A stretch of 63,698 bases of DNA, the filler included, from Asterionella formosa (Eukaryota): NCBI GenBank assembly GCA_002256025.1. It is 11 parts of 11 records of this genome, joined end to end, with 100 filler letters (N's around TTAATTAATTAA, not from the genome) between each part and the next. Parts side by side here need not be neighbours in the genome. Positions count along the whole stretch, not along the records: positions 1 to 17,939 come from NKIB01004217.1; positions 18,040 to 35,974 come from NKIB01004221.1; positions 36,075 to 53,990 come from NKIB01004223.1; positions 54,091 to 55,204 come from NKIB01004224.1; positions 55,305 to 56,418 come from NKIB01004225.1; positions 56,519 to 57,632 come from NKIB01004226.1; positions 57,733 to 58,846 come from NKIB01004227.1; positions 58,947 to 60,060 come from NKIB01004228.1; 3 more parts are not named here. One strand, written 5' to 3'. Position numbers and translations under genes: made by a program. The notes below the pieces were generated by a model. It saw only the letters and a program-made list of their open reading frames with translations, did no database searches and was not told the origin of the DNA. Shown in pieces: positions 1 through 63,698 of this stretch (the stretch's first letter is position 1; each line of letters starts with the position of its first letter).

Positions 1-629
1 ATCGTGAAGGAGACTCGGAACGGTCGCGATACCCGCTTGTCATTCCGATGCTGCTTCTGTCGGGGGATCGCATGATTTTAATCCAGTTCTGCTTACGCAA
101 TGCTGCCTCCTGATACTGCTGTTTGATGGATATTCGCGTTAAGCTATGATTGGATTCGCTGCAAAGGGCACCTCCGAACCAACAGCTCGATCTCGTCAGC
201 GAAAACCAGTGTTTTTGATTTGCAAAGTGGTACCGGCAGATGCAACATTTATTCGATACAAAAAAGGAATGATAAATTTGGTTACCGATAGTAAAGGCAA
301 AATCGCCAACCTTCTAGCCAGTGATAGCGCTATGAAATTGAACTCGTCGAGGATGCACATCTACAAAAATTCTATACAATACCGTATGTATAACAATATC
401 AGAAGTGTGCCTTTCGATTCAACGGATACACGATAAATCTGCCCTTCCGTTAGGCATTCGTTTGGAGCCAATAGTCTGTGCACCGGTATACGTGTACGAT
501 ACCCTTCTCTATTTATGTACCGGTACCTGGTACAGCAATGTGGAAAAGAATTGAGCGACTTTTTAATTACTGATACGACGCATGATTCTACACTGGTCAA
601 ATCACAAGTAGCAGGTATGGTCTTTGGTA

Positions 630-2205
630 CCTGGAAGGTCCGGTAGAGCACGTTTTATGCGTTGTACCTTTTCAGTTTCCACACAATCCCAACGGATCGT
701 CGCATGCCTGCCGAACGAGATTGACTGGCTTTTCATTCCAAACTCTCTTAAGTGACTTCATTCAATGTTACATTATCATTGATAAAATCCAAGTCGTTTC
801 CTGATCATTGAAATTGTGTTCACTACAACTACTGGTAATGGTATTCAGCAACTGAATGACGGTTTGCTAATGGAATTCACCAATCAAAAAAATCAGTAAC
901 TTCTAGTCGTAGTCAGCAATTTCTAGTCGCAGCCAGCAGTTTCTAGGCGCATTCAGCAGTCAGCAGTTTCTAGTCATAGTCAACAGTTTCTTGTTGTAGC
1001 CAGGAAATTCGTTGTCAACAGATTTCTAGTCGTAGCAGCAATCATAAACAAAAGAGTCATTTTGAAAAAGTCGATAGACTATTAATCAACATAACTTAAA
1101 TTGAGAATCAAATAAAATTTCGTTTGACCTACAGATTACGTTAGTGTAGCATGCTGCATACTGTAAAAGTGTCAAATCTGTTCATAACTTCGTCGTTTTG
1201 AATTTTGCATCATCTAAACTATGTGAAGCAATGCACAATCGGCGACTTCAATTTTCGCTGTCATTATCACTAGTGTTAGTATGACAATTATTTTTTACGA
1301 TTGATTTATCTATATTGTGTTAGATATATTTACCAGACAGCCGCATAGCATCATTTTCATTTTCCATGCAGAAATTCGCTATTTTCGACATGGTTAAGGT
1401 GGAGATGGCATGATGCAGGATTCTCCAGCTACACACAAGAACTAGACTGTGGCGTTTTATATACAGGAAGAAATCACAACATCTTCGCTAAATAATTGTT
1501 TACTAGCTCTAGCTATAAGGGCTAAGTTGGAGGTACCCTCAAAATATTTACCTGTATCCTATGTAGTCATATTATATATGTTTTATGTGATATACTATGT
1601 ATGATAGTATGTATTGCAAATAGTATAGTGGTGCCTGGTAAGCCGGTAGGCTGTTGCATCTGGAGTGATAAGAAGCAATGACTTTGACCATGTATGTAGG
1701 TATGACGTTATGTATGCTTATTTGTACTGGTTGCTTGTGTTCGTTCATGTATATACTTCATAGTTATAAGGAGGGTCATTCAGAAAATCTACCGATATTC
1801 TTATTGGCAAATTCAGCAAGGTTTTGTCATAATCAGCAAATTCTAGTTGTAGTAGGCAGCAAATTTTAGTAATTGTCGGCAAGTTCTATTCGTAGTCAGC
1901 ATATTCTAGTCAACGTCAGCAAGTTCTAAATGTAGAAAGGTAGAATTACTACTTGGATTCTGAAGCTAGAAGACGGTTTCTTGAACCCGTTCATCAGTCC
2001 TCAGCAAATCCGAGTCGTGTTCACAGACTGGTGCTGACTCTGCAAATCTTAATCATTCAAAAAGAATAACGTTTTCCTAAATTACTGAAGGAATATTATT
2101 TTAATCGAAGCTGGCCTATCTTGTCCAGCAGGCATGCGATGATCCATTGCGAGTGCGTCGAAACTGAAAGGTTCTCATAAAACGTGTGCTACCGGACCTT
2201 CCTGG
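630..2205. mobile_element. Non-autonomous TIR DNA transposon (~1.58 kb), TA target duplication, Tc1/mariner-type ends
   Basis: TA|CCTGGAAGGTCCGGTAG... at 628-646 and ...CTACCGGACCTTCCTGG|TA ending at 2207. Imperfect TIRs extend about 100 bp. Internal ~20-bp tandem repeats (TTCTAGTCGTAGTCAGCAAT-like) at ~895-1040 and ~1835-1930. No transposase ORF. A second copy of the left end lies at 47140-47466. Confidence 0.8.
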
Positions 2206-4798
2206 TACCGGCACTCACTAGGCCTGGCCTATTAGGTCAACTTGATACCACACAGTAAATACGAGATATCATGGTGGGCATACTATAGTATGTAGCAGGG
2301 AGCGAATGCACAGATAAGAAGCTCTCTGCCACTCTCTGTTGTCATTGTTGATGGCATATAACCATAATTTGTTCATTCCTAAGATTCCATGCATACATTT
2401 CTTAAAATAACTGTACATTCGTAAAAGGACCTTAAAAAACTGTACATAGCTGAAAGAAATAGTTGAATATGCCGAACAGATTGATAAATTGTCTGCTAAA
2501 CCTTTATTTTTCTCCCGATTTTGACTCCATCGAGAATTTGGGGGTATACCGGTAGTCAAAATTGAAACTCTATGAAAAATATGGAATTTCTGATAAGCCG
2601 TTCTTGAGCACCTCCCTTCCCTGCAACTGCAAGAGTGATCCCTGAAAATGCTTACCAGCAATTCCATTGTTTTGAAAAAGTTGACTTCCAGTGAAAAAAA
2701 ATTGAATTTATCATTATTTGAGAATTGTTGAATTCCTATCATGTAAATTTGTTAATCTGTGATAATATATACATTTAGCTTAGACAGCCAGTATTTAGCC
2801 TGGTATATATTGCAGTAAAAGAATTGAAACAATTGAGCAGGACCATCACCTTCTTCATCTTGTCCTCCTTACTTGAGCTGGTCTCTCATCTGATTTCTTG
2901 TTACTGTTGTTGCTTTATATAATGCATCTAAGGTAAGTTTTCATTGAGATGTGAATACCACAATAGCTGGGATGACAGTGATTGCTCTCAACGCTTGCAA
3001 ACACAACGCCATGATGAGCGAGTTTGTTCCTGATGTCAAGTACAATTGATTTTTTATCTAGCTAAATACATAGCAATACATGTCAACCACAATTATAGCC
3101 TTGTTAATAGACTAGCAGCTGTATTTAGAATAATGGCTTCCATTCTTCAAGGATTTGCTCTTTGATAATCCTACGATGAAACCATCATGTTCAGCAGTTG
3201 TTTCATCTCAGAAGAGGACGAGTCTCAAAAAAACTTGTTACTAATTAACCAAATCAAAAATCAGTTTACTATAGGAAAGGACTACACATTTCAAGTTGGT
3301 GAATACTAGATCAATGTTCATGTTTGTGCATGTGAAGTGCTCCATGTAACCGGGATGGCTGGAATCATGCTCAGGTTACCCAAAGTAGCCCTGGTCGGCA
3401 CTAGTACTATATAAATCTTTAGCTTCGATGATGTGAAAAAAAACACTGTAGTCGTTGTAATTGGCTGAAAATGCCTGCATCATCATGTCATCTCAGCCTT
3501 TACTAAGAAGCATGGCAAACATGATATTAAATATGTCCACGAAAATTGAGAATGAAGCGTTGCTATCTGCCTGGTAGCTATATTAAGCACAAAATAGACA
3601 ATACAATAGTAAAAGAATTAATGTCGTTACACTTATATCGACAACAAAAATTCAATGACACATTTTTCATGTAGTTTAGAGATGCACAATCCTAAATGAC
3701 AATGTTACAAACAGATTTGACACTTTCACAGTAGCTGCGCAAAAAATACAATAATATCAATAACAATAAATTGATTAATTGAGAAATCAAAAGAGGTGAA
3801 AGGATTCAATTATCATCTGAAAATTGATTCTTAATAATATCAGCAATTTGTGAAGGTGCGAATGCAGGAAACAGCGCCAACAAATATGAGGTATGTCAGA
3901 ACCTACAACTTTGCTTGGCACTGCTGCTCCACTTTGATGTTTCTACTCATACTTGCAATAATTCAAATGTCGGTAGTCGAAGAAGCAGATGAACGAAATA
4001 ACAAGCAAGGATAGAAAAGTAAGAATGGATGAGTGCCATGGTGATGGGCTTTAGCAAGACAAATATGATTGCTGTAAATATAGTTGATAGGGTTTGTATA
4101 GCTAGTTAAGGTCTCTGCATTTGAAGCAACCCGTAGGCAAAAATTATAAGATTGCATAAAGTTGCCGAAATTCCCTGGCGGAACTACAAATTTTTATGAT
4201 ATAATTTTGAATGACATGATTCGATTTGAAATATTTAAATCTGTGGAAATTTGCGCATATTTACATAAATTCCTTTTCGAAATCGCAAAATTATAAATTA
4301 TACATGAACAGTCTTTATTGCTCTATGTGCATACTATGCCCTACACTACTACGAACAGATCAACATACTATATGTGTCATATGACCCGGTGCATTCTAGT
4401 ACTGGTGTGTTTACAATCACTGGGTGCGCTTCGAAATTAAAAAAATATTATATAATGTGTATTATACCGGTAACATAAGTTACTGTACTAATAACCCCAA
4501 AATTTGTGTTTGTGTTGACCAAATTTAGTAACTCCGGTTTGCACCTTTTTTTCTGTTAGAAATAACACAATATAGAAATTTGTTTATCCATGAATGACTA
4601 CCGGTACATATGATTTCCTGGAATATTTCATGACTTGCATGCTCATACCCGAAATGGCTTGTGTGCATTCTTTCAGACACCTACACCTTCGCTTGCTCTT
4701 GCTAAAATAGGAACCTGATGGTAATATGCATGTATATGTACACATCAATGAGCTTTCTGTACATTTTTTGTCATTCTCTGTTTTAGATCATTGCGACG

Positions 4799-6092
4799 AT
4801 GTCATCATCGTCTTCCAGGCAAAGGAGACCAGCCAGAGAGGGTGTCCCTTTCTTCACAAGGTTGAGAGAACGTCGCCGTCTCGAGCAGGAACAAGAGTTG
4901 CAATACCAAGATGAGGAAGAGAAAGAAGATGACGCCGATGAAGACTCCAGTGATGATGACAGCAGGGCTGATGCCTCTGGTGGCTCTCTGATTGGTGTCT
5001 CTCAGCTTTCATCAAGGAACAATGACAGCAATTCGTAGCATCACAGTACAAGTGCAACCGTAGCTACAAAGAGTTACAAAAAGGACAACTGTGGGTATCA
5101 ATAGCAGGCGAGATCAACCACCAAAATTTCCAAAGAAGACCCGCCGCAACCTGCAGAGTTGGGGGCAGCAGTTTAGGTTGAACGAGGTCACGTCATTGTT
5201 GGAGACTGTTCTGACACATCTTCCAATTGGATCACATGAATGGGAATGTGTAGCATCCAAGTGCAATGAAAATTTTCCAGACAAGGATCGAACTGGAACT
5301 TCAATTCGGCGAAAGTTTGCACAACTAAATAAAGTGAAAATGCCAACTGGTGACCCAACATGTCCTGCTGAGGTCCGATATTTTAAGCAAGTATTCCGAA
5401 AAAAGAGGAGATGCTAGTGGTTAAGTTGATTCTACAGACCCTGGGATAGTGCCTAGAAGATGGCAACAATGTCAATGATGAATTCATGGTACTTGAGGAC
5501 AGTCAAGACAATGCTGAAGCGGTTGAAACTTCAAAACAATTATACTGCAAAGGCTTCTGATTTCATTGGAGCAACTCCTGATTGTTCCGCTCCTGAAGCA
5601 GCTCCTGCTGTATCCACTGGAGCAACTGTTAGAAGATCTGCTTCTACAAGATTTTCTCGCCTTATGGTGTCCCCTCGGCACAGGGATAAACCTATGTCAA
5701 ACAGTCTTGACAAAATATTGGCTCTAGTTTCAAAACAATTGCTTCAAAAAGCGGACAAGAATGATAATATTCCAATGAAGATGCAAATGCAGCAACAACA
5801 GGAACAGCAACAGAACATGATGAACATGATGATGATGTCAATCATGTCATCCATGCTGAACCATGGGACATCACAAACAACCACCTCAACTACCATTGTC
5901 TAACCCATTCGGGCAATGATGAATTCAATGATAGCTTTGAATGTGCTATCAATGCAGCAATCATTGTAATCTCCAAGCACAACAACGCCGAGTACAAATG
6001 CACAACCATCTTCATCTGCATCTATAGAATTTCAAACCCCAAATGATAGTAATGATGGTGACAAAGAAATCAGTAGTAGTGATGATGAATAA
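4799..6092 (+). pseudogene. Decayed DUF6818-like (Myb/SANT-like) gene, probable accessory ORF of a PIF/Harbinger-type element
   Basis: ORF pieces 4799-5038, 5091-5417 and 5460-5903 join through stops and frameshifts. Motif LLETVLTHLPIGSHEWECVA...RTGTSIRRKFAQLNKVKMPTGDPTCPAEVR matches the pattern I recall for DUF6818. Gln/Met-rich tail. Paralog at 24280-24824. Confidence 0.65.
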
Positions 6093-6414
6093 GTTAAATG
6101 AATATAGTAAATCTAAGTCTTTGAAAAATTACTCAATGACTTAAAATGCATATCTGTTAGCACTTCTATGCAAATAGGGCAATTAATACCGAATCAATTT
6201 GATTCTGACCGATGTTACATGTGCATCCAGTGTGGCCAGCATGGATTAGCACGACTGTGCAAGAAAGCGGGTCAATCAAATTACATACTTTGCTTGTCAC
6301 CCAGCACTACCTTGTACCACTGCTAGGACAAGTTCTACTGGTAATGACTGTTCTTTGATTTCTTTGGTCCTGTATGTAGATGTTAAACTCCTGTCTGACG
6401 ACGCACGTCTTCCC

Positions 6415-6590
6415 TGTTACACCACTAGTTTTGTTATCTTCTTTCTGCTGCTAGCCTTCGTGATAGTTTTCACTATTGACCTTACTCTGTCAATTCTCAC
6501 TGTTTCTTAATTATAAGCTTAAATTAAAACTAAGTTTCAATCCCATTCATCATACTTCAAGAACCTGTTCTTTGTGTTCCCTTTTCGAGT
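6415..6590 (-). mobile_element. Fragment of Ty1/copia LTR
   Basis: Reverse complement resembles 18365-18556, and the same strand resembles 56870-57065 (CTGCTAGCCTT...ATTGACCTT...TGTCAATT...ACTGTTTC). Begins TGTTAC. Confidence 0.6.
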
Positions 6591-6882
6591 TCTCCTATTC
6601 GTTTGATTAGTTCGACTAAACCTATTCCATGCCTTAGGAGAATCAAACTTCCAGGTCTTGTTAACCAAATAGGTCAGCAGGTGGTGGATCTGTCAATATT
6701 CTCATTGAAGGCAGTCGAGGTACTGAGATACGAACCCTTTTATGTTGACAAAATTTGCTGGTAATGGGTCACAGCCGTACATAAATTTTTATCTATAATT
6801 GTAAATAATTTTAAATATAATTACGATCATGGATTACCCTGTTTGGTTTTCGCAAAATTATTTTTAAGAATTTTCGTGTCCA
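6587..6882. repeat. Dispersed ~300-bp repeat, copy 1
   Basis: Highly similar to 35563-35854 (e.g. GAGAATCAAACTTCCAGGTCTTGTTAACCAAA, GTCGAGGTACTGAGATACGAACCCTTTTATGT, GTTTGGTTTTCGCAAAATTATTTTTAAGAATTTTCG). Confidence 0.85.
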
Positions 6883-7923
6883 GATTTATCTGAGTACCAG
6901 GGTACCACTGGTACATACCGGTACATCATAATCACACACAAATATATTCAGCCATCAACACTTACCGATATGTACCAGGTACCAGTATTGGTAGGGTACC
7001 ACTTAAAAACTTATTACAGCCCAAAGGTTGCTGTCGACGCGAAATTGCGAAAAATGGAAAATTTCATGTTAACTCTACTGAGCTGGCATCGTCTTTCTAC
7101 ACGTGCACATGTATATGGAGAAATTCTTGTCATAGAATGAATTTACCGGTAGTATTATTAAATGTGTGTATGACGTCATGGTGCTTTCGAATACATTATG
7201 CATCAGAAGAATTCGGTGATGATGCAGGCGCAAAAAGCATACTGCATCGCGCAAAAAGGTAAAGTAATACAAAAATAGTTTCTGTAGTATAAACGGAGTA
7301 AAAATAATCACGGTTTTGGGGGAAAATATACTCATGTATGGATAGAAAAATATGCACTGTAAGCCACCGCTATGCAACAATCTTAATGACTTGAAAAAAA
7401 CTAGATCTTCATGGCTTTATACACTGAATCGAAACTGATTACTTATTCGTAGAATAAAGTGCATCGTGTAATATACCCTTCGTACTTTTATCAGGTTTTG
7501 ATTGTTATATTACTACTACTTGAATATTTTTAGTCAGAAGTTGGAGTAAAATAACGGTGGTTTACAGTTTTTGATTTTACCAATCAGGATTCAGTACATC
7601 TAATACGTGTATTTCAAGTGCGGGATACTTCAGCGAATCTGAAGAAGGTGAATAAATTCAATTCAATCAATCAGAATATGTGTAGTGACGTGGGAACTTT
7701 CCCTGGAGTCTTTTCGGACTGAGAATTATTCAGCGAAACATACCTACGCAAGACTCCAAGTATACGAGAACGTTTTCAAACGTACAAATTCTGATTCCAA
7801 TATTTTGGCGACTGTTGAAAAAGCCGATCGGGTCGGCTTTTTGGAGGAGGATTGCTCTACATCTACGGGGTTTCATGAAGTATTAAATAGATAGCCGTGT
7901 ACCCTATAATGTCAGGATTTAAC

Positions 7924-8041
7924 TTCTGCAGAGAAGTGGCAGTTATCCCACGTAGATTTTTTTAAAAGCTTGATGGCCCCCTTTTTGACTTTTTTGGATA
8001 GTTACAATTCCAAGAGGGATAACTGCCACATCTCTCCAGAA
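7924..8041. repeat. Inverted repeat, 26-bp arms (small MITE-like hairpin)
   Basis: TTCTGCAGAGAAGTGGCAGTTATCCC (7924-7949) pairs with GGGATAACTGCCACATCTCTCCAGAA (8016-8041), 2 mismatches. Confidence 0.7.
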
Positions 8042-8749
8042 ATGAGGTCCTTACCATTTCTGAATATAGATCATACCCATAAGTCGAGGAATGACTGTAT
8101 CTAAGCATATGCAAAGTGGTCGTATTGGTGAAAGCTAATTTTACTTTTAACTTTTTTATTTAGTTGTTCGTACTGTGTAGATTAAAGTACATGATGAAAT
8201 TATTTTGGAAGAAAACAGACCTTGCGATGTGTAACTGTGGGGCCGCAACCTTAAGTGGTACACACTTTCTTTGCATTGTTGTATTGGGGCTGATGGCTCA
8301 AGTTACTTACTTAAGCAATATCAGGGGATAGGATAGGTTTATGACAAGAATCATCCGCAAAATAAATCGCATGCGATATTTTTGTATATAGTTATCACAA
8401 AACAAAGAATCCTTAAAACATTGGGTAATCCGTGTTCTGGCAATATTTTCGTCGATCGCACTTTTCAACCAATATTTAGGAGAGACAAATTGCTATAAAC
8501 TTATATCTAATGGCATATCCTTTTTAAAGCGTACATGGTCAGGATTTGGGTCGAAGTTTTAAAATTAACATATTGGCATTTGGTGGGGTCAAACCGTGTT
8601 TTCCTCCTGTTCAGTGAGTGGGTCACAGCGGTTCCAAATATTTTTTAATGGGTCGCTCACAGGAGGTTTTTACCGGTACCTGGTACAGTACTTTTGTCAC
8701 GCAGCACTACTACCTGGTACCCTTACGTACTAGGACTACACTACGTCAA

Positions 8750-8850
8750 CAGCAAGTGCGTTGCGGTAATTTTGCTGTAACTAACAATTTAATATGGGAT
8801 AAAGATAGCTAAACATTTGGTTTCAGCAAAATTACCGCTACTTCCACAGG
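8750..8850. mobile_element. ~100-bp MITE, diverged copy of the family at 41814
   Basis: TTGCGGTAATTTTGCT...GGGATAAAGATAGCTAAA...AGCAAAATTACCGC, collinear with 41814-41909 and 53696-53791. Confidence 0.75.
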
Positions 8851-9208
8851 AAGAAAACGCTGAGTTTAATTTTTTTGTCCTGTCGTATGTACCGGTATTT
8901 GATGTGAAGCAAGCTTCATCACTGTGACCTCACCCATTCGAACCATATCAGGTGGCTTACCAGTACCCTCGTACCAGGTACCATAATATGGCGGAGTTCC
9001 CATCCAATGGTCTATAGACTTCGAAAGTGTCAGGAATGCGAATCCTGCTGTCCTCGTCTCACAAGCACAAGTCACGGTATACTGTTTTTCTGTAGGAGTT
9101 GGATCATTAGTAACAGCAGGCCACCAGGAACAAAACGAAAGCTCACAAAATTTCAAACATCAAACATATAAATTTCCTCTACGAACACAGAACAAAACTA
9201 CAATCATC

Positions 9209-9412
9209 ATGAACAGGAACAACGGAATGAAGAAAGGACGTGAAGGCACCATTCGCCGACCCAACAGGAAGATGGAACAACGCATGCCGATGCAACAAAT
9301 GAAAATCAATCGCCGCAAACGAATGAACATGAACTACAAGAATCCGAATATGCTTTCCATGAAGGAGATCCTGCAGTCTCAAAGCAAAAAGAGAGTTTTC
9401 AACATTTTGTGA
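9209..9412 (+). CDS. Small, highly basic Arg/Lys/Met-rich hypothetical protein (67 aa)
   Basis: ATG in CAATCATCATG context after an A/C-rich leader. Strong compositional bias. No family recognised. Confidence 0.45.
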   Translation: MNRNNGMKKGREGTIRRPNRKMEQRMPMQQMKINRRKRMNMNYKNPNMLSMKEILQSQSKKRVFNIL

Positions 9413-10091
9413 GCATAGTCAACGACGAGCTCCATATATACAAGTACATACTCCGCACATAAGCTTATTTAGCGTACATTGATTATTCCTTCCTAACCAC
9501 CATCGTCGTGAATATTGTCAAAACAATTGCTCAGCAGCTCCGCAGTTTTTCCAAATCGTGTTACCGGTACTAGGTACCAGGTACACTACCGGTATCTTAT
9601 ACCAGTACCGTACCTACTCCCCTGTTCTTTCAGTTGATTGTCTTGACTAAAATACTGGTATTGTACGTTTCTAATTTAGTTCCTCCCCTACCGGTAGATA
9701 CAAATGATGATGTACATTCATATCTTACCCTGTAGCCCTGTAGTACTAGTACCAGGTACCTAGTAGAGTGCATACAGACGTACCAGATGCTCGAAGATAG
9801 CTACAGTACGGTAACCTACCTGCACCGTGCTCCCTTACGCTCCCTGGGTGGTTTGTCCATACGTCGGCGGAGATTCAACAAAGATTCATAGCAGACGTAC
9901 GAATGACTAAATACATGAAGGTTCAATGGTACCCCTGGTACCTACCGGTAGTCTATGAAATACAAATAGCTATTCGGTAGCTATCGGTAGCTATCGGTAG
10001 CAGTCGATGAATTTTGATCCGAGCGCCGCACCCATGATGTCATTGTGAATCCCGATACGCACTGCATTACTATGTACTGGTAACTGGTACC

Positions 10092-11828
10092 ATGGTACGG
10101 GAACATGGTAGCTATAGAGCGCCATCGACGGCTTGTAGGACGATGGTGCGACTAAATCAGATGTCATGGTTCCTTCTAGTTGGGGTGATGGTGGGGCACA
10201 TGACGAGACACCCATCAGTCTCCGCCCACCCTGATCGGCGCCGTGAATGGAGTCCCAATGCACCAGAATCGTTTGCAACAACTCATGCTTCCGTCAAGGA
10301 GATTGCAAATGCCGTTGCACTTCTCCGATCTGTCGGATTGGACGACCTGTGCCACCCGAATTCGGACCAATTCACACCTTTTCTTCCTCAATGTCAATCG
10401 CCACTTGAAAATCGGCGTCTGAAGAAGAAAGCGTACAAAGACAAGAGCGATTGGTTCTTCATTGCCAACGGATTGTGTGCCTTTCTTTGTGTGCTCGTGG
10501 CTGCACTGGCTGCTGGCCTGACGATGGGCATGATGAGTTTGGATCCAATGACGCTGTTGATCAAAATGCGAGCTGCCTTGACCGAACAGGAGCAGCTGAA
10601 AGCGGCGTCGTTGCTGCCACTGGTCAAGCAACATCATAGGCTATTAGTTACCCTTTTGCTGTTGAATTCAATTGCCAACGAAGCTTTGCCCCTATTTTTG
10701 GATAGGTTGGTACCATCATGGGCTGCTGTGGTGTGCAGTGTTACGTTAGTACTGTTTTTTGGTGAGATTATTCCATCGGCAATCTTCACTGGACCGAACC
10801 AGATCAATATCTCGTCGCAGTTGGTGCCCGTGGTGAAACTCGTCATGCTGCTCTTGTCACCAGTGGCATACCCGATAGCTGCTTTGCTGGATTTATTTTT
10901 ACACGACGATGACAAAGGGTCATTTTACAACCGTGGTGAATTGACAGCCCTTGTTCGTATCCAATACGAAGAACGATTAGCCGCCAAGAAGCGTGATAGG
11001 GTGAATAAGCATTTGTTGTCAGATCAATTGGAACTGGAAGGACTGTTTGAGGCGGAACAGTTTGCGTGGAAGAAGCAAAACAAAATACAAATCGCTGCTA
11101 CAAATCGATCAGTGGAACCGACAACTGTTACTGTCGGTGAATCAATGGCGTTACTTAACATAGCACCTGAATCGGCGTACTCTAGCATTCGCACACTGGT
11201 TTCGGCTGGTTCCTCTATACAAGGAGATGAAGTCGCTATTCTTGAAGGAGCCTTACAGATGAAAACCAAGACCGCTATGAATATCTTGACTCCAATAAAT
11301 CATATGTTTGCAATTCCCTATGATATGGTGCTCAAAAAGGACAACATGGTTAAAATTTATAGGTCAGGGTACAGTCGAGTCCCCGTTTATGAAGAACGTC
11401 TAGGAAAGGAAAAGGATCAAACGGCCATTCGAGGTTTCCTCTTGACAAAGCACTTGATTGTTGTCAATAGTAAGCATAAAAGGATCGTCCATTCATTGCC
11501 ATTGCAAATTCCAGATTGTGTCTCCCCAAAGACAAACCTGGTTGATTTGATGCACCTCTTCCAAGGGGGCCGCACAGGATGCCGCGGTGGCCATATGGCA
11601 CTGGTTTGCACTAAACCCGAGCTGGCACATGACGCTCTTGAAGCAGGAAAGGCTATCCCTGATGACTGTGGGTTCATCGGTATTGTGACGTTGGAGGATG
11701 TCATTGAAGAGCTCCTGCAGGAGGAGATTTACGACGAAATGGATGGACACGAAAAAAAGGAGCTGCAATTGGCGCGATGGGTCTGGAGGAAGTGGAGAAA
11801 GTATGGAACGCGAAAAAAAGAGGGATAG
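10092..11828 (+). CDS. CNNM/DUF21 + CBS-pair metal (Mg2+) transport-related membrane protein (Mam3/CNNM-like)
   Basis: AGLTMGMMSLD, HRLLVTLLLLNSIANEALPLFLD, FGEIIPSA, GYSRVPVY and GIVTLEDVIEELLQEEIYDE. The true start may be a downstream Met such as MSWFLLVG. Confidence 0.93.
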   Translation: MVREHGSYRAPSTACRTMVRLNQMSWFLLVGVMVGHMTRHPSVSAHPDRRREWSPNAPESFATTHASVKEIANAVALLRSVGLDDLCHPNSDQFTPFLPQCQSPLENRRLKKKAYKDKSDWFFIANGLCAFLCVLVAALAAGLTMGMMSLDPMTLLIKMRAALTEQEQLKAASLLPLVKQHHRLLVTLLLLNSIANEALPLFLDRLVPSWAAVVCSVTLVLFFGEIIPSAIFTGPNQINISSQLVPVVKLVMLLLSPVAYPIAALLDLFLHDDDKGSFYNRGELTALVRIQYEERLAAKKRDRVNKHLLSDQLELEGLFEAEQFAWKKQNKIQIAATNRSVEPTTVTVGESMALLNIAPESAYSSIRTLVSAGSSIQGDEVAILEGALQMKTKTAMNILTPINHMFAIPYDMVLKKDNMVKIYRSGYSRVPVYEERLGKEKDQTAIRGFLLTKHLIVVNSKHKRIVHSLPLQIPDCVSPKTNLVDLMHLFQGGRTGCRGGHMALVCTKPELAHDALEAGKAIPDDCGFIGIVTLEDVIEELLQEEIYDEMDGHEKKELQLARWVWRKWRKYGTRKKEG

Positions 11829-12695
11829 AATTGCAATGGAAGAATTGCAACCCTTGAATGGCACAGTTTTTCACAGTAAGGTCAGTCATGGCGAAGAAAA
11901 TACGAGTCGCAATATGGCATTGTTTAGATCATCAGGCAACGACACTAGTTTTGGTTCATCACTTCTCTAGAACACAAAGAATATTATCTTTATAATGTGA
12001 ACCTATCTCTTCATGTCGAAATGAAGCCGCAGCAAACAACACCGAACAGTCCATCAGCATAACAAATGATACTGATCTCAATTGCTGTCCACAAATGGCA
12101 GATTGATCGCGCGAATGAGATAACCAAGAACATCAAAACATTTTGTTTCATTTACAAACACACATAAAGCAGGCGAGTAGTTCGTGTGTGGGTTTCCTGA
12201 CTTGTTTACAATTTTCTCTTTGTCAGCTTCGAATCTAGGGAAGCCTTATTTTCGAAGAGTATCAGCCTGCCATGTTGATTCTTTTTTCGTTATGAAGTGA
12301 AGGCACGCAACAATCATTAGGAACCCCCAGTGGAGTTGCAAGAGACAGAAATGCGTTGTTTTTGAACGGGATTGAGCGCATGTCCCAATGCTTGAGAAGC
12401 CTCGTGGAAGCACTTGAGGCGAAAAAAAACATTCGCATCACAGAAAATGAATGCGTGCGCTTCTTTGCTCAACTAAATAGGAACTACATCCATGACCTGG
12501 CCGTGAGCAGGCTAGTTGACAATGGTTTCCAAATAATCATGTATGATTCTCTTTGACGGCAGCAAATTTTGACAACAAACTTGACATGAAAACAATATAT
12601 TACTTCTGCAGATAACAATATCAACTGTCTCGTGCTTAATATTTCTTTTTCAATTTTCAATAGGGGTTCATTGATCGCATCATGTGTCATAGAGT

Positions 12696-15173
12696 TTACA
12701 GATTCGAGGGACTTGTCCGACTGAAGTCAAAGGGAACACCAGTACTTACCACTTTCAGGAAGGGGTATGTACGGCACATTCGAGAAATGATTTGTAGTTG
12801 CTGTCGCACGCTGACGGCTCCACGCTCACCTGCTAATTCCGCTAGGTCTTCTGCCACATTGCGAAGGATTTGAGCACCGAATCGTTGACGATCTTGCCAC
12901 AAGATCACCCGACATTCATGAATATGGAGCATGAGCATGCCCAAGTCATCAGCACTGAGTACTTGAGGTGCTTGGATTGTAGCGTTTCCATCCGCAAGTT
13001 TAGCTGTTCCCAATGGAGGAGGGACAGCAGGGGGGTCATCACGCATCACAAGTAGACGCTCGATATCTAAAATCACTTGACGGAATGATGCATACGTTTC
13101 TTCTCGACTCTTGCCCAACTTAAACAACACATAGACACAAAACCGGTAAACAGAACGAGCTCCGTAAGCAATGAGAAAAGCGGGTGTGACAGCAGCCAAG
13201 TTCATGTTGATTTCGTTACTTTTCAACATTTCATCCATGGCATACATTGCATTCATCATCTCCTTTTTTATAAATTGCATCTCAATAATGCTCATTCGTA
13301 CCACGCTGTTTATTTCGTAAAATGTTTTCATGTTCTCTTCCTTCTTCAATTCAATCAATGACATGTCCATTTTTTCGGCTCGATCTGCGCGCTCGGCTTT
13401 GTCCATATCAGGATAGCAGTCATCTAACCATGCCCGAATCATTTTCTTACAAGCTCCTATAGCCTCTGCTCGGGCTTTGTGATCACTTATGGACTCACGA
13501 CCATTTCGAGTAAACAATTCGGCAACGATAGATCGAAGCGGGACTGAAACATGCTCCTGATAGAAATCGAGAAACTTTTCTTTGATAAGTTTAGCCAGTT
13601 GAAACCCGTATCCATTCTTGAGCAGCTTATAAAATACATAAGCAGCAACTGGGGCACCCGTTGCAGTCATGTACCAATTTCGCCGAAAAGCTGACTTTGG
13701 CTTCAACTTTTCGAGTCGACGGCTCCGCTGTACATTCATAATTATTTCCATTGTGTTTAAAAGCTCGGATACTTCTAAAGCCATCAGAGGGAGGTCCGAT
13801 ATTGTCACTCGCTCAGGTTCCTCGAGATATTGTGACAAGTCATCTCCCTCTTCCTTAATTACGGACGGTCGTGATGCCCACTTGGGAAAATGATGGTCCG
13901 ATTTTTCAACACCGTTTGTAATCAGATCACCAGGACATGCATCTGTTGTCCAATTCTCCACTTGAGGTAAGGGTATTAGTCCGTTGGCCGCTCGATGGAG
14001 TTGATCGCGGACTATCCGCATTGCATCGATAGACCAAGCTGCTAATGCTGGATCATCCGTCATAATTTCTCCACCGTCAGCTTTTCTCACGAATACATGT
14101 GCATTTCCATAATACAATGAGGATTGATCCGTTTCTGCAACAGATTGGATGGATTCAGCTCGCATCAAACCAACATGAGGAGATGGAGGTGTTGGCCGAC
14201 ATAGTCGATCAATATCTGATGAGAGCCTCCTAGACCCAACGTGACCCCCTTTTGAAGTAACTGGTTCATCTCCCATAACTCCATCAAAGCCTGCTACAGC
14301 AGCCCATTGTCCACCTTGTCCTAATACCCCCCACTGAGCAACACCCTTTTGCCAAGCCGCCCGTAGCAAGTGTTCTTGCAACTCTCCAATCGCAGCACAC
14401 CTTCGTGCCAAGACGGCTTGAATCTGAGAGACTCGAAGCCCTACCAATTGATGATTGTATCCTGTGGGTGACAGCCACACTCCTGGACCTGCTTCCAACC
14501 AGCTCAACAACGGTCGCTCCCAGCGCGATGTCCAAAACTGTAATGCCTCGTGTAATTCAATAGCTTCGTCGAGTGCCAAATCACGGAGGGCTCGAATGGA
14601 ACCTTCCGCGAGCTGTGAGGCTGTTTCGGAAGAGGTAGACTTTGGGGTCTTGGGTTTTATGTTCGCATGCCATTCCATGGATTCTCCAAGCAGATCCGAG
14701 TTTTCCATGTTAACTTCTACATCATCTACAATGGGCTCTTCTTTGACGACTGGAACCAACGTCAGTAGCGACCGCACTGCATTCAGTGAGGAAGGGCACT
14801 GGTGTCTCCCTCGAACGCTGGAATATGGATTTTTGAGCATCCATTCAAGTTCAGGGTACTTGTGCACTGGTCGAATGTTCTTTCCGCTCGACAGTGGCAT
14901 CATGCTATTATGAAAGGATTCTTGTTTGGCAATGCTTTTGGATGACACCTCAAGATCGTCTGTGTATATAGATCGCACCATGCTGGCAAAGACAGCATTT
15001 GTCTGATCACTGGCATATTGCATCCCTGTTTGCATCGTCGTCGAAACGTACTGGACATATTCGTCAACGATGTAGGGTGATTTGGGGACATCCGCTTCCT
15101 TGGCTCCCCCTCCAGGACTGCTAAAGTAACCCTTCACTTTCAGAGGGACGTCCGAGATCTTTGTGGCGACCAT
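12696..15173 (-). CDS. NCA2 (nuclear control of ATPase 2) / DGS1-like mitochondrial protein
   Basis: 825-aa intronless ORF. C-terminal RRNWY-TM...MDEMLKSNEINMNLAAVTPAFL...GMLMLHIH resembles the NCA2/DGS1 family. Confidence 0.8.
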   Translation of the reverse strand: MVATKISDVPLKVKGYFSSPGGGAKEADVPKSPYIVDEYVQYVSTTMQTGMQYASDQTNAVFASMVRSIYTDDLEVSSKSIAKQESFHNSMMPLSSGKNIRPVHKYPELEWMLKNPYSSVRGRHQCPSSLNAVRSLLTLVPVVKEEPIVDDVEVNMENSDLLGESMEWHANIKPKTPKSTSSETASQLAEGSIRALRDLALDEAIELHEALQFWTSRWERPLLSWLEAGPGVWLSPTGYNHQLVGLRVSQIQAVLARRCAAIGELQEHLLRAAWQKGVAQWGVLGQGGQWAAVAGFDGVMGDEPVTSKGGHVGSRRLSSDIDRLCRPTPPSPHVGLMRAESIQSVAETDQSSLYYGNAHVFVRKADGGEIMTDDPALAAWSIDAMRIVRDQLHRAANGLIPLPQVENWTTDACPGDLITNGVEKSDHHFPKWASRPSVIKEEGDDLSQYLEEPERVTISDLPLMALEVSELLNTMEIIMNVQRSRRLEKLKPKSAFRRNWYMTATGAPVAAYVFYKLLKNGYGFQLAKLIKEKFLDFYQEHVSVPLRSIVAELFTRNGRESISDHKARAEAIGACKKMIRAWLDDCYPDMDKAERADRAEKMDMSLIELKKEENMKTFYEINSVVRMSIIEMQFIKKEMMNAMYAMDEMLKSNEINMNLAAVTPAFLIAYGARSVYRFCVYVLFKLGKSREETYASFRQVILDIERLLVMRDDPPAVPPPLGTAKLADGNATIQAPQVLSADDLGMLMLHIHECRVILWQDRQRFGAQILRNVAEDLAELAGERGAVSVRQQLQIISRMCRTYPFLKVVSTGVPFDFSRTSPSNL

Positions 15174-15868
15174 TTGTGACTGAGTGATGGCAAATAATTT
15201 GCTGCGGAACTGACAACTGTGGTGTCACTCAAAAATCAAAATTCCCACTCTGTCCTTAGCCTGTTGGCTAGCGATCCTCTACTGCCTTTTCTCGAAGCAA
15301 TGTTACAATTAATTTGACCTATCACAGTGCCAGTAGCAGATATGACGGATGCCCGCGAGGATGTCTTGAACGAAGAAGGAAGGAGAGGCCCAGCCGGGAC
15401 GAACCCAATCAGACGCTGTCAGTGACAATGATGACATTTCGGCAAAACTAAAATATTTGTACCAGCATGTAGTGGCAGGGTTGTGCCCCCCCCCCCTTCG
15501 TAAGGTTCCTGCATTTGAACCCCTAAATCGAGGTAGGGTTATAACAAATAATGAGTCAGACTAATCAAACAAATAGTTTGCACAAATTAAATGAAAACGA
15601 ATAACGCTCAACGGAGCTTCACCATTAGACACATTTCCATATGTACTGTAAAACCCGGTGTCTTGTACCCCCTTGTACATCTGGCACAACACTCCCAAAG
15701 ATTTTATGTGTACAGAAAAAATAACATAACCTAAACGTATTCTAGTTATTAATTTTTATTTTCGTATATTACTGTTCCCTGTTAAGTATCATCACATGCC
15801 GGGTTTATGAAAAATATTCTCACGTACAGGTATGCAGGTACCGGTAGGTGTATTAGTAATGCAGCAAC

Positions 15869-16264
15869 ATGAGAATTGTGGATGACATTCATGATGGCGA
15901 AATCCTCGGCATCAGAGGTACTACCAATGGAAGAAGCTGCAAGCAGCATGCCTGCTGTGGATCAATCGTGAGGCCTAATGATTGTGTTCGGTTCCAGGCA
16001 TCAGTGGTCCCAATTGATGGAGTTGCTGATCAGGCAGGTATCAAGGCTGTTCTGATCCTTGATGGGACGGAACTTTGCACCATTGGATTCCTTGACAAAA
16101 ATATTGCAGCTTTGAAAAAAACAAGCGACAAGTTTGTCAACAAGTTTGCTCAAGTCATTGAGCTCTATGATTCTAGTGAAAATGCTGCCAAAAGGGCAAA
16201 AAGCCATAATGACCTTGGAGTTTGTTCATTCTGGCTTCTTGAGGACATCCAGATTCAGGAATAG
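15869..16264 (+). CDS. Hypothetical 131-aa protein with N-terminal Cys/His cluster and HIRAN-like beta motif
   Basis: GIRGTTNGRSCKQHACCG...IKAVLILDGTELCTIGFL...FAQVIELY. Open frame with ATG and stop inside AT-rich, TE-like sequence. Confidence 0.6.
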   Translation: MRIVDDIHDGEILGIRGTTNGRSCKQHACCGSIVRPNDCVRFQASVVPIDGVADQAGIKAVLILDGTELCTIGFLDKNIAALKKTSDKFVNKFAQVIELYDSSENAAKRAKSHNDLGVCSFWLLEDIQIQE

Positions 16265-16509
16265 ATGTTATGAAAACTGGACAAGCCTTCAAGTCCTTCA
16301 ACCAATCTACATTACATCTAAGCCGCGTATTATGTGAAGTGACCATCACGTAAATAAGCCTAGTTGATTTTGAATGGATCACATGAATTAGTTGAATACA
16401 TCAAAATGCTTACTTGAATGTATCTATATATTATCTGAATACATCACGTTCATTTTTTGATCAGAGTATCATGCATGCATTCCTGATCATCACTACATTA
16501 CGTGATCAC

Positions 16510-16587
16510 CTTCACATAATTATTTGAAATACTTCACATAATTATTTGAAATACTTCAATTAATTATTTGAAATACTTCAATTAATT
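16510..16587. repeat. 22-bp AT-rich minisatellite, ~3.5 copies
   Basis: CTTCACATAATTATTTGAAATA repeated with small variations. Confidence 0.9.
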
Positions 16588-17185
16588 CTGTAATTCAGTT
16601 CACATTGCCTTAAATTTTTGTTCACGTAATTCTATAATATAGTTCACGTAATGTATTAAATTTTTTTACGTAATTTAAAAGTACTATCAAATAATGTTGA
16701 TTACTAATTCAACAACCGGTATTTCACATTACATGGGAAACAAATCTCGATATGCAATCAAACAAAGCTGTTCTATCAGAATGGAATCTTCAGTCTTGAG
16801 AAGGCAGGCATTATGAGACATCTGTAAGGACATCGCAAGACAAGGAGAAGCCATTCATTCAGAAGGGGGAAATTATTCACTCTTGAACAGGCATCATTCT
16901 ACGAAGTTGCAACATGAATGCATCCTCACACACTGATTTCCTTCTTGTCCTAGAAATGACTTCTTCATTGACCTGCAGAGATTTTCATAACAACAGTGTG
17001 TCAGTAATGTATATGATAGAACTAGCAACAGCAGAAAGCAACACACAGTTCATTCCAGACCTCATTGTCCCTGCCTGTTGTCAACAACAATGCGTGAGCT
17101 GACAAGCCATACTAGCATTTAGGTAAACAACAAGAACACACTCACCATTCAACTGTATTGCAGAGTTCTTTTATTTGAGTCGAGG

Positions 17186-17604
17186 ATTCAATTGACATTG
17201 CAGCAAATCCTTTCAATTCAGGAGCATTCGGATGAAATCCAGGATTGATTATTGTTGCTTTCTGATTCTGTGTTAATGTCATATGATAACAGGGCTCCGT
17301 AAATCATGAGTTGTTAGTGTGCCTTGGCGTGCTGTTTGTCATGCTGCCAGCTGCTGCTGTATTTCTACTGAATTATTGAACAACTCGCACATAAAGATTC
17401 GCATAGTCGTTCAATAATTCAGTAGAAATGCAGCATCAGCTGGCAGCATGACAAACAGCACGCCAAGGCACACTATCAACTCATGATTTACGGAGCCCTG
17501 TTATCATATGACATTAACACAGAATCAGAAAGCATCAATACTCCATCCTGGATTTCATCCGAATGCTCCTGCACTGAAAGGGTTTGCTGCAATGTCAATT
17601 GAAT
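17186..17604. repeat. Long inverted repeat: two 200-bp arms, 19-nt loop
   Basis: 17186-17385 against the reverse complement of 17405-17604 is ungapped with about 10 mismatches by eye (~95%). Confidence 0.95.
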
Positions 17605-17939
17605 GTAGAGGAAGATCAGTGTGAGTTTTCTCAATGTATATTGTTCCTGTTAGCTAGTCATGTTACATTGACACAACGACACACAATTCCACCGTATCCT
17701 CTTGCTTCACTTACCACAACGCAATGCAACTGATGCATAAGTCTGTAATAGTAACTTGTCAGTAAGCCAAATTCTTGAATAAGTAAGTTTCAGGTATCCA
17801 ATGTTGTCGAATAAAACTTACCGGTTCATTTTTGTCATCTTAACTTTGAGAGAAGGTACACGTTTTGTCAGTTTTGTTCCAACAGAAGTGAATAGGTCCA
17901 ACGAGCGACAAGAGCACTTACGCAATTTGGTTTTGTTTT

Positions 17940-18039
17940 NNNNNNNNNNNNNNNNNNNNNNNNNNNNNNNNNNNNNNNNNNNNTTAATTAATTAANNNNN
18001 NNNNNNNNNNNNNNNNNNNNNNNNNNNNNNNNNNNNNNN
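17940..18039. other. Artificial contig-joining spacer (first of 10)
   Basis: 44 N + TTAATTAATTAA (stops in all six frames) + 44 N. Identical spacers start at 35975, 53991, 55205, 56419, 57633, 58847, 60061, 61274 and 62487. Confidence 0.99.
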
Positions 18040-18223
18040 GGCGTTAACATGATCTGCTATGCTGGGATGTCTATCCTTGAGTCGAGAACAGGATGTGCCT
18101 TGCGGCCAGAATTACTACTGACACCAAGAATTATTGAACGTCTCGAGAACAAATGCAACGCGGCAACAAGCACAAAAAGCACGTCGTGCGATTACATAAC
18201 TAGTCGTGCCGGTATTACATCTC

Positions 18224-21200
18224 TGTGAAGAATATAGTATCGATGGCTACTGTAACCAGTCACAAGGACTGTGGACGCGACTGTAGTCAAATGAGTCAAA
18301 ATGGTCCATCCCCATGTCAAGAAGCTTGCTAACGAGATTGATGTTTTAGATCAATCAGAAGGGGGTTTGCATCAGCGAAAAGGGAACATGAAGAATGGGA
18401 AATTGTGATAAATGGGATTAATACTGGGACTTAGCTAGTTTAAGCTTATAGCTGGTGGTAGATAAATAAGAAACAGTGAGAATTGACAGGAGAGTAAGTC
18501 AATAGCGAAAACTATCACAAAGGCTAGCAGCAAAAGATAACAGTACTAGCAGTACAACTGGCAAAACCTAAGTTAGAGGATAGCCGTCTGACGGGAAGAA
18601 GTACATGACCTTTTAACATGCTTTAAAGCAAGAACGGTCAATGCTTTGAGCGAGGCTACATGCTACACCCTGCAGAAACGATGGGAAGTGACAAAGCTTC
18701 ATCTGGGAGTTCGCAAACATTCAATGGGCAAGATGCCAAATGTCACATGTAGAAAGCGAGGTTGGTATCATCCTTGTGCTACAAGAACTTTCAATGAATA
18801 CTCAATGGTGACAAACAATCAAGAGGAGGAGAGAAAGACCTAAACAAGGGGGGTGATAAAATCATGTCGAGCGAATGTCCCCAGAATATGAGCTGCTCCA
18901 AGCGGCAATGACCATTGTTGCGAAGCTTAATATCATTGCAGTTCCTCACCATGTCATATCTCATCAAGATAAGGAAGTCGATTTTCTATTACTACCCTTG
19001 GAGGCTAAACTTAATTGTGACATCGACCGCCTTGCAGGAACAGTGCGTGGTACACTCTTGTGCAAGCAACCCATTCACAGCTAGATGACTCCTCGACACT
19101 ACAACTTCCCCCAGGCCACTGGGCTAGCTACATTACCAATTGCTCACAATTGGATTACAAACCACTTACCCCTTGCTGTACATGAGGAGCGCCATCGAGA
19201 GACCGTTGAGCACTATATGCTTAAGCACACAATGGGATGGGAGACAATGGCGATCTATAACATGATGGATTGGTCAGCCTGACAGGCAGCATGCCGGAAA
19301 ACTTTTAGAAAAGGCTCCCAAAAGACGACGATTTTTAAACTCGAATTTGATCTCTTCACCACAATGAAACGTCGCCGTAAGTACAAACCGACCAACGACG
19401 GCCGGTGTCCTCACTCGCTGTGGCCGCTTCAACGAAGATTTTCCTCATGTCATCAGATGCCCACACAACCGCATCACCCGCCAAAATCTTGGACTGATCT
19501 AGTTGGCTTTCTCCATGGCCGTTATTCATGTCCCTTACTGATCACAGTTTTTTCTAAGCAAGGGGATGGAGCAATGACTTGCCGAGCAATAGATGACAAC
19601 TTGTTGGTTGGGGGACGTCCCCACTCAGGACAACAAGATTGGACAAGGCATGTACAAAGCCTTATAAACCAGCCACCAACAGCAGGATATTGGTTGGAAC
19701 CAATCCCTATGAGGCTGAGTTGGCAAATATTGGGGCATTGCAAACTCGAGCGAAGTACTGTTGGCAGTGCAGCATTCCTTCCGATTCTACTATAGAAGAC
19801 GATAAATGGACAATGAGTTTGGTGAATGAATTGTGGCTCTTTAGCATAGACCAATGGAAAGAACGCAATAATTTTATTTACGGGAAGACATCAGAAGACT
19901 AACAAATTGAATACCTTGGCAAGACCGCAGATGCCACAATTACAAAATATTGTAAGCATATGGATAGTTGGGTAAACCCTATGGATCGCCATCTCTTTCT
20001 CCTTCCCTGTTAAGTTCGCAAAACGAGGCAAAACTTAACCCAGAAGTCGTTATGGATCAGAACGGTTGAAAAATCTCTTCGCTCATGTGAGGACCACACA
20101 GCGAAAACACTTCTTGGAGACAGAGCTCAGCTCCGTCTCGCCCAAAAATGGGAAACTTTGGAAGGACAGCGTCCGAGAGTGCATTTTCGACACCCGTAAT
20201 CTGCTCTCACTCTTCCATTCTCGTGTCCCCTCGGGTGGCACAAGAAGAAGTGCGATTACTATTTAGTTTTAACGTACTATAAAACTTCATTTCCAATAAT
20301 CATGCATAGGATGCCAAGGAGAAGCGCGTCCGAAGGAACATTGCGGTTTTTGACTACTATGCAAGTTTGATAATGATGGCATGCCAGAGTGAGCGATTCA
20401 GACATGTCAATAATGCCAGAAGCGCCGAGTTTCCTATTGGCAATGCAAGCTAAAGAAGCATGCGACAAGCTCATTTCAACATATGAGTCAGGCAACATGG
20501 CGAACATTATTGCCTTGTCCAACCAATGGCCAACCAATGGACAAAGTGCACTCTTGGGGAAAATGAGAATCCCGACAGCTGGTGTGTGGAGTTGGATCGT
20601 ATCTGGCTGGCTGGGAGCGATTGGCTCATACTAGCTCCGCCGTTTCGGATGGTGCCCATGTGTCATACATCATCAATAACAACCTACCAGAAAGCTACAA
20701 GAGTTTGATAGTAGGAAGGTTCGGCCTGGCGCACAACCCACTAACGGTCGGCCGAGGAGATTAAGACAGACATTTGGGACTTCTACTATGATTTATGTGT
20801 CCGGAATGACCTCAAAGTGCCTAACAAGAACAAAAGCGAACTGGAATTCTACAAGAAGCAAAGGCAAGTTCAAAGGCGACTGCCGTAAGTGTTGTAAGTA
20901 TGGCCATAACGCAGCTGACTGGTCTGTTGCACCAAGGGCAATATTGCCGATAAGGAGGAGCTCACTCCAGAGCAGAAAGAAAAGGAAAACGATCAAGTGT
21001 TCCAAGTGCCAACACAAGGAACATCACGCAAGTGAGTGCACTAGTAACAGTGCATCTATACTATATAATAAAAACGAAGAGAACAACATAACTACATCTA
21101 CCCAGCAAGAAATGATCGAGGCCACCTCGCTTGTGATTGCAGAAATCACTGGTTGTTAGACAGCATTGCTATGATGTTCCACATCTGCACAGACGCACTC

Positions 21201-21800
21201 ATGATGGAGGAAAAACAAAAGTAAGTGAAACAGTCGTGGCAGGGAATGGAACTGAGATAGTCTCCTCGACTGCCTCTGGAACCATGACCCTGACAACTAG
21301 CTACTACAGACAAAGGAAAACGCTTGAAACTCACCGACATGCGGCTTTATGCACCGGAGTTCAAGAAGAACATCATCAGTGTCTCAAGAATGATCGACAA
21401 GGGCAATCAAGTGATCTTTGAGGACGATAGGATGATGATACGAAACAAGTGTAGTTTTTTGAACTGACAAAGGGACAAAACTCGAAAATTAGGGCAATCT
21501 ATCATGTCAAAGGCAAGCCGATCATCAAGAAAATGGTGATTGCCATACAAATGTGAACGTTGATCAACTACAAGAGAATACTACATAAAAATCGATTGAC
21601 GAATGCATCAAAAATGATTGGACAAAAGTTGTGGCAAAGACAACAAAGAAAGGAAAGAATCAATGGATTAAAAAAAGGTGAGCTTCGAAAGAAATATGTG
21701 ATGGTTGATATTAATGAAGCGCATACGAAGTATGTCCATTGCGATGATGAAAGGGAGAATACTAAACAATGGAAAAAGTTATGTGAGAATAGTGGTATGA
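18224..21800 (+). mobile_element. Decayed Ty1/copia (CoDi-like) retrotransposon: 5' LTR (~18224-18558), gag split by a LINE, zinc knuckles, pol 5' remnant
   Basis: LTR starts TGTGAAGAATATAG and is homologous to 57199-56860 (-). The gag N-terminus (TFNGQDAK...LCYKNF...ILNGD) resumes after 20304 (DAKEKRVRRN...AEFPIGNA...CDKLISTYE). Knuckle-like motifs CRKCCKYGH and CSKCQHKEHHASEC. Pol remnant VAGNG...LYAPEFKKNIISVS...INEAH. Confidence 0.8.
18867..20297 (+). mobile_element. 5'-truncated, decayed non-LTR retrotransposon (RNase H + C-terminal Zn-finger region, Ambal-like)
   Basis: RNase H end HVISHQD...LNCDIDRLA, a frameshifted CP..CGRFNED..HVIRCP knuckle, and LWLFSIDQWKERNNFIYG. Flanked by direct AATCATG (18860-18866 and 20298-20304). 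Confidence 0.8.
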
Positions 21801-22140
21801 TTGTATTTGGATAAAATATGATTTGATCATGAATGAAAATATCCAGTCATCGACAACCGGTAATTCTTCTACTCACAAGGTCTCATACATAGTGGGCTCT
21901 CCCTGTTGCCTGGAATGTGAGATGAGACATAGCAACTATGTCTGCACTCCCCACAAAATTACCCAATAAACCTCCAGTAGTTAAAAAAATAAAGAATCAT
22001 TAGTTCATCAAAAAAAACGCTGACCTCGAAAGCGCCCTTGTTGAAACAGAAGACCGGCTTGAGCAGCCAGTGCTGACTACAAAAGCAAGCTCAGGAGCCA
22101 AAGGAATGATAATACTGTGTTGCTAATGCACCAAAAAAGG

Positions 22141-22375
22141 GGGGAATGGCTTAGTGGTTAGCACACTCACTGTGGTGGCGGGTTCGACACCAGCATTCTC
22201 CACCTTTCTTTTTCATGTAGTCCCTAGGGTTCTGGGGAAAGCGGCTGACGAAAAGACTGGTCCCGTTGTGCCATACAGACGAATAAAACTGGTACTAATT
22301 CTGTCCATCTATTTGGTGGACCCGAGTGCAATTATTGGATAGCTTTAATGTACTATAAAATTTAATTGACATTTT
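22141..22375 (+). mobile_element. tRNA(Ala)-derived SINE with 17-bp TSD
   Basis: Head GGGGAAT...CATTCTCCA forms an acceptor-like stem. A box TGGCTTAGTGG (22147-22157), B box GGTTCGACACC (22181-22191). TSD TAATGCACCAAAAAAGG (22124-22140) and TAATACACCAAAAAAGG (22376-22392). Absent from the neighbouring repeat unit. Second copy at 26087. Confidence 0.85.
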
Positions 22376-22620
22376 TAATACACCAAAAAAGGTCGTCCGA
22401 AAAAGCAGAAATCGGGAAACTTTCATTGCCTGGCGCATTACAATAGTTCATCAAACAAACCGCTGACCTCGAAAGCAACCTTGTTGAAACAGAAAGCTGG
22501 CTTGAGCAGTGCTGACTACGAAAGCAAGCTCAGGAGCCAAAGGAAGGATAACACTGCGTTAATTCACGAAAAAAGGTCGTCCGAAAAAGAAGAAATTGGG
22601 AAACTTTCATCGCCCGGCGC

Positions 22621-22937
22621 ACCACTTACTTGCGCAGCCAAGCACCAAGCCCATGCCACAGTCCCCTTCAATGGCTTCTACTGCATACACCATTGCTGGA
22701 CCTATTTCCTGGTCACCATTATCACTGTCGCTCTGTGGGCCTCTACTACCGCCCTCATCAGAACATATTTAGGTTTTCTTCCCTCTGATGCTGTCAGTGC
22801 CCACTCTCCTCATGCGTGCGGCGCTATGGACCTACATTGCTTGCGCTCATGTCGATACCAACCGCATCTGCTTGATTGTCCCCTGCTGGCGCTCCAATGA
22901 AATGATGCGTTACTTACATCTAAAAGCCCAGCACCCC
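22621..22937 (+). pseudogene. C-terminal fragment of a DIRS/Ngaro-type tyrosine recombinase
   Basis: Across frameshifts it reads LGFLPSDAVSAHS..ACGAM...AHVDTNRICLI..WRSNEMMRYLHLKAQ, matching the HSLRxGGA...GRWxS...RYL catalytic region of YR retroelements. Confidence 0.65.
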
Positions 22938-24279
22938 ATCACGCAGTGCTGACTAGCTACGAAAGCAAGCTCAAGAGCCTAAGGAAGGATAACAGCGCGT
23001 TTATACAACAAGAAAGGTCATTAACCACAGCTGCCCACCCGGAAACCTAGTAGTCTACAGACTCTGTGTACGGCGGTGCAAAGGTGGTATCGGGAACCCC
23101 ACTAGTAAACCCACCATGACCACCATCACCCCCATCACACCATCACCCCCATCACCCAGCATTTAGTCCTACTAGGCAAAAGGGCTACAGCTGCTGAGAA
23201 CAGCAAGTCCCTCTGTCACATAGTAGCCAACGTCGATATGGACTCTAAAATAACACGCACCTGCAGATGACAACAACTGTGCAACATTAAAACATTGAAA
23301 AAAGCAGATTAAAAAATATAATCAATAAGATATGCTATACTTAAAAGTTATCAGCAATACAATGACATTACTCCATTTATTGATGTTCAATCGATTTTCA
23401 ATGGAACATCAATTATTTACAGGATAACAACCAGCTGTATATGATGATATGCAAGGGATCTTTTGGTTGTTAGGTGAATTCTTGAGGGAACCATCACAGA
23501 GTGTTTGCAAAAACTCACTACTATCAAGACACTTCTGCATGATAATGAGAATTATTTGTTGTTGTATCCTTGTATTCTTGTTGCATTGTTATTCGATGTT
23601 GTGTTCGTTGTTGCCTTAATAAGAGCCATCGAAAATTGATATAAATGGCAACTTTCGGTTGTGAGGTGAATTGTTGCGAGAATCATCACAGAATTCATAC
23701 AAACACTCCATACACTCAATATACTGTGGCATGATAATGTCATAATAACACTTAGCTACATTATGAAGGCTTCCTTGCTGAGCAAACACAGTGTAGTTGG
23801 ACAAACATTGAAGTCGTTGGTGTCGATTCTTCGCTGGATCACCGACAGTGTAGTATGCTACAAAGGTCAGTGGAACCATTCCCCGGTTGTCACATCAATT
23901 CTTGGTGGAATCATCGTCACACCAATGCGTTTACAAGGACAAATTACGATAAAATATGAGAATGCCCATAGCAATCACATCATTGAGACTTGAGGAACAA
24001 TACAATCATTCAAATAGTGGTCGTTGTTTGAGTCTTAAAGACAGAGCAAGAAGCGGAGCAAGTGATGATGATCACAAATAAACCAATATTTTCGCTGGTA
24101 CATCAACCTACGAGGAAACTGATCTATAGGAACAAAAATGAAATGTATATATATAATTGTACAATAAACATAGTCCAAAATGGTTTCTATTTAATTTATG
24201 ACAATTCTTGTTATACATATTTGATAGTATATTGAAATTAAACAATCATATGATCATCATCATAAGGTACATCACATGC

Positions 24280-24824
24280 AGGACATGTTGGGTCCCCAGT
24301 TGGTTTCTTAACTTTGTGAAGCTTTGTAAACTTTCGGCGAAGTGAACATCCTGTTTGTTCTTTGTCTGGGAAATTCTCGTTGTGTTGTGAAGCAACAACT
24401 TCCCTTTCATGAGACCCAATCGGCAGGTGAGTAGAATTAGAGTCCAGCAATACGAGGATCTCATTTATCCTGAACTGTTGACCCATGTTTTGGCAAACCC
24501 TTGAAAACGTTGGTGGTCACCTGGCAGTTGCCGTTCTTTCAAATGAACTAGTAGGGCGGGACAAATTGTTGTTGTTCCTTGATGGGGCGGGAATGAGTAA
24601 CCCCAGAAACAACAACAGGGACACCCATCCTGGTGTTGTCCTCAACATTACTGGCAAACTTGTCAGCATCAGTGCCATATTCATTTTACTCCTCCTTTTC
24701 TTCTTCTTCTGGTTGAATCTGTTGTTGTTCTTTTTGGTGACGGCGACGTTCAAGCAGCCTTGGAGAGAAAGAGAAGCCCTCCCTGGATGGCTGGTCTCCT
24801 TTGACCGGAAGAAAATGAAGACAT
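24280..24824 (-). pseudogene. Second decayed DUF6818-like gene copy
   Basis: GQQFRINEILVLLD..THLPIGSHEREVVA...SLRRKFTKLHKVKKPTGDPTCPA. The N-terminus and upstream DNA (to ~25200) are homologous to 4490-5400. Confidence 0.7.
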
Positions 24825-25134
24825 TGTCGAAATCTAAAAGCGATATGGATCCATATATTGAGGAGGTTGATCGATATGTAATGATATGCATACCTCTTTT
24901 GGCAGGAGCAAGCCATTGCTTTCCAGTATTAGCAAGCAAGTCTTGAAATATTCTGGGAAATTCTATGGAGTCATTCATGCCTATACATCTCCTTATATTT
25001 AATTTTATTTATTCAGTGCCTTATTGCTACAATATGATTGGTAGGGTAGCTAGCATAGAGCTTCCTGTAATACCAAGCTTTGGTTTTTGCGAGTAAGACT
25101 TACTTGTATAATGCACTGTTATTTATAACTGTAG

Positions 25135-25191
25135 AAATTTGTGTTTGTGTTGACCAATTTTGGTAAACCTGGTCAACACAAACACAAATTT
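25135..25191. repeat. Perfect 22-bp palindromic arms, 13-nt loop
   Basis: AAATTTGTGTTTGTGTTGACCA and TGGTCAACACAAACACAAATTT. Confidence 0.9.
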
Positions 25192-26086
25192 TTGGGTTAT
25201 GGGCACAACGATTTGTGTTATAATATACAAAATATAATAATTTCTTATTATCAAAGCTCGTCCAATAATACATCCATAAAATAATTAACATTTGTATACT
25301 GCATAAAATAATTTGTATATATCTTCTTACTCGGTGTTGTATTTTTTTCTTCATTTGGGGCCGTAGAATGACCAATATATTCATACACTTGAATATATAT
25401 CACTCTCCACTGATGATTGGAACCATCATCTGCCATTGTCACAATGATCATTTTATGCCTCTAAATTCTCCAGGAGAAGTACCTATTGTGTAATTTATTA
25501 CTGTTTTCTAGTCCACTTCGAACTATTACAATACCGGGTGCTGGTACTCCTACCAAGATGGAAGGCGTAGTATGTCCAACGAGTGAGAGGAAAAACCTTA
25601 TCTTGTTTGCATTGGCTTACGTTCAGTGAAAATATGGGAGCAGTGCCCTGATTAAGATTGACAAGGTAGTGCAAATGAACGGAAATATCAGTAATACTGA
25701 TGCTTTTATATGCGATGTACTAATTGTACCCATACTTTTTATCAGTACTTCGCATCCCACAGAATTCTGTATCCTGCACCTAGAATTCATGGATGTGCAC
25801 TGTCTTCCTCACAGAAGGTCTCCTGCACCCTTATATATATCTGACACTCTAAAATAATTTGTGATATCAAGATATGCAGTGACAGTATCAATATCGGAAG
25901 ATGAAATGACACCAAGCTCATGGCATTCTGGTCATATTGTTTGGATTTGAGGAGTCCTATGAAGGAAGTGGATTCTGCAAAGAACATGCACTCAATGAAA
26001 GGGAAAGGAGAAGGCTTCAACTCTCACCTTCCAAGCTCAACAAAATGAAATTGTAGAGAAGAACTTATCAATTAAATAATTATTTA

Positions 26087-26297
26087 GGGGGGATGCTTAG
26101 TTGGTTAGCATTCCTTCATAGGTGGCGGGTTCGATTGCTGCATTCTCCATCTGCCATTCTTTTTCATGTAGTCGTCCCCACTAGGGTTCCGGGGATCCGA
26201 CTAATGAATTATGAAGACAGGTTCCCATTGTACTGTATAGACAATTAAAACCGGTACTGATCCTCACGCACCAGTACATGAAGTCACCACATTTTTT
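26087..26297 (+). mobile_element. Second, more diverged copy of the tRNA(Ala)-derived SINE
   Basis: GGGGGGATGCTTAGTTGGTTAGCA...GGTGGCGGGTTCGATTGCTGCATTCTCCA...TTTTCATGTAGTC...CTAGGGTTC...TAAAACCGGTACT, collinear with 22141-22300. The 3' boundary is approximate. Confidence 0.75.
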
Positions 26298-26470
26298 ACA
26301 TTAGTTCATGAACAGAAGGAAGCGCTACGCGGTCTACCCTTCTAGCAAATGAGTACAAGTCTTAAAGCGCTTAAATGATAATCTGTTTTAAAGCCCCTAT
26401 TCATTCTCCCCTTTTTCAAGGCAAGTATTCATTGTGCTACCTGCCAACAAGACCTGTGCTTCCCTACTAG

Positions 26471-26736
26471 TTTTTTTAGCGTAGGTGAGTCCCCAACCAG
26501 TTTTCGCAAAAGGTGATTGTCATGTTAGGGGAAACTCCGACCGCCAAGGAAGGCGACACAAGCTGCTTGTAGGGGGCAAACCCACTATTTCTCGCACACC
26601 AGGCAAGACCGTGCGGGACGGTAAGGAGTGTGGGAGGCGAACCCAACAAATTGCTTTTCAAAAATATTGCCGGAATCGAACCACACAACTTCAGATCAAA
26701 GGGAATGTGCTCACCCATCTACTGTAAGCCGTTCCC
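26471..26736 (-). mobile_element. Putative second SINE family (tRNA-like head, A-tail)
   Basis: On the minus strand: starts GGGAACGG, degenerate A box, canonical B box GGTTCGATTCC (26682-26672), GC-richer body, ends in A7 (T run 26471-26477). Single copy in the window. Confidence 0.5.
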
Positions 26737-27711
26737 TTAGTGAAACAGCACTTAATATAAGTGAAGTTAAATTTTTTAAATTAATTATTTAGGTCAATAT
26801 ACCACTAATTCTATAGTAGACGGCACATTACAATCCAGTTTCATCCTCCTCTTCTTCTTCAGATAATGAGGTTTGGTCAGCATGAGAAGAGTCTTGAACA
26901 TGAGAAATGATTTAACTATTGATGCAAGGTGCTTCATTTCTGTTGCTGTACTGAAAATATTTCTAGAATACATGCACTTTCAAGTGGAACTCTGTCCCTC
27001 TTTACTTGCTGATGTCCTCCAGCATGTTGGTCACTTTGCAAGATGAAATCGACACACCACACTCCAAAATGATGTTAAGTCGAAAAAGCTTTGTTAAAGA
27101 ACTTGTATCTGTAATTGTAAAGCATATTTGAGTCCTTCAATTTGGGCTGTAACCTTCAAATGATTAACAAGGATACGCATTGTTTCCTGGAAGAAAAGGC
27201 TCTCAAAAAATTATGTGAGTAAATTATAGAAACATAAATGACAGCAACAACTGGATGAATAATATTGGATGGTGCGCACCATTAAGCAATACACAGCTTT
27301 GTTGATGCTGTTGGATTTTTCATAGTATTGGCCTAACAATGTCGTCGCTCGACTGGTTCAGTGGACGAAGAACCGGGTTTTGCCCATCACTTCATCGTTC
27401 CTGCCACAGTGTGGTCTGTGAGCGAAACTGACGATGTCGTCATTGCTGCTGATGCGCACTACATGGTACCTGGTACCTGGTACCTGGTAACATTCTGAGG
27501 AGATGAGAATTTATTCTCGGACGGAACAAAATTAGTAATAATTGATTGAAGTTCGGCGCGACGGCGCATGTCCGGAACAAGATTCTTCGCTTAGTATGCC
27601 TACCGGTACTCTGTATACCGATACAGCCAACTTTTCCGAGTGATTCTCACAATAAAAGGACACTAAAAACTTTCGGCACAACAGGGACAAAGGCTGGCGA
27701 AATCGACAGAA

Positions 27712-30700
27712 ATGAAGTCTTTTGCCTTTTACTTTCATCTAGCAATAGCTGCAATCTGTTGGCTCAGTGAATCAGCACTCGCATATTCATTCTCTTCGTT
27801 TCTTGGCCGGTCATTGGCATTGGAAGCATGTGCGCATCCCACCAGTACGAGACAACGCTTGTGCTCGCTGACGATGAGAAAGCAAAAGGCATCTGACAAA
27901 AGAACGTCTAGATTGCAGCGAGGTGCCGAGAGCGGGGTTGTTGATGCTTCTGATATCATTCGATCTCTACGAAATACGCTGACTACGTCTCCCATGGCGG
28001 ATGCAATGTGGGTAGAAAAGGAAATCACAAGTCAGTTGCCAGTGAAACAAACTGGTGGAAGAGGCAGATCCAGAAAGCGATCGTCCCTTTACCAGTGCTT
28101 ATCGTCTTATCATAATAACTTTCTCACTATGTTGTCGGCCGAATACAAGGCGGAGGTAAGCTATATGCTGACGTCAAAAATTATTCGACGTCGAAGATTC
28201 GGAGACTCGAAATAGAGATTCACTTTACTTTTGGCGCGCCACTCACACTTGCAACAATGCGTTATAGGAAGATGAGGTTTTAGGAAGGATCAAGGCTTCC
28301 ATTGAGGACCCAATAAGTCTGGAAAATGCGGGCTATGCCCTCTTTGACATGTTTCCAGAGCGACGTGGAAATTTGTTTGCTGATGAGGTGCGTTCCCGGG
28401 TATGGTGTGTTCCCGTCCCCACCAGAAGTAGTTCTCACTGTCGGCACTTCGTCAACCACGAATAGGTATATCGAATGGTGAAAGCCAAAGATGCAACAAC
28501 TACTTTCACTGATGATAATACAGACGACGCAACTATAAGTTTCCTTCCTCCCAGACACAAGTTTTCCGTCAACGATGTCATTCTTCTCACTTTGCAACCT
28601 ACCGGTAGCGGTGACTTCTTCGGGCCTGCAACTTTGCCGACCAATGAAGATGCTGTCTCAGCCGAAGCTCGTATTTTGAATACTGGACCTAGCTATGTCG
28701 ATATAGCCCTTCCAGGAGGTGCATTCGAAAAGGCATTTGGTCCTGCCCCAAACAACGTCGGGCCTTCGGGTAAGGGAAGTCCCCGCATGCGCATACGTGT
28801 GGATCGATTCTTTTCCAGAGTTCCTTATCAAAGAATGGTGACTGCCCTGGGGCAGCTCACGTCCCTCCCAGATCGGGTCAAAAAACCTGATGCTGACGGT
28901 ATTAGGCCCGTCACTAGCGAAACATCCAACCCATATGACTCTATTTGTATGGACGAACTGCTTCGAGAGACGATCCTCTCCACCTATGCTTTCAATGATC
29001 CCACAAGTCAATTATGTCGTGACACTGACGCATGCGATCTTCAGGAGCTGGCAAGACGTCTCGCTCGACCACCGTTACCCAACTCATCCAGGTTGGCTAA
29101 TCAAGCGCTGGTCTATATGCAGTCCAATCCACATGGGGTATTCGGTAAATTCAATGGACCACAACTTACAGCTATTGGAGCTGCTCTTACTCGCAGACTG
29201 ACTCTTGTACAAGGTCCACCAGGTAATTGTCTTACGTTTCTCTTCTCGTACTTCTCTGGTTGCTTTATTTATGAACTCGAACTCTAACTGATCATATTTC
29301 ATCGTTTCAAGGGACTGGCAAGACAACAGTTGGGGCTGCAATTGGATTTGGATTTGTCCATCAGTGCAGAAGCATTTCACCAAATACTAAGGTTCTTGCG
29401 TGTGCTTTTAGTAATGTCGGTGCTGATAATATGGCGGAAAGCTTAATCAAACTTGGCCTAAAGGTCGTTCGTGTTGGTAAGGCATCGGCTGTTTCTCAGT
29501 CGTTGTGGGACATCACACTTGACGCCGCAATTGACAGAGATCCCATAGCCCAAAAAGCGCAGGCAAATGCAGCATACATAACTGGGCAGTTGTCGAAGGC
29601 GTCTCGGGGAAATAAGGGAGCTAGCAAGAACAAGAGTATATCGTTGAGTGAACACACCATCCGCGAAGCAGCAACCGCTGCTGTCAAAGCGTCCATCAAG
29701 GCCTGTAATATTGCGGCAACAAAAGCTCTCCGCGAAGCAGATGTAATTGTGTCTACGTCGACGGGAGCCTCTGATCCTCGTTTGTTGGCTGCATGTGGTT
29801 TAGTTTTAAACGATGAAGCTTTGGAAGAAGATGGACGATTGAATAATCCGACTGCGAAGAAGACGATTCTTTCGAGCTCAAAGCCAGGCGAGAAAGCAAA
29901 AAAAATACGCATCAATGCTCCCGATAATTTGCCTCCTCTTTCTCTTCCATTCGTTATTATCGACGAAGCATGTCAAAGTGTCGAACCGGCCAGCATTGTG
30001 CCGGTAACTTCATCCGACAGCTGCCGATCGCTAGTCCTCCTTGGAGACCCTTGTCAGTTGCCACCAACAGTTCGCAGCTCACCTACATCATCTCTGACTG
30101 TCTCGCTCATGGAGAGAATGGCTGCAATTTTGCCGCAACCTGTGATTGTCACCGCTCAGAATGATCACACTGATAAAGATGAGTCGTTTTTGACAGGAAA
30201 ACCGACAAAGCAAGCTACGTCTTTATTACGAGTACTTTATACAGATCAGCCCAAGGTCTCTTATCGCAAGAAATTTGCTGGATCTCTTTTACTCTCAGTT
30301 CAATACCGAATGCATCCATCCATTGCTGCTTTTTCGTCCGCAATCTTTTATGACGGCCTACTCTCTACCCCTAGCTTCCTTGGAGAAACCCGCCCTTTCC
30401 CTGAAGTTTTGCGAAGGCAGTTGCCTTCCGAAACGCCTGACATTGGAGTACGTTTTGTAAACGTCGGTGGACGAACGAACGAGCGCCGAGGTTCTCGCAA
30501 TAATTTCGTTCGGACAGCGTATGGGTCATCACCTTCAGTCCCTTCGGAGCAGCAAACCTCTTTCTGTAACGAAGAAGAAGCCCGCCGTATTATTTCTCTC
30601 GTAACAATAATGTTAAATGAGAACGGGGGCCACAATATGGACTCCTCAAGTATTGGTATTGTGACACCATACACGGGCCAAGTTGAACTCATCAAATCCA

Positions 30701-31014
30701 TTATGTCAACAGATGTTGACTTTAAGAAGGCCGCGAATTCGCTTTTGATTCCAATTGAAGTGAAGTCTGTTGATGGATACCAGGGGCGAGAACGAGACAT
30801 CATCATATTTTCTTGTGTTCGTTCGAATCGCAGTGGCAGTATAGGTTTCCTCACTGACTGGCGTCGTATGAATGTTGCATTGACCAGAGCAAAATCAGCT
30901 TTGGTCGTTTTCGGAGATGTAGAAACATTGGTAGAGGGCGACAAACACTGGGCGGCTTTCGCCAAGTGGTGCAAGGGAAACAATTGTATCATAGACAATT
31001 TTCACTCCAAGTGA
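27712..31014 (+). CDS. SF1 helicase, UPF1/DNA2/NAM7-like (AAA_11/AAA_12), 4 exons, probable plastid presequence
   Basis: Exons 27712-28155, 28268-28387, 28466-29222 and 29312-31014 with GT-AG introns. Walker A QGPPG|TGKT is split by intron 3. Also IIDEACQ, LGDPCQLPP, QYRMHP, SVDGYQGRE and RRMNVALTRAK. Confidence 0.92.
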
Positions 31015-31189
31015 CCATGCAACGACGTCACCGAGAAATTAAAGTACATTTGAACAATTTTCAAACGAGTGATGTGCTCCAGTTCCACACGTGCGCTCAA
31101 TGGAAGCTTAGAATTGCTCGCTCTGTTGTTGCCATAGCAGAGCCTTTATTTGAACACTTTCACTACCGAAGGAGTGATAACAGGTATTA

Positions 31190-33440
31190 TATATTACTGG
31201 TTTTCGCAGAACTTGGCCTGTCCCATGAAACAGACTGAGTGAATAACCATTGTTCCATTCCACTTCTGAATTTCTGTATAACATAGGGACATGCGGTGTG
31301 ACAACCTCCGATAAAGTCCAAGAAGTTTTTCCATGCTGTCCATCGATTGTTTGCTGTTTGTGGACACGTCAGCACATGGTTCAAATCCTCGTTAAAACGC
31401 CTACATCGTGGCACCTCCTGTCTAAAATTCGTTCATATCTTTTCTTTGTTTCATTGTTGCTAAGAAATCTAACTCTAACTTGAAGAAGGTGATCTTCTGG
31501 CCCTTTGATCTACTGCTCTACTGCGTGCCTCCCAATCGACCGTCTCGAAATTTTCTCTTGTTTACCACCCCGTCTTAGTAGTGATGCAGTCTACAAATTG
31601 TTCTTTGTAGCTGGATTCTCTACTTGCCTTAGACGCATGACATGTAATCCAATCTGCCTGCAATCGCAAAGTTGCCCAGTGGCCTGGGGGTAATGTATAA
31701 CTCCCTTTCAAAGTCTTGCTACACTTTGCGCAACTGTGAATTTTAGCTGCCAATCTAGTTTTTCATATGCTCTCTCCTGATCCTGATGTGACTTGATATG
31801 GTGAACTTCAAGAAAAAGATTGTGTTTTTGTGTGATATTCATTGCAGTTTGTAATAAATCCCAATGAGATGCCATTGTCCCAGCTGGGACCTGGTGATTC
31901 CACTGATTTATTCATGAGATCAGCGCCTTGTTTTTTTTATGTAAATGTCCATGCTTAATTGATCAGCTTTGCTCATCCCGCTTGGTAAACTAGATAGAAA
32001 TATTTCGATTGCTACCATTCCTCCAAAAAAGCACCTATCTCAGGATGAAGAGATGACATGGGTTTTCCCCCCTCCATATACATTTCTGTGACCACCTGCA
32101 AAATATGAGTCCGTCTTATTGTATAATTTCAATTCGTGTGTTGAAGTGTCAGGATCCATCAGTGAACCGTTGGAAGCTAACACCACTTGTCTGTTAAGCA
32201 GATGCTGTTGAGGCATAATATTCTCAGGAAAACGGTAGTCTCCGAGCGATTTATGGGTGACAGAGTGTAGTTTTGATATGTATGTTGCAATCGATTCTGC
32301 CCTCGTACCTGGTGGACCCCTAATGACTCCTTTCATTATCGGTGTAATTATTGAAGACAAGCCTGATATTTCGATAAAATCCGGTGTTCCTACAGAAATT
32401 GTAACCGGAATCAGAAATCGTGGACGGGAGAATGAGATAGGATATGACGCATTTCGGAATGTCCGTGTTGTGTTTGTCTGATCATGAGTCTTTCTGTGGT
32501 ATATCCGTCGGTTGATTCAAATCTTGGCTGGCCAAACGTCAGCTGTACCCTCAGCTGAAGTTGTTCTTTGGTTTTTAGTTTGTATTCTCCTTCTCGCAAT
32601 GCCAGTCTAGGGTAACCTAGAAACACTTTTCCATTGCTAATGCGCCCCCTGTTGTAGTATGTAACATTTGTTCCCAGCAGTATTGCGCCAGTTCTTGCAT
32701 TTCATTTGCCAGTTCATATATTGTTCCCTCATCTGATTCAAGCAGTAATTCTGTATCATCAACATATGTTTCTGCTGTCCTGTTAATTCTGTAATCTTCC
32801 GTTGGGGAAATAAAAGTTATCCTTCTAGACTGTTTCGAATGTGCCCCCAACAATAAATGTGTAATTGAAAGCCATGATGCAGGTAATCCCCCTGAAGCTC
32901 GACTTGTAGCTTAGAATAAGACGCCTTGGATAGTTTCAGAGATGTTTTAATGCTATACGTGATGTGCTCCAAAGTTAACAACAAGGTTTGCACAGCTTGA
33001 ATATCTGCTCCCAGTCGGCAAAGTGCAATCCTACCTATTAAGGGCACCATTCTGTCAAAAGCTGCTTTTCCATCATTGTTAACAAAGATTATAGCCCCCT
33101 TGATACCCATCAGTATACCATCATACGTTATTCTTTTCACTAATACCGCATTCATTGATGATCTGTATGGTCAAGATCCTCATCGTAGACGAGATATGGC
33201 CTTTTTATTCTCTGCTCCATGGATTAAACAATGTCCGAAGATAAGACACAGCATCATAGCTATTACTCAAATCCGCCTCCATTAATTGAATAACACTTAG
33301 TTTGTCAGTCCTTGGTTGACCTTTCACTGTCTCCAACATGGCCTGTAATGCATTTAACCGGCCATCTAATGTAAAACCGAATTCAAAGGGAATTTTCATT
33401 TGCGTAGTATAAGCAAGCCATGCTAATTTTTTCATATTTC
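31190..33440 (-). mobile_element. Decayed non-LTR retrotransposon (RT, RNase H, Zn finger), same family as 18867-20297
   Basis: GQPRTDKLSVIQLMEAD, NNDGKAAFDRM, TYVDDT, WEQMLHTTTGGALAMEKC and PRCRRFNEDLNHVLTCP, with many stops and frameshifts. Confidence 0.85.
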
Positions 33441-33461
33441 AGAATTGAAAGAATAAAATTA

Positions 33462-35141
33462 TTGCATAAAAGTGTCCAAAAATGCACAAACCGTCAGTCA
33501 GAGGAATTCATGACTTGCATGCCTATATTAAAAGGCAAAATAAACTAAGCAAGATTCCATAGATATTTGAACCACGACAATTAGTCTGTACATGAAACTC
33601 AGGACAAAATTATACATCGAGGGATTTTCATGCATTTTGAGATGTTGCGCCCTCTCCGAGATTTCGACTCCCACTTGCTGGATTACAAATATGAGGTCTT
33701 TCATGGCACAGGATCATTTGAGCGTAGAAATGACCTCTCTGTGGGCCATTCCGCTTCAATGTCAACATGGTCGGTATATCATGGAAGCCTTTCAAGAACA
33801 GCAAATAAGTTTGTTCAATTTTTTCACCTCAATTGTTGCAGGATTTACCTCCAAGTGGTGACAATGGCAGATATCAAGACAGCGGATGGGAAGCAACTTA
33901 GACACACTTTCCTCAAGTGTGAGAAATCTAGGGATAGAACATCGAGAATGATATGACTCAATCAATCAGATCCCACTGACCAACAGAAAGCGGATTGGAA
34001 AGCGGCTCTGATATCATCTTGCCTATTAAAATCCTCTAAAAACTATCGATTTACATCAACAACTGGGTGAATGGATTCGGCCTCCCAAACTGGCATGGAA
34101 ATTCTACTACCACTACAAGAAGAAACTATGGCAAAGCTCATACACTATGTGGATCCAACCGACTCTCAGCAAATCTTCCACCATGAAGGGAGCATTACTT
34201 AACAAACTCTTCCACCAACGGCATGCCCGTGCAAAGTTAACAAGGGGTACAAAATGTTCTATAGACACTTAGAGTTCTTCCCCCAGTCGAAGCTCCGCTA
34301 GAGCGATCAACATTTCGCGAATTGATTCTACAACTTCCGTCATTTCAAAAAAGGTTACTCTACAATGTTGACATGAGTCCTGCGAGCTTATCTAGGCTGA
34401 AACGAGATCTTCAACTGGGACTGAACGCGCTGTTGGGTGGGGACCACGTATGGTTCCTTCAAAGAGGTAGTAGTAGCGTCATATGGATGGTCACTTGACC
34501 TTCAAAGTGCCACGAAGACAGTCACCTGGGAAACGGTGTTTTGGGCAGGCCCAGTGGACGTTGAAAAACAGGGAAACAGCTCCACAAGAGCAGAACTGTT
34601 TGCAATAGCTTTTTCGATGAGCTTCTTCTCGGAATTTGTCAATTATCATGCAATCACAACAGGCAGCCAGCTATGATGCATTTATTCTCTCCGCCAAGTC
34701 AGGTATATCAGCATGAACAAGTCACTGGGCAGACCGCCTACAGATGCAGATATTGTCTCATACATTCACCATTTGGTTCAGACAATCCCTCTGCAAATCA
34801 AGATAGATTGGGTTAGCTCCCATCAGGATGGAAAATCGGATCAGAACACAACCCTCTCTACAAGCGCCTTATTGAAGGTCTATTACCATCCTTGCACAGA
34901 AGTATTTCTAAATGCACAATGGCTTTTTTGGGAATTATTTTTCTTCAAGTGATGCGAATTTTCTAGTCTGTGAAGAATAAGCAGTTTATTGTTGAATGTC
35001 TATATTAAACTGTAAAATGACCTTATCAAGATTCAACAGAAACATGAACGACGACAATTAGTATGTACTTGATAGTCAGTACATAATTATACCTTGAGGT
35101 ATTTTCTGGCATTTTGAGATGTTGTGCCCTCTCCGAGATTT
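33462..35141. repeat. Two diverged ~200-250-bp direct repeats (33462-33665 and 34892-35141)
   Basis: Both share ACGACAATTAGT and end GCATTTTGAGATGTTGYGCCCTCTCCGAGATTTC. Confidence 0.75.
33690..34870 (+). mobile_element. Decayed LINE fragment (post-RT region and RNase H)
   Basis: LNCCRIYLQVVTMADIKTADG, SYGW...GPVD...SSTRAELFAI and DADIV...IDWVSSHQD. Confidence 0.75.
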
Positions 35142-35562
35142 CTGTTGCTCAAGTTTTCTCATCTATTTTTTCAGTAGATAGAAATAATTATCTAGTAAAA
35201 GTTATTAAGCTAGTAGTAATCGCGGACTCAACGATGTCTCGTTTTGGTTTGTATACTCAAAACGGAGCAAATGACAGTAATTTTCGTCATGTTCAAGATG
35301 GATTTGCTATCTCGCTCATGGTTCCCATACCACAGGCAGCAGTACAAATGCACATGCAAGCACTGGTAGTAATATGTATGCAAAATGTATATAATATACC
35401 GGTGTATATATTAGTATAATTTGAACTGGTGCCAGTTGTCATATGTATGGATATGAAACCATGCATAGGTTGAGATGCACAACATACTGGCACCAGTACT
35501 ACCTGACTAGTACTCTAGCTGCTAAACTACTGGTACCAGTAAAGAACTGCTGTGACCCACTG

Positions 35563-35854
35563 AGTTCTCCCATTCGTTTGATTAGTTCGACTACACCTTT
35601 CCCATGCCTTGCGAGAATCAAACTTCCAGGTCTTGTTAACCAAAGGAGTCAGCAGATTGTGGATCTGTCGGTATTCTCATTGAAGGTCGAGGTACTGAGA
35701 TACGAACCCTTTTATGTGGACAAAATTTGCCGGTAATGGGTCACAGCAGTACTTAAATTTTTATCTATAATTGTATATAATTTTATATACCATTATGATC
35801 ACGGATTACCCCGTTTGGTTTTCGCAAAATTATTTTTAAGAATTTTCGCATCCA
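35563..35854. repeat. Dispersed ~300-bp repeat, copy 2
   Basis: Homologous to 6587-6882. Here ACTGCTGTGACCCA (~35545) and TGGGTCACAGCAGT (~35737) form an inverted pair. Confidence 0.85.
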
Positions 35855-36259
35855 GTATTTATATCACTATCACACGCAAATGCATTCAGCCACATGAAAT
35901 GCTTGCGCCTATCAACACCACTGCAATATCGCCCTCATCCCTACTAAGCTCCTGCCCTCCCACAAGCTCAACATNNNNNNNNNNNNNNNNNNNNNNNNNN
36001 NNNNNNNNNNNNNNNNNNTTAATTAATTAANNNNNNNNNNNNNNNNNNNNNNNNNNNNNNNNNNNNNNNNNNNNACTTCATTCAATATTACGCATCATAC
36101 TTTGGTGATGTATGCATCGATGTAACCCTATCGTGATATCACATTATCATCTTATCAATCATGATGAGATGATTAAGAACTGTATTATTCTGCATCGTAG
36201 TTCGTAGTACAGAGTATGATATTATAACACGCACTTTAGTAGCTAAGTCACTCCTGTAA

Positions 36260-36715
36260 TGTAAACAAGTCGACAGTGCACATTCACACACGCTAATCAG
36301 GTTTGAGGAAACGGACAGTGGCTCCAACAAGCGAATAATGATACCACGAGTACAAATTTTTCCAGCGTAAGAACTTGTCTCTCTATTGATGAGGATGACA
36401 CGGACACCGACTTTTCCAGGAGCAAACAACAATGAAGAAACCCACAGTGTCGCTCTATTGATGTCAAAAAAGATGCGGAAAAGATCAACAGTGAATACAA
36501 GAACAACATACCAATGAAAACAAGTCGGCAGTGTGTGTACGCACACGCCAAGCAGGTTTGAGGCAACGGACAGTTCCAACAAGCAAATGACGATACAGAT
36601 ATCAAATATTTCCTATGAGCAAACAACAATGAAAAGAGTCACTTGCTTTCGCTCTCTTGATGGTATCAAAGATGCGGACAAGTTCAATAGTAAATACAAG
36701 TACAGCATGCCAAAT
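36260..36715. repeat. Diverged tandem duplication (~200-250 bp units)
   Basis: AAACAAGTCG.CAGTG...CAGGTTTGAGG.AACGGACAGT...GAGCAAACAACAATGAA...AAAGATGCGGA occurs twice. Confidence 0.75.
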
Positions 36716-37699
36716 GCAGAAACGAGCGAGCGATATGAAAATGAAATTCTCATCAGAATCGTCATTCTATAACTATAGCTATGTAGACAGTAGTCTGTTA
36801 CGCACATTTTCGTATCTCCTTCTATGCTGAATCTCAATAGTAGATGTAGTGTCGTATCATGTGAGAATTGAAAATGTCAACGAGAACAAGTAGAATGTGT
36901 TTGTTTATGGGTTGATTGGCGAGATTGTAATGCTGGTGGTCGACGAAACGGATTCACAATGTGCGCTGTGTGCGGAACCATTACGAGCTTGAATGGTTTC
37001 TTCTCTGTAAACTCTTAATTGAATGATTATGAACAAAGGTTCACTGCACATGACAATTACTCAAAGATATAATGATCACATGACCGACAATTGAAGACGT
37101 TATCGCAAACAATCATTCCACTTGTCATCGCTACTATTTCGTTGTTGTTGTTGCAAAAATCGGAGTGATGACGGATGGAAATGACGAGCCAAATTACATT
37201 ACTTGAACTGGTACATTATCCTACCAAGAAATTCGAATACAGGAATTTAATAGAAACAATACATATCATAAATATATATATATGTAGTCAAAAGGGTTAC
37301 TTTTTAAATTACAAGGGCATTTATCAAGATTATTAGATGATACAACGAAAAATTATGATCAGATGATCACAAACCTATAATGCATCATGGAAATATGATA
37401 GTTTTTATTTGCAGACGGAGGTACCACCGGTATACTTGTGGGTGACATTCATGCGTTGAGCGGTGCCATATCATAGTAACAGCATTTTGTTATGACGGCA
37501 TAACACCATAATGAAATGTCATGAAACCGACCCCAGTATAATGACGAGTTCGACAATTGAACAATTTTATTTTCATTTTTCGGATTTTTCAAGTAAACGG
37601 AAAAGGTCGCTTATAATTTAGTTCGGAAAGATTTGTATCATTGATATAAATGCTTATTGGCTGATTTGCTAAATATTTAGTCAAAAAAGTAATCATGAA

Positions 37700-38861
37700 T
37701 TCCCTTGACTACCTCATTGTGCAGATTGCAGCACTTCTGTGCAAATATGGTACTAGACCTTCCGTTAGGTATCGTTGTTGTTTCTGTGATCTCCTTGACT
37801 GTTTCGACATGATAGATTGCGGCCATGCCCCTACCCTTATTGCTCTTGCCTGGTCTATGACCGCATTGTCCCTCATGGTGCTAAAACTCTCCCAAACCTC
37901 GCTCCAGCATTATTACACAATACGAGCCCCTCACTGGAGCTTGTGTCAATTGGCTGTCTGTCAACCCATCCTGATGTCTCTCTTGCTCTCACTCTCCTGG
38001 CTCAGCACAACCCTTTATGTTACCCCCGCCCTTCTTGTGGGTGCTAAGTATGCGTTACATTAACTGGCTGGCTCTGCCTATCATGGCATTGCATTTACCT
38101 TACAGTTTGCCTCCTCATACCTCTCCATTGGCCCACCATTGGTTGGCCCAAGGACACTCGTCCCACTCTCACCACTTACAATGATGCAAAATGGGGCCTC
38201 CAAGATTCATCTAAAATCAACCCCACTGACACTCTTGATTAATGTTGTTCTCTCCTTGGTTCCTCCATCAGTACCCGTACAGGAGGCCCTCTTGCATGGC
38301 ATATCATTGGTGAACCTTGGCGGAGCCACAGTACCTGCAAATCTGAAATCAATTCTGCTGATGAAGGCACCAAGGGTATCTAGTTCATCCACCATCATGT
38401 CCTTAGTGACCTCCACATGCCTGATGTCACTCTCCTCACTCTTCTCTGGAATGACAACAGAGGTGCTGTTTAATGGTCCCATAACTGGGCTGATAAAAGA
38501 TGCTGCATATTAATATCTGCAACATGGCTATGCATGATGCTCACCAGTGTTCCAAAATCTTTGTCACCCACCTCCCCCTTGATGAAACAAATGTCACTGA
38601 TCTTTTCACCAAAGATGATGCCCATTTTCTCCGCTTCCACAATATTATTGTCCTTTCTCATGGGATTTCTCACTTGAGGGGAGTGTTGGTACAATGTATT
38701 GGTTACTCTGTATATCCTACCAAGATTCCTAGAAAGCTCATAATTCTTCCCATGACTACACACTGGCCCTTCAACAGCTAGTTAAATACTACTTTAGAAC
38801 CTCAGTTCCTTTTTAATTTAGCTGCCTCTGGCATCCTTTGCAAGCTTGCTCCCTTTCAACA
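37700..38861 (+). mobile_element. Decayed Ty1/copia 3' end (RT/RNase H remnant, PPT, 3' LTR 38684-38861)
   Basis: Remnants such as DAKWGLQDSS, WNDNRGAV and NVTDLFTK. Purine tract GAGGGGAG is followed by TGTTGG...TTCAACA. Confidence 0.7.
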
Positions 38862-39751
38862 CACACGCACTATTACCAAATACCTGGAGCACCATGTAAT
38901 ACTCCTTGTCATGAACATATAGTGGGAATGGATGAGCAGATGATCTCAGTCTTTTGCTTCTTGGCAGTCAAATATGTAGTCTAATGAATTCCATATTTCA
39001 AGCTATGAGGTATAGCATAGGTACTACATTAATTGCCATATCATAGCTATCATTCTTTCATTTCCCATCACCCTGCAGCCAGCAAGCAACACACACTTAC
39101 AAATGCCTATCTGCATCACATGATTTCGTCCTATGCATTTCATGCGTATACATACATAAATACATACATACAAACTCCTGGACTGCCGCTCAGCCACCTT
39201 GCTTTGCTTCTTCTTGGTGTCTGAAAGAATTCTTCAACAGCCATCCTATTGAAAATCAACCCCCTGCTGTCTGCAGCAATTCCGGTTGTGGAGGAGGCCA
39301 GACGATTGTTTCCGCATATCCACAGAAAAAATTGGTCCATCATGATTTACAAAATACATTTTTTTTAGTTTGGCTAACCTACTATGTAACCCATGTACCG
39401 ATATACTAACGGCATTGCTGTCGTTGGTTGTGCAAATAGAATGGATCCAACGACTGTTAGTCTCTGTCATTGTACCATGCTAAACTACCCCTACATACCG
39501 GTAGTTGAAGCCTGAACATAACTTGGCTTGTCGACCGACTCGATCTTGAATCCTCTCATTTGCTATTGAAACATACGTTGTCGTTGCACAATCAGGTGTG
39601 CAAACAAGATATATTGTTCAACATCATCATACTTTCTATCTTGAAGTGAAGTTGGTTAATTTGCCTGCAAAGGAAACAAGCCTTTCTGTTCGTTCTCTAT
39701 GAATCCTGACACATCCTATTTTTTATTTAGATATTTGACCATTATCGAAGA

Positions 39752-39988
39752 ATGAGTGATTCAAATACCTCTGACTTCATGGCAACTTTGGTTGAAAATG
39801 CCAAATACATTGGTGGTTCTTCCACAAATGAGAAGCCACGAGCCTGCCAAGTTCTATGCGAGCCCCAGCAGGCAGTGCTCGTTGCTTGTGTCGATATTGT
39901 TCGAGCATCTGGAGACAGTTCCTGTATGGCCACTGCGATTCAGACATGGACCAAATGCTGCGCAGATGCCAACATGGCTGAAAGCTAA
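39752..39988 (+). CDS. Small CX9C-CX10C (CHCH-like) protein, probably mitochondrial intermembrane space
   Basis: CEPQQAVLVAC (CX9C) and CMATAIQTWTKC (CX10C) in a 78-aa ORF. Confidence 0.55.
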   Translation: MSDSNTSDFMATLVENAKYIGGSSTNEKPRACQVLCEPQQAVLVACVDIVRASGDSSCMATAIQTWTKCCADANMAES

Positions 39989-41030
39989 GCTACTCTATGC
40001 ACTGCCACAATGAGGAGCATAAAGGTCAGTGCTTACTCTTTTGGGTCGAAATAATTGCTAATCGAAAGGACGAACAAGAGCGAATCGGATTCCCCTTCTT
40101 GATGCCTCGCTGTTTATCGACGGTCTGGCTCATGATGAATCTAACTCAACATTTCGGATCGATGTCGTCATGAGAATGAAGATAGTTTTGCTTCACAGCA
40201 TCATCGCTCTAGCGGCGGGGGATAATCCTCGTTCCGGAAAGGATATAAGCGTTTTGCCTGTTTCCTATCCACTTTTCGCTGTGAGGGCCATTATGTCATA
40301 GTTACGCTGACTCATGCTACAAACGCTGGAGTTCCGAATAACTCATTCAATACTTTTTTTGCAATTTCTCACCCTTGCACTTCTTTCTATTATCCTAGGT
40401 CGCTGATGAACCAATTTATCTCCGAGATTTTGACATCCGCAATCCGTTTGTTGACTTTGCAACCTGTAAGTACCTGAGCAGCTAAGATTACAATGAACAT
40501 TGCTTCGAAATGATTCATCACCTTGAGTGGATGCCGCCCCAGTCGGAGTTATTATTTAGTGACGAAAAACATTCAAGTAAATTATTCTCATGATCGAAGC
40601 AAGACCAGACGGGGAAAAGTGTTTTGTGCAATATCACTTTTATTAACCACCTTTCCTTTAACCGCAGTTTCTTTCTCTGGAACTGGCCGGTCCATGTTCT
40701 CTATCGTTTCTCAAAGGTAAGATCGTCTCTCATTATTTCCTAAGAAGAAGCGATCTCTTCAGTTGATGATAACCTACCCAGCTCACTACTAGACAAAATG
40801 TCGATGCAGAAAGCTTTTTGTTTCCTACATATTATAACACCTGATGAACGGATCGTGGAAATTGAAGTCAGCCTGGTTATGATTTTTTCGTTCTACCTGC
40901 ACGGCTGACACATGACGTTTTCTATTTTTCCTCCTTCAGGCAGCACTGCTTTCTGCGAAGCTCAACTACAGAGACTACATCCAATCATTTCGTGCGATGT
41001 TCTGCAAGTTGGGCTCCGAGTGAATTGCAA

Positions 41031-41678
41031 TTATGCGTATGCAATCCCCTTGTTAGCGTGATACTCATCAACAACTTGATGAATCCGTTGGTCAAATCGT
41101 TTTGACTTCACCTTTTGCTGAAGTTGTGAGAATGGATTAAGAGTGTGTTCGACGTACAAATTGTGGACCTTGATCTGTAAATGTTAGAGATTAAACGTTA
41201 AGTGCACGTCCGAAGAATAGAAGGACGTCAAACCATAGGATACAATCCGATTATTATAGTAGATCGGACGGTGACAACAACAAATACTTACAAACATGGT
41301 CTTGAGGTGAGCTTCTGCAACTGGCTCCCCATTATTATCAGCGACCATTGCCATGAATTTGATATTCGTCGCCGTTACATAGCCATAAATAAACGTCTCC
41401 TCTAGTGGACAAAGGAGACCTACCCACTTTGAGTTGGAAGTAGATCGATTGTTCCCTCTAGATTGAATCCCAAAAATTTCTTCCATACGGTCTAGGGCAG
41501 CATGCATCATGAGTTCGTGCCGAATGGAAAGCGAGTCATTGGCAGCAGCATCCGAAAACCCGAAAAAGTCGCGGCAATCGTCCTTCTTTTCTTCTTCTCT
41601 TTGTGTGGCCGACAGAATGTCGCTGATGTAGAGAGGCTCATTAGACTTTCCTACTATTGCTAAACATAGAAGGGCCAT
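41031..41678 (-). CDS. TRAPPC2L: Trafficking protein particle complex subunit 2-like (sedlin family), 2 exons
   Basis: CLAIVGKSNEPLYI, HAALDRMEE and IYGYVTATNIKF. Exon 1 41678-41292, GT-AG intron, exon 2 41174-41031 (VHNLYVEHTLNPF...SKRFD). Confidence 0.9.
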
Positions 41679-41813
41679 CTTTTCTCTCTTCAGTTAGCAA
41701 TTGAGTGAGTTGTATGGAAGGAAGGACAACCGGTAGACTTGCAACGGGAGAGCAGATGAACACCATTGAAATTGATGTCGCTGATAGGCAGCTAGGGGCG
41801 GGGGTACGAAGTA

Positions 41814-41909
41814 CCAGCAAGTTGCGGTAATTTTGCTTAAGCTAACATTTTAATCCGGGATAAAAATAGCTAAAGTTTTAGTTTCGGCAAAATTACCACA
41901 ACTTGCAGG
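41814..41909. mobile_element. 96-bp MITE with ~23-bp TIRs and TA TSD
   Basis: TA|CCAGCAAGTTGCGGTAATTTTGC...GCAAAATTACCACAACTTGCAGG|TA. It lies between the divergent TRAPPC2L and METTL16 genes. Confidence 0.88.
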
Positions 41910-42126
41910 TACCGGTACTGGTACCTAGCTATACCTACCGGTAGTTCTGGAATGATGACCGTCCTGACGCATTTTACTTTGAGGAAAACAAAGCTAAATT
42001 TCCGTTTTACAGCAACTTGCGCTGGTACCAGGTACCAGGTCCTACCTGGTATCGGTATCACCAATATCCTGGAACATAAAACTGAACATGGTGAAGCGAA
42101 ACCAATATTGACATCTTACAGTGAGC

Positions 42127-43530
42127 ATGAGTCCTTACTCTGGCAGGAAACGTCCCCGCCGTGAGACCCTGGAGTCGAACTTTAATGTGCTTGCTGAAAA
42201 GAGCGTTGATTTTCGACGAGAATGGAACAAGATCTCCCTGAAACAACGAATGTCCTCCCAGGCTACTCCTGCCTTTCAACTTGCTTTGACACGAGCATTG
42301 CTAGACCATCATTTTGGGCTCACTTTGAAACATATACCTTCTGAGTGCCTAATACCACCGGTTCCAAATCGGTGGTTTTATGTCGAGTGGATTCAGCGAG
42401 AACTCATGCCACTGTTGAGCAATGCGAACTATTTCACTTCTTGTCCTACTATTTCGAACAGAGGCTTGGATGTTGGGACAGGATCATCATGTATTTATCC
42501 ACTGCTGGCGGCCAAAAATTATCCTTCCCTCTTCATGGTTGCTACTGATATTGATCCATGTTCGCTTCAATCTGCTAGGATCAACGTGGAAGCCAACGGT
42601 TTGTCTGATCGTATTCAACTCGTCCAGGTCGCACCGTCCAACGCTCAGCAAGACGGGGACTCGCCGGGAGGACCATTAGCTCGTTCCATAGATAAAATCC
42701 CCATGGAATACCTATTTGATTTTTGCATGACCAATCCCCCCTTTTTTGATTCCACACCTGCGCCCAGAGCAGACGGGCGCGATCGAACACCCATGACAGA
42801 CTCGGAAGGGATATACCCGGGAGGCGAGGTAGGATTTGTCCTAGATATGATTCGTGATTCAATAAGGTTTCAGCAGAGAATATGTTGGTACTCAGCCATG
42901 CTAGGCAAGAAGGCTTCATTCTCATATCTCCAAAAAGTATTGAGTGAGTTGCTAGGCATTGGACGAGTTCAGTCAAGGGAATGCCAAGTCGGAACCATGA
43001 CACGTTGGTTCCTTGCATGGACCTATCATACCCCAGTGACAACATCACCAGCAACATTGGTGGTGGGTGGCAATGCTTTAACAGCATTTTCTGTGGAGGG
43101 TTGTGATGCAAACAATCCTGTGCAAGACGTTGTCAAGCGACTCTGTGACTACTTCACCAGCCTCACTAACGCAACAAGACACGAAATTGAATGTATTTTA
43201 GGAGAAGATGAAGGCACCACTCATGTTCTCGTGACAGAAAAGCAGAACTTGAACGAGTTGCTGTCCAAAATTGACTTGCCCCGACGAGTCATCGATGGTA
43301 TGGACCTCCTGTCAATCCTTCCGCTTTTCCGTGATGCCACTTCTTTCCGAATGGAATTGACTGTTAAGGCATCTAAAGATAAGCAAGAAAATGTCGTAGT
43401 GTCGATTATATCCTACAAGCATGCAGTGCGTGGAAGCTTCCTTGACAAAATTACGATTCGAATGTTGGAAGGTGAAATAAACCGAAATAACCGGAAATGG
43501 AAGAGATATCTCAAGAGAAATGCAGCTTAA
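42127..43530 (+). CDS. METTL16: METTL16/RlmF-family RNA N6-adenosine methyltransferase
   Basis: LIPPVPNR, GLDVGTGSSCIYPLL, FCMTNPPFF (NPPF), GGEVGFV and WYSAMLGKK. First ATG at 42127. Confidence 0.88.
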   Translation: MSPYSGRKRPRRETLESNFNVLAEKSVDFRREWNKISLKQRMSSQATPAFQLALTRALLDHHFGLTLKHIPSECLIPPVPNRWFYVEWIQRELMPLLSNANYFTSCPTISNRGLDVGTGSSCIYPLLAAKNYPSLFMVATDIDPCSLQSARINVEANGLSDRIQLVQVAPSNAQQDGDSPGGPLARSIDKIPMEYLFDFCMTNPPFFDSTPAPRADGRDRTPMTDSEGIYPGGEVGFVLDMIRDSIRFQQRICWYSAMLGKKASFSYLQKVLSELLGIGRVQSRECQVGTMTRWFLAWTYHTPVTTSPATLVVGGNALTAFSVEGCDANNPVQDVVKRLCDYFTSLTNATRHEIECILGEDEGTTHVLVTEKQNLNELLSKIDLPRRVIDGMDLLSILPLFRDATSFRMELTVKASKDKQENVVVSIISYKHAVRGSFLDKITIRMLEGEINRNNRKWKRYLKRNAA

Positions 43531-43572
43531 ACTGTTATCTGTTGAGCCATGACTAGATTTTCAAGTAACATT

Positions 43573-44652
43573 TTATCTTGGTTGAACTAAATCTCGAAGA
43601 TCCCTGACAAAATTTATGGCAGAGCTGACACCCACTCGGGCTGCAAGATAGGCAGGCAAAGCTGAGGAGTAGACGTGCGTAACAGAAGTGACTCTTGAGG
43701 ACGAGTGGGAGTGAGGAACCATCAGGTTGACCCCTAGTAAAATTTCGGTCGTTCCATATTCGGTTTGTTTATCGTCCAGACTTTCTGGAAAGGGCACAGC
43801 TCGACTAACGACCAAGTACGATCCATGGTCTAGTTCACGTGCATGTATCAGCGTTGTTGCCTGCAACTTATCACCGATAGGAGGCTTTGTTAAGTTCCGC
43901 ACGATTTTGCTGCATCCAACGATTCCTTCTATTTGTTTCATATCGGTACGCCCCAAGCTCAATTTATTGTACGTTTTCACTCTAGAGGAATCCAGCAGAA
44001 GTTCGGCCATTTCTTGAGGCATCATTGGAATGATGCTGATTGTCTTGATAACGGGAAGCTTGCCCCCATAATAGACGTCTTGGTCCTTTTTGCAGCGTCC
44101 AAGATAGCACAAAATCTCTCCTCTTTCCAGATAGGTTTCCTTCGTCAAGTCATCTTTTTCTGCTTCTTCGGAGATCTTATCAGTCGCCTTCCAGGTGATC
44201 CATTCGTTTCCTTCGGGCGTTGTCATCGTCAGCCCTGTCTGCACCAAATTTTCAATTGCTTGAGGGCTTTCTAACTCTCCGCCAGATAGGCGTTCCCATA
44301 TCGAGGTCTTGACAAATGGTTGAGTGACTCCCTTTCTAATATCAGGAGGAATCGTCTGTGCGGGATCTTCGTGATCCTGCTTGTGGGGCAATGCAAACTG
44401 ACGAACCCGGGATTTCGTCGATGCCATCAACGTAAGTTCCTTCTCTGAGGGGGTGGAACCTTCATTCCTCACGGAGACATCCGAGGAGCTCCATTGAGAA
44501 ACGTCCAGCGAGACGGAGCAGTCATTGGCGCTCATAATCGGAGTAATAAACCTTCCAAGGGACACATGGAAGTTCCCGTAGCCCCTTCCCCATTCAGCGT
44601 CGACCAATGCGAGAACCGGTAATAAGCTCATCAAGGAAAGGAATGTTCGCAT
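43573..44652 (-). CDS. START/SRPBCC lipid-binding domain protein with signal peptide
   Basis: Hydrophobic N-terminus. MAELLLDSSRVKTYNKLSLGR...YLVVSRAV...EILLGVNL...VTSVTHV fits a START-like pattern. Confidence 0.7.
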   Translation of the reverse strand: MRTFLSLMSLLPVLALVDAEWGRGYGNFHVSLGRFITPIMSANDCSVSLDVSQWSSSDVSVRNEGSTPSEKELTLMASTKSRVRQFALPHKQDHEDPAQTIPPDIRKGVTQPFVKTSIWERLSGGELESPQAIENLVQTGLTMTTPEGNEWITWKATDKISEEAEKDDLTKETYLERGEILCYLGRCKKDQDVYYGGKLPVIKTISIIPMMPQEMAELLLDSSRVKTYNKLSLGRTDMKQIEGIVGCSKIVRNLTKPPIGDKLQATTLIHARELDHGSYLVVSRAVPFPESLDDKQTEYGTTEILLGVNLMVPHSHSSSRVTSVTHVYSSALPAYLAARVGVSSAINFVRDLRDLVQPR

Positions 44653-45224
44653 GAGGGCGTCGTCCAGCGTGTATCGCTATAGGGCACAACCAAGTAGGTA
44701 TGATTGAGATATCATTACAAGCCATAAATTTTATTTCCGGTATGCCAATCAACGCCGATACAGCCATACTACCGGTAACGGTATCCAGTACTCCTGGTAA
44801 ATACTAAATATGAATTGGAAACTGACGACAACTAATAGTATACCGGGTATGTAGTGTGAGATACTGTACCTGGTACCAGGTATCGGTATACATATGTTGT
44901 GCAATGAAACGAGGAACAAAGCACCCATTAGCCAATCGTCAGCCCTTCGTTTGTGTACCAGGTACCAGGCAGTCTACAGAATGATATTTCAAATGATACC
45001 GGTTGTATTATTTTACAGTCCGTCAAGATGGAAGAACAAAAAACACAAGCACTACCGGTATCTGGTAGGGTATCTGATACTACTCCGGAGTGGGGTGATC
45101 GTTGTTGTCGTGTTTTCTTTTATGTATAGATTATACAATTCCATTGCTAAATCATCGTCGCAGGCTCCCGATCAAATCTACTACATTCTTATTGTTTGTC
45201 CACCAGCAGAAGCACACTGTAACC

Positions 45225-47129
45225 ATGGTGGTCGCAGGGGTCATTCGACCACCAACTGATATTCGAGCAGTAGCGGACAAGACAGCGCTCTTCGTCGCCA
45301 AGAATGGCCGTGCGTTCGAGCAGCGAATTATGACCTCAGAAAAGGGTAAAACTCCCAAATTCGCCTTTCTCCAAACGACATCACCCTTCCATGCGTATTA
45401 CGAAGGAAAGATTCAGTTTTATACCAACGGTGGAACTGACGACGAGCCAGATGCAACCAAAGACGAGAAGGAAGAAGAGAAGAAGGAAGAGAGCCAACTG
45501 CCTGTGGCTATCAAAGTGCAAGAGACATCTGTAAAGGCTAGTGCAATTGATCCAGCTGCCAAGGCTCTACTTGAACAACGTAGGAAAATTCAGACACATC
45601 GAGAATTGCAAGAAAAAGAGAACGACGGGAAAGATGATCCGTCTCCAATTCGAATCACACCACCATCTCCTCTCATATTTGTCAACATCACTGCCCCACC
45701 CAACCTCACCCCTGTTCAGATTGAAACCATTAAGTTGGTCGCACAATTCACGGCTCTAGATGCATCCAAAGGCTTCCTTCAGAATTTGACCATACGGGAA
45801 TGGAGCAATCCGCTATTGACATTTTTGCAACCGAGACATCCAAACTTTGCATACTTTTCAGCACTCACAGACGCATACAAGCAATTGTTGCAGACCACGC
45901 TCGACGAACTGCCAACCTCAAGACAAGAGATTTTAGATGCAGCAGCATACCGATCAGAGTACGAGCGTGATCTAGCAGAGAGACAGAAGCATGATGATGG
46001 GGAGATTGTCGATCCGATTGATTGGCATGATTTTGTCCTCGTTGAAACAATCGACTTTGCCATTGATGAAGTTGTTGATCAGCCTATTGCTCCGAATTTG
46101 CAGGAAGCTGAGGAAGAAATGGAGCTTTCTGATGAAGAAGATGAAAATATTCGTGTAGTTCGTGATTATCAACCCATGATCAAGTCTACAGCAGCCGTAG
46201 CCAAAACCCAGACTCACGTCATTGATCCTATTTCTGGCAAGTCCATTGCAGTCAATGATATGGCAGAACACATGCGCATTCAATTATTGGATCCTCGATG
46301 GGCAGAAGAAAAGAAGAAGTTCCAGGAAAAACAAAAGGAATCAAACTTGGTTGGTGGCGACGATATCGCTGCGAATTTGTCTCGAGTGGTGGGAAATTCG
46401 AAAAATGAATTCGACCGCGAGATGGATCCTCGTAAAAGACTCCTTGAAGCGAATCGTTTGCTTCAACAGCAAGCGCAACACGCTGGACCAAGCTTGCCTC
46501 TGCCTCCTCCCTCCGCTATTTTGGCGCCTCCACCAGATGGTATGTCGCCACCCTCTGCCAAACGAACTAGAATAGAATTGCCTCCCATTGGTATACCACT
46601 AGGCATGCCACCTCCTAGTGTACCGCCAGGTATGCCACCAGGAATGTCCAATCTGGTGGGTCTTTCTTCCGTGTTGCCTCCGGTAATGCAACCAGGTGCG
46701 ACCCCAGGTGTGCCTCCTTTTATGCCACCATCAGTTCTTCCTCTTCCACCACCATTTGATCCAATCTATACTGATCTCCCTCCCACGGAGGACCAATCTA
46801 CAGAAGAAAACCTCATTCCAGAAGCAGAATTTGCTGCTTCCTTGTTAGGGCCAAACATACAACTTGAAATCCAAATTCCCCATGAACCGACTCAAATGGC
46901 GTGGAACTTTTATGGTCAAACTGTTTCTCTGAACCTGCCTGTTATGAGAACAGTGAAACAAGTCAAGGATGAACTACGTACCCACCTGAATGACATTGCC
47001 ATCAACAAAATGCAGCTCAAGAGCAATCTGCATGGATTCTTGAAGGACAATCTATCGCTGGCTTATTATAACCTTGGGCCATTGGTGAGTCTTGAGATGG
47101 TCCCAAAAACAAGAGTAAGAAGAAAGTAA
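45225..47129 (+). CDS. SF3A1: Splicing factor 3A subunit 1 (Prp21/SF3a120)
   Basis: Two SURP motifs (IRPPTDIRAVADKTALFVAKNG, IKLVAQFTA), IDWHDFVLVETI, MAEHMRIQLLDPRW, a Pro-rich region and a C-terminal ubiquitin-like domain. ATG at 45225. Confidence 0.95.
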   Translation: MVVAGVIRPPTDIRAVADKTALFVAKNGRAFEQRIMTSEKGKTPKFAFLQTTSPFHAYYEGKIQFYTNGGTDDEPDATKDEKEEEKKEESQLPVAIKVQETSVKASAIDPAAKALLEQRRKIQTHRELQEKENDGKDDPSPIRITPPSPLIFVNITAPPNLTPVQIETIKLVAQFTALDASKGFLQNLTIREWSNPLLTFLQPRHPNFAYFSALTDAYKQLLQTTLDELPTSRQEILDAAAYRSEYERDLAERQKHDDGEIVDPIDWHDFVLVETIDFAIDEVVDQPIAPNLQEAEEEMELSDEEDENIRVVRDYQPMIKSTAAVAKTQTHVIDPISGKSIAVNDMAEHMRIQLLDPRWAEEKKKFQEKQKESNLVGGDDIAANLSRVVGNSKNEFDREMDPRKRLLEANRLLQQQAQHAGPSLPLPPPSAILAPPPDGMSPPSAKRTRIELPPIGIPLGMPPPSVPPGMPPGMSNLVGLSSVLPPVMQPGATPGVPPFMPPSVLPLPPPFDPIYTDLPPTEDQSTEENLIPEAEFAASLLGPNIQLEIQIPHEPTQMAWNFYGQTVSLNLPVMRTVKQVKDELRTHLNDIAINKMQLKSNLHGFLKDNLSLAYYNLGPLVSLEMVPKTRVRRK

Positions 47130-47139
47130 ATCTAGCCGG

Positions 47140-47466
47140 AATTCTAGTTAGTAGTATATGAGTAGAAACTGCTGCCTATAACTAGAAACTGCTGACTACA
47201 ACTAGAAATTACTGATTGGTGGATTCCATTAGCAAGCCCTCATCCAGTTGCTGAATACAAATACCAGTATCAGTAGGTGAGCACAATTTTGATGATTAGA
47301 ACATGACTTGGATTTAATGAATGATAATTTAACATTGAAGAAAGTTTCTTAAGAGAGTTTGGAATGAAAAGACATTCTATCTTGTCCGGCAGGCATGAGA
47401 GAATCCATTGGGAGAGCTTCGAACTGAAAAGGTGCACATGAAACATGCGCTACTGGACCTTCCTGC
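47140..47466 (-). mobile_element. Solo end of the TIR element family at 630-2205
   Basis: Reverse complement of ~630-960, including the tandem repeats. Ends GGACCTTCCTGC|TA. Confidence 0.8.
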
Positions 47467-47894
47467 TACATCATTATGGAAGGAAATTGAGTTACCAGTA
47501 CCCCCAGTACTCTCTAGCTTTGTCGTTTTAATTGTTATTTCGCGGTATCAAATCAATTTTTGACCAGTGATTACTATGACTTAATCTTAAAAAATTACTA
47601 TACTGTACATTGGGTTTTATTGACAAGCAAACAAGTTTTAGCTTTAACAACAACCCCGGAAAACTGGAAAAGGTTGACTACCGGTACATGTACGGTACCA
47701 GGTACCTGGTACCTGGTAATTGTTGCATGTGTGTATCTTATGATGTCGTTCGTCGTGGGTTGTGCAATGATTGAGTCGAAGCAATCATCGATCCCATATT
47801 TCACGGCAAGCACACCATATAGCGGTTTAACGTCCGAACCCACTTGGCGACGGGCGTTCTACGATATTGTCACAAGAATTAGTATCGATCCACC

Positions 47895-48521
47895 ATGAGC
47901 GTCGTACCAGCACCCCTTATCACCGGCTCAATTGCTTACCTTGTCCTAGCGGCCGTCCTTATTGGCCTGTCATTTGCTTCTCTGGCAACTGGCATGCAAA
48001 CGAAGGATAATGTCGGGTAAGTTATGATGTTGAATGGTGTACCGTTCTGTAAAATGATCGTTGCAACAGCTGCGGTGACAAATGCCGTTTTCTGGGACTC
48101 CTTATTTACTTTAATGCTTTCTCATTATGCTTGGTTCTTTCCTCCTTTCATCGCAGTATCGCCAATGTAGTCATTATTATTGCTACCTTCGCAATGTGGC
48201 TCTTCTGGTGAGTTTCCCCGGAACACGACTAGTAGAAGAAAGCAGTTTTACGTGGAACATTGACGCCCATGAAGGAGGCAATGGATACTGGTGCATTGCT
48301 TCCCATTGGTACTTGTTTGAGTGACGACCAGAATCATGTACAAAAAAATGTTAAGATGGTGTGATAGGAATAAGAACGAATGAACCCCACCCAACAATGA
48401 ATTTTGCCGTTGTTGCCATTTGTAAATACTCGAAGCTAATTCTGTATCCCTTTCCTTCAATAGGCTTTGCGCTTGGTTGCACCAATGGCATCCACTTATC
48501 AAACCGATCTATGAAGATTAG
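47895..48521 (+). CDS. ATP6V0E: V-type H+-ATPase subunit e (Vma9/ATP6V0E), 3 exons, not in the ORF track
   Basis: Exons 47895-48016, 48157-48207 and 48464-48521 (GT-AG) give 76 aa: MSVVPAPLITG...ATFAMWLFWLCAWLHQWHPLIKPIYED*. Confidence 0.92.
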
Positions 48522-48720
48522 GTACCCGTGTGATTAATTATTCCGTTTGGAATTATGATGGCAATTCGTCGACAGCCGTCAGATGACAAAACCCGTCTTT
48601 AAGCAAATGATAAAGTAGCAATATTTTCCATAATAAATGCGATGATTACGATGCAGTCATATTCTATTACCTAGCGCAGTCTGTTTCTAATATTCTTCGT
48701 TAATGCTTCTGTTATGCTGC

Positions 48721-50688
<1,968 letters not shown>

Positions 50689-52199
50689 TTAATAGAAGCA
50701 AGCCAAAGTCTATGTCAACATAGCTCCTCGCCCCAGCGCTCGATCGTGTTGTAGACAATACAGACGAGTATTATTGCAAAGTGATTTTGCGAACAACTTT
50801 ACAAAATGATGATAGCTATACCGCCGGGAATTGCTTCTCGATGAATCATCATCCCATCATCCAGCCTCATCTGCAAATGATCATCAATGCGTCGTACTGA
50901 GTACGTCATACTGCGGTGGTCGTAAATGATACATGATACCTGATACTCCTGATACCTAAAAATAGAAAAGGGGCGTTCTTATCATTTTGGATAGGATATC
51001 ATAATATTTGAAAAAGTGTCATACTATGGCTACTCGATTTCAGCCGAAAATATTCATTCCCAACTTTAAAAATAAACAATTTGTATCACCAAAAAGTTTC
51101 AAGAAAATTCAACGCTTACAGGCTGGCTGCAAACATGTGTTTTTCCCTCCATTTTTTTTTGATAGGAAACTAGCACTGAAAACATGTAGGAAATCTATGC
51201 ATATGTGCTTGATATAATTTTTAGATATAATTTTTAGACAACCAGTACCTGTTGTGAGGTTGCTGATTCAATTGTTGAAGCTGCTGGAAAGAAAGACCAT
51301 TGTATGAAAATCTTGTTTGTTGATCAACGTTCTCATTGTCAGGATCATTGAAGTCGGAGTCATCCAAATCAATCCGACCAAGTCCTGGAGAAAGATTGGT
51401 TTGAGGGGGCAAAACTTAGAAGCCTTTGTTGTTACTCTTGTTCTCATGAAGTGATAAAGCCGACTTCTTTGGATGGAATGGTCTCTTTCAGTGACGTTTG
51501 TAGTTGTAGTAGCAGTAAACGAAAGTGTTTGACAAATTTCATCCTCCAGGTAGACAGACAAATGTTGATTGTTGACGTTAGTGGTGCTTTTGGTCACCTC
51601 TTTTTGGTGTAGTAGTCTCTTTTCACAATGAGTCATACGTTCCGTCTTTCTTTGACTCTTGTGTCTCTGCAGCAGCAGCGTCCTTTTTGCTTTGGCAAAG
51701 AGCTTTCCAAAGAAACCATTTCATCAAAAGCTGGAGTTGGAAAAGGTACTACTAGTCTGACTGATTTGATGATTGATCCGGTTTGTCATTAAAATTAGAG
51801 ACCTACAGGCTCATTTCGGTTATTTTATCAGTGACAACAGAAATGGTACTTGTTTGAATTTGCCAGTATCACTGATACCTTTTTTAGAGAAGGTCAAAAA
51901 AGGGATCAATTTGGTATCAATGATACTGCATTGCTTGATACGACTAGGGTAGCCATTGCTGATAGTACCCAAAATTGATACCAACTGTCTTTTTTTGCTC
52001 AAAACCCGGAAATGATACCACATTGTGCAAAAAATGCTGAATGATAAGAACTCCCCTAAAGGAACAAACCAACATTCATACCATCTTAGGTAAAATAAAC
52101 TACCGGTACATAGTACTGCTTCCTGCAAGAGCAATTAGCCTGTGGCAGCCAGCAAGTTGCAGTAATTTTGCGATGTCTAGTTCCATGTACGAGTTCGTA

Positions 52200-53633
52200 C
52201 TGGCAATAGGGATTCTAGATAGCAGAGGTGAGAAAAGTGTGTGCAGAAATAGAGAATGGATGGATCAGTTGGATCAGCCTCAATACTATGGATGAGATAT
52301 TGAGTACCAGGCAGGGCTGGTTCTGGGTTGCTGAGAATAGCACTGCCCCATGTGGCATATGATTCAGGGATGGGATGTGTAAGAAGTTGGAGACTTTTAA
52401 CACGGAAGGCTTCTTTGTTCGACTGAAATTCTTGCTATTCCTGAAATTTGGAAGCATAGGATCTATCAGAAAGGCCAAGGAAGTGGGGGAGAGAAAGATC
52501 ATCGAGCATTGAAAAGGATACCAGGAGGGAAATTTCAATTGTTCATCCAGGGACAGTACGTCCTGGAGAAGTTGTGAGTACTCGATTGATAGGGGGGAGA
52601 GTTACAGATAGCTAACTATGGCTGGCGCTGTGATTGTGGGGTAGTGCCTGGTCCTGGGACTTCTCGCCATAGGAAGATGAATGGAAAAGCAATCTTGAGT
52701 TTTCCTTGCAGTAAGGAGATGAGCTGATTTTGCAAGGCTAAGTGGTTGATTTTCTTTGACGAGTAAAGGAGCCATCCGCAGTCAACTGACACGTCTCCAT
52801 GGAAAAGATCGCGATGCAGGATCCCTTGGGGGTGAGCAGCAGAGATAGTCACTAGTTGCTAGTGTGGTGATAGGTTGACAGGAACGAAGATGGATTCTTC
52901 CCCTGACAACATGATCCGTTAATTGATGGCCACTGTGGAGTAGTAGAGAGAAATTACTGTAGCGAATAAAATGTTGGAGGGTAAGGACTGAGGTAGGCGG
53001 TGGGGACTGGCGAGAAATGCATTTGGCGAACTTGCTGGATATTGGGAGTATGGTGGCGAAACAGTCATGGAAGAAAATTGTAGTAAGAAAGGACCGGACA
53101 GTGGCAGTGAGTTGATCAGATGAGTAGTTTACTGGGGTCGGTATGATTTGTGGGAGGGTAACACTGAAGAAGAGCCATGTCAATGTGAATGAGCGAGAAG
53201 TCAGCCGGACTGTTGGGAGGATCTGGAGAGTCGGGAGAGGGGCTTGGAGGGGAGGGGAGACACCGGTGGGAGTGGCGGTAGTGCGCTTGGATACTGGGGT
53301 CGACGACGGGTCAGGAAGATTGTTTGTGGAGGAGGAGCGCTACTTGCCCTTGCTGTGGAGTTCGTGAAGTTTCAAGGATACGGCGGTGGTTGGAGAGTGT
53401 GTAGTATGGCTGGGGGAGAGGTGGAGTGACTAGCAGAGGAAGCAGCGCTCTTCGAAAGAAAGCGCTGCATGATGGTTGCATTACTAGTTTAGTGGCCTTT
53501 TTAATGAAGTCATGGTTGATTTTGTTGGTTCTTTGCGCTGATTGAGCGCTGACGAAGGAGGAACGAAGACGGTTGACATCGGGGGGTTAGGGGTTGGGGT
53601 GGTGGCAAGAGAGGTTGCATCCAATTCGGACAT
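52200..53633 (-). pseudogene. Degenerate long reading frame, possibly LINE ORF1
   Basis: Starts MSELDATSLATTPTPNPP (ATG at 53633). Pro/Ser-rich, strong strand skew, broken ORF pieces (CGWLLYSSK...). No catalytic motif seen. Confidence 0.35.
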
Positions 53634-53695
53634 GGTGAGGGACGTTCAGGTCAGCAGCAGCGCATACTAGCTAGGTGGTGTCCATTGACTATGTA

Positions 53696-53791
53696 CCAGC
53701 AAGTTGCAGCCATTTGGCTTAAATAAACAATTTGATGTAGGATAAAGATACCCAAAGGTTTAGTTTTAGCACAATGACTGCAACTTGCAGG
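53696..53791. mobile_element. Third copy of the 96-bp MITE (an isolated left TIR also lies at 52149-52171)
   Basis: TA|CCAGCAAGTTGCAG...CTGCAACTTGCAGG. Confidence 0.8.
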
Positions 53792-54090
53792 AATAAACGA
53801 TTACTAGGGTACCAGCCAGTCAGCATTTTGATATAGTCTATTTTACTGGTTCATTTTTTAAAAACAATGTATGTTCATGTCATATGTCAATATGACTATA
53901 ATGTTGCAAGATACTACATAGAAAAAATATTTATTGTAGCTAGTAACATGTATGATGCTGGTGCTATCTGGCAGTTCCAAATTTCAAATCNNNNNNNNNN
54001 NNNNNNNNNNNNNNNNNNNNNNNNNNNNNNNNNNTTAATTAATTAANNNNNNNNNNNNNNNNNNNNNNNNNNNNNNNNNNNNNNNNNNNN

Positions 54091-54442
54091 ACACAGGTGT
54101 TCACAACAATACTGACCCTAAACACGCCGCAAAGATGACCCTGATTCTCTAACGTTTCATCAGGCTATTCATGGCAAAAATTGAGAAGAGTACATTAAAG
54201 CCATGCAAATAGAGATTACAACACTCATTCTTCAATGTACCTGGGAATCTGTGCCAAGAACTGCAAACCTCAATGTATTAAAAGGTACATGGGTGTTCAA
54301 ACTGAAACGGCTCCCAGACGGCACACCTTATCGCTTCAAAGCACGCTATTGTGCAAGGGGAGATCTCCAAAAGGAGGGCATTGACTTCTTCGAGACCTAT
54401 TCACCTGATGTCCTTTGGTCTACCATCCGCTTGCTATTGTAG
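54091..54442 (+). mobile_element. Ty1/copia reverse transcriptase (RVT_2) fragment
   Basis: GTWVFKLKRLPDG..RFKARYCARGDLQKEGIDFFETYSP..WSTIRLLL. Confidence 0.9.
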
Positions 54443-54508
54443 AGATTACAATAGCCTGCCAGATTAGAAATAAAGCACCGTTGGTACTTGTTGAGCATCG
54501 TTGAGCAT

Positions 54509-55050
54509 TGCATGTCTCCGTAGTGAGTCGAAATTGAGATGTGCCACAATGGCCTTCTCTGTTTCAGAGCAGTTACAATAGTCTACAGCGATAACTCTAA
54601 CAAGTACAACATAGAAAAATAATTAAAGGATGAATAGCTGCCTGTCAACGATTGACTTTGTAAATTCGTTAAGAAACAGCTGTTGCATATTACAACATTC
54701 AATGCGTGTCGCTGTAGTGAGTCAAAATTGAGATGTGCCGCAATGGCCTTCTCCTATTCGGAGCATCTACAAAAAGTCTACAGCGATAACTCTAGCAAGT
54801 ACACTATAGAAAAGAAAGCAAAGGATGAGTAGCTGTCAACGATTGAATTCGTAAATTCGTTTAGAAACAGCTGTTGCATATTTTAACATTCAATGCATGT
54901 TGCCGTATTGCTTCGAAATTGAGATTTGCCGCAATGGCATCCTTCTTTTTGGAGCAGCTACAAATACTCGAAAGAGCGATAACTCTAGCAAGTACAATAT
55001 AGAAAAAGAAGGAAAGAATGAGTTGCTGTCAACAATTGAATTAGTAAATC
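54509..55050. repeat. ~190-bp tandem (satellite-like) repeat, ~3 units
   Basis: AAATTGAGATGTGCC.CAATGGC...AGCGATAACTCTA.CAAGTAC...GAAACAGCTGTTGCATA recurs with a period of about 190 bp. Confidence 0.9.
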
Positions 55051-55304
55051 AGTAATATTAGTAATAATTTTGGTTCCTAGTTCATTTGCCCTTTGACAAT
55101 AGTCAATTCGTCAAAATTGAAATTCATTTTCACTAAACTGGAGTGAAGTTCAATTGTCTTGCAACTTCTTTCATTGACCGTTTGAAATACTCATATTCAC
55201 TCCTNNNNNNNNNNNNNNNNNNNNNNNNNNNNNNNNNNNNNNNNNNNNTTAATTAATTAANNNNNNNNNNNNNNNNNNNNNNNNNNNNNNNNNNNNNNNN
55301 NNNN

Positions 55305-56063
55305 CAAGACGAACACAAAAACAAACACGTATTCCAACACTTGCACCAACAACGTGGTCCCCGACACATATGCCAACAAGTGCGACAAGAACGAAACCCC
55401 CGACAAGACGAACACAAACACAAACACATACACAAGCAATTGCACCAACAACGTGGTCCCCGACACATCCCCCAACACTTCTGCCAACCCGTCCTGTGAC
55501 GCATCCAGTATTTCCGTCAATGTTGGTGTTTGAATGAACAAGATCAACTTGTCATACTGATAGTAGTTAATTGGTAACCACCAATCCAAGATAGTACTCC
55601 ATATACTGTTAAGAAAAGCAACACATTTGATGCAATCGTGGTGGACTCGAAGGAACATGAGCCACTTGTCATTGTCATAGTATGCATACCGGTAGGCATA
55701 GTACCGCCAGTAGTCAAATGCATGCTCCTCCCAGACAAGGAGTTCACTTGGTTGGTTGGTGGTGGTTCTTGCTGCTGCTGCTTTCTTGATAATGCTCCTG
55801 GTAGCAGGTAGAGCACTAATAAGCAGCAACTCTGTTCCATTTGTCTTCCAGCTGAAATTCTCGGAAAGTATAATGGATTCAATGGGCGTTGCACTTCTGC
55901 ACTCCTGCACCCATTGCATCATGCCAAGCCTCTCTGCAAAGTCTTGTTGAAAAGCCACATTTTGTTCCCCGAACTTGGAGTTCGAGTAGGCATACCGTGG
56001 CGAAGACAACATTGACTTTCCTAGAAAGGTCAAGGCGAAAAGTAAAAGTAAAAGTAGATTCAT
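55305..56063 (-). CDS. Hypothetical membrane protein, 3'-truncated, with repeated hydrophobic segments
   Basis: MNLLLLLLFALTFLG... reads open to the contig end with a repeated VSGTTLLVQ...YVFVFVFVL. No family recognised. Confidence 0.3.
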
Positions 56064-56083
56064 TTTATTCGTTTCTGTTGAGC

Positions 56084-56305
56084 ACGGAAACGGAAACGGA
56101 AACGGAAACGCAAAGACATGGAACGACGACAATGGAAGAAGTGGCTGGTGTGAGCAAGCGAATTGGAATTGGAATTGGAACTGGGACTGGAACTGCAGTT
56201 TCTCGTCTCCTTCCCATGATGAGGGAAGTAGAGCGAGTCGAAAGCAAGCAGGAAGGAACGAACGAGACGAGACGAGACGAGAAGAGACGAGACGAGACGA
56301 GACGA
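56084..56305. repeat. Microsatellite cluster
   Basis: (ACGGAA)n, (GGAATT/GGAACT)n and (GAGAC)n. Confidence 0.9.
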
Positions 56306-56518
56306 GCAATTCAATTGACGAAAACTTACATTATTTGTTTGGCATAAAACACTGTTCGTCGTATTCTATGAGCAAAACCGTGGCAAAGCAAAAATTGAAT
56401 AGAGTCAAGGCAAGCAAGNNNNNNNNNNNNNNNNNNNNNNNNNNNNNNNNNNNNNNNNNNNNTTAATTAATTAANNNNNNNNNNNNNNNNNNNNNNNNNN
56501 NNNNNNNNNNNNNNNNNN

Positions 56519-57199
56519 AAACTTGTATAGGCAACCGTACTATTTCGTTTCGCACGCTTCTCATCGTTGTCGCTCGGAACAATCTTCACTCCAGCTGAAT
56601 CTCTCTCACCTGGTGATACTTCATCTCCACTTAGGATTCCTTCAAAACCTTTGTAGCAGGCATAGGCCACAAACTTCGCTTTTCAAACATGCCACTTGGC
56701 ATCGGTACCATCAAATGTTGGCAACCGCACTCCTGACGATTCGTCGTCAATTCCCATCTTGAGTACCCTTTCAAACCTATACGCTTTAAAACGTGTTGAA
56801 ATGGTCCGTACTCCTTCCCGCGGGTTGGGTCTCTCTTCACGTAGACTCTTACGTGATCGTAGTACTCCCTAGTACCACTTACTTTCTCTCTTGTCTCTGC
56901 TTCTAGCCTTCCTGCTAGATAGACTAATTGACCTTCCTGTCAATTAACACACTGTTTCCTCGGTTGATAATCTAAAACTCAAATTAAATTATAAGCTAAA
57001 CTAAATGTTTCCTTTCCATGCATCTTTGCTTCCTGCAAAGTCGTTCTCAGACTCTCTTCGAGTTTCCACTTAACATTTCCTTAGAAATCTTCAATCTCTG
57101 ATCTCGTTAGACAGCTGATTGACGTGGCAATGCAATATTCGACTCGTTCGATTACAATCGAGTCCACAATCCTTGTGACTCGGACTAATATTCTTGACA
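56519..57199 (-). mobile_element. Ty1/copia 5' LTR (~57199-56860) and gag N-terminus, same family as 18224
   Basis: LTR starts TGTCAAGAATATTAG. Gag TFDGTDAKWHV...MAYACYKGFEGILSGD...DEKRAKRN aligns with the reconstituted gag around 18700 and 20305. Confidence 0.8.
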
Positions 57200-57732
57200 C
57201 CTATATGCATGATACTTTTTATTTGCAGACGTAATCATGACATCGGACTAAAATAATTTCAGTCGTAAACACAACAGGGTAAAATAACGATGACTCTCAG
57301 TTTTGAGGTTGTTGCCAGGTAAGCCCTGGTACAACTGTGGTAATCTACTATACCGGTAAATTTGATGGATTATTAATACCGGTACCGGTAGTCTACCCGA
57401 CATGACTTGTCAGTGTCGGGAGGGGAGACAACATCGTCGCCACATTCATTAGCATCCCAGCTAATAGATCAACCATGCAACAAGGAGAAGTGAGCTTGCA
57501 GTCAAGTGTAATCATGAAATGGAGATCAGGAATTAACAGGAACACCAAAACAAGGCAACGAATCGTTCCTATTCTTCTCTTCGTCGGATGCGTTCTCGTA
57601 ATTTCGGGTATCGTCTATGCGATGGCGTCGTCNNNNNNNNNNNNNNNNNNNNNNNNNNNNNNNNNNNNNNNNNNNNTTAATTAATTAANNNNNNNNNNNN
57701 NNNNNNNNNNNNNNNNNNNNNNNNNNNNNNNN

Positions 57733-58846
57733 GAGGCGATGGGAGCAATGACTGATGAGAAGGTGGTAGCAGAGGTCTGGGAGAAGTGGCTGGAGGGGCA
57801 GTTGGAATTGAGAGAGCAGAGACTGGGACTCGAGCATCCTGGGCGCCTCTAATGAGTGAGTTTTGCCTGTTATGTTGTTCTTGAGCAATAAAATCTTCAT
57901 TCCATTCATCACCCAATGGAGGAGGTTCATAGTCATCAAAGAAATATTGGAAATGACTGTGCCCAAAGAGGTTGTCCCAAATTGGGTCATTTAGATCTGG
58001 AACTCGATCAGGATCTGAAATGACAGTGGAGAACCAAGAGTCAAATACACAGTGGAACTGAGGGCTGATGTATCCAGTGTTCAGATTAAGCACCAGTGGG
58101 GCAGTGGAGGCATGCTTCTTTGAGAGTCCCAAGAAAACCGCACGACGCGAACGAGGTTTCCATCTAGGAAGTTTCTTTCCATCCTGCATGGTAGAATCCA
58201 GGACATACACGGGACTTCCCCATACTTGGAGATCATTGCATTTGTGGGTGGGCCATTTAGTGCCTGAGAAAATGTCAAGAGGTGCCAGGCCATTTTTCCT
58301 GTTAGGGAGATGATTATGAATGTACACAGCATAGTCAACAGCCATAGGCCAAAGGGTAGTATCAGCAGTGTCACACCAGCGGATGGCAGCATGCAGCATC
58401 ATAGTTCGCGCCATAGACATAATGGTTTGAATGTTCCGCTCTGCAACACCATTATGATGATGAGCACCTACTCCAGCAAAGTGGCTGACTTGTTTGAAAG
58501 CTGCCAATTCTGCAACATATTCCTTATCAGTGAAAGCCTTTCCATTGTCTGAAAGGTAAGATTGAACAATAACTCCAGAGTCACGAGCAGCAGCCTCAAA
58601 TTTGTGTTTTGAAACAAGAGTTTCATGAGAGGTCAGAGAGACTTGATGTTCCACATGAACAAAACCGGAAGCATGGTCAACAAACAGACATCCTCCTGAG
58701 TACATTTGCTCTTGAACCGTTTTTCCTTTCGAATCATAGTGTCGTCCCTTAGTGTGACAAACAAAGTGATCGACTGAGACTTGCTGCCCTGGTAGGAGGT
58801 CTCCTTTCTTAAGTGCACCACAGCTTGATGGAACAGGTGTAGAAAC
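57733..58846 (-). mobile_element. Ty1/copia (CoDi-type) integrase region, open frame
   Basis: GGCLFVDHASG...YLSDNG...GVGAHHHNGVAERNIQT...LWPMAVDYA...PRWKPRSRRAVFLG...ISPQFHCVFD. Confidence 0.92.
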
Positions 58847-58946
58847 NNNNNNNNNNNNNNNNNNNNNNNNNNNNNNNNNNNNNNNNNNNNTTAATTAATT
58901 AANNNNNNNNNNNNNNNNNNNNNNNNNNNNNNNNNNNNNNNNNNNN

Positions 58947-60026
58947 CGTCGAAGAATCAAGTCAATCGCATTGACAAAGGTTTTGAGGTGTTCCTCTTGC
59001 GAAACCGAACCTGGGCTGCTCGACCATGAGAGAGCCGATAATGAAGTACCAAATGAACTGCAGATCGCAGTGTACAAATGGTCAATGTCGTTCCAATGTT
59101 GACAGTCTGGAATGACAGTTACGAGGTACTTGCAGCTACTGTCATATTGCAGCGTACGAATCAAGTTAACAAGTGAGTGCGACTTGCCAATTCCCTGCGG
59201 TCCCTTAATCATGATTCCAGCCGGACCACCTATATTGAAGGCATCTTCAACCGCTTTCATCATATCCTTCACAATTTCAGGCCGATATAAGATTCCCCGT
59301 CTCTTGCAATCATTAAACCGCACTTTTCGGAGCCCTTTCATCCAGTAACTATCTTCGGGGGAAAAGACGGGAACAATGGGATCAGAAGGAGGTAAAGAAT
59401 CGTCAGAATCAGATAAAGTAGGTTCAAAAGGAAGCTCGTTTCGATCAATCTTGTAGATATGCATTGTCTGTGGAACGATTCGCTTTTCCTGATCCACCTT
59501 CAAGCGCTTGAAATGAACGTTGAGCTTCTCCTTTATAAGCAATATTAAGGTCGAGGCTTCCTCCTGCTCATCATTTTGTTTCTGGCGTTTCGTCGTTCCT
59601 TGGTCTTTTCAACAGTAGCGAGTATTTGTATGGGATAAATGATACGAAATGATACGTGAGTATTAGGAGCTGTGACCTACAATACAATAGAAGGTATTCC
59701 ATGAGATCAAAACACGTACCAATATCAGGTTGGATGACCACGATCAGGATCACGATCACGAACGCATTCTTGCTGCTAGTTCCCCAATTCAGATGAACAA
59801 CCAGACCTCCAGGATCCATGGTTGGATCATCAGCTCCCTCAGGAACCGGCACTTGAGTTCCAGGTGGGCACACACGGAGCCGCGCTGAGGAAACACCTTG
59901 AAGATCGTCACCACATTTAATCTTCACAGCTTCCATCAAGTCAGCAATGACATCATTCTTCTTCAACGTGACATAAACTGGCAATAGTCCTGCGTTTCCA
60001 CGGAACAACTGGAACCAAACCTTCAT
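58947..60026 (-). CDS. Crinkler/RHS-like (CR) protein: ubiquitin-like header + P-loop NTPase, 3'-truncated, 2 exons
   Basis: Exon 1 60026-59720 (MKVWFQL...DVIADLMEAVKIK...LQGVSSARLRV). A GT-AG intron at 59719-59605 joins it in frame to exon 2 with GPQGIGKS. Confidence 0.65.
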
Positions 60027-61900
60027 TGTTTTCTAACTGATGGTGGTGGGTACCTGGTTGNNNNNNNNNNNNNNNNNNNNNNNNNNNNNNNNNNNNNNNN
60101 NNNNTTAATTAATTAANNNNNNNNNNNNNNNNNNNNNNNNNNNNNNNNNNNNNNNNNNNNAGAGAGGTGCCCGAATGGGAGGAGGTCGACTGCGTGCAAT
60201 CGGTTACCAAAGAGAGAGTCTATTATGATTAGCAACAGCCTCCCTGACGAAGATCATGATCAACGTTACTCGAGCCAGGAAGGAGTGTCCTACCGGTAGT
60301 TGTGCCCGCAGCCGTTTTGACTGGTATTTCAATTTCTTTCTTTGATCGTGAGCGGGCCTGCCGTGGCCAGTAGATATATTACCTACCACTCTGTATGATA
60401 TTTCATACTCTGGATGATGTTCAATTTATTTCTTCCACTGCTCGCCTGATGTATGTTCATTGATTTTCTATCTAAGAATGTGAACACTGGATTTTTTGCA
60501 TTGACACAAGCTTCATACAAATGATACTGATACTTAAAAATATTGAAATCTATTTATATCCATAAATGTGTATAGGTATACTCTCTACCGCCTCGTAAGT
60601 ATGGTGCGCTGGTGGGATATTTACTACAGAACTTGTTTACTAACTAACTGGAGTGAAAGCTACCGGTAGGCTAGATACATTTGTCAGGTACCAGGTACCA
60701 CCAGTACAGTTATGAATTTATTAGTGATAAATCTCTTGTCTTGGTGATGGCCTGGAAACAACAAAAATTTTCAACAGCTGTATTGAATCAACATAAATAC
60801 ATTCAAAGTGCAAAGATTGAAGAGATTAGCCATTGGATTGGAATAAACATGCCTTGAGAATTTTGACTTGTTGCCTTTTAAATATTTATCACTAAAAATA
60901 CTTGTTGTTTTGTCATCACAAAGGCCATTGCAATGGCCATCAACAACCTTTGCTTATGCCATCTTTGCTTCTTGCTGTGACCTTGTGAATTCACCACTGG
61001 TTCGAGCATTGAACACTTGGACTAATAGAATGAATCGATGGATCCTTGTGGGCACTCAGCATTCCAATTTAGTTTTGAGCGATTTTAACATTGGTTATCA
61101 TGGCAAGCACCAGCAAAGAACTTGATATTACAACATGAATACACTGGACATTTGGTCTGAGAAGGAGGAATGGACCATCACAAGTTTGATGAACCTCAAA
61201 ACTAGCTACTAGGGAAGATAATTAATGCTAGAACATAATTGTTAACATACAGTAGTAAGTTAAAAGAATAGGTNNNNNNNNNNNNNNNNNNNNNNNNNNN
61301 NNNNNNNNNNNNNNNNNTTAATTAATTAANNNNNNNNNNNNNNNNNNNNNNNNNNNNNNNNNNNNNNNNNNNNTTAGTTATTGGTTCTTGATTCAAATCG
61401 AGGCATGGGAGAGTCCTGCTTCGATCAAATTCATTGGTGGCGAGCACCCAAAAGAAAAGCCCAGCGGCTCTGGAACAAAGAAAATTCTCCGCCTCTCTGG
61501 TGTTGGAGAAAATATTTTAGGAAAGAAAATCCCGGTATAAATTACCTACTACATATTGAATCGAATGAATCAAGAAAGAATATGGTCCCAGAGAATTCGA
61601 AAACAATCTACGCCAACAGTAAAAAACCCATAATTCTATTAAAACTCTTAGGAACGATTACAATCGATCACGGAGACATCGTTGTTATATCTACAGCCTA
61701 TTTGGTCCCTGACGTGTCCTTACAGGATACAAGAAAGCATATAGTGCTTCGGGACGCAATTTCAACAGTTTTAATAGAATTAGCCGGCCAGGAAGAGCCG
61801 TGATACCACAATCAACAACAAGCGGACAATTGAGAGTCCGGAGACAAGATCTGAGGGTACCAGACCATCCAGAGTCTGAAGAAGTCGCACAAGGCGCATC

Positions 61901-62486
61901 ATGAGTGGCAAAGGAAAGTTTACCAAGAAGGCTCAAGCCAAGGGCAAGTTTCAAGCCAAGGGAGGGAGCAATATTGCTTCTCAATCAATCAAGAAGTCAG
62001 TCAATGACTATAACTACTACCTCGGATCATCGAAGCAGGCATCTGACTATGAGACTACTACTGAGTACCTCATCAATCATATCAAGAAAGTGTTCGACTA
62101 TGGCAACGACATAGGAACCGCGCTCGAGTTATTAGAACCAATGAGCACATTGGCATGGAAACCAAGAATGCAAGTGAGCATTGCAACAACAGAAGAAGAT
62201 CGCGCTGCAGAGAATCGACAATATGAGATTGAGTTCAAGGCTGACTATGACACCTACAGTAAAAGGGTACAGGCCTACGAAAATAATAATACCAAGGCAT
62301 ATGCGTTGCTCTGGGAAAGATGCAACAAAGCCATGAAGAACAAGATTGAAGCAAGATCCGATTACAATAGGATCAAAAATAACCCAATAACATTGCTTAT
62401 GGCAATTAAAGAACACGCATTAAATTTTCAAGAGAATCGATATTCAATGTCGATCATTTTAGATGCGATGAGAACGCTTTTGTTCA
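61901..62486 (+). mobile_element. Ty1/copia (CoDi-type) gag N-terminus, preceded by a probable LTR end (~61768, TTCAACA)
   Basis: YYLGSSKQASDYETTTEYLINHIKKVFDYGNDI...KAYALLWERCNKAMKNKIE...PITLLMAIKEH, intact up to the contig end. Confidence 0.85.
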
Positions 62487-62586
62487 NNNNNNNNNNNNNN
62501 NNNNNNNNNNNNNNNNNNNNNNNNNNNNNNTTAATTAATTAANNNNNNNNNNNNNNNNNNNNNNNNNNNNNNNNNNNNNNNNNNNN

Positions 62587-62919
62587 CGCAAGGGCTTTGC
62601 GCTGATGTCGAACCAGCGTCCGGACATCTCGGCCGCGCGCCGCCTGCCGGTGCTGGCCGATGTCGGCCTGCGTGGCGACATGACTGTCTGGCATGGCCTG
62701 TACGCGCCCCGGGGTACGCCGCCAGCCGTGCTGGCGCGCCTGAACGCGGCGCTTCGCTCGGCTCTGCAGAACACCGAGTTCCGCCGCAAGCAGGACGCGC
62801 TGGGCGCCGTGGTGGCCAGTGACCACCGCAACACGCCAGCCGGACACAAGCGCTTTGTCGAAGCGGAAATCAACCGCTGGGGCCCACTGATTCGCGCCGC
62901 GGGCCAGTACGCCGACTGA
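62587..62919 (+). CDS. Bacterial Bug/TctC tripartite tricarboxylate transporter substrate-binding protein, C-terminal part
   Basis: LPVLADVGL...WHGLYAPRGTPPAVLARLNAAL...FVEAEINRWGPLIRAAG. High GC, truncated at the contig start. Confidence 0.9.
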   Translation, partial: RKGFALMSNQRPDISAARRLPVLADVGLRGDMTVWHGLYAPRGTPPAVLARLNAALRSALQNTEFRRKQDALGAVVASDHRNTPAGHKRFVEAEINRWGPLIRAAGQYAD

Positions 62920-63015
62920 AGCGCGCCGGGCCATCTGACAAATCCAGCCGGACTTCGTCTTGGAAGGTGCACCGCACGACGGTGCACCCAAAGAACCCCA
63001 GGATCGGAGAACCCC

Positions 63016-63369
63016 ATGTCGTCGCTGTTGTCCCGTTGGTTGCCCCGCAAGGCCGAAGCCGCTGCTGCCGCGGCCCCGGCCGACACCCTGTCGCCGCTGA
63101 GCATCAGCCCGGCGGGCCTGGTCGGCGAGTTCCTGGGTCTGCGTGAAGACGCGCCGATGCTCGACAAGCTGGCACTGTGCAACCGCGTCAACGACCAGGT
63201 GATCTTCGTGCGCTTCTCGGTGAGCGACCCCACCACCCTGGTCAGCGACTACAGCCTGCCGTTTGACGGCGGCGTCACCGCCGCGGCCATCATGGCCACG
63301 CTGCGTCGCATGGCGCGCATCACTGGCCAGTCCATCGGTGAGATGGACGCGGACAAGTTGGTCGTATGA
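63016..63369 (+). CDS. Bacterial hypothetical protein (117 aa)
   Basis: GGAGA ribosome-binding site upstream, GC3-rich codons, stop overlaps the next start (ATGA). Confidence 0.7.
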   Translation: MSSLLSRWLPRKAEAAAAAAPADTLSPLSISPAGLVGEFLGLREDAPMLDKLALCNRVNDQVIFVRFSVSDPTTLVSDYSLPFDGGVTAAAIMATLRRMARITGQSIGEMDADKLVV

Positions 63370-63692
63370 GCCACGGCCAACATCGAATGGGCGCTGCACA
63401 GCTGGCCGGCCAGCGCGCCACTGTTTCACTCAATCTGCTGGCCATCGGTACAACATTCGTGGCTTGCGCCGCCTGGGTGGCGGCCGATGCGCACAACTAT
63501 CCCAACGCCGGTTGGTGGGAGTTTCCGCTGACTTGGCTGGTGATCGGCTTCATGACGAGCCTGCCTTTCCTGTTCACCTTGGCCTACCTGCACGAAGGCG
63601 ACACCGAGTGGCAGCGCATCGCCACGATCACCGCCAACCTGGCCTATGCCGTCATCGGCTTTGCGTCTGTTATGAAATCTCGTAAAAAATAA
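63366..63692 (+). CDS. Bacterial hypothetical membrane protein (about 3 TM)
   Basis: Translationally coupled to the upstream ORF. Three hydrophobic segments. Confidence 0.65.
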   Translation: MSHGQHRMGAAQLAGQRATVSLNLLAIGTTFVACAAWVAADAHNYPNAGWWEFPLTWLVIGFMTSLPFLFTLAYLHEGDTEWQRIATITANLAYAVIGFASVMKSRKK

Positions 63693-63698
63693 TGCATT

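Follow-up and report, generated by a model that had tools for sequence, protein, structure and literature searches.

The window, a stretch of 63,698 nucleotides of Asterionella formosa DNA, is made up of contigs with N-TTAATTAATTAA-N linkers between them, which makes adjacency across the linkers meaningless, and it carries two short TA-bounded palindromes, TACCGGTA and TACCWGGTA, in striking numbers. Work on transposon footprints mostly deals with individual marked loci, and a footprint can no longer be recognized after its element is lost; we asked whether these words are such footprints and which elements left them. A sequence-only reading of the window had claimed at least 25 copies of TACCGGTA; the exact word count is 28, and all 11 coordinates that it named are exact. 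TACCWGGTA occurs 19 times, as nine TACCAGGTA and ten TACCTGGTA. In 100 dinucleotide-preserving shuffles of the window's eukaryotic contigs, the mean counts were 0.37 for TACCGGTA and 0.27 for TACCWGGTA, with a maximum of 2. The excess might have been shared by other CCGG-containing 8-mers, an objection raised beforehand, which fails because 28 of the 106 NN-CCGG-NN sites in the window are TACCGGTA and the runner-up word reaches only 8. Genome-wide counts are 28,528 for TACCGGTA (control 1,718) and 26,886 for TACCWGGTA (control 902), by simple arithmetic about 55,000 sites or 0.5% of the assembly. We consider it very likely that pogo-type (IS630-Tc1-mariner) transposons left these words behind as footprints on excision, and that there are two sources.

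The words had been described as nearly all intergenic, and this holds: one TACCGGTA (28600) lies inside the helicase span and one (55687) inside an unannotated 268-codon frame, while none of the 19 TACCWGGTA falls in the ten tested gene spans. At most 700 bp upstream of some tested gene span lie 12 of the 28 CCGG words and 13 of the 19 CCWGG words. Word counts combined with Pfam place four TACCGGTA and two TACCAGGTA (9562..9950) upstream of a CNNM gene and one TACCGGTA (15839..15846) 666 bp upstream of an NCA2-domain gene. A (TACCTGG)3TA array with a TACCGGTA (27467..27608) stands upstream of the helicase gene, a further TACCGGTA (39496..39503) lies 275 bp ahead of a spliced gene whose start is near 39771, TACCAGGTA and TACCTGGTA (42026..42051) lie upstream of a methyltransferase gene, and two TACCGGTA with three TACCWGGTA (44770..45060) separate SF3A1 from a divergent 359-aa frame. 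Among the genes that had been named beside the clusters, CNNM, helicase, Sedlin_N and Methyltransf_10 are supported by Pfam and SF3A1 by homologues, but the 359-aa frame, which had been called START, has no Pfam match. The word count also gives three TACCGGTA, two of them in tandem (57351..57390), and TACCGGTA with TACCAGGTA (60661..60697). Chains of units sharing their TAs match the earlier description: TA-CCGG-TA-CCTGG-TA at 518..532 and again, with a nearby TACCTGGTA, at 8671..8719, three units at 27467, and three at 47696, the last being a mixed-orientation CCAGG-CCTGG-CCTGG array with a TACCGGTA (47679..47718).

Both words arise as insertions at a single TA. Comparison of paralogues in 957 kb of DNA from the same genome yields 43 distinct 6-bp indel sites, 10 of which are changes from TA to TACCGGTA, and 27 distinct 7-bp sites, 4 of which are changes from TA to TACCWGGTA; gains of 6 and 7 bp had been proposed as the signature to look for, and paralogues supply them. 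They are singletons at a single TA that is kept on both sides, with up to 60 partner alignments lacking the gain. Where partners are many the scar is the minority state, as in one MITE copy against 23 partners, and four separate TAs of one repeat each gained CCGG in a single copy out of 11 compared. One of the ten TACCGGTA sites is in the window, at 7144..7151, where paralogue comparison identifies a +6 insertion at a TA relative to three paralogous copies. Stacked TA-bounded units at about 6895-6925, inside a family C element fragment (6580..6985, plus strand), are missing from the copy at 35850 to which the fragment was aligned; that alignment took in an unrelated stretch and was used for this block only. 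The form with one element end, TA-CCG-TA, is rare, with two paralogue events and an approximately 2-fold enrichment.

Replication slippage or template switching might make and expand such words without any transposon. The words are palindromic, near-homogeneous arrays exist (L181), and tandem duplications make up two of the four seven-base events and 22 of the 47 three-base TA(C/G)TA events. However, no local tandem template was present at any of the ten CCGG events. Adjacent CCWGG units are in the same orientation 31 times and in opposite orientation 27 times (p 0.69), which suggests that the arrays grew by repeated events and not by slippage, and one 14-base gain consists of two opposite units (L005). 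Slippage could account for the growth of some arrays but not for their beginning, and as a general account of the words it has hardly any probability.

If the words are excision footprints, as we favor, elements with matching ends should be recognizable, and judged by their sequences TA-inserting DDD transposons with such ends are resident and young. The bases of the scars are those of the element ends: families A and C end in CCWG...CWGG, so that both ends combined give CCWGG, and families P1 and P2 end in CCG...CGG, which combined give CCGG. Family A, a MITE, has 799 ends in the genome against 0 for the control. In the window, its 96-bp member at 41814..41909 (plus strand), with ends CCAG and CCTG and TA on both sides, sits between divergent Sedlin_N and Methyltransf_10 genes (Pfam). 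It was correctly described as bounded by TA-CCAG...CAGG-TA and followed by TA-CCGG-TA-CTGG-TA, the start of a stack of TA-bounded units (41910..41943). The unit at 41936 is missing, as six bases, in three of four lake runs; this indel aligns at 41935, shifted leftward by one base from the clean register, and requires a neighboring base change. No contig skipping this MITE was found among those listed from the lake runs, an absence that carries no weight, and contigs of run X3 enter it from both sides; contig joints in the lake runs stem from repeats and were disregarded. Alignment detects a decayed family A copy with 75% identity to it at 8745..8848 (plus strand), and further family A ends at 52149, 53696 and 53791 (52149..53791, plus strand) comprise a short MITE that may lie within a longer one. 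Family A yielded no coding partner, and five of its longer members lack a transposase-like frame.

The second family with CCAG-type ends that had been claimed is family C, whose end starts at 35536; this young element (35536..35974, plus strand) shows one end (TA-CCAGTAAAG...), is preceded by TACTGGTA and is cut by the contig end. Elsewhere, family C has TIRs with a TA duplication at L178:1085-3545 and L179:297-2761. The protein measures about 850-970 aa, and all 60 aligned relatives keep its D447, D596 and D634, in the contexts DE, DGH and QVGD, with DD37D spacing; DD37D is otherwise the label of maT, and for family C it denotes the spacing only. None of 16 relatives has a significant Pfam match and the protein has no significant PDB match; Pfam matches of relatives at E 0.003-0.3 and two PDB matches at E 0.7-0.9 were treated as noise. 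A profile comparison with P1/P3 was weak (hhalign, probability 0.9%, E 0.058), and the nearest ESM Atlas clusters are DDE_1 (0.96), the best cluster being mostly diatom. An autonomous transposase with CCWG TIRs had been suggested as a partner to search for, and family C provides a DD37D-type, Pfam-invisible candidate.

The CCG-ended elements had gone unnoticed in the sequence-only reading. P1 is 2,460 bp long, with ten copies that are 99-100% identical, and possesses a DDE_1 domain, a DD35D triad (spacing counted from the translation), short TIRs and a TA duplication; MITEs of P1 and P2 measure about 650 bp. TA followed by CCGTA ends occurs 430 times in the genome (control 21), a DDE_1 search of the genome gave 93 matches, and a decayed P1 terminal repeat follows a TA in the window (15646..15680, plus strand). 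None of 16 candidates matched in the Pfam DDE_3 search of the genome, so no Tc1/mariner-type partner emerged by that route. A source element itself ended by CCGG was set aside, as a boundary scan of 729 kb contained no family starting with CCGG except scar-led words.

The flanks suggest which family wrote which word. GG precedes the TA at 38/52 family C ends, 48/96 family A ends and 3/29 P1/P2 ends, against 7.5% of all TAs. Each word follows one of these patterns. TACCWGGTA has the same G/GG-before-TA bias as families A and C (GG at 127/332 unstacked scars, a figure that decayed older scars could inflate), whereas unstacked CCGG half-sites have GG at 28/515, equal to the background of 5.2% (p 0.84). 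Half-sites at the indel events divide likewise, with a G-type neighbor at 17/18 for nine CCWGG-type events and at 4/20 for ten CCGG events. The CCWG-ended families had been taken as the source of both words, leaving CC+GG or CC+W+GG; every end does start with CC, 13 of 294 CCGG words share a stack with a CCWGG word, and TACCGGTA precedes 4/96 A ends and 2/52 C ends. Against this, the CCGG flank is at background and CCG-ended autonomous elements and MITEs exist, so a single source is probably wrong, and within the footprint model we regard it as unlikely. Instead, on flanks and ends, TACCGGTA fits the CCGTA-ended DD35D pogo elements; the base beside the TA matches loosely (G13 A6 T6 C4 for P1/P2; G181 A179 T67 C161 for CCGG scars; p 0.09).

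Stacking separates the words as well, involving 120/307 CCWGG against 25/294 CCGG. It had been attributed to repeated events at the same accessible TAs. Repeated events are borne out, but accessibility alone is a poorer explanation than a sequence preference of the CCWG-type transposase, since the CCG-ended elements lack the flank bias.

Paralogous sites in different states bear on the link between scars and elements. At one GG-TA-CC site of the repeat compared in 11 copies, the TA is empty in nine of them, while one has gained CCTGG and another CCAGGG, and in two contigs (L042/L049) a family C end directly follows the TA; the far flank of these filled copies is outside the data, so the series shows a common target rather than descent of the scar from the element. 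At another site, L118 has one unit, L044 and L146 have two, and L175/L182 have a C element in the TA between. Many other flagged scars at paralogous element sites turned out to be ends of neighboring elements (A, B, C) and were discarded, so that the comparison of filled and scarred sites rests on L118/L044/L146/L175 and L042/L107; L070/L081, whose far flank is outside the data, was set aside. Among 204 ends of all families, 33 had a paralogous non-filled flank for comparison, and the 30 ends of CCG-ended elements yielded no filled/scar pair.

Terminal bases could also be deposited by the transposase in ways other than ordinary excision, by aborted or hit-and-run integration, or by re-insertion beside the donor break. 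Scars outnumber exact-match elements by about 60 to 130:1, 18 of the 70 family C ends directly follow TACCWGG, and local re-insertion of ZB in mice is described in PMC7913693. However, G or GG precedes the TA at many C flanks that lack a scar nearby, a pattern requiring a true target preference, and the element-free paralogues L044 and L146 already have both flanking scars. We judge this route very unlikely. For excision, the same ratio implies long or intense turnover.

Excision footprints of Tc1/mariner elements, according to the account in PMC6943129, consist of the TA duplication around a few terminal bases, with 3′ overhangs repaired by end joining. From the correspondence of ends and scars we infer a similar excision step here. 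Insertion would duplicate the TA, excision would leave each flank with a short 3′ overhang made of bases from the element's termini, and end joining would anneal them into TA-x-TA. CCGTA-ended DD35D elements (P1, P2 and their MITEs) would thereby yield TA-CCGG-TA, most simply by CG pairing of two CCG overhangs, an assumed overhang length, and with little flank preference their scars would mostly stay single. CCWG-ended elements, family C and probably family A, moved by a presumed transposase, would yield TA-CCWGG-TA and more rarely CCAGGG or CCATGG. They prefer G-TA-C and, better, GG-TA-CC, so that each CCWGG scar would offer a good half-site at both its TAs; two scars would form a full CCWGG-TA-CCWGG site, and further rounds would build mixed-orientation arrays.

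The enrichment of the words at the 5′ side of genes was confirmed. Per 100 TA, CCWGG reaches 2.26 upstream against 0.08 downstream of frames and CCGG 1.89 against 0.68; CCWGG occurs upstream of 16/42 long frames and downstream of 1/42. This bias would suit sites for transcription factors or chromatin proteins under selection in promoters, whatever their origin, as would the retention of 4/5 CCGG and 6/6 CCWGG words in run X3 (words under long contigs), although with only 39 substitutions between X3 and the window in 10,990 bases retention says little. However, whole-word insertions occur inside transposons and other repeats, and the majority of both words (95/135 and 72/104) are away from called starts. 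Orthologous promoters showed no enrichment: 398,784 bp from 60 SF3A1 loci in other organisms (best identity 55%, no sister species included) contain 17 TACCGGTA, 0 TACCWGGTA and 14 control words. Such sites are unlikely as the origin of the words, and selection on them as the explanation is very improbable indeed, although words that arose otherwise may have been recruited later. Family A ends are themselves upstream-enriched (0.97 against 0.22 per 100 TA), so insertion bias can give the 5′ pattern and may be its cause.

A bolder reading, possible but rather doubtful, is that diatom DD37D pogo-like transposases target the mirror of their own ends and excision writes the next landing pad. Feed-forward into scarred 5′ spots would then make a self-built safe harbor, and the promoters of about 40% of genes would have been rewritten with a GC-rich palindrome that may be read by host proteins or DNA methylation.

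No other words of the DNA examined seem as over-represented as the scars, which also seem to be the most frequent 6-base indel when paralogues are compared. Past transposition could be counted from them, family by family if the flank signature is used, and they would test how far end joining, as opposed to homologous repair, follows excision in a diatom. Insertion hot spots and promoter-proximal arrays could arise simply if scars rebuild the target of their makers, and the top promoter motif of a motif search can turn out to be transposon debris. With its sharp GG-TA-CC preference and no Pfam match, the family C transposase is a candidate sequence-selective TA-inserting tool. In mainly open-access literature we found nothing that treats these words in diatoms or describes a footprint that re-creates its target, and neither the two-source split nor the target feedback came up there.

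The footprint of Tc1 is TACATGTA, in which two TAs enclose two terminal bases from each end, as they do in TA-CC-GG-TA; to our knowledge it is known from excision at marked loci and not as a genome-wide word. Family C shares with pogo-like DDE_1 elements the TA duplication, short TIRs and three invariant Asp, but differs in its size, its DD37D spacing and its invisibility to Pfam and PDB. P1 resembles Passer (PS, DD35D) of the pogo superfamily as presented in PMC9976928; DD35D also marks Fot according to PMC8472432, and by triad, domain, TIRs and TA duplication P1 would be Passer or Fot. Sleeping Beauty leaves TACAGTA and TACTGTA, two mirror-image forms like CCAGG and CCTGG here, and under the canonical rule given in PMC6943129 a footprint contains the first or last 2-4 bases of a single end. 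Neither CCGG nor CCWGG is strictly of this type, as both are two-end hybrids; moreover, 6-7 bp are gained here, and the scars occur naturally as a component of the genome. Sleeping Beauty and ZB prefer ATATATAT as described in PMC7913693, whereas families A and C prefer GG-TA-CC, which their own scar rebuilds.

The two words at issue, TACCGGTA (the CCGG word) and TACCWGGTA (the CCWGG word), occur 28 and 19 times in the window against at most two each in 100 shuffles, in agreement with the excess of both claimed in the sequence-only reading. Other CCGG-containing 8-mers are not equally enriched: 28 of the 106 NN-CCGG-NN sites in the window are TACCGGTA, and the runner-up word has 8. Across the own-genome assembly (68.4 Mb, 15,436 contigs), TACCGGTA is found 28,528 times versus 1,718 for its reversed-pattern control and TACCWGGTA 26,886 times versus 902. 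Counting 6 and 7 bases gained per word, this load comes to ~0.36 Mb, ~0.5% of the assembly, background included. In 282 kb not selected for elements, CCGG and CCWGG are the top two enriched TA-x-TA words with x of up to 5 bases, their excess being 19-fold and 26-fold when an order-3 Markov model is the baseline. One-base variants of TACCGGTA were also seen in the window (TACTGGTA/TACCAGTA at 12 sites and TACCGATA/TATCGGTA at 10), which could represent methyl-C decay of the scar; the same TA carries TACTGGTA in one copy (L245) and TACCGGTA in another (L252). The window consists of eukaryotic contigs joined via N-TTAATTAATTAA-N linkers; its SF3A1 protein has relatives of which the named ones come from diatoms, and the metagenome runs containing its DNA bear lake, freshwater or algae labels, where labelled. 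The last contig (62587-63698), which is GC-rich and densely packed with bacterial-looking genes, is probably a contaminant and was excluded from every count.

The claimed origin of the words as insertions at TA was upheld when 957 kb of own-genome DNA, made up of the window contigs plus loci L001-L183, was aligned all against all, counting alignments at 78-99.9% identity with clean 12-base flanks. Ten of 43 distinct six-base indel sites are TA>TACCGGTA, including window 7144, with no tandem copies among the ten; 4 of 27 seven-base sites are TA>TACCWGGTA, two of them tandem; 2 of 7 eight-base sites are TA>TACCATGGTA; and a single 14-base gain comprises two CCWGG units in opposite orientation. 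Wherever a site has many partners the word is the minority state (at one MITE site a single copy carries it and 23 partners do not), so the gain is derived. Across 11 compared copies of another repeat, CCGG was gained at four different TAs within ~375 bases, each in a single copy, accompanied by 123 substitution alleles. Among the metagenome indels listed, the unit at window 41936 is absent from three of four lake runs, but the gap as aligned is shifted leftward by one base from the clean register, so that an adjacent base change is also required. Long contigs of one aligned run, which differs from the window by 39 substitutions over 10,990 bases, retain 4 of 5 CCGG and 6 of 6 CCWGG words. Four added bases at TA (TA>TATTTA) were seen at window 41792-41794 in three lake runs.

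Several resident elements have matching ends. The DDE_1 profile matches 93 places in the genome and the DDE_3 profile none; exact TA+CCGTA-type ends, those of the DD35D pogo elements P1 and P2, number 430 versus 21 for the control, some paired ~650 bp apart. Family A, a CCWG-ended MITE (window 41814-41909), has 799 exact ends versus 0, and 8 of 10 intact TA-flanked copies pair a CCAG end with a CCTG end. The sequence-only reading had proposed looking for a transposase behind the CCWG TIRs, and family C supplies a candidate. Its full copies of 2,461 and 2,465 bp have CCAG at both ends, and exact ends of the type at window 35536 number 70. The encoded protein (frames L176:675-2418 and L058:2-847) has no match in a Pfam search and 99 longer relatives (P0121-P0219), one named from Fragilaria crotonensis and 98 without Pfam annotation; proteins of this family measure ~660-1030 aa. 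Three Asp residues are invariant in 60 aligned relatives, the last two 37 residues apart; the protein core adjoins DDE_1 clusters in the ESM Atlas (0.96), and the family profile weakly matches P1 and the third pogo family P3 (E 0.058) with the second and third Asp aligned. We take the protein as a putative pogo-like DD37D transposase, probably of an unannotated diatom lineage. P3 itself (L122:299-2626, L069:7488-9593) has CAGTG ends and a TA duplication confirmed by empty paralogous sites, and a Mutator-like transposase frame (PF20700, L177:1108-1863) adjoins an 855-bp family C MITE.

Other repeats were noted in passing. A TIR family starting AGGTTCCTGCATTT (window ~15502, L061, L071, L080, L009), in T-TA-A context at both ends, probably targets TTAA or TAA and is separate from the TA scars. 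A degenerate 20-base unit forms arrays at window 873-1012 and 1813-1948, which look like the subterminal repeats belonging to a long element with TIRs. Window 17186-17604 is an almost perfect inverted repeat whose 200-base arms are 95% complementary and separated by a 19-base spacer. Two repeats that resemble tRNAs and contain words like the A-box and B-box (22140-22205 and 26087-26152) are possibly a SINE family.

Judged from sequence, the words are very likely transposon excision footprints. Several observations count against this: scars outnumber exact-match elements by ~60-130 to one; no coding member of family A was found; and no resident element was matched whose ends fit TA>TACTA/TAGTA or TA>TAGCTA. 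Of all TA-anchored indels the former is the most frequent, at 47 of 236 three-base sites; slippage could account for 22 of the 47 but does not explain the other 25. The latter makes up 8 of 129 sites in the own-genome paralogue alignments. Window 51963-51967 is also noted for these gains.

A scar is expected to retain the flank of the site chosen by its maker. The target TA is preceded by GG at 38 of 52 ends in family C, 48 of 96 in family A and 3 of 29 in P1/P2, compared with 7.5% for TAs overall (C versus P1/P2, p 4e-8). In unstacked CCWGG words, those sharing no TA with another, GG occupies 127 of 332 half-sites against a 5.2% background, a count possibly inflated by decayed scars; unstacked CCGG words have it at 28 of 515, equal to the 5.2% background (p 0.84). 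A G-type neighbour occupies 17 of 18 half-sites in nine CCWGG-type indel events and 4 of 20 in ten CCGG events. On these counts TACCWGGTA is grouped with A and C, and TACCGGTA is not, so that the CCWG families are probably not the source of both words, as initially suggested. TACCGGTA fits P1/P2, the single-base match being loose (p 0.09); paralogue comparison of P1/P2 element flanks gave no filled/scarred pair. We consider a split into two scar sources likely.

In the repeat with the four CCGG gains, one GG|TA|CC site is plain TA in 9 copies, has gained CCTGG-TA in L107 and CCAGGG-TA in L252, and in L042 and L049 is directly followed by a family C end. This shows a family C target at which the other changes are CCWGG-type; as only the near flank of L042/L049 is known, we conclude a common site and not descent of scar from element. 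Since A and C favour GG|TA|CC and the C flank consensus reaches out to CCWGG, a CCWGG scar would rebuild the target: each of its TAs would be a good half-site for A/C, and two scars a full site. Such feedback predicts stacking, mixed orientation, C ends behind scars and C between two units, all of which were observed. Stacked words make up 120 of 307 for CCWGG and 25 of 294 for CCGG. Adjacent units are in the same orientation in 31 cases and opposite in 27, unlike slippage, which favours the arrays of repeated events first proposed. Family C ends directly follow a scar at 18 of 70 sites, versus 0.65% of TAs. One repeat site has one unit in L118 and two in L044 and L146, and in L175/L182 a C element lies within the TA between the two units. 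Target feedback is, on balance, the favoured main cause of the arrays.

The clustering at gene 5' regions reported earlier was reproduced in the 282 kb, there not MITE-selected, with open frames of at least 250 codons standing in for genes. Per 100 TA, CCWGG reaches 2.26 upstream (<=500 bp), 0.08 downstream and 0.66 elsewhere, and CCGG 1.89, 0.68 and 0.87, classes blurred by introns and short genes. CCWGG words lie upstream of 16 of 42 frames and downstream of 1; CCGG words, of 16 and 5. Most words are away from called starts (95/135 and 72/104 for the two words). Insertion bias can account for the upstream pattern, and selection is a possible alternative; family A ends, too, are more frequent upstream, at 0.97 versus 0.22 in the set of loci picked for their A ends. 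These words are no general feature of diatoms: across 398,784 bp from 60 loci of SF3A1 in other organisms, no sister species among them, the counts are 17 TACCGGTA, 0 TACCWGGTA and 14 control words. Six of the 17 fall in two short loci, L228 and L230 (SF3A1, 42% identity), with 3 in ~2 kb each, and the same scar process may operate in that other diatom.

Excision footprints are already known as a kind of event, that of Tc1 being TACATGTA; new here are the scale, the two-source split and the self-renewing target. Our literature search, with PMC6943129, PMC9976928, PMC7913693, PMC7325037 and PMC8472432 consulted, listed no work that describes the two words in a diatom or footprints rebuilding their own target. 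When a Tc1/mariner transposase excises its element, it cleaves the non-transferred strand a few bases in from the end, and end joining converts the resulting 3' overhangs into footprints (PMC6943129); Passer footprints leave 0-4 bases (PMC9976928). Two CCG overhangs with CG paired would give TA-CCGG-TA, and CCA plus CCT overhangs TA-CCAGG-TA or TA-CCTGG-TA; CCA ends left unpaired would give TA-CCATGG-TA. Alternatively, four-base CCAG overhangs, paired in the manner of Sleeping Beauty with a central mismatch, could yield TA-CCAGG-TA or TA-CCTGG-TA. Both scars differ from a strict one-end footprint rule in that they combine bases of both ends, a further point against the footprint reading.

Follow-up and report, generated by a model that had tools for sequence, protein, structure and literature searches.

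A multi-copy SINE with a tRNA-like head in the freshwater diatom Asterionella formosa, with a 3' tail that is probably derived from a divergent RNase H LINE

Results

The inserted element, its target site and its copies

The window, i.e. the whole stretch of DNA that was analysed (63,698 nucleotides, filler included), carries on its plus strand a short inserted element at positions 22141-22375 (SINE copy 1), and 1.85 kb upstream of it, in the same orientation, a decayed LINE (remnant A). The element is 235 bp long and is full length by the boundaries of its family, which are given by the target site duplication (TSD), the empty site and the breaks in matching contigs. The direct repeats that flank the element on the same strand are 17 bp long, TAATGCACCAAAAAAGG at 22124-22140 and TAATACACCAAAAAAGG at 22376-22392, and agree in 16 of 17 positions; a TSD was seen for this copy only. 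The uninterrupted target site, TAATTCACGAAAAAAGG, is found at 22560-22576 (plus strand) in the paralogous tandem unit next to the element, and the alignment of the two tandem units has a single gap of 252 columns, which corresponds to the element plus one copy of the TSD (235 + 17). Both the duplication and the empty site in the adjacent repeat unit had been proposed by an earlier, sequence-only reading, and both are borne out. Base 22376 (T) is ambiguous, i.e. it can be assigned either to the element or to the duplication. The target is A/T-rich and the SINE carries no poly(A). Terminal inverted repeats were looked for at SINE copy 1 and none was found; a MITE was ruled out on this ground and by the 17-bp length of the TSD.

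In run X1, the contigs with unrelated flanks break at the same two positions: unrelated sequence precedes 22141 in 30 contigs (agreement 0.41) and lies behind 22376 in 52 (agreement 0.40). The stretch 22141-22375 is therefore a multi-copy family with fixed ends. The summed contig depths of the two bins containing SINE copy 1 are 163,505 and 260,143, values that are not copy numbers and that also include the flanking tandem unit, while the zero-difference contigs listed for this run have depths of 341-493. A second copy had been claimed at 26087, and it does exist at 26087-26264 on the plus strand, about 71% identical to copy 1 over the head and the body, but it lacks the tail and is followed by another repeat of high depth. 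One X1 contig passes from a body resembling that of copy 2, at 26251, into the tail, at 22324. An independent, partial copy is present on a metagenome contig (L001); it is like the SINE in 81 of 94 positions and has the same ending, ...TTGACATTT. A scan for the motif of the SINE body gave no match in genome_contigs and none in viral_contigs. Being short and non-coding, and having a tRNA-like head, a TSD and unrelated surroundings on many contigs, the element is supported as a SINE family.

The tRNA-like head

The head of the element (22141-22203, plus strand) has an acceptor-like stem with a G3:U70 pair, motifs that resemble the A and B boxes, and a shortened anticodon arm. As read from the sequence, the stem would be a 7-bp pairing, GGGGAAT...ATTCTCC. 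The Rfam tRNA model matches at 22140-22202 with 17.7 bits, i.e. below its gathering score of 29; the reported E of 8.4 spans 4227 families, and our own division gives about 0.002 for the tRNA family alone. In this alignment only 5 nt are placed in the anticodon arm, as opposed to 13 in the model. ARAGORN called no tRNA over the whole window, and the head of SINE copy 2 was not reported by Rfam at E<=10. The motifs TGGCTTAGTGG and GGTTCGACACC of copy 1 fit the consensus of the A box (TRGCNNAGTGG) and of the B box (GGTTCGANNCC), respectively, of a predicted internal Pol III promoter; the fit is poorer in copy 2. As far as its sequence goes, the head is tRNA-like yet degenerate. Its designation as tRNA-Ala is uncertain, the sole support being the G3:U70-type acceptor stem, with the anticodon arm shortened.

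A run of five T residues lies at 22209-22213 (plus strand), 5 nt past the head, and is conserved in copy 2 at 26160. This run looks like a terminator of the type found in tRNA genes, and as it follows the head in both copies it would be expected to stop RNA polymerase III (Pol III) before the body and the tail. The weak tRNA score, and a T run placed immediately after the head in the manner of tRNA genes, would both suit a pseudogene of a tRNA, or a fragment duplicated locally, rather than a SINE. We consider this explanation extremely improbable: the 30 and 52 contigs place the two ends next to dozens of unrelated flanks where a pseudogene with only one or two copies of the head and no TSD had been envisaged, the TSD and the empty site are present, and a further copy resides on a metagenome contig. 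Three weak Rfam matches were taken as chance, namely U4atac over the SINE body (19.4 bits versus 53), MIR4221 and CrcZ.

The LINE remnants and their family

Remnant A (18860-20199, plus strand) is 5'-truncated and frameshifted, and was recognised by phmmer matches and by tblastn of four proteins (P0002, P0012, P0015 and P0035). What is left of it covers half of the RNase H domain (the C-terminal one), a zinc knuckle of the form CPxC...H...C, a C-terminal domain and a natural stop codon (TAA, 20197-20199). The matches to P0002, P0012 and P0015 run through 18860-20190 to the C-termini of these proteins, and the stop codon comes next. Pfam found no reverse transcriptase (RT), endonuclease or RNase H family in the open reading frames of the window, and the LINE was recognised only via phmmer and tblastn; when the 170-aa reading frame at 19283-19795 was used as a query for longer homologous proteins, nothing was found.

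Downstream of the stop codon we place a 3' untranslated region (UTR) at 20200-20300 (plus strand). It includes a 43-nt stretch at 20249-20291 that resembles the tail of the SINE and lies on the strand of the stop codon, starting 49 nt beyond it; the true terminus of the LINE lies somewhere between 20291 and ~20340. The contiguity of this locus is seen in two studies: record 4 of X1 spans 19922-20534 with 0 differences, and record 24 of X4 spans 19898-20505 with 3 differences. The tail-like stretch is inside the last bin of low depth, 20024-20305 (X1 depth 417), while the next bin has a depth of 106,473, with a high-depth repeat from near 20306. Over the bins of remnant A, from 18896 to 20305, the X1 depths are 417-1332, compared with 341-493 for the zero-difference contigs; therefore no close relatives of the LINE with this tail were seen at >=80% likeness, and remnant A is decayed and about single-copy at that level. 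A comparison of its flanks gave no TSD, just two exact 8-mers in common.

Two further remnants lie in the same part of the window. Remnant B (30947-33480, minus strand) was found by tblastn and belongs to the same family as A; its RT part (33480-32488) is followed in order, and on one strand, by an RNase H part from 32071 to about 31190, and its 3' end is missing. With the RT-like part of P0035, the segment 33480-32587 has an identity of 46-48%. Remnant C (33622-34880, plus strand) is a more distant member that runs towards the end of its piece of the window. At least three diverged LINE lineages are thus found within one 18-kb piece.

The family to which these remnants belong is very divergent. 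P0035 and 54 relatives were found, with lengths of 950-3000 aa. P0035 alone matched no Pfam model, and a sequence search with it against PDB gave nothing. Among 21 aligned members, however, 10 match RVT_1 (best 3.2e-7), 8 match Exo_endo_phos (best 4.7e-10), 3 match Exo_endo_phos_2, 4 match RNase_H and 2 match zf-RVT, and the Atlas neighbours of the RT-like part of P0035 carry RVT_1. The endonuclease domain is absent from the truncated copies of the window. The family profile matches E. coli RNase HI over the whole domain (7.6e-6), which, with the half domain retained in remnant A, agrees with the earlier description of the neighbour as an RNase H LINE. The homologies support remnant A as part of a diatom LINE family with an endonuclease, a reverse transcriptase, an RNase H and a zinc knuckle. 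Searches with the alignment of the family gave 29 pattern matches in metagenome_contigs and 33 in viral_contigs, and in both sets 0 were confirmed.

The tail shared with the LINE 3' untranslated region

The 43-nt module at the tail of the SINE (22325-22367, plus strand) aligns with 20249-20291 without gaps and on the same strand, with 34 of 43 positions identical (blastn 38.3 bits, E 1e-5 against the window), in a comparison that covers one LINE copy only. The form common to the two is AGTGCR...GTACTATAAAA. When the last 77 nt of the element were shuffled with preservation of the dinucleotides, 0 of 1000 shuffles gave a score of 38.3 bits over the whole window, and the highest was 36.5. The tail of the independent copy L001 is closer to the LINE stretch (36/43), and 2 of the 9 differences seen with copy 1 are private to copy 1. 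A chance similarity between two A/T-rich stretches might still be proposed, as the region is A/T-rich and an all-against-all comparison over the 64-kb window would give, by our own calculation, an E of about 0.02 at 38.3 bits. We regard chance as very unlikely given the shuffles, the better match in an independent copy, and a position and strand that suit a 3' UTR. On the strength of these alignments the homology of the tail is demonstrably not a chance one, and the homologous stretch is placed in the LINE 3' UTR.

The homology is, as far as can be judged from the alignments, limited to the 43 nt. On the 3' side, the SINE goes on for another 8-9 nt (GACATTTT) that do not align with the sequence after 20291, and upstream of the module no homology beyond chance was detected, with 674 of 2000 shuffles equalling the observed score. 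An extension of the match to 20162-20293 that nhmmer proposed was rejected on the same shuffles, the added part also being no better than other stretches of the window (39/84). The sequence-only reading had equated the tail with the extreme 3' end of the LINE. The match itself holds up, with 34/43 positions, with no shuffle reaching its score and with a location within the 3' UTR, but the terminus is not fixed at 20291, since there is neither a TSD nor a second LINE copy to define it.

It had also been suggested that the tail be folded. The module can form a hairpin, AGUGC(A/G)...(U/C)GUACU, and the same stem is possible in the SINE tail and in the LINE stretch, with one compensatory change from A-U to G-C. 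Although this common stem can form, in predicted stability the hairpins do not surpass those of shuffled sequences (z -0.20 and -1.21).

Other occurrences of the tail were searched for in several sets. In metagenome_contigs the tail motif was found at one locus, L001, which is a SINE copy and not a LINE, and in genome_contigs it was not found. A shorter motif of 17 nt gave 16 loci in viral_contigs, where likeness outside the motif is absent (33-48 of 94 positions, as opposed to 81 for L001). A profile of the tail, used to look for more diverged versions in the vicinity of remnants B and C, gave nothing below E 0.1.

The stretch at 20249-20291 might not belong to the LINE at all. It could be the tail of another SINE copy, 5'-truncated or mostly deleted, that came to lie just past the LINE stop, in which case the tail of the SINE would have some other origin. 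Fragments must exist in a multi-copy family, and one X1 contig links 20705 straight to the base at which the tail begins, 22325, meaning that a tail without the SINE body is possible; moreover, the LINE terminus is not fixed and the motif occurs in no other LINE copy of the window. We nevertheless judge this explanation to be quite improbable. By our own estimate, the probability that a tail fragment placed at random would come to lie no more than 150 nt after the single LINE stop codon of the window, and in the proper orientation, is ~150/(2 x 63698) = 0.001. A 5'-truncated SINE should also have retained its own 3' terminus, while the match ends 8-9 nt short of it, and the stretch, which is 79-84% identical to the SINE tails, shares its low-depth bin with the end of the LINE remnant. 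We conclude that the element is a real SINE, that its tail is probably LINE-derived, and that it may be mobilised by the LINE.

Discussion

We propose that 22141-22375 is one copy of a real SINE family, with many copies and a probable tRNA origin, in a freshwater diatom, and that its 43-nt 3' module probably goes back to the 3' UTR of a diatom LINE family with an AP-type endonuclease, RT, RNase H and zinc knuckle. Parts of two published accounts state that the 3' tails of SINEs are usually derived from the 3' end of the partner LINE (PMC7245038, PMC5786205). The most likely mechanism would be the classical 'stringent' mode of SINE-LINE partnership. In this mode, the A and B boxes of the tRNA-like head would act as an internal promoter from which Pol III presumably transcribes the whole element, and the LINE protein may recognise the resulting SINE RNA by its LINE-like 3' tail, perhaps folded into a small hairpin. 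Target-primed reverse transcription at an A/T-rich site nicked by the protein would then yield the new SINE copy, flanked by a TSD of ~17 bp and devoid of poly(A). The mobilising elements would be LINEs of the family of remnant A, not necessarily the decayed remnant itself.

A related possibility is that the homology is LINE-derived and remnant A represents a dead sister lineage, the SINE being mobilised by a different, unsampled LINE subfamily or being no longer mobile. The identity of just 34-36 of 43 positions, the decayed and about single-copy state of remnant A and the presence of at least three diverged lineages in one 18-kb piece are all in line with it. Nothing contradicts it, and it departs from the mechanism proposed above solely in which family member is the partner; we hold it to be unlikely.

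It is instructive to compare this system with the stringent SINE-LINE pairs, such as UnaSINE1/UnaL2 of eel and SmaI/RSg-1 of salmonids. The likenesses are a tRNA-like head with motifs resembling the A and B boxes, a unique body, a 3' module homologous to a LINE 3' UTR, the lack of poly(A), a TSD as long as those of LINEs (17 bp), and numerous copies that end at the same positions. The differences are several. Firstly, the host is a diatom. Secondly, the anticodon arm is shortened and a run of five T residues follows the head. Thirdly, the common part is just 43 nt long and stops 8-9 nt before the end of the SINE, and the partner is known as a single decayed copy.

A SINE class is not new to diatoms. 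The part of PMC5859163 that concerns Phaeodactylum tricornutum gives a 'putative SINE' of 13 copies and 1,454 bp, annotated automatically, which resembles our element in being a SINE class of a diatom; in contrast to the present case, the genome table given there has no LINE, and no head, tail or partner is described in that part. Our search of the diatom literature found only automatically annotated SINE classes or 'putative SINEs' and no characterised SINE-LINE pair, in agreement with what had been supposed beforehand. We put forward, as a tentative proposal that we regard as slightly more doubtful than not, a SINE-LINE partner system of diatoms that would be the first at sequence level, in which a high-copy tRNA(Ala)-derived SINE would borrow the small hairpin at its 3' end from an endonuclease-RT-RNase H-zinc-knuckle LINE lineage that is very divergent and widespread in diatoms. 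If this is true, these LINEs would recognise their own 3' end, i.e. belong to the stringent type, and would be active now or have been so recently in a freshwater diatom. The general picture of SINE function would be unchanged. Genome papers on diatoms report SINEs and LINEs almost only as classes from automatic pipelines, and a curated family, with its head, ends, TSD and candidate LINE partner, would improve the annotation of diatom repeats. Attention would be drawn as well to a divergent LINE lineage with a testable recognition of the 3' end, and the copies of the SINE would serve as insertion-polymorphism markers in populations of freshwater diatoms.

As for the LINE itself, the Repbase clade 'Ambal' is reported in diatoms by automated pipelines, according to a portion of PMC12803021. 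The Ambal-like label that the sequence-only reading gave to the LINE is a tentative one. The present family is similar to the APE-type non-LTR retrotransposons with RNase H (I / Tad1 / R1-like, 'Ambal') in its order of endonuclease, RT, RNase H and zinc knuckle, in the match of its profile to RNase HI and in the 5' truncation of the copies in the window. It differs in being very divergent, with no Pfam match for P0035 and RVT_1 in just 10 of 21 members, and in having ~330 aa, comprising the zinc knuckle and the C-terminal domain, beyond the RNase H domain.

Structure and insertion of the SINE

The 235-bp insert at 22141-22375 (+) is a member of a real SINE family. It is flanked by a 17-bp target-site duplication (TSD), TAATGCACCAAAAAAGG (22124-22140) and TAATACACCAAAAAAGG (22376-22392), identical at 16 of 17 positions. 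The insertion lies within a local tandem duplication. The unit next to the one it occupies holds the uninterrupted site TAATTCACGAAAAAAGG (22560-22576); aligned to each other, the two units show one gap only, of 252 columns, i.e. 235 + 17. Both the insert with its TSD and the empty site, as proposed by the sequence-only reading, are thus borne out. Terminal inverted repeats were looked for in this copy and none were found, and a poly(A) is absent.

We compared the window with contigs from four DNA sequencing runs (X1-X4) of four studies, aligned to 18050-26500 at no less than 80% likeness; the runs in which the stretch occurs carry labels of algae, freshwater, lake or riverine metagenome. In X1, unrelated sequence precedes position 22141 in 30 contigs (agreement 0.41) and follows 22376 in 52 contigs (agreement 0.40). 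Since these breaks fall on the TSD-defined ends and the flanks are unrelated, the SINE family is genuine; the flanks of the other copies are A/T-rich. Instead of one or two head copies lacking a TSD, there are dozens of X1 contigs that break at one or the other end and the first copy has a TSD, and a tRNA pseudogene is effectively excluded by the many contigs with unrelated flanks. The summed X1 contig depth of the two SINE-holding bins is 163,505 and 260,143 (against depths of 341-493 for the zero-difference contigs listed), values that are not equivalent to copy number and that also include the flanking tandem unit; the depth pattern over the SINE is the same in X2-X4. A tail-motif scan of JGI metagenome contigs gave a single locus (L001), which covers the 3'-terminal 98 nt of a further SINE copy; its 3' flank differs, and its end, ...TTGACATTT, is that of the first window copy.

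The second window copy, noted in the earlier reading, does exist (26087-26264, +), about 71% identical to the first over head and body, but it has no tail. In one X1 contig a body like that of the second window copy leads, at 26251, into 31 letters resembling 22303-22324 of the first copy and then into the tail at 22324. Tailed copies are therefore the norm in the family, and the second window copy is 3'-truncated. Behind it lies a different, high-depth repeat (26228-26500), in which the numerous contigs that stop at 26428, 26466 and 26499 mutually agree (agreement 0.7-0.8), so that it is a single repeat family running past these points rather than random flanks. The tandem duplication around the first copy is built of units of some 200 bp with 85-90% identity (21998-22140, 22375-22437 / 22441-22621, and 22943-23019); contigs from three runs pass directly from 21830/21867 to 23199/23224, which means that this whole tandem block is missing from other copies of the repeat around it.

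The head, i.e. the first 63 nt of the first copy, is a degenerate tRNA-like sequence with a seven-pair acceptor stem containing a G3:U70 pair, and with A-box-like and B-box-like motifs. The stem and the motifs agree with the proposed tRNA-like head, but the Rfam tRNA model gives it 17.7 bits, below the gathering score of 29, placing 5 nt for the 13 of the model in the anticodon arm, and ARAGORN makes no tRNA call for it. The listed Rfam E value of 8.4 over 4227 families corresponds to about 0.002 for the tRNA family alone (our own division). In both window copies a T5 run is found 5 nt past the head. This suggests that the head was derived from a tRNA gene plus its terminator, and it raises the question how a putative Pol III transcript would extend as far as the tail.

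The LINE family

The window also contains LINE remnants A (18860-20199, +), B (30947-33480, -) and C (33622-34880, +) of one family, C being a more distant member. A 74-aa ORF at 18860-19084 in remnant A retrieved 34 proteins by exhaustive phmmer. By tblastn, three LINE-family proteins (P0002, P0012 and P0015) align from 18860/18875 to 20190 in three frames and through their own C-termini, just before the TAA stop at 20197-20199. They contain the latter half of an RNase H domain, a knuckle of the form CPxC...H...C (zf-RVT match in P0002, E 0.031) and a C-terminal domain. Remnant A begins in the middle of RNase H, as expected of a 5'-truncated LINE copy. In a longer relative, P0035 (1736 aa), the same module lies downstream of endonuclease-like and RT-like motifs, and its first 1060 residues as a query gave 54 more proteins of about 950-3000 aa. 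Among 21 aligned family members, Pfam models matched as follows: RVT_1 in 10 (best 3.2e-7), Exo_endo_phos in 8 (best 4.7e-10), RNase_H in 4, Exo_endo_phos_2 in 3 and zf-RVT in 2. A profile of the family finds E. coli RNase HI (7.6e-6), with the match extending across the complete domain. These relatives and domain matches support the earlier designation as an RNase H LINE. The window ORFs around remnant A had no Pfam match; P0035 by itself matched neither a Pfam model nor a PDB sequence, which indicates a divergent lineage. Named relatives are from Fragilaria crotonensis and Fragilariopsis cylindrus, and the closest Atlas cluster is mostly Bacillariophyta; together with the labels of the sequencing runs, this points to a freshwater diatom as host. 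Remnant B retains RT (33480-32488) and RNase H (32071 to about 31190) and has lost its 3' end.

The spacer TTAATTAATTAA between paired 44-N runs occurs 10 times, which shows that the window is an artificial join of separate pieces (1-17939, 18040-35974 and 36075-53990, each about 17.9 kb, plus eight of about 1.1 kb); genomic adjacency is not implied for features that lie on different pieces. Each gap (17940-18039, 35975-36074, 53991-54090, then every 1214 bp to 62586) is a six-frame stop spacer inside N runs. The SINE copies and remnants A-C all share one 18-kb piece, 18040-35974.

The shared tail

The SINE tail (22325-22367) matches 20249-20291 at 34 of 43 positions, ungapped and on the same strand, exactly as the sequence-only reading had counted. 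Chance similarity is effectively excluded, as the score was not reached anywhere in the window by any of 1000 dinucleotide shuffles of the SINE's 3'-terminal 77 nt. The L001 tail matches the LINE at 36 of 43 positions, including two of the nine at which the first copy differs, so that the similarity increases with a second SINE copy and does not vanish. No SINE-LINE homology was found upstream of the 43 nt.

On the LINE side the 43 nt begin 49 nt past the stop of remnant A on the coding strand, the expected place of a 3' UTR. X1 depth is 417-1332 over the bins at 18896-20305 (about one to three contig-equivalents) and rises from 417 in the bin holding the 43 nt (20024-20305) to 106,473 in the next (20306-20587); the 43 nt and the end of the remnant therefore fall together in the final low-depth bin, next to a high-depth repeat. 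Two contigs, X1 record 4 (19922-20534, 0 differences) and X4 record 24 (19898-20505, 3 differences), span ORF end, tail and next repeat in two studies, which rules out an assembly join. The earlier description as the extreme 3' end holds as to the 3' UTR position, but the terminus itself is only bracketed, lying somewhere between 20291 and about 20340, and the final 8-9 nt of the SINE do not align to the LINE. A TSD of remnant A was looked for and not found.

A stem AGUGC(A/G)/(U/C)GUACU is possible in both the SINE tail and the LINE stretch, with one compensatory change. Predicted hairpin energies are no better than those of shuffles, with only two sequence types compared, and a shared hairpin would be only a hint.

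Right behind remnant A, a decayed Copia-type gag-like frame (20377-21450, +) shows, by eye, an AKEA.DKL...YE motif and a CCHC knuckle; Pfam gave nothing for 20680-21159 or 21137-21418 within it. Contig depth over this repeat is very high throughout X1-X4, and either the LINE or the repeat may have inserted into the other. In one X1 contig, sequence resembling it at 20705 is joined to the first base of the tail, 22325 (shorter side 26 nt), so the tail module can occur without the SINE body somewhere in the X1 data. Upstream, 18050-18613 also has very high contig depth, so remnant A is bounded on both sides by other repeats; 18567-18462 is an inverted copy of 6407-6514 (81% identical).

A candidate SINE-LINE pair

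SINE tails usually derive from the 3' ends of partner LINEs (PMC7245038, PMC5786205). We consider it rather probable that this tRNA-derived SINE took over its 3' module from the LINE family's 3' UTR, in which case the LINE protein would recognise the tail and the SINE would be copied in trans by target-primed reverse transcription. The 17-bp TSD, the A-rich site and the missing poly(A) fit the proposed process. The partnership suggested earlier is partly supported, namely as to the SINE family, the RNase H LINE and the tail match in 3' UTR position, but the comparison involves one decayed LINE 3' end. For this sole 3' end, that of remnant A, the four runs gave no close relatives (likeness 80% or above), and neither protein-based nor motif-based scanning of the metagenome, genome and viral collections yielded LINE loci for 3'-end comparison. 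Alternatively, the LINE-side motif could be a stray SINE-tail fragment, but we estimate a probability of about 0.001 for one landing within 150 nt of the only LINE stop of the window in the right orientation, and regard this as quite improbable. That the true partner is a different, unsampled LINE subfamily is unlikely, and it would be compatible with descent of the tail from a LINE 3' UTR.

In diatoms, an automated annotation of P. tricornutum lists a 'Putative SINE' (13 copies, 1,454 bp), described there as a diatom first (PMC5859163); the repeat classes given for Pleurosigma pacificum include LINE/Ambal and SINE (PMC12803021), and T. pseudonana has an RTE-like non-LTR family (PMC2806351). 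The terms 'SINE', 'non-LTR' and 'Ambal' are absent from the main text of a 2025 preprint on diatom transposable elements. Among the freely accessible papers covered by the literature searches, none was found to describe a characterised SINE-LINE pair from a diatom. The SINE should help in annotating diatom genomes, and the partner hypothesis that it opens is testable, but the finding is unsurprising in principle.

Other features of the window

Two ORFs, 5064-5414 (+, E 1.8e-7) and 24241-24516 (-, E 6.9e-7), match DUF6818, both inside a repeat common to 5162-5368 and 24484-24278 (74% identity). Contig depth is very high over 24254-25381. At 25135-25191 (-), inside a high-depth repeat, a near-perfect inverted repeat of 23 bp with an 11-nt loop probably belongs to a transposon end or foldback element; its Rfam match to MIR4221 is weak (21.6 bits against 100). 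Ordinary host genes are seen as long ORFs at 10038-11825, 12696-15224, 29275-31011 and 41187-50688, and include a CNNM-domain protein, NCA2, an SF1 helicase (AAA_11/AAA_12), sedlin, an RNA methyltransferase (Methyltransf_10), a Surp/PRP21 splicing factor and a methionyl-tRNA synthetase in three exon-like ORFs.
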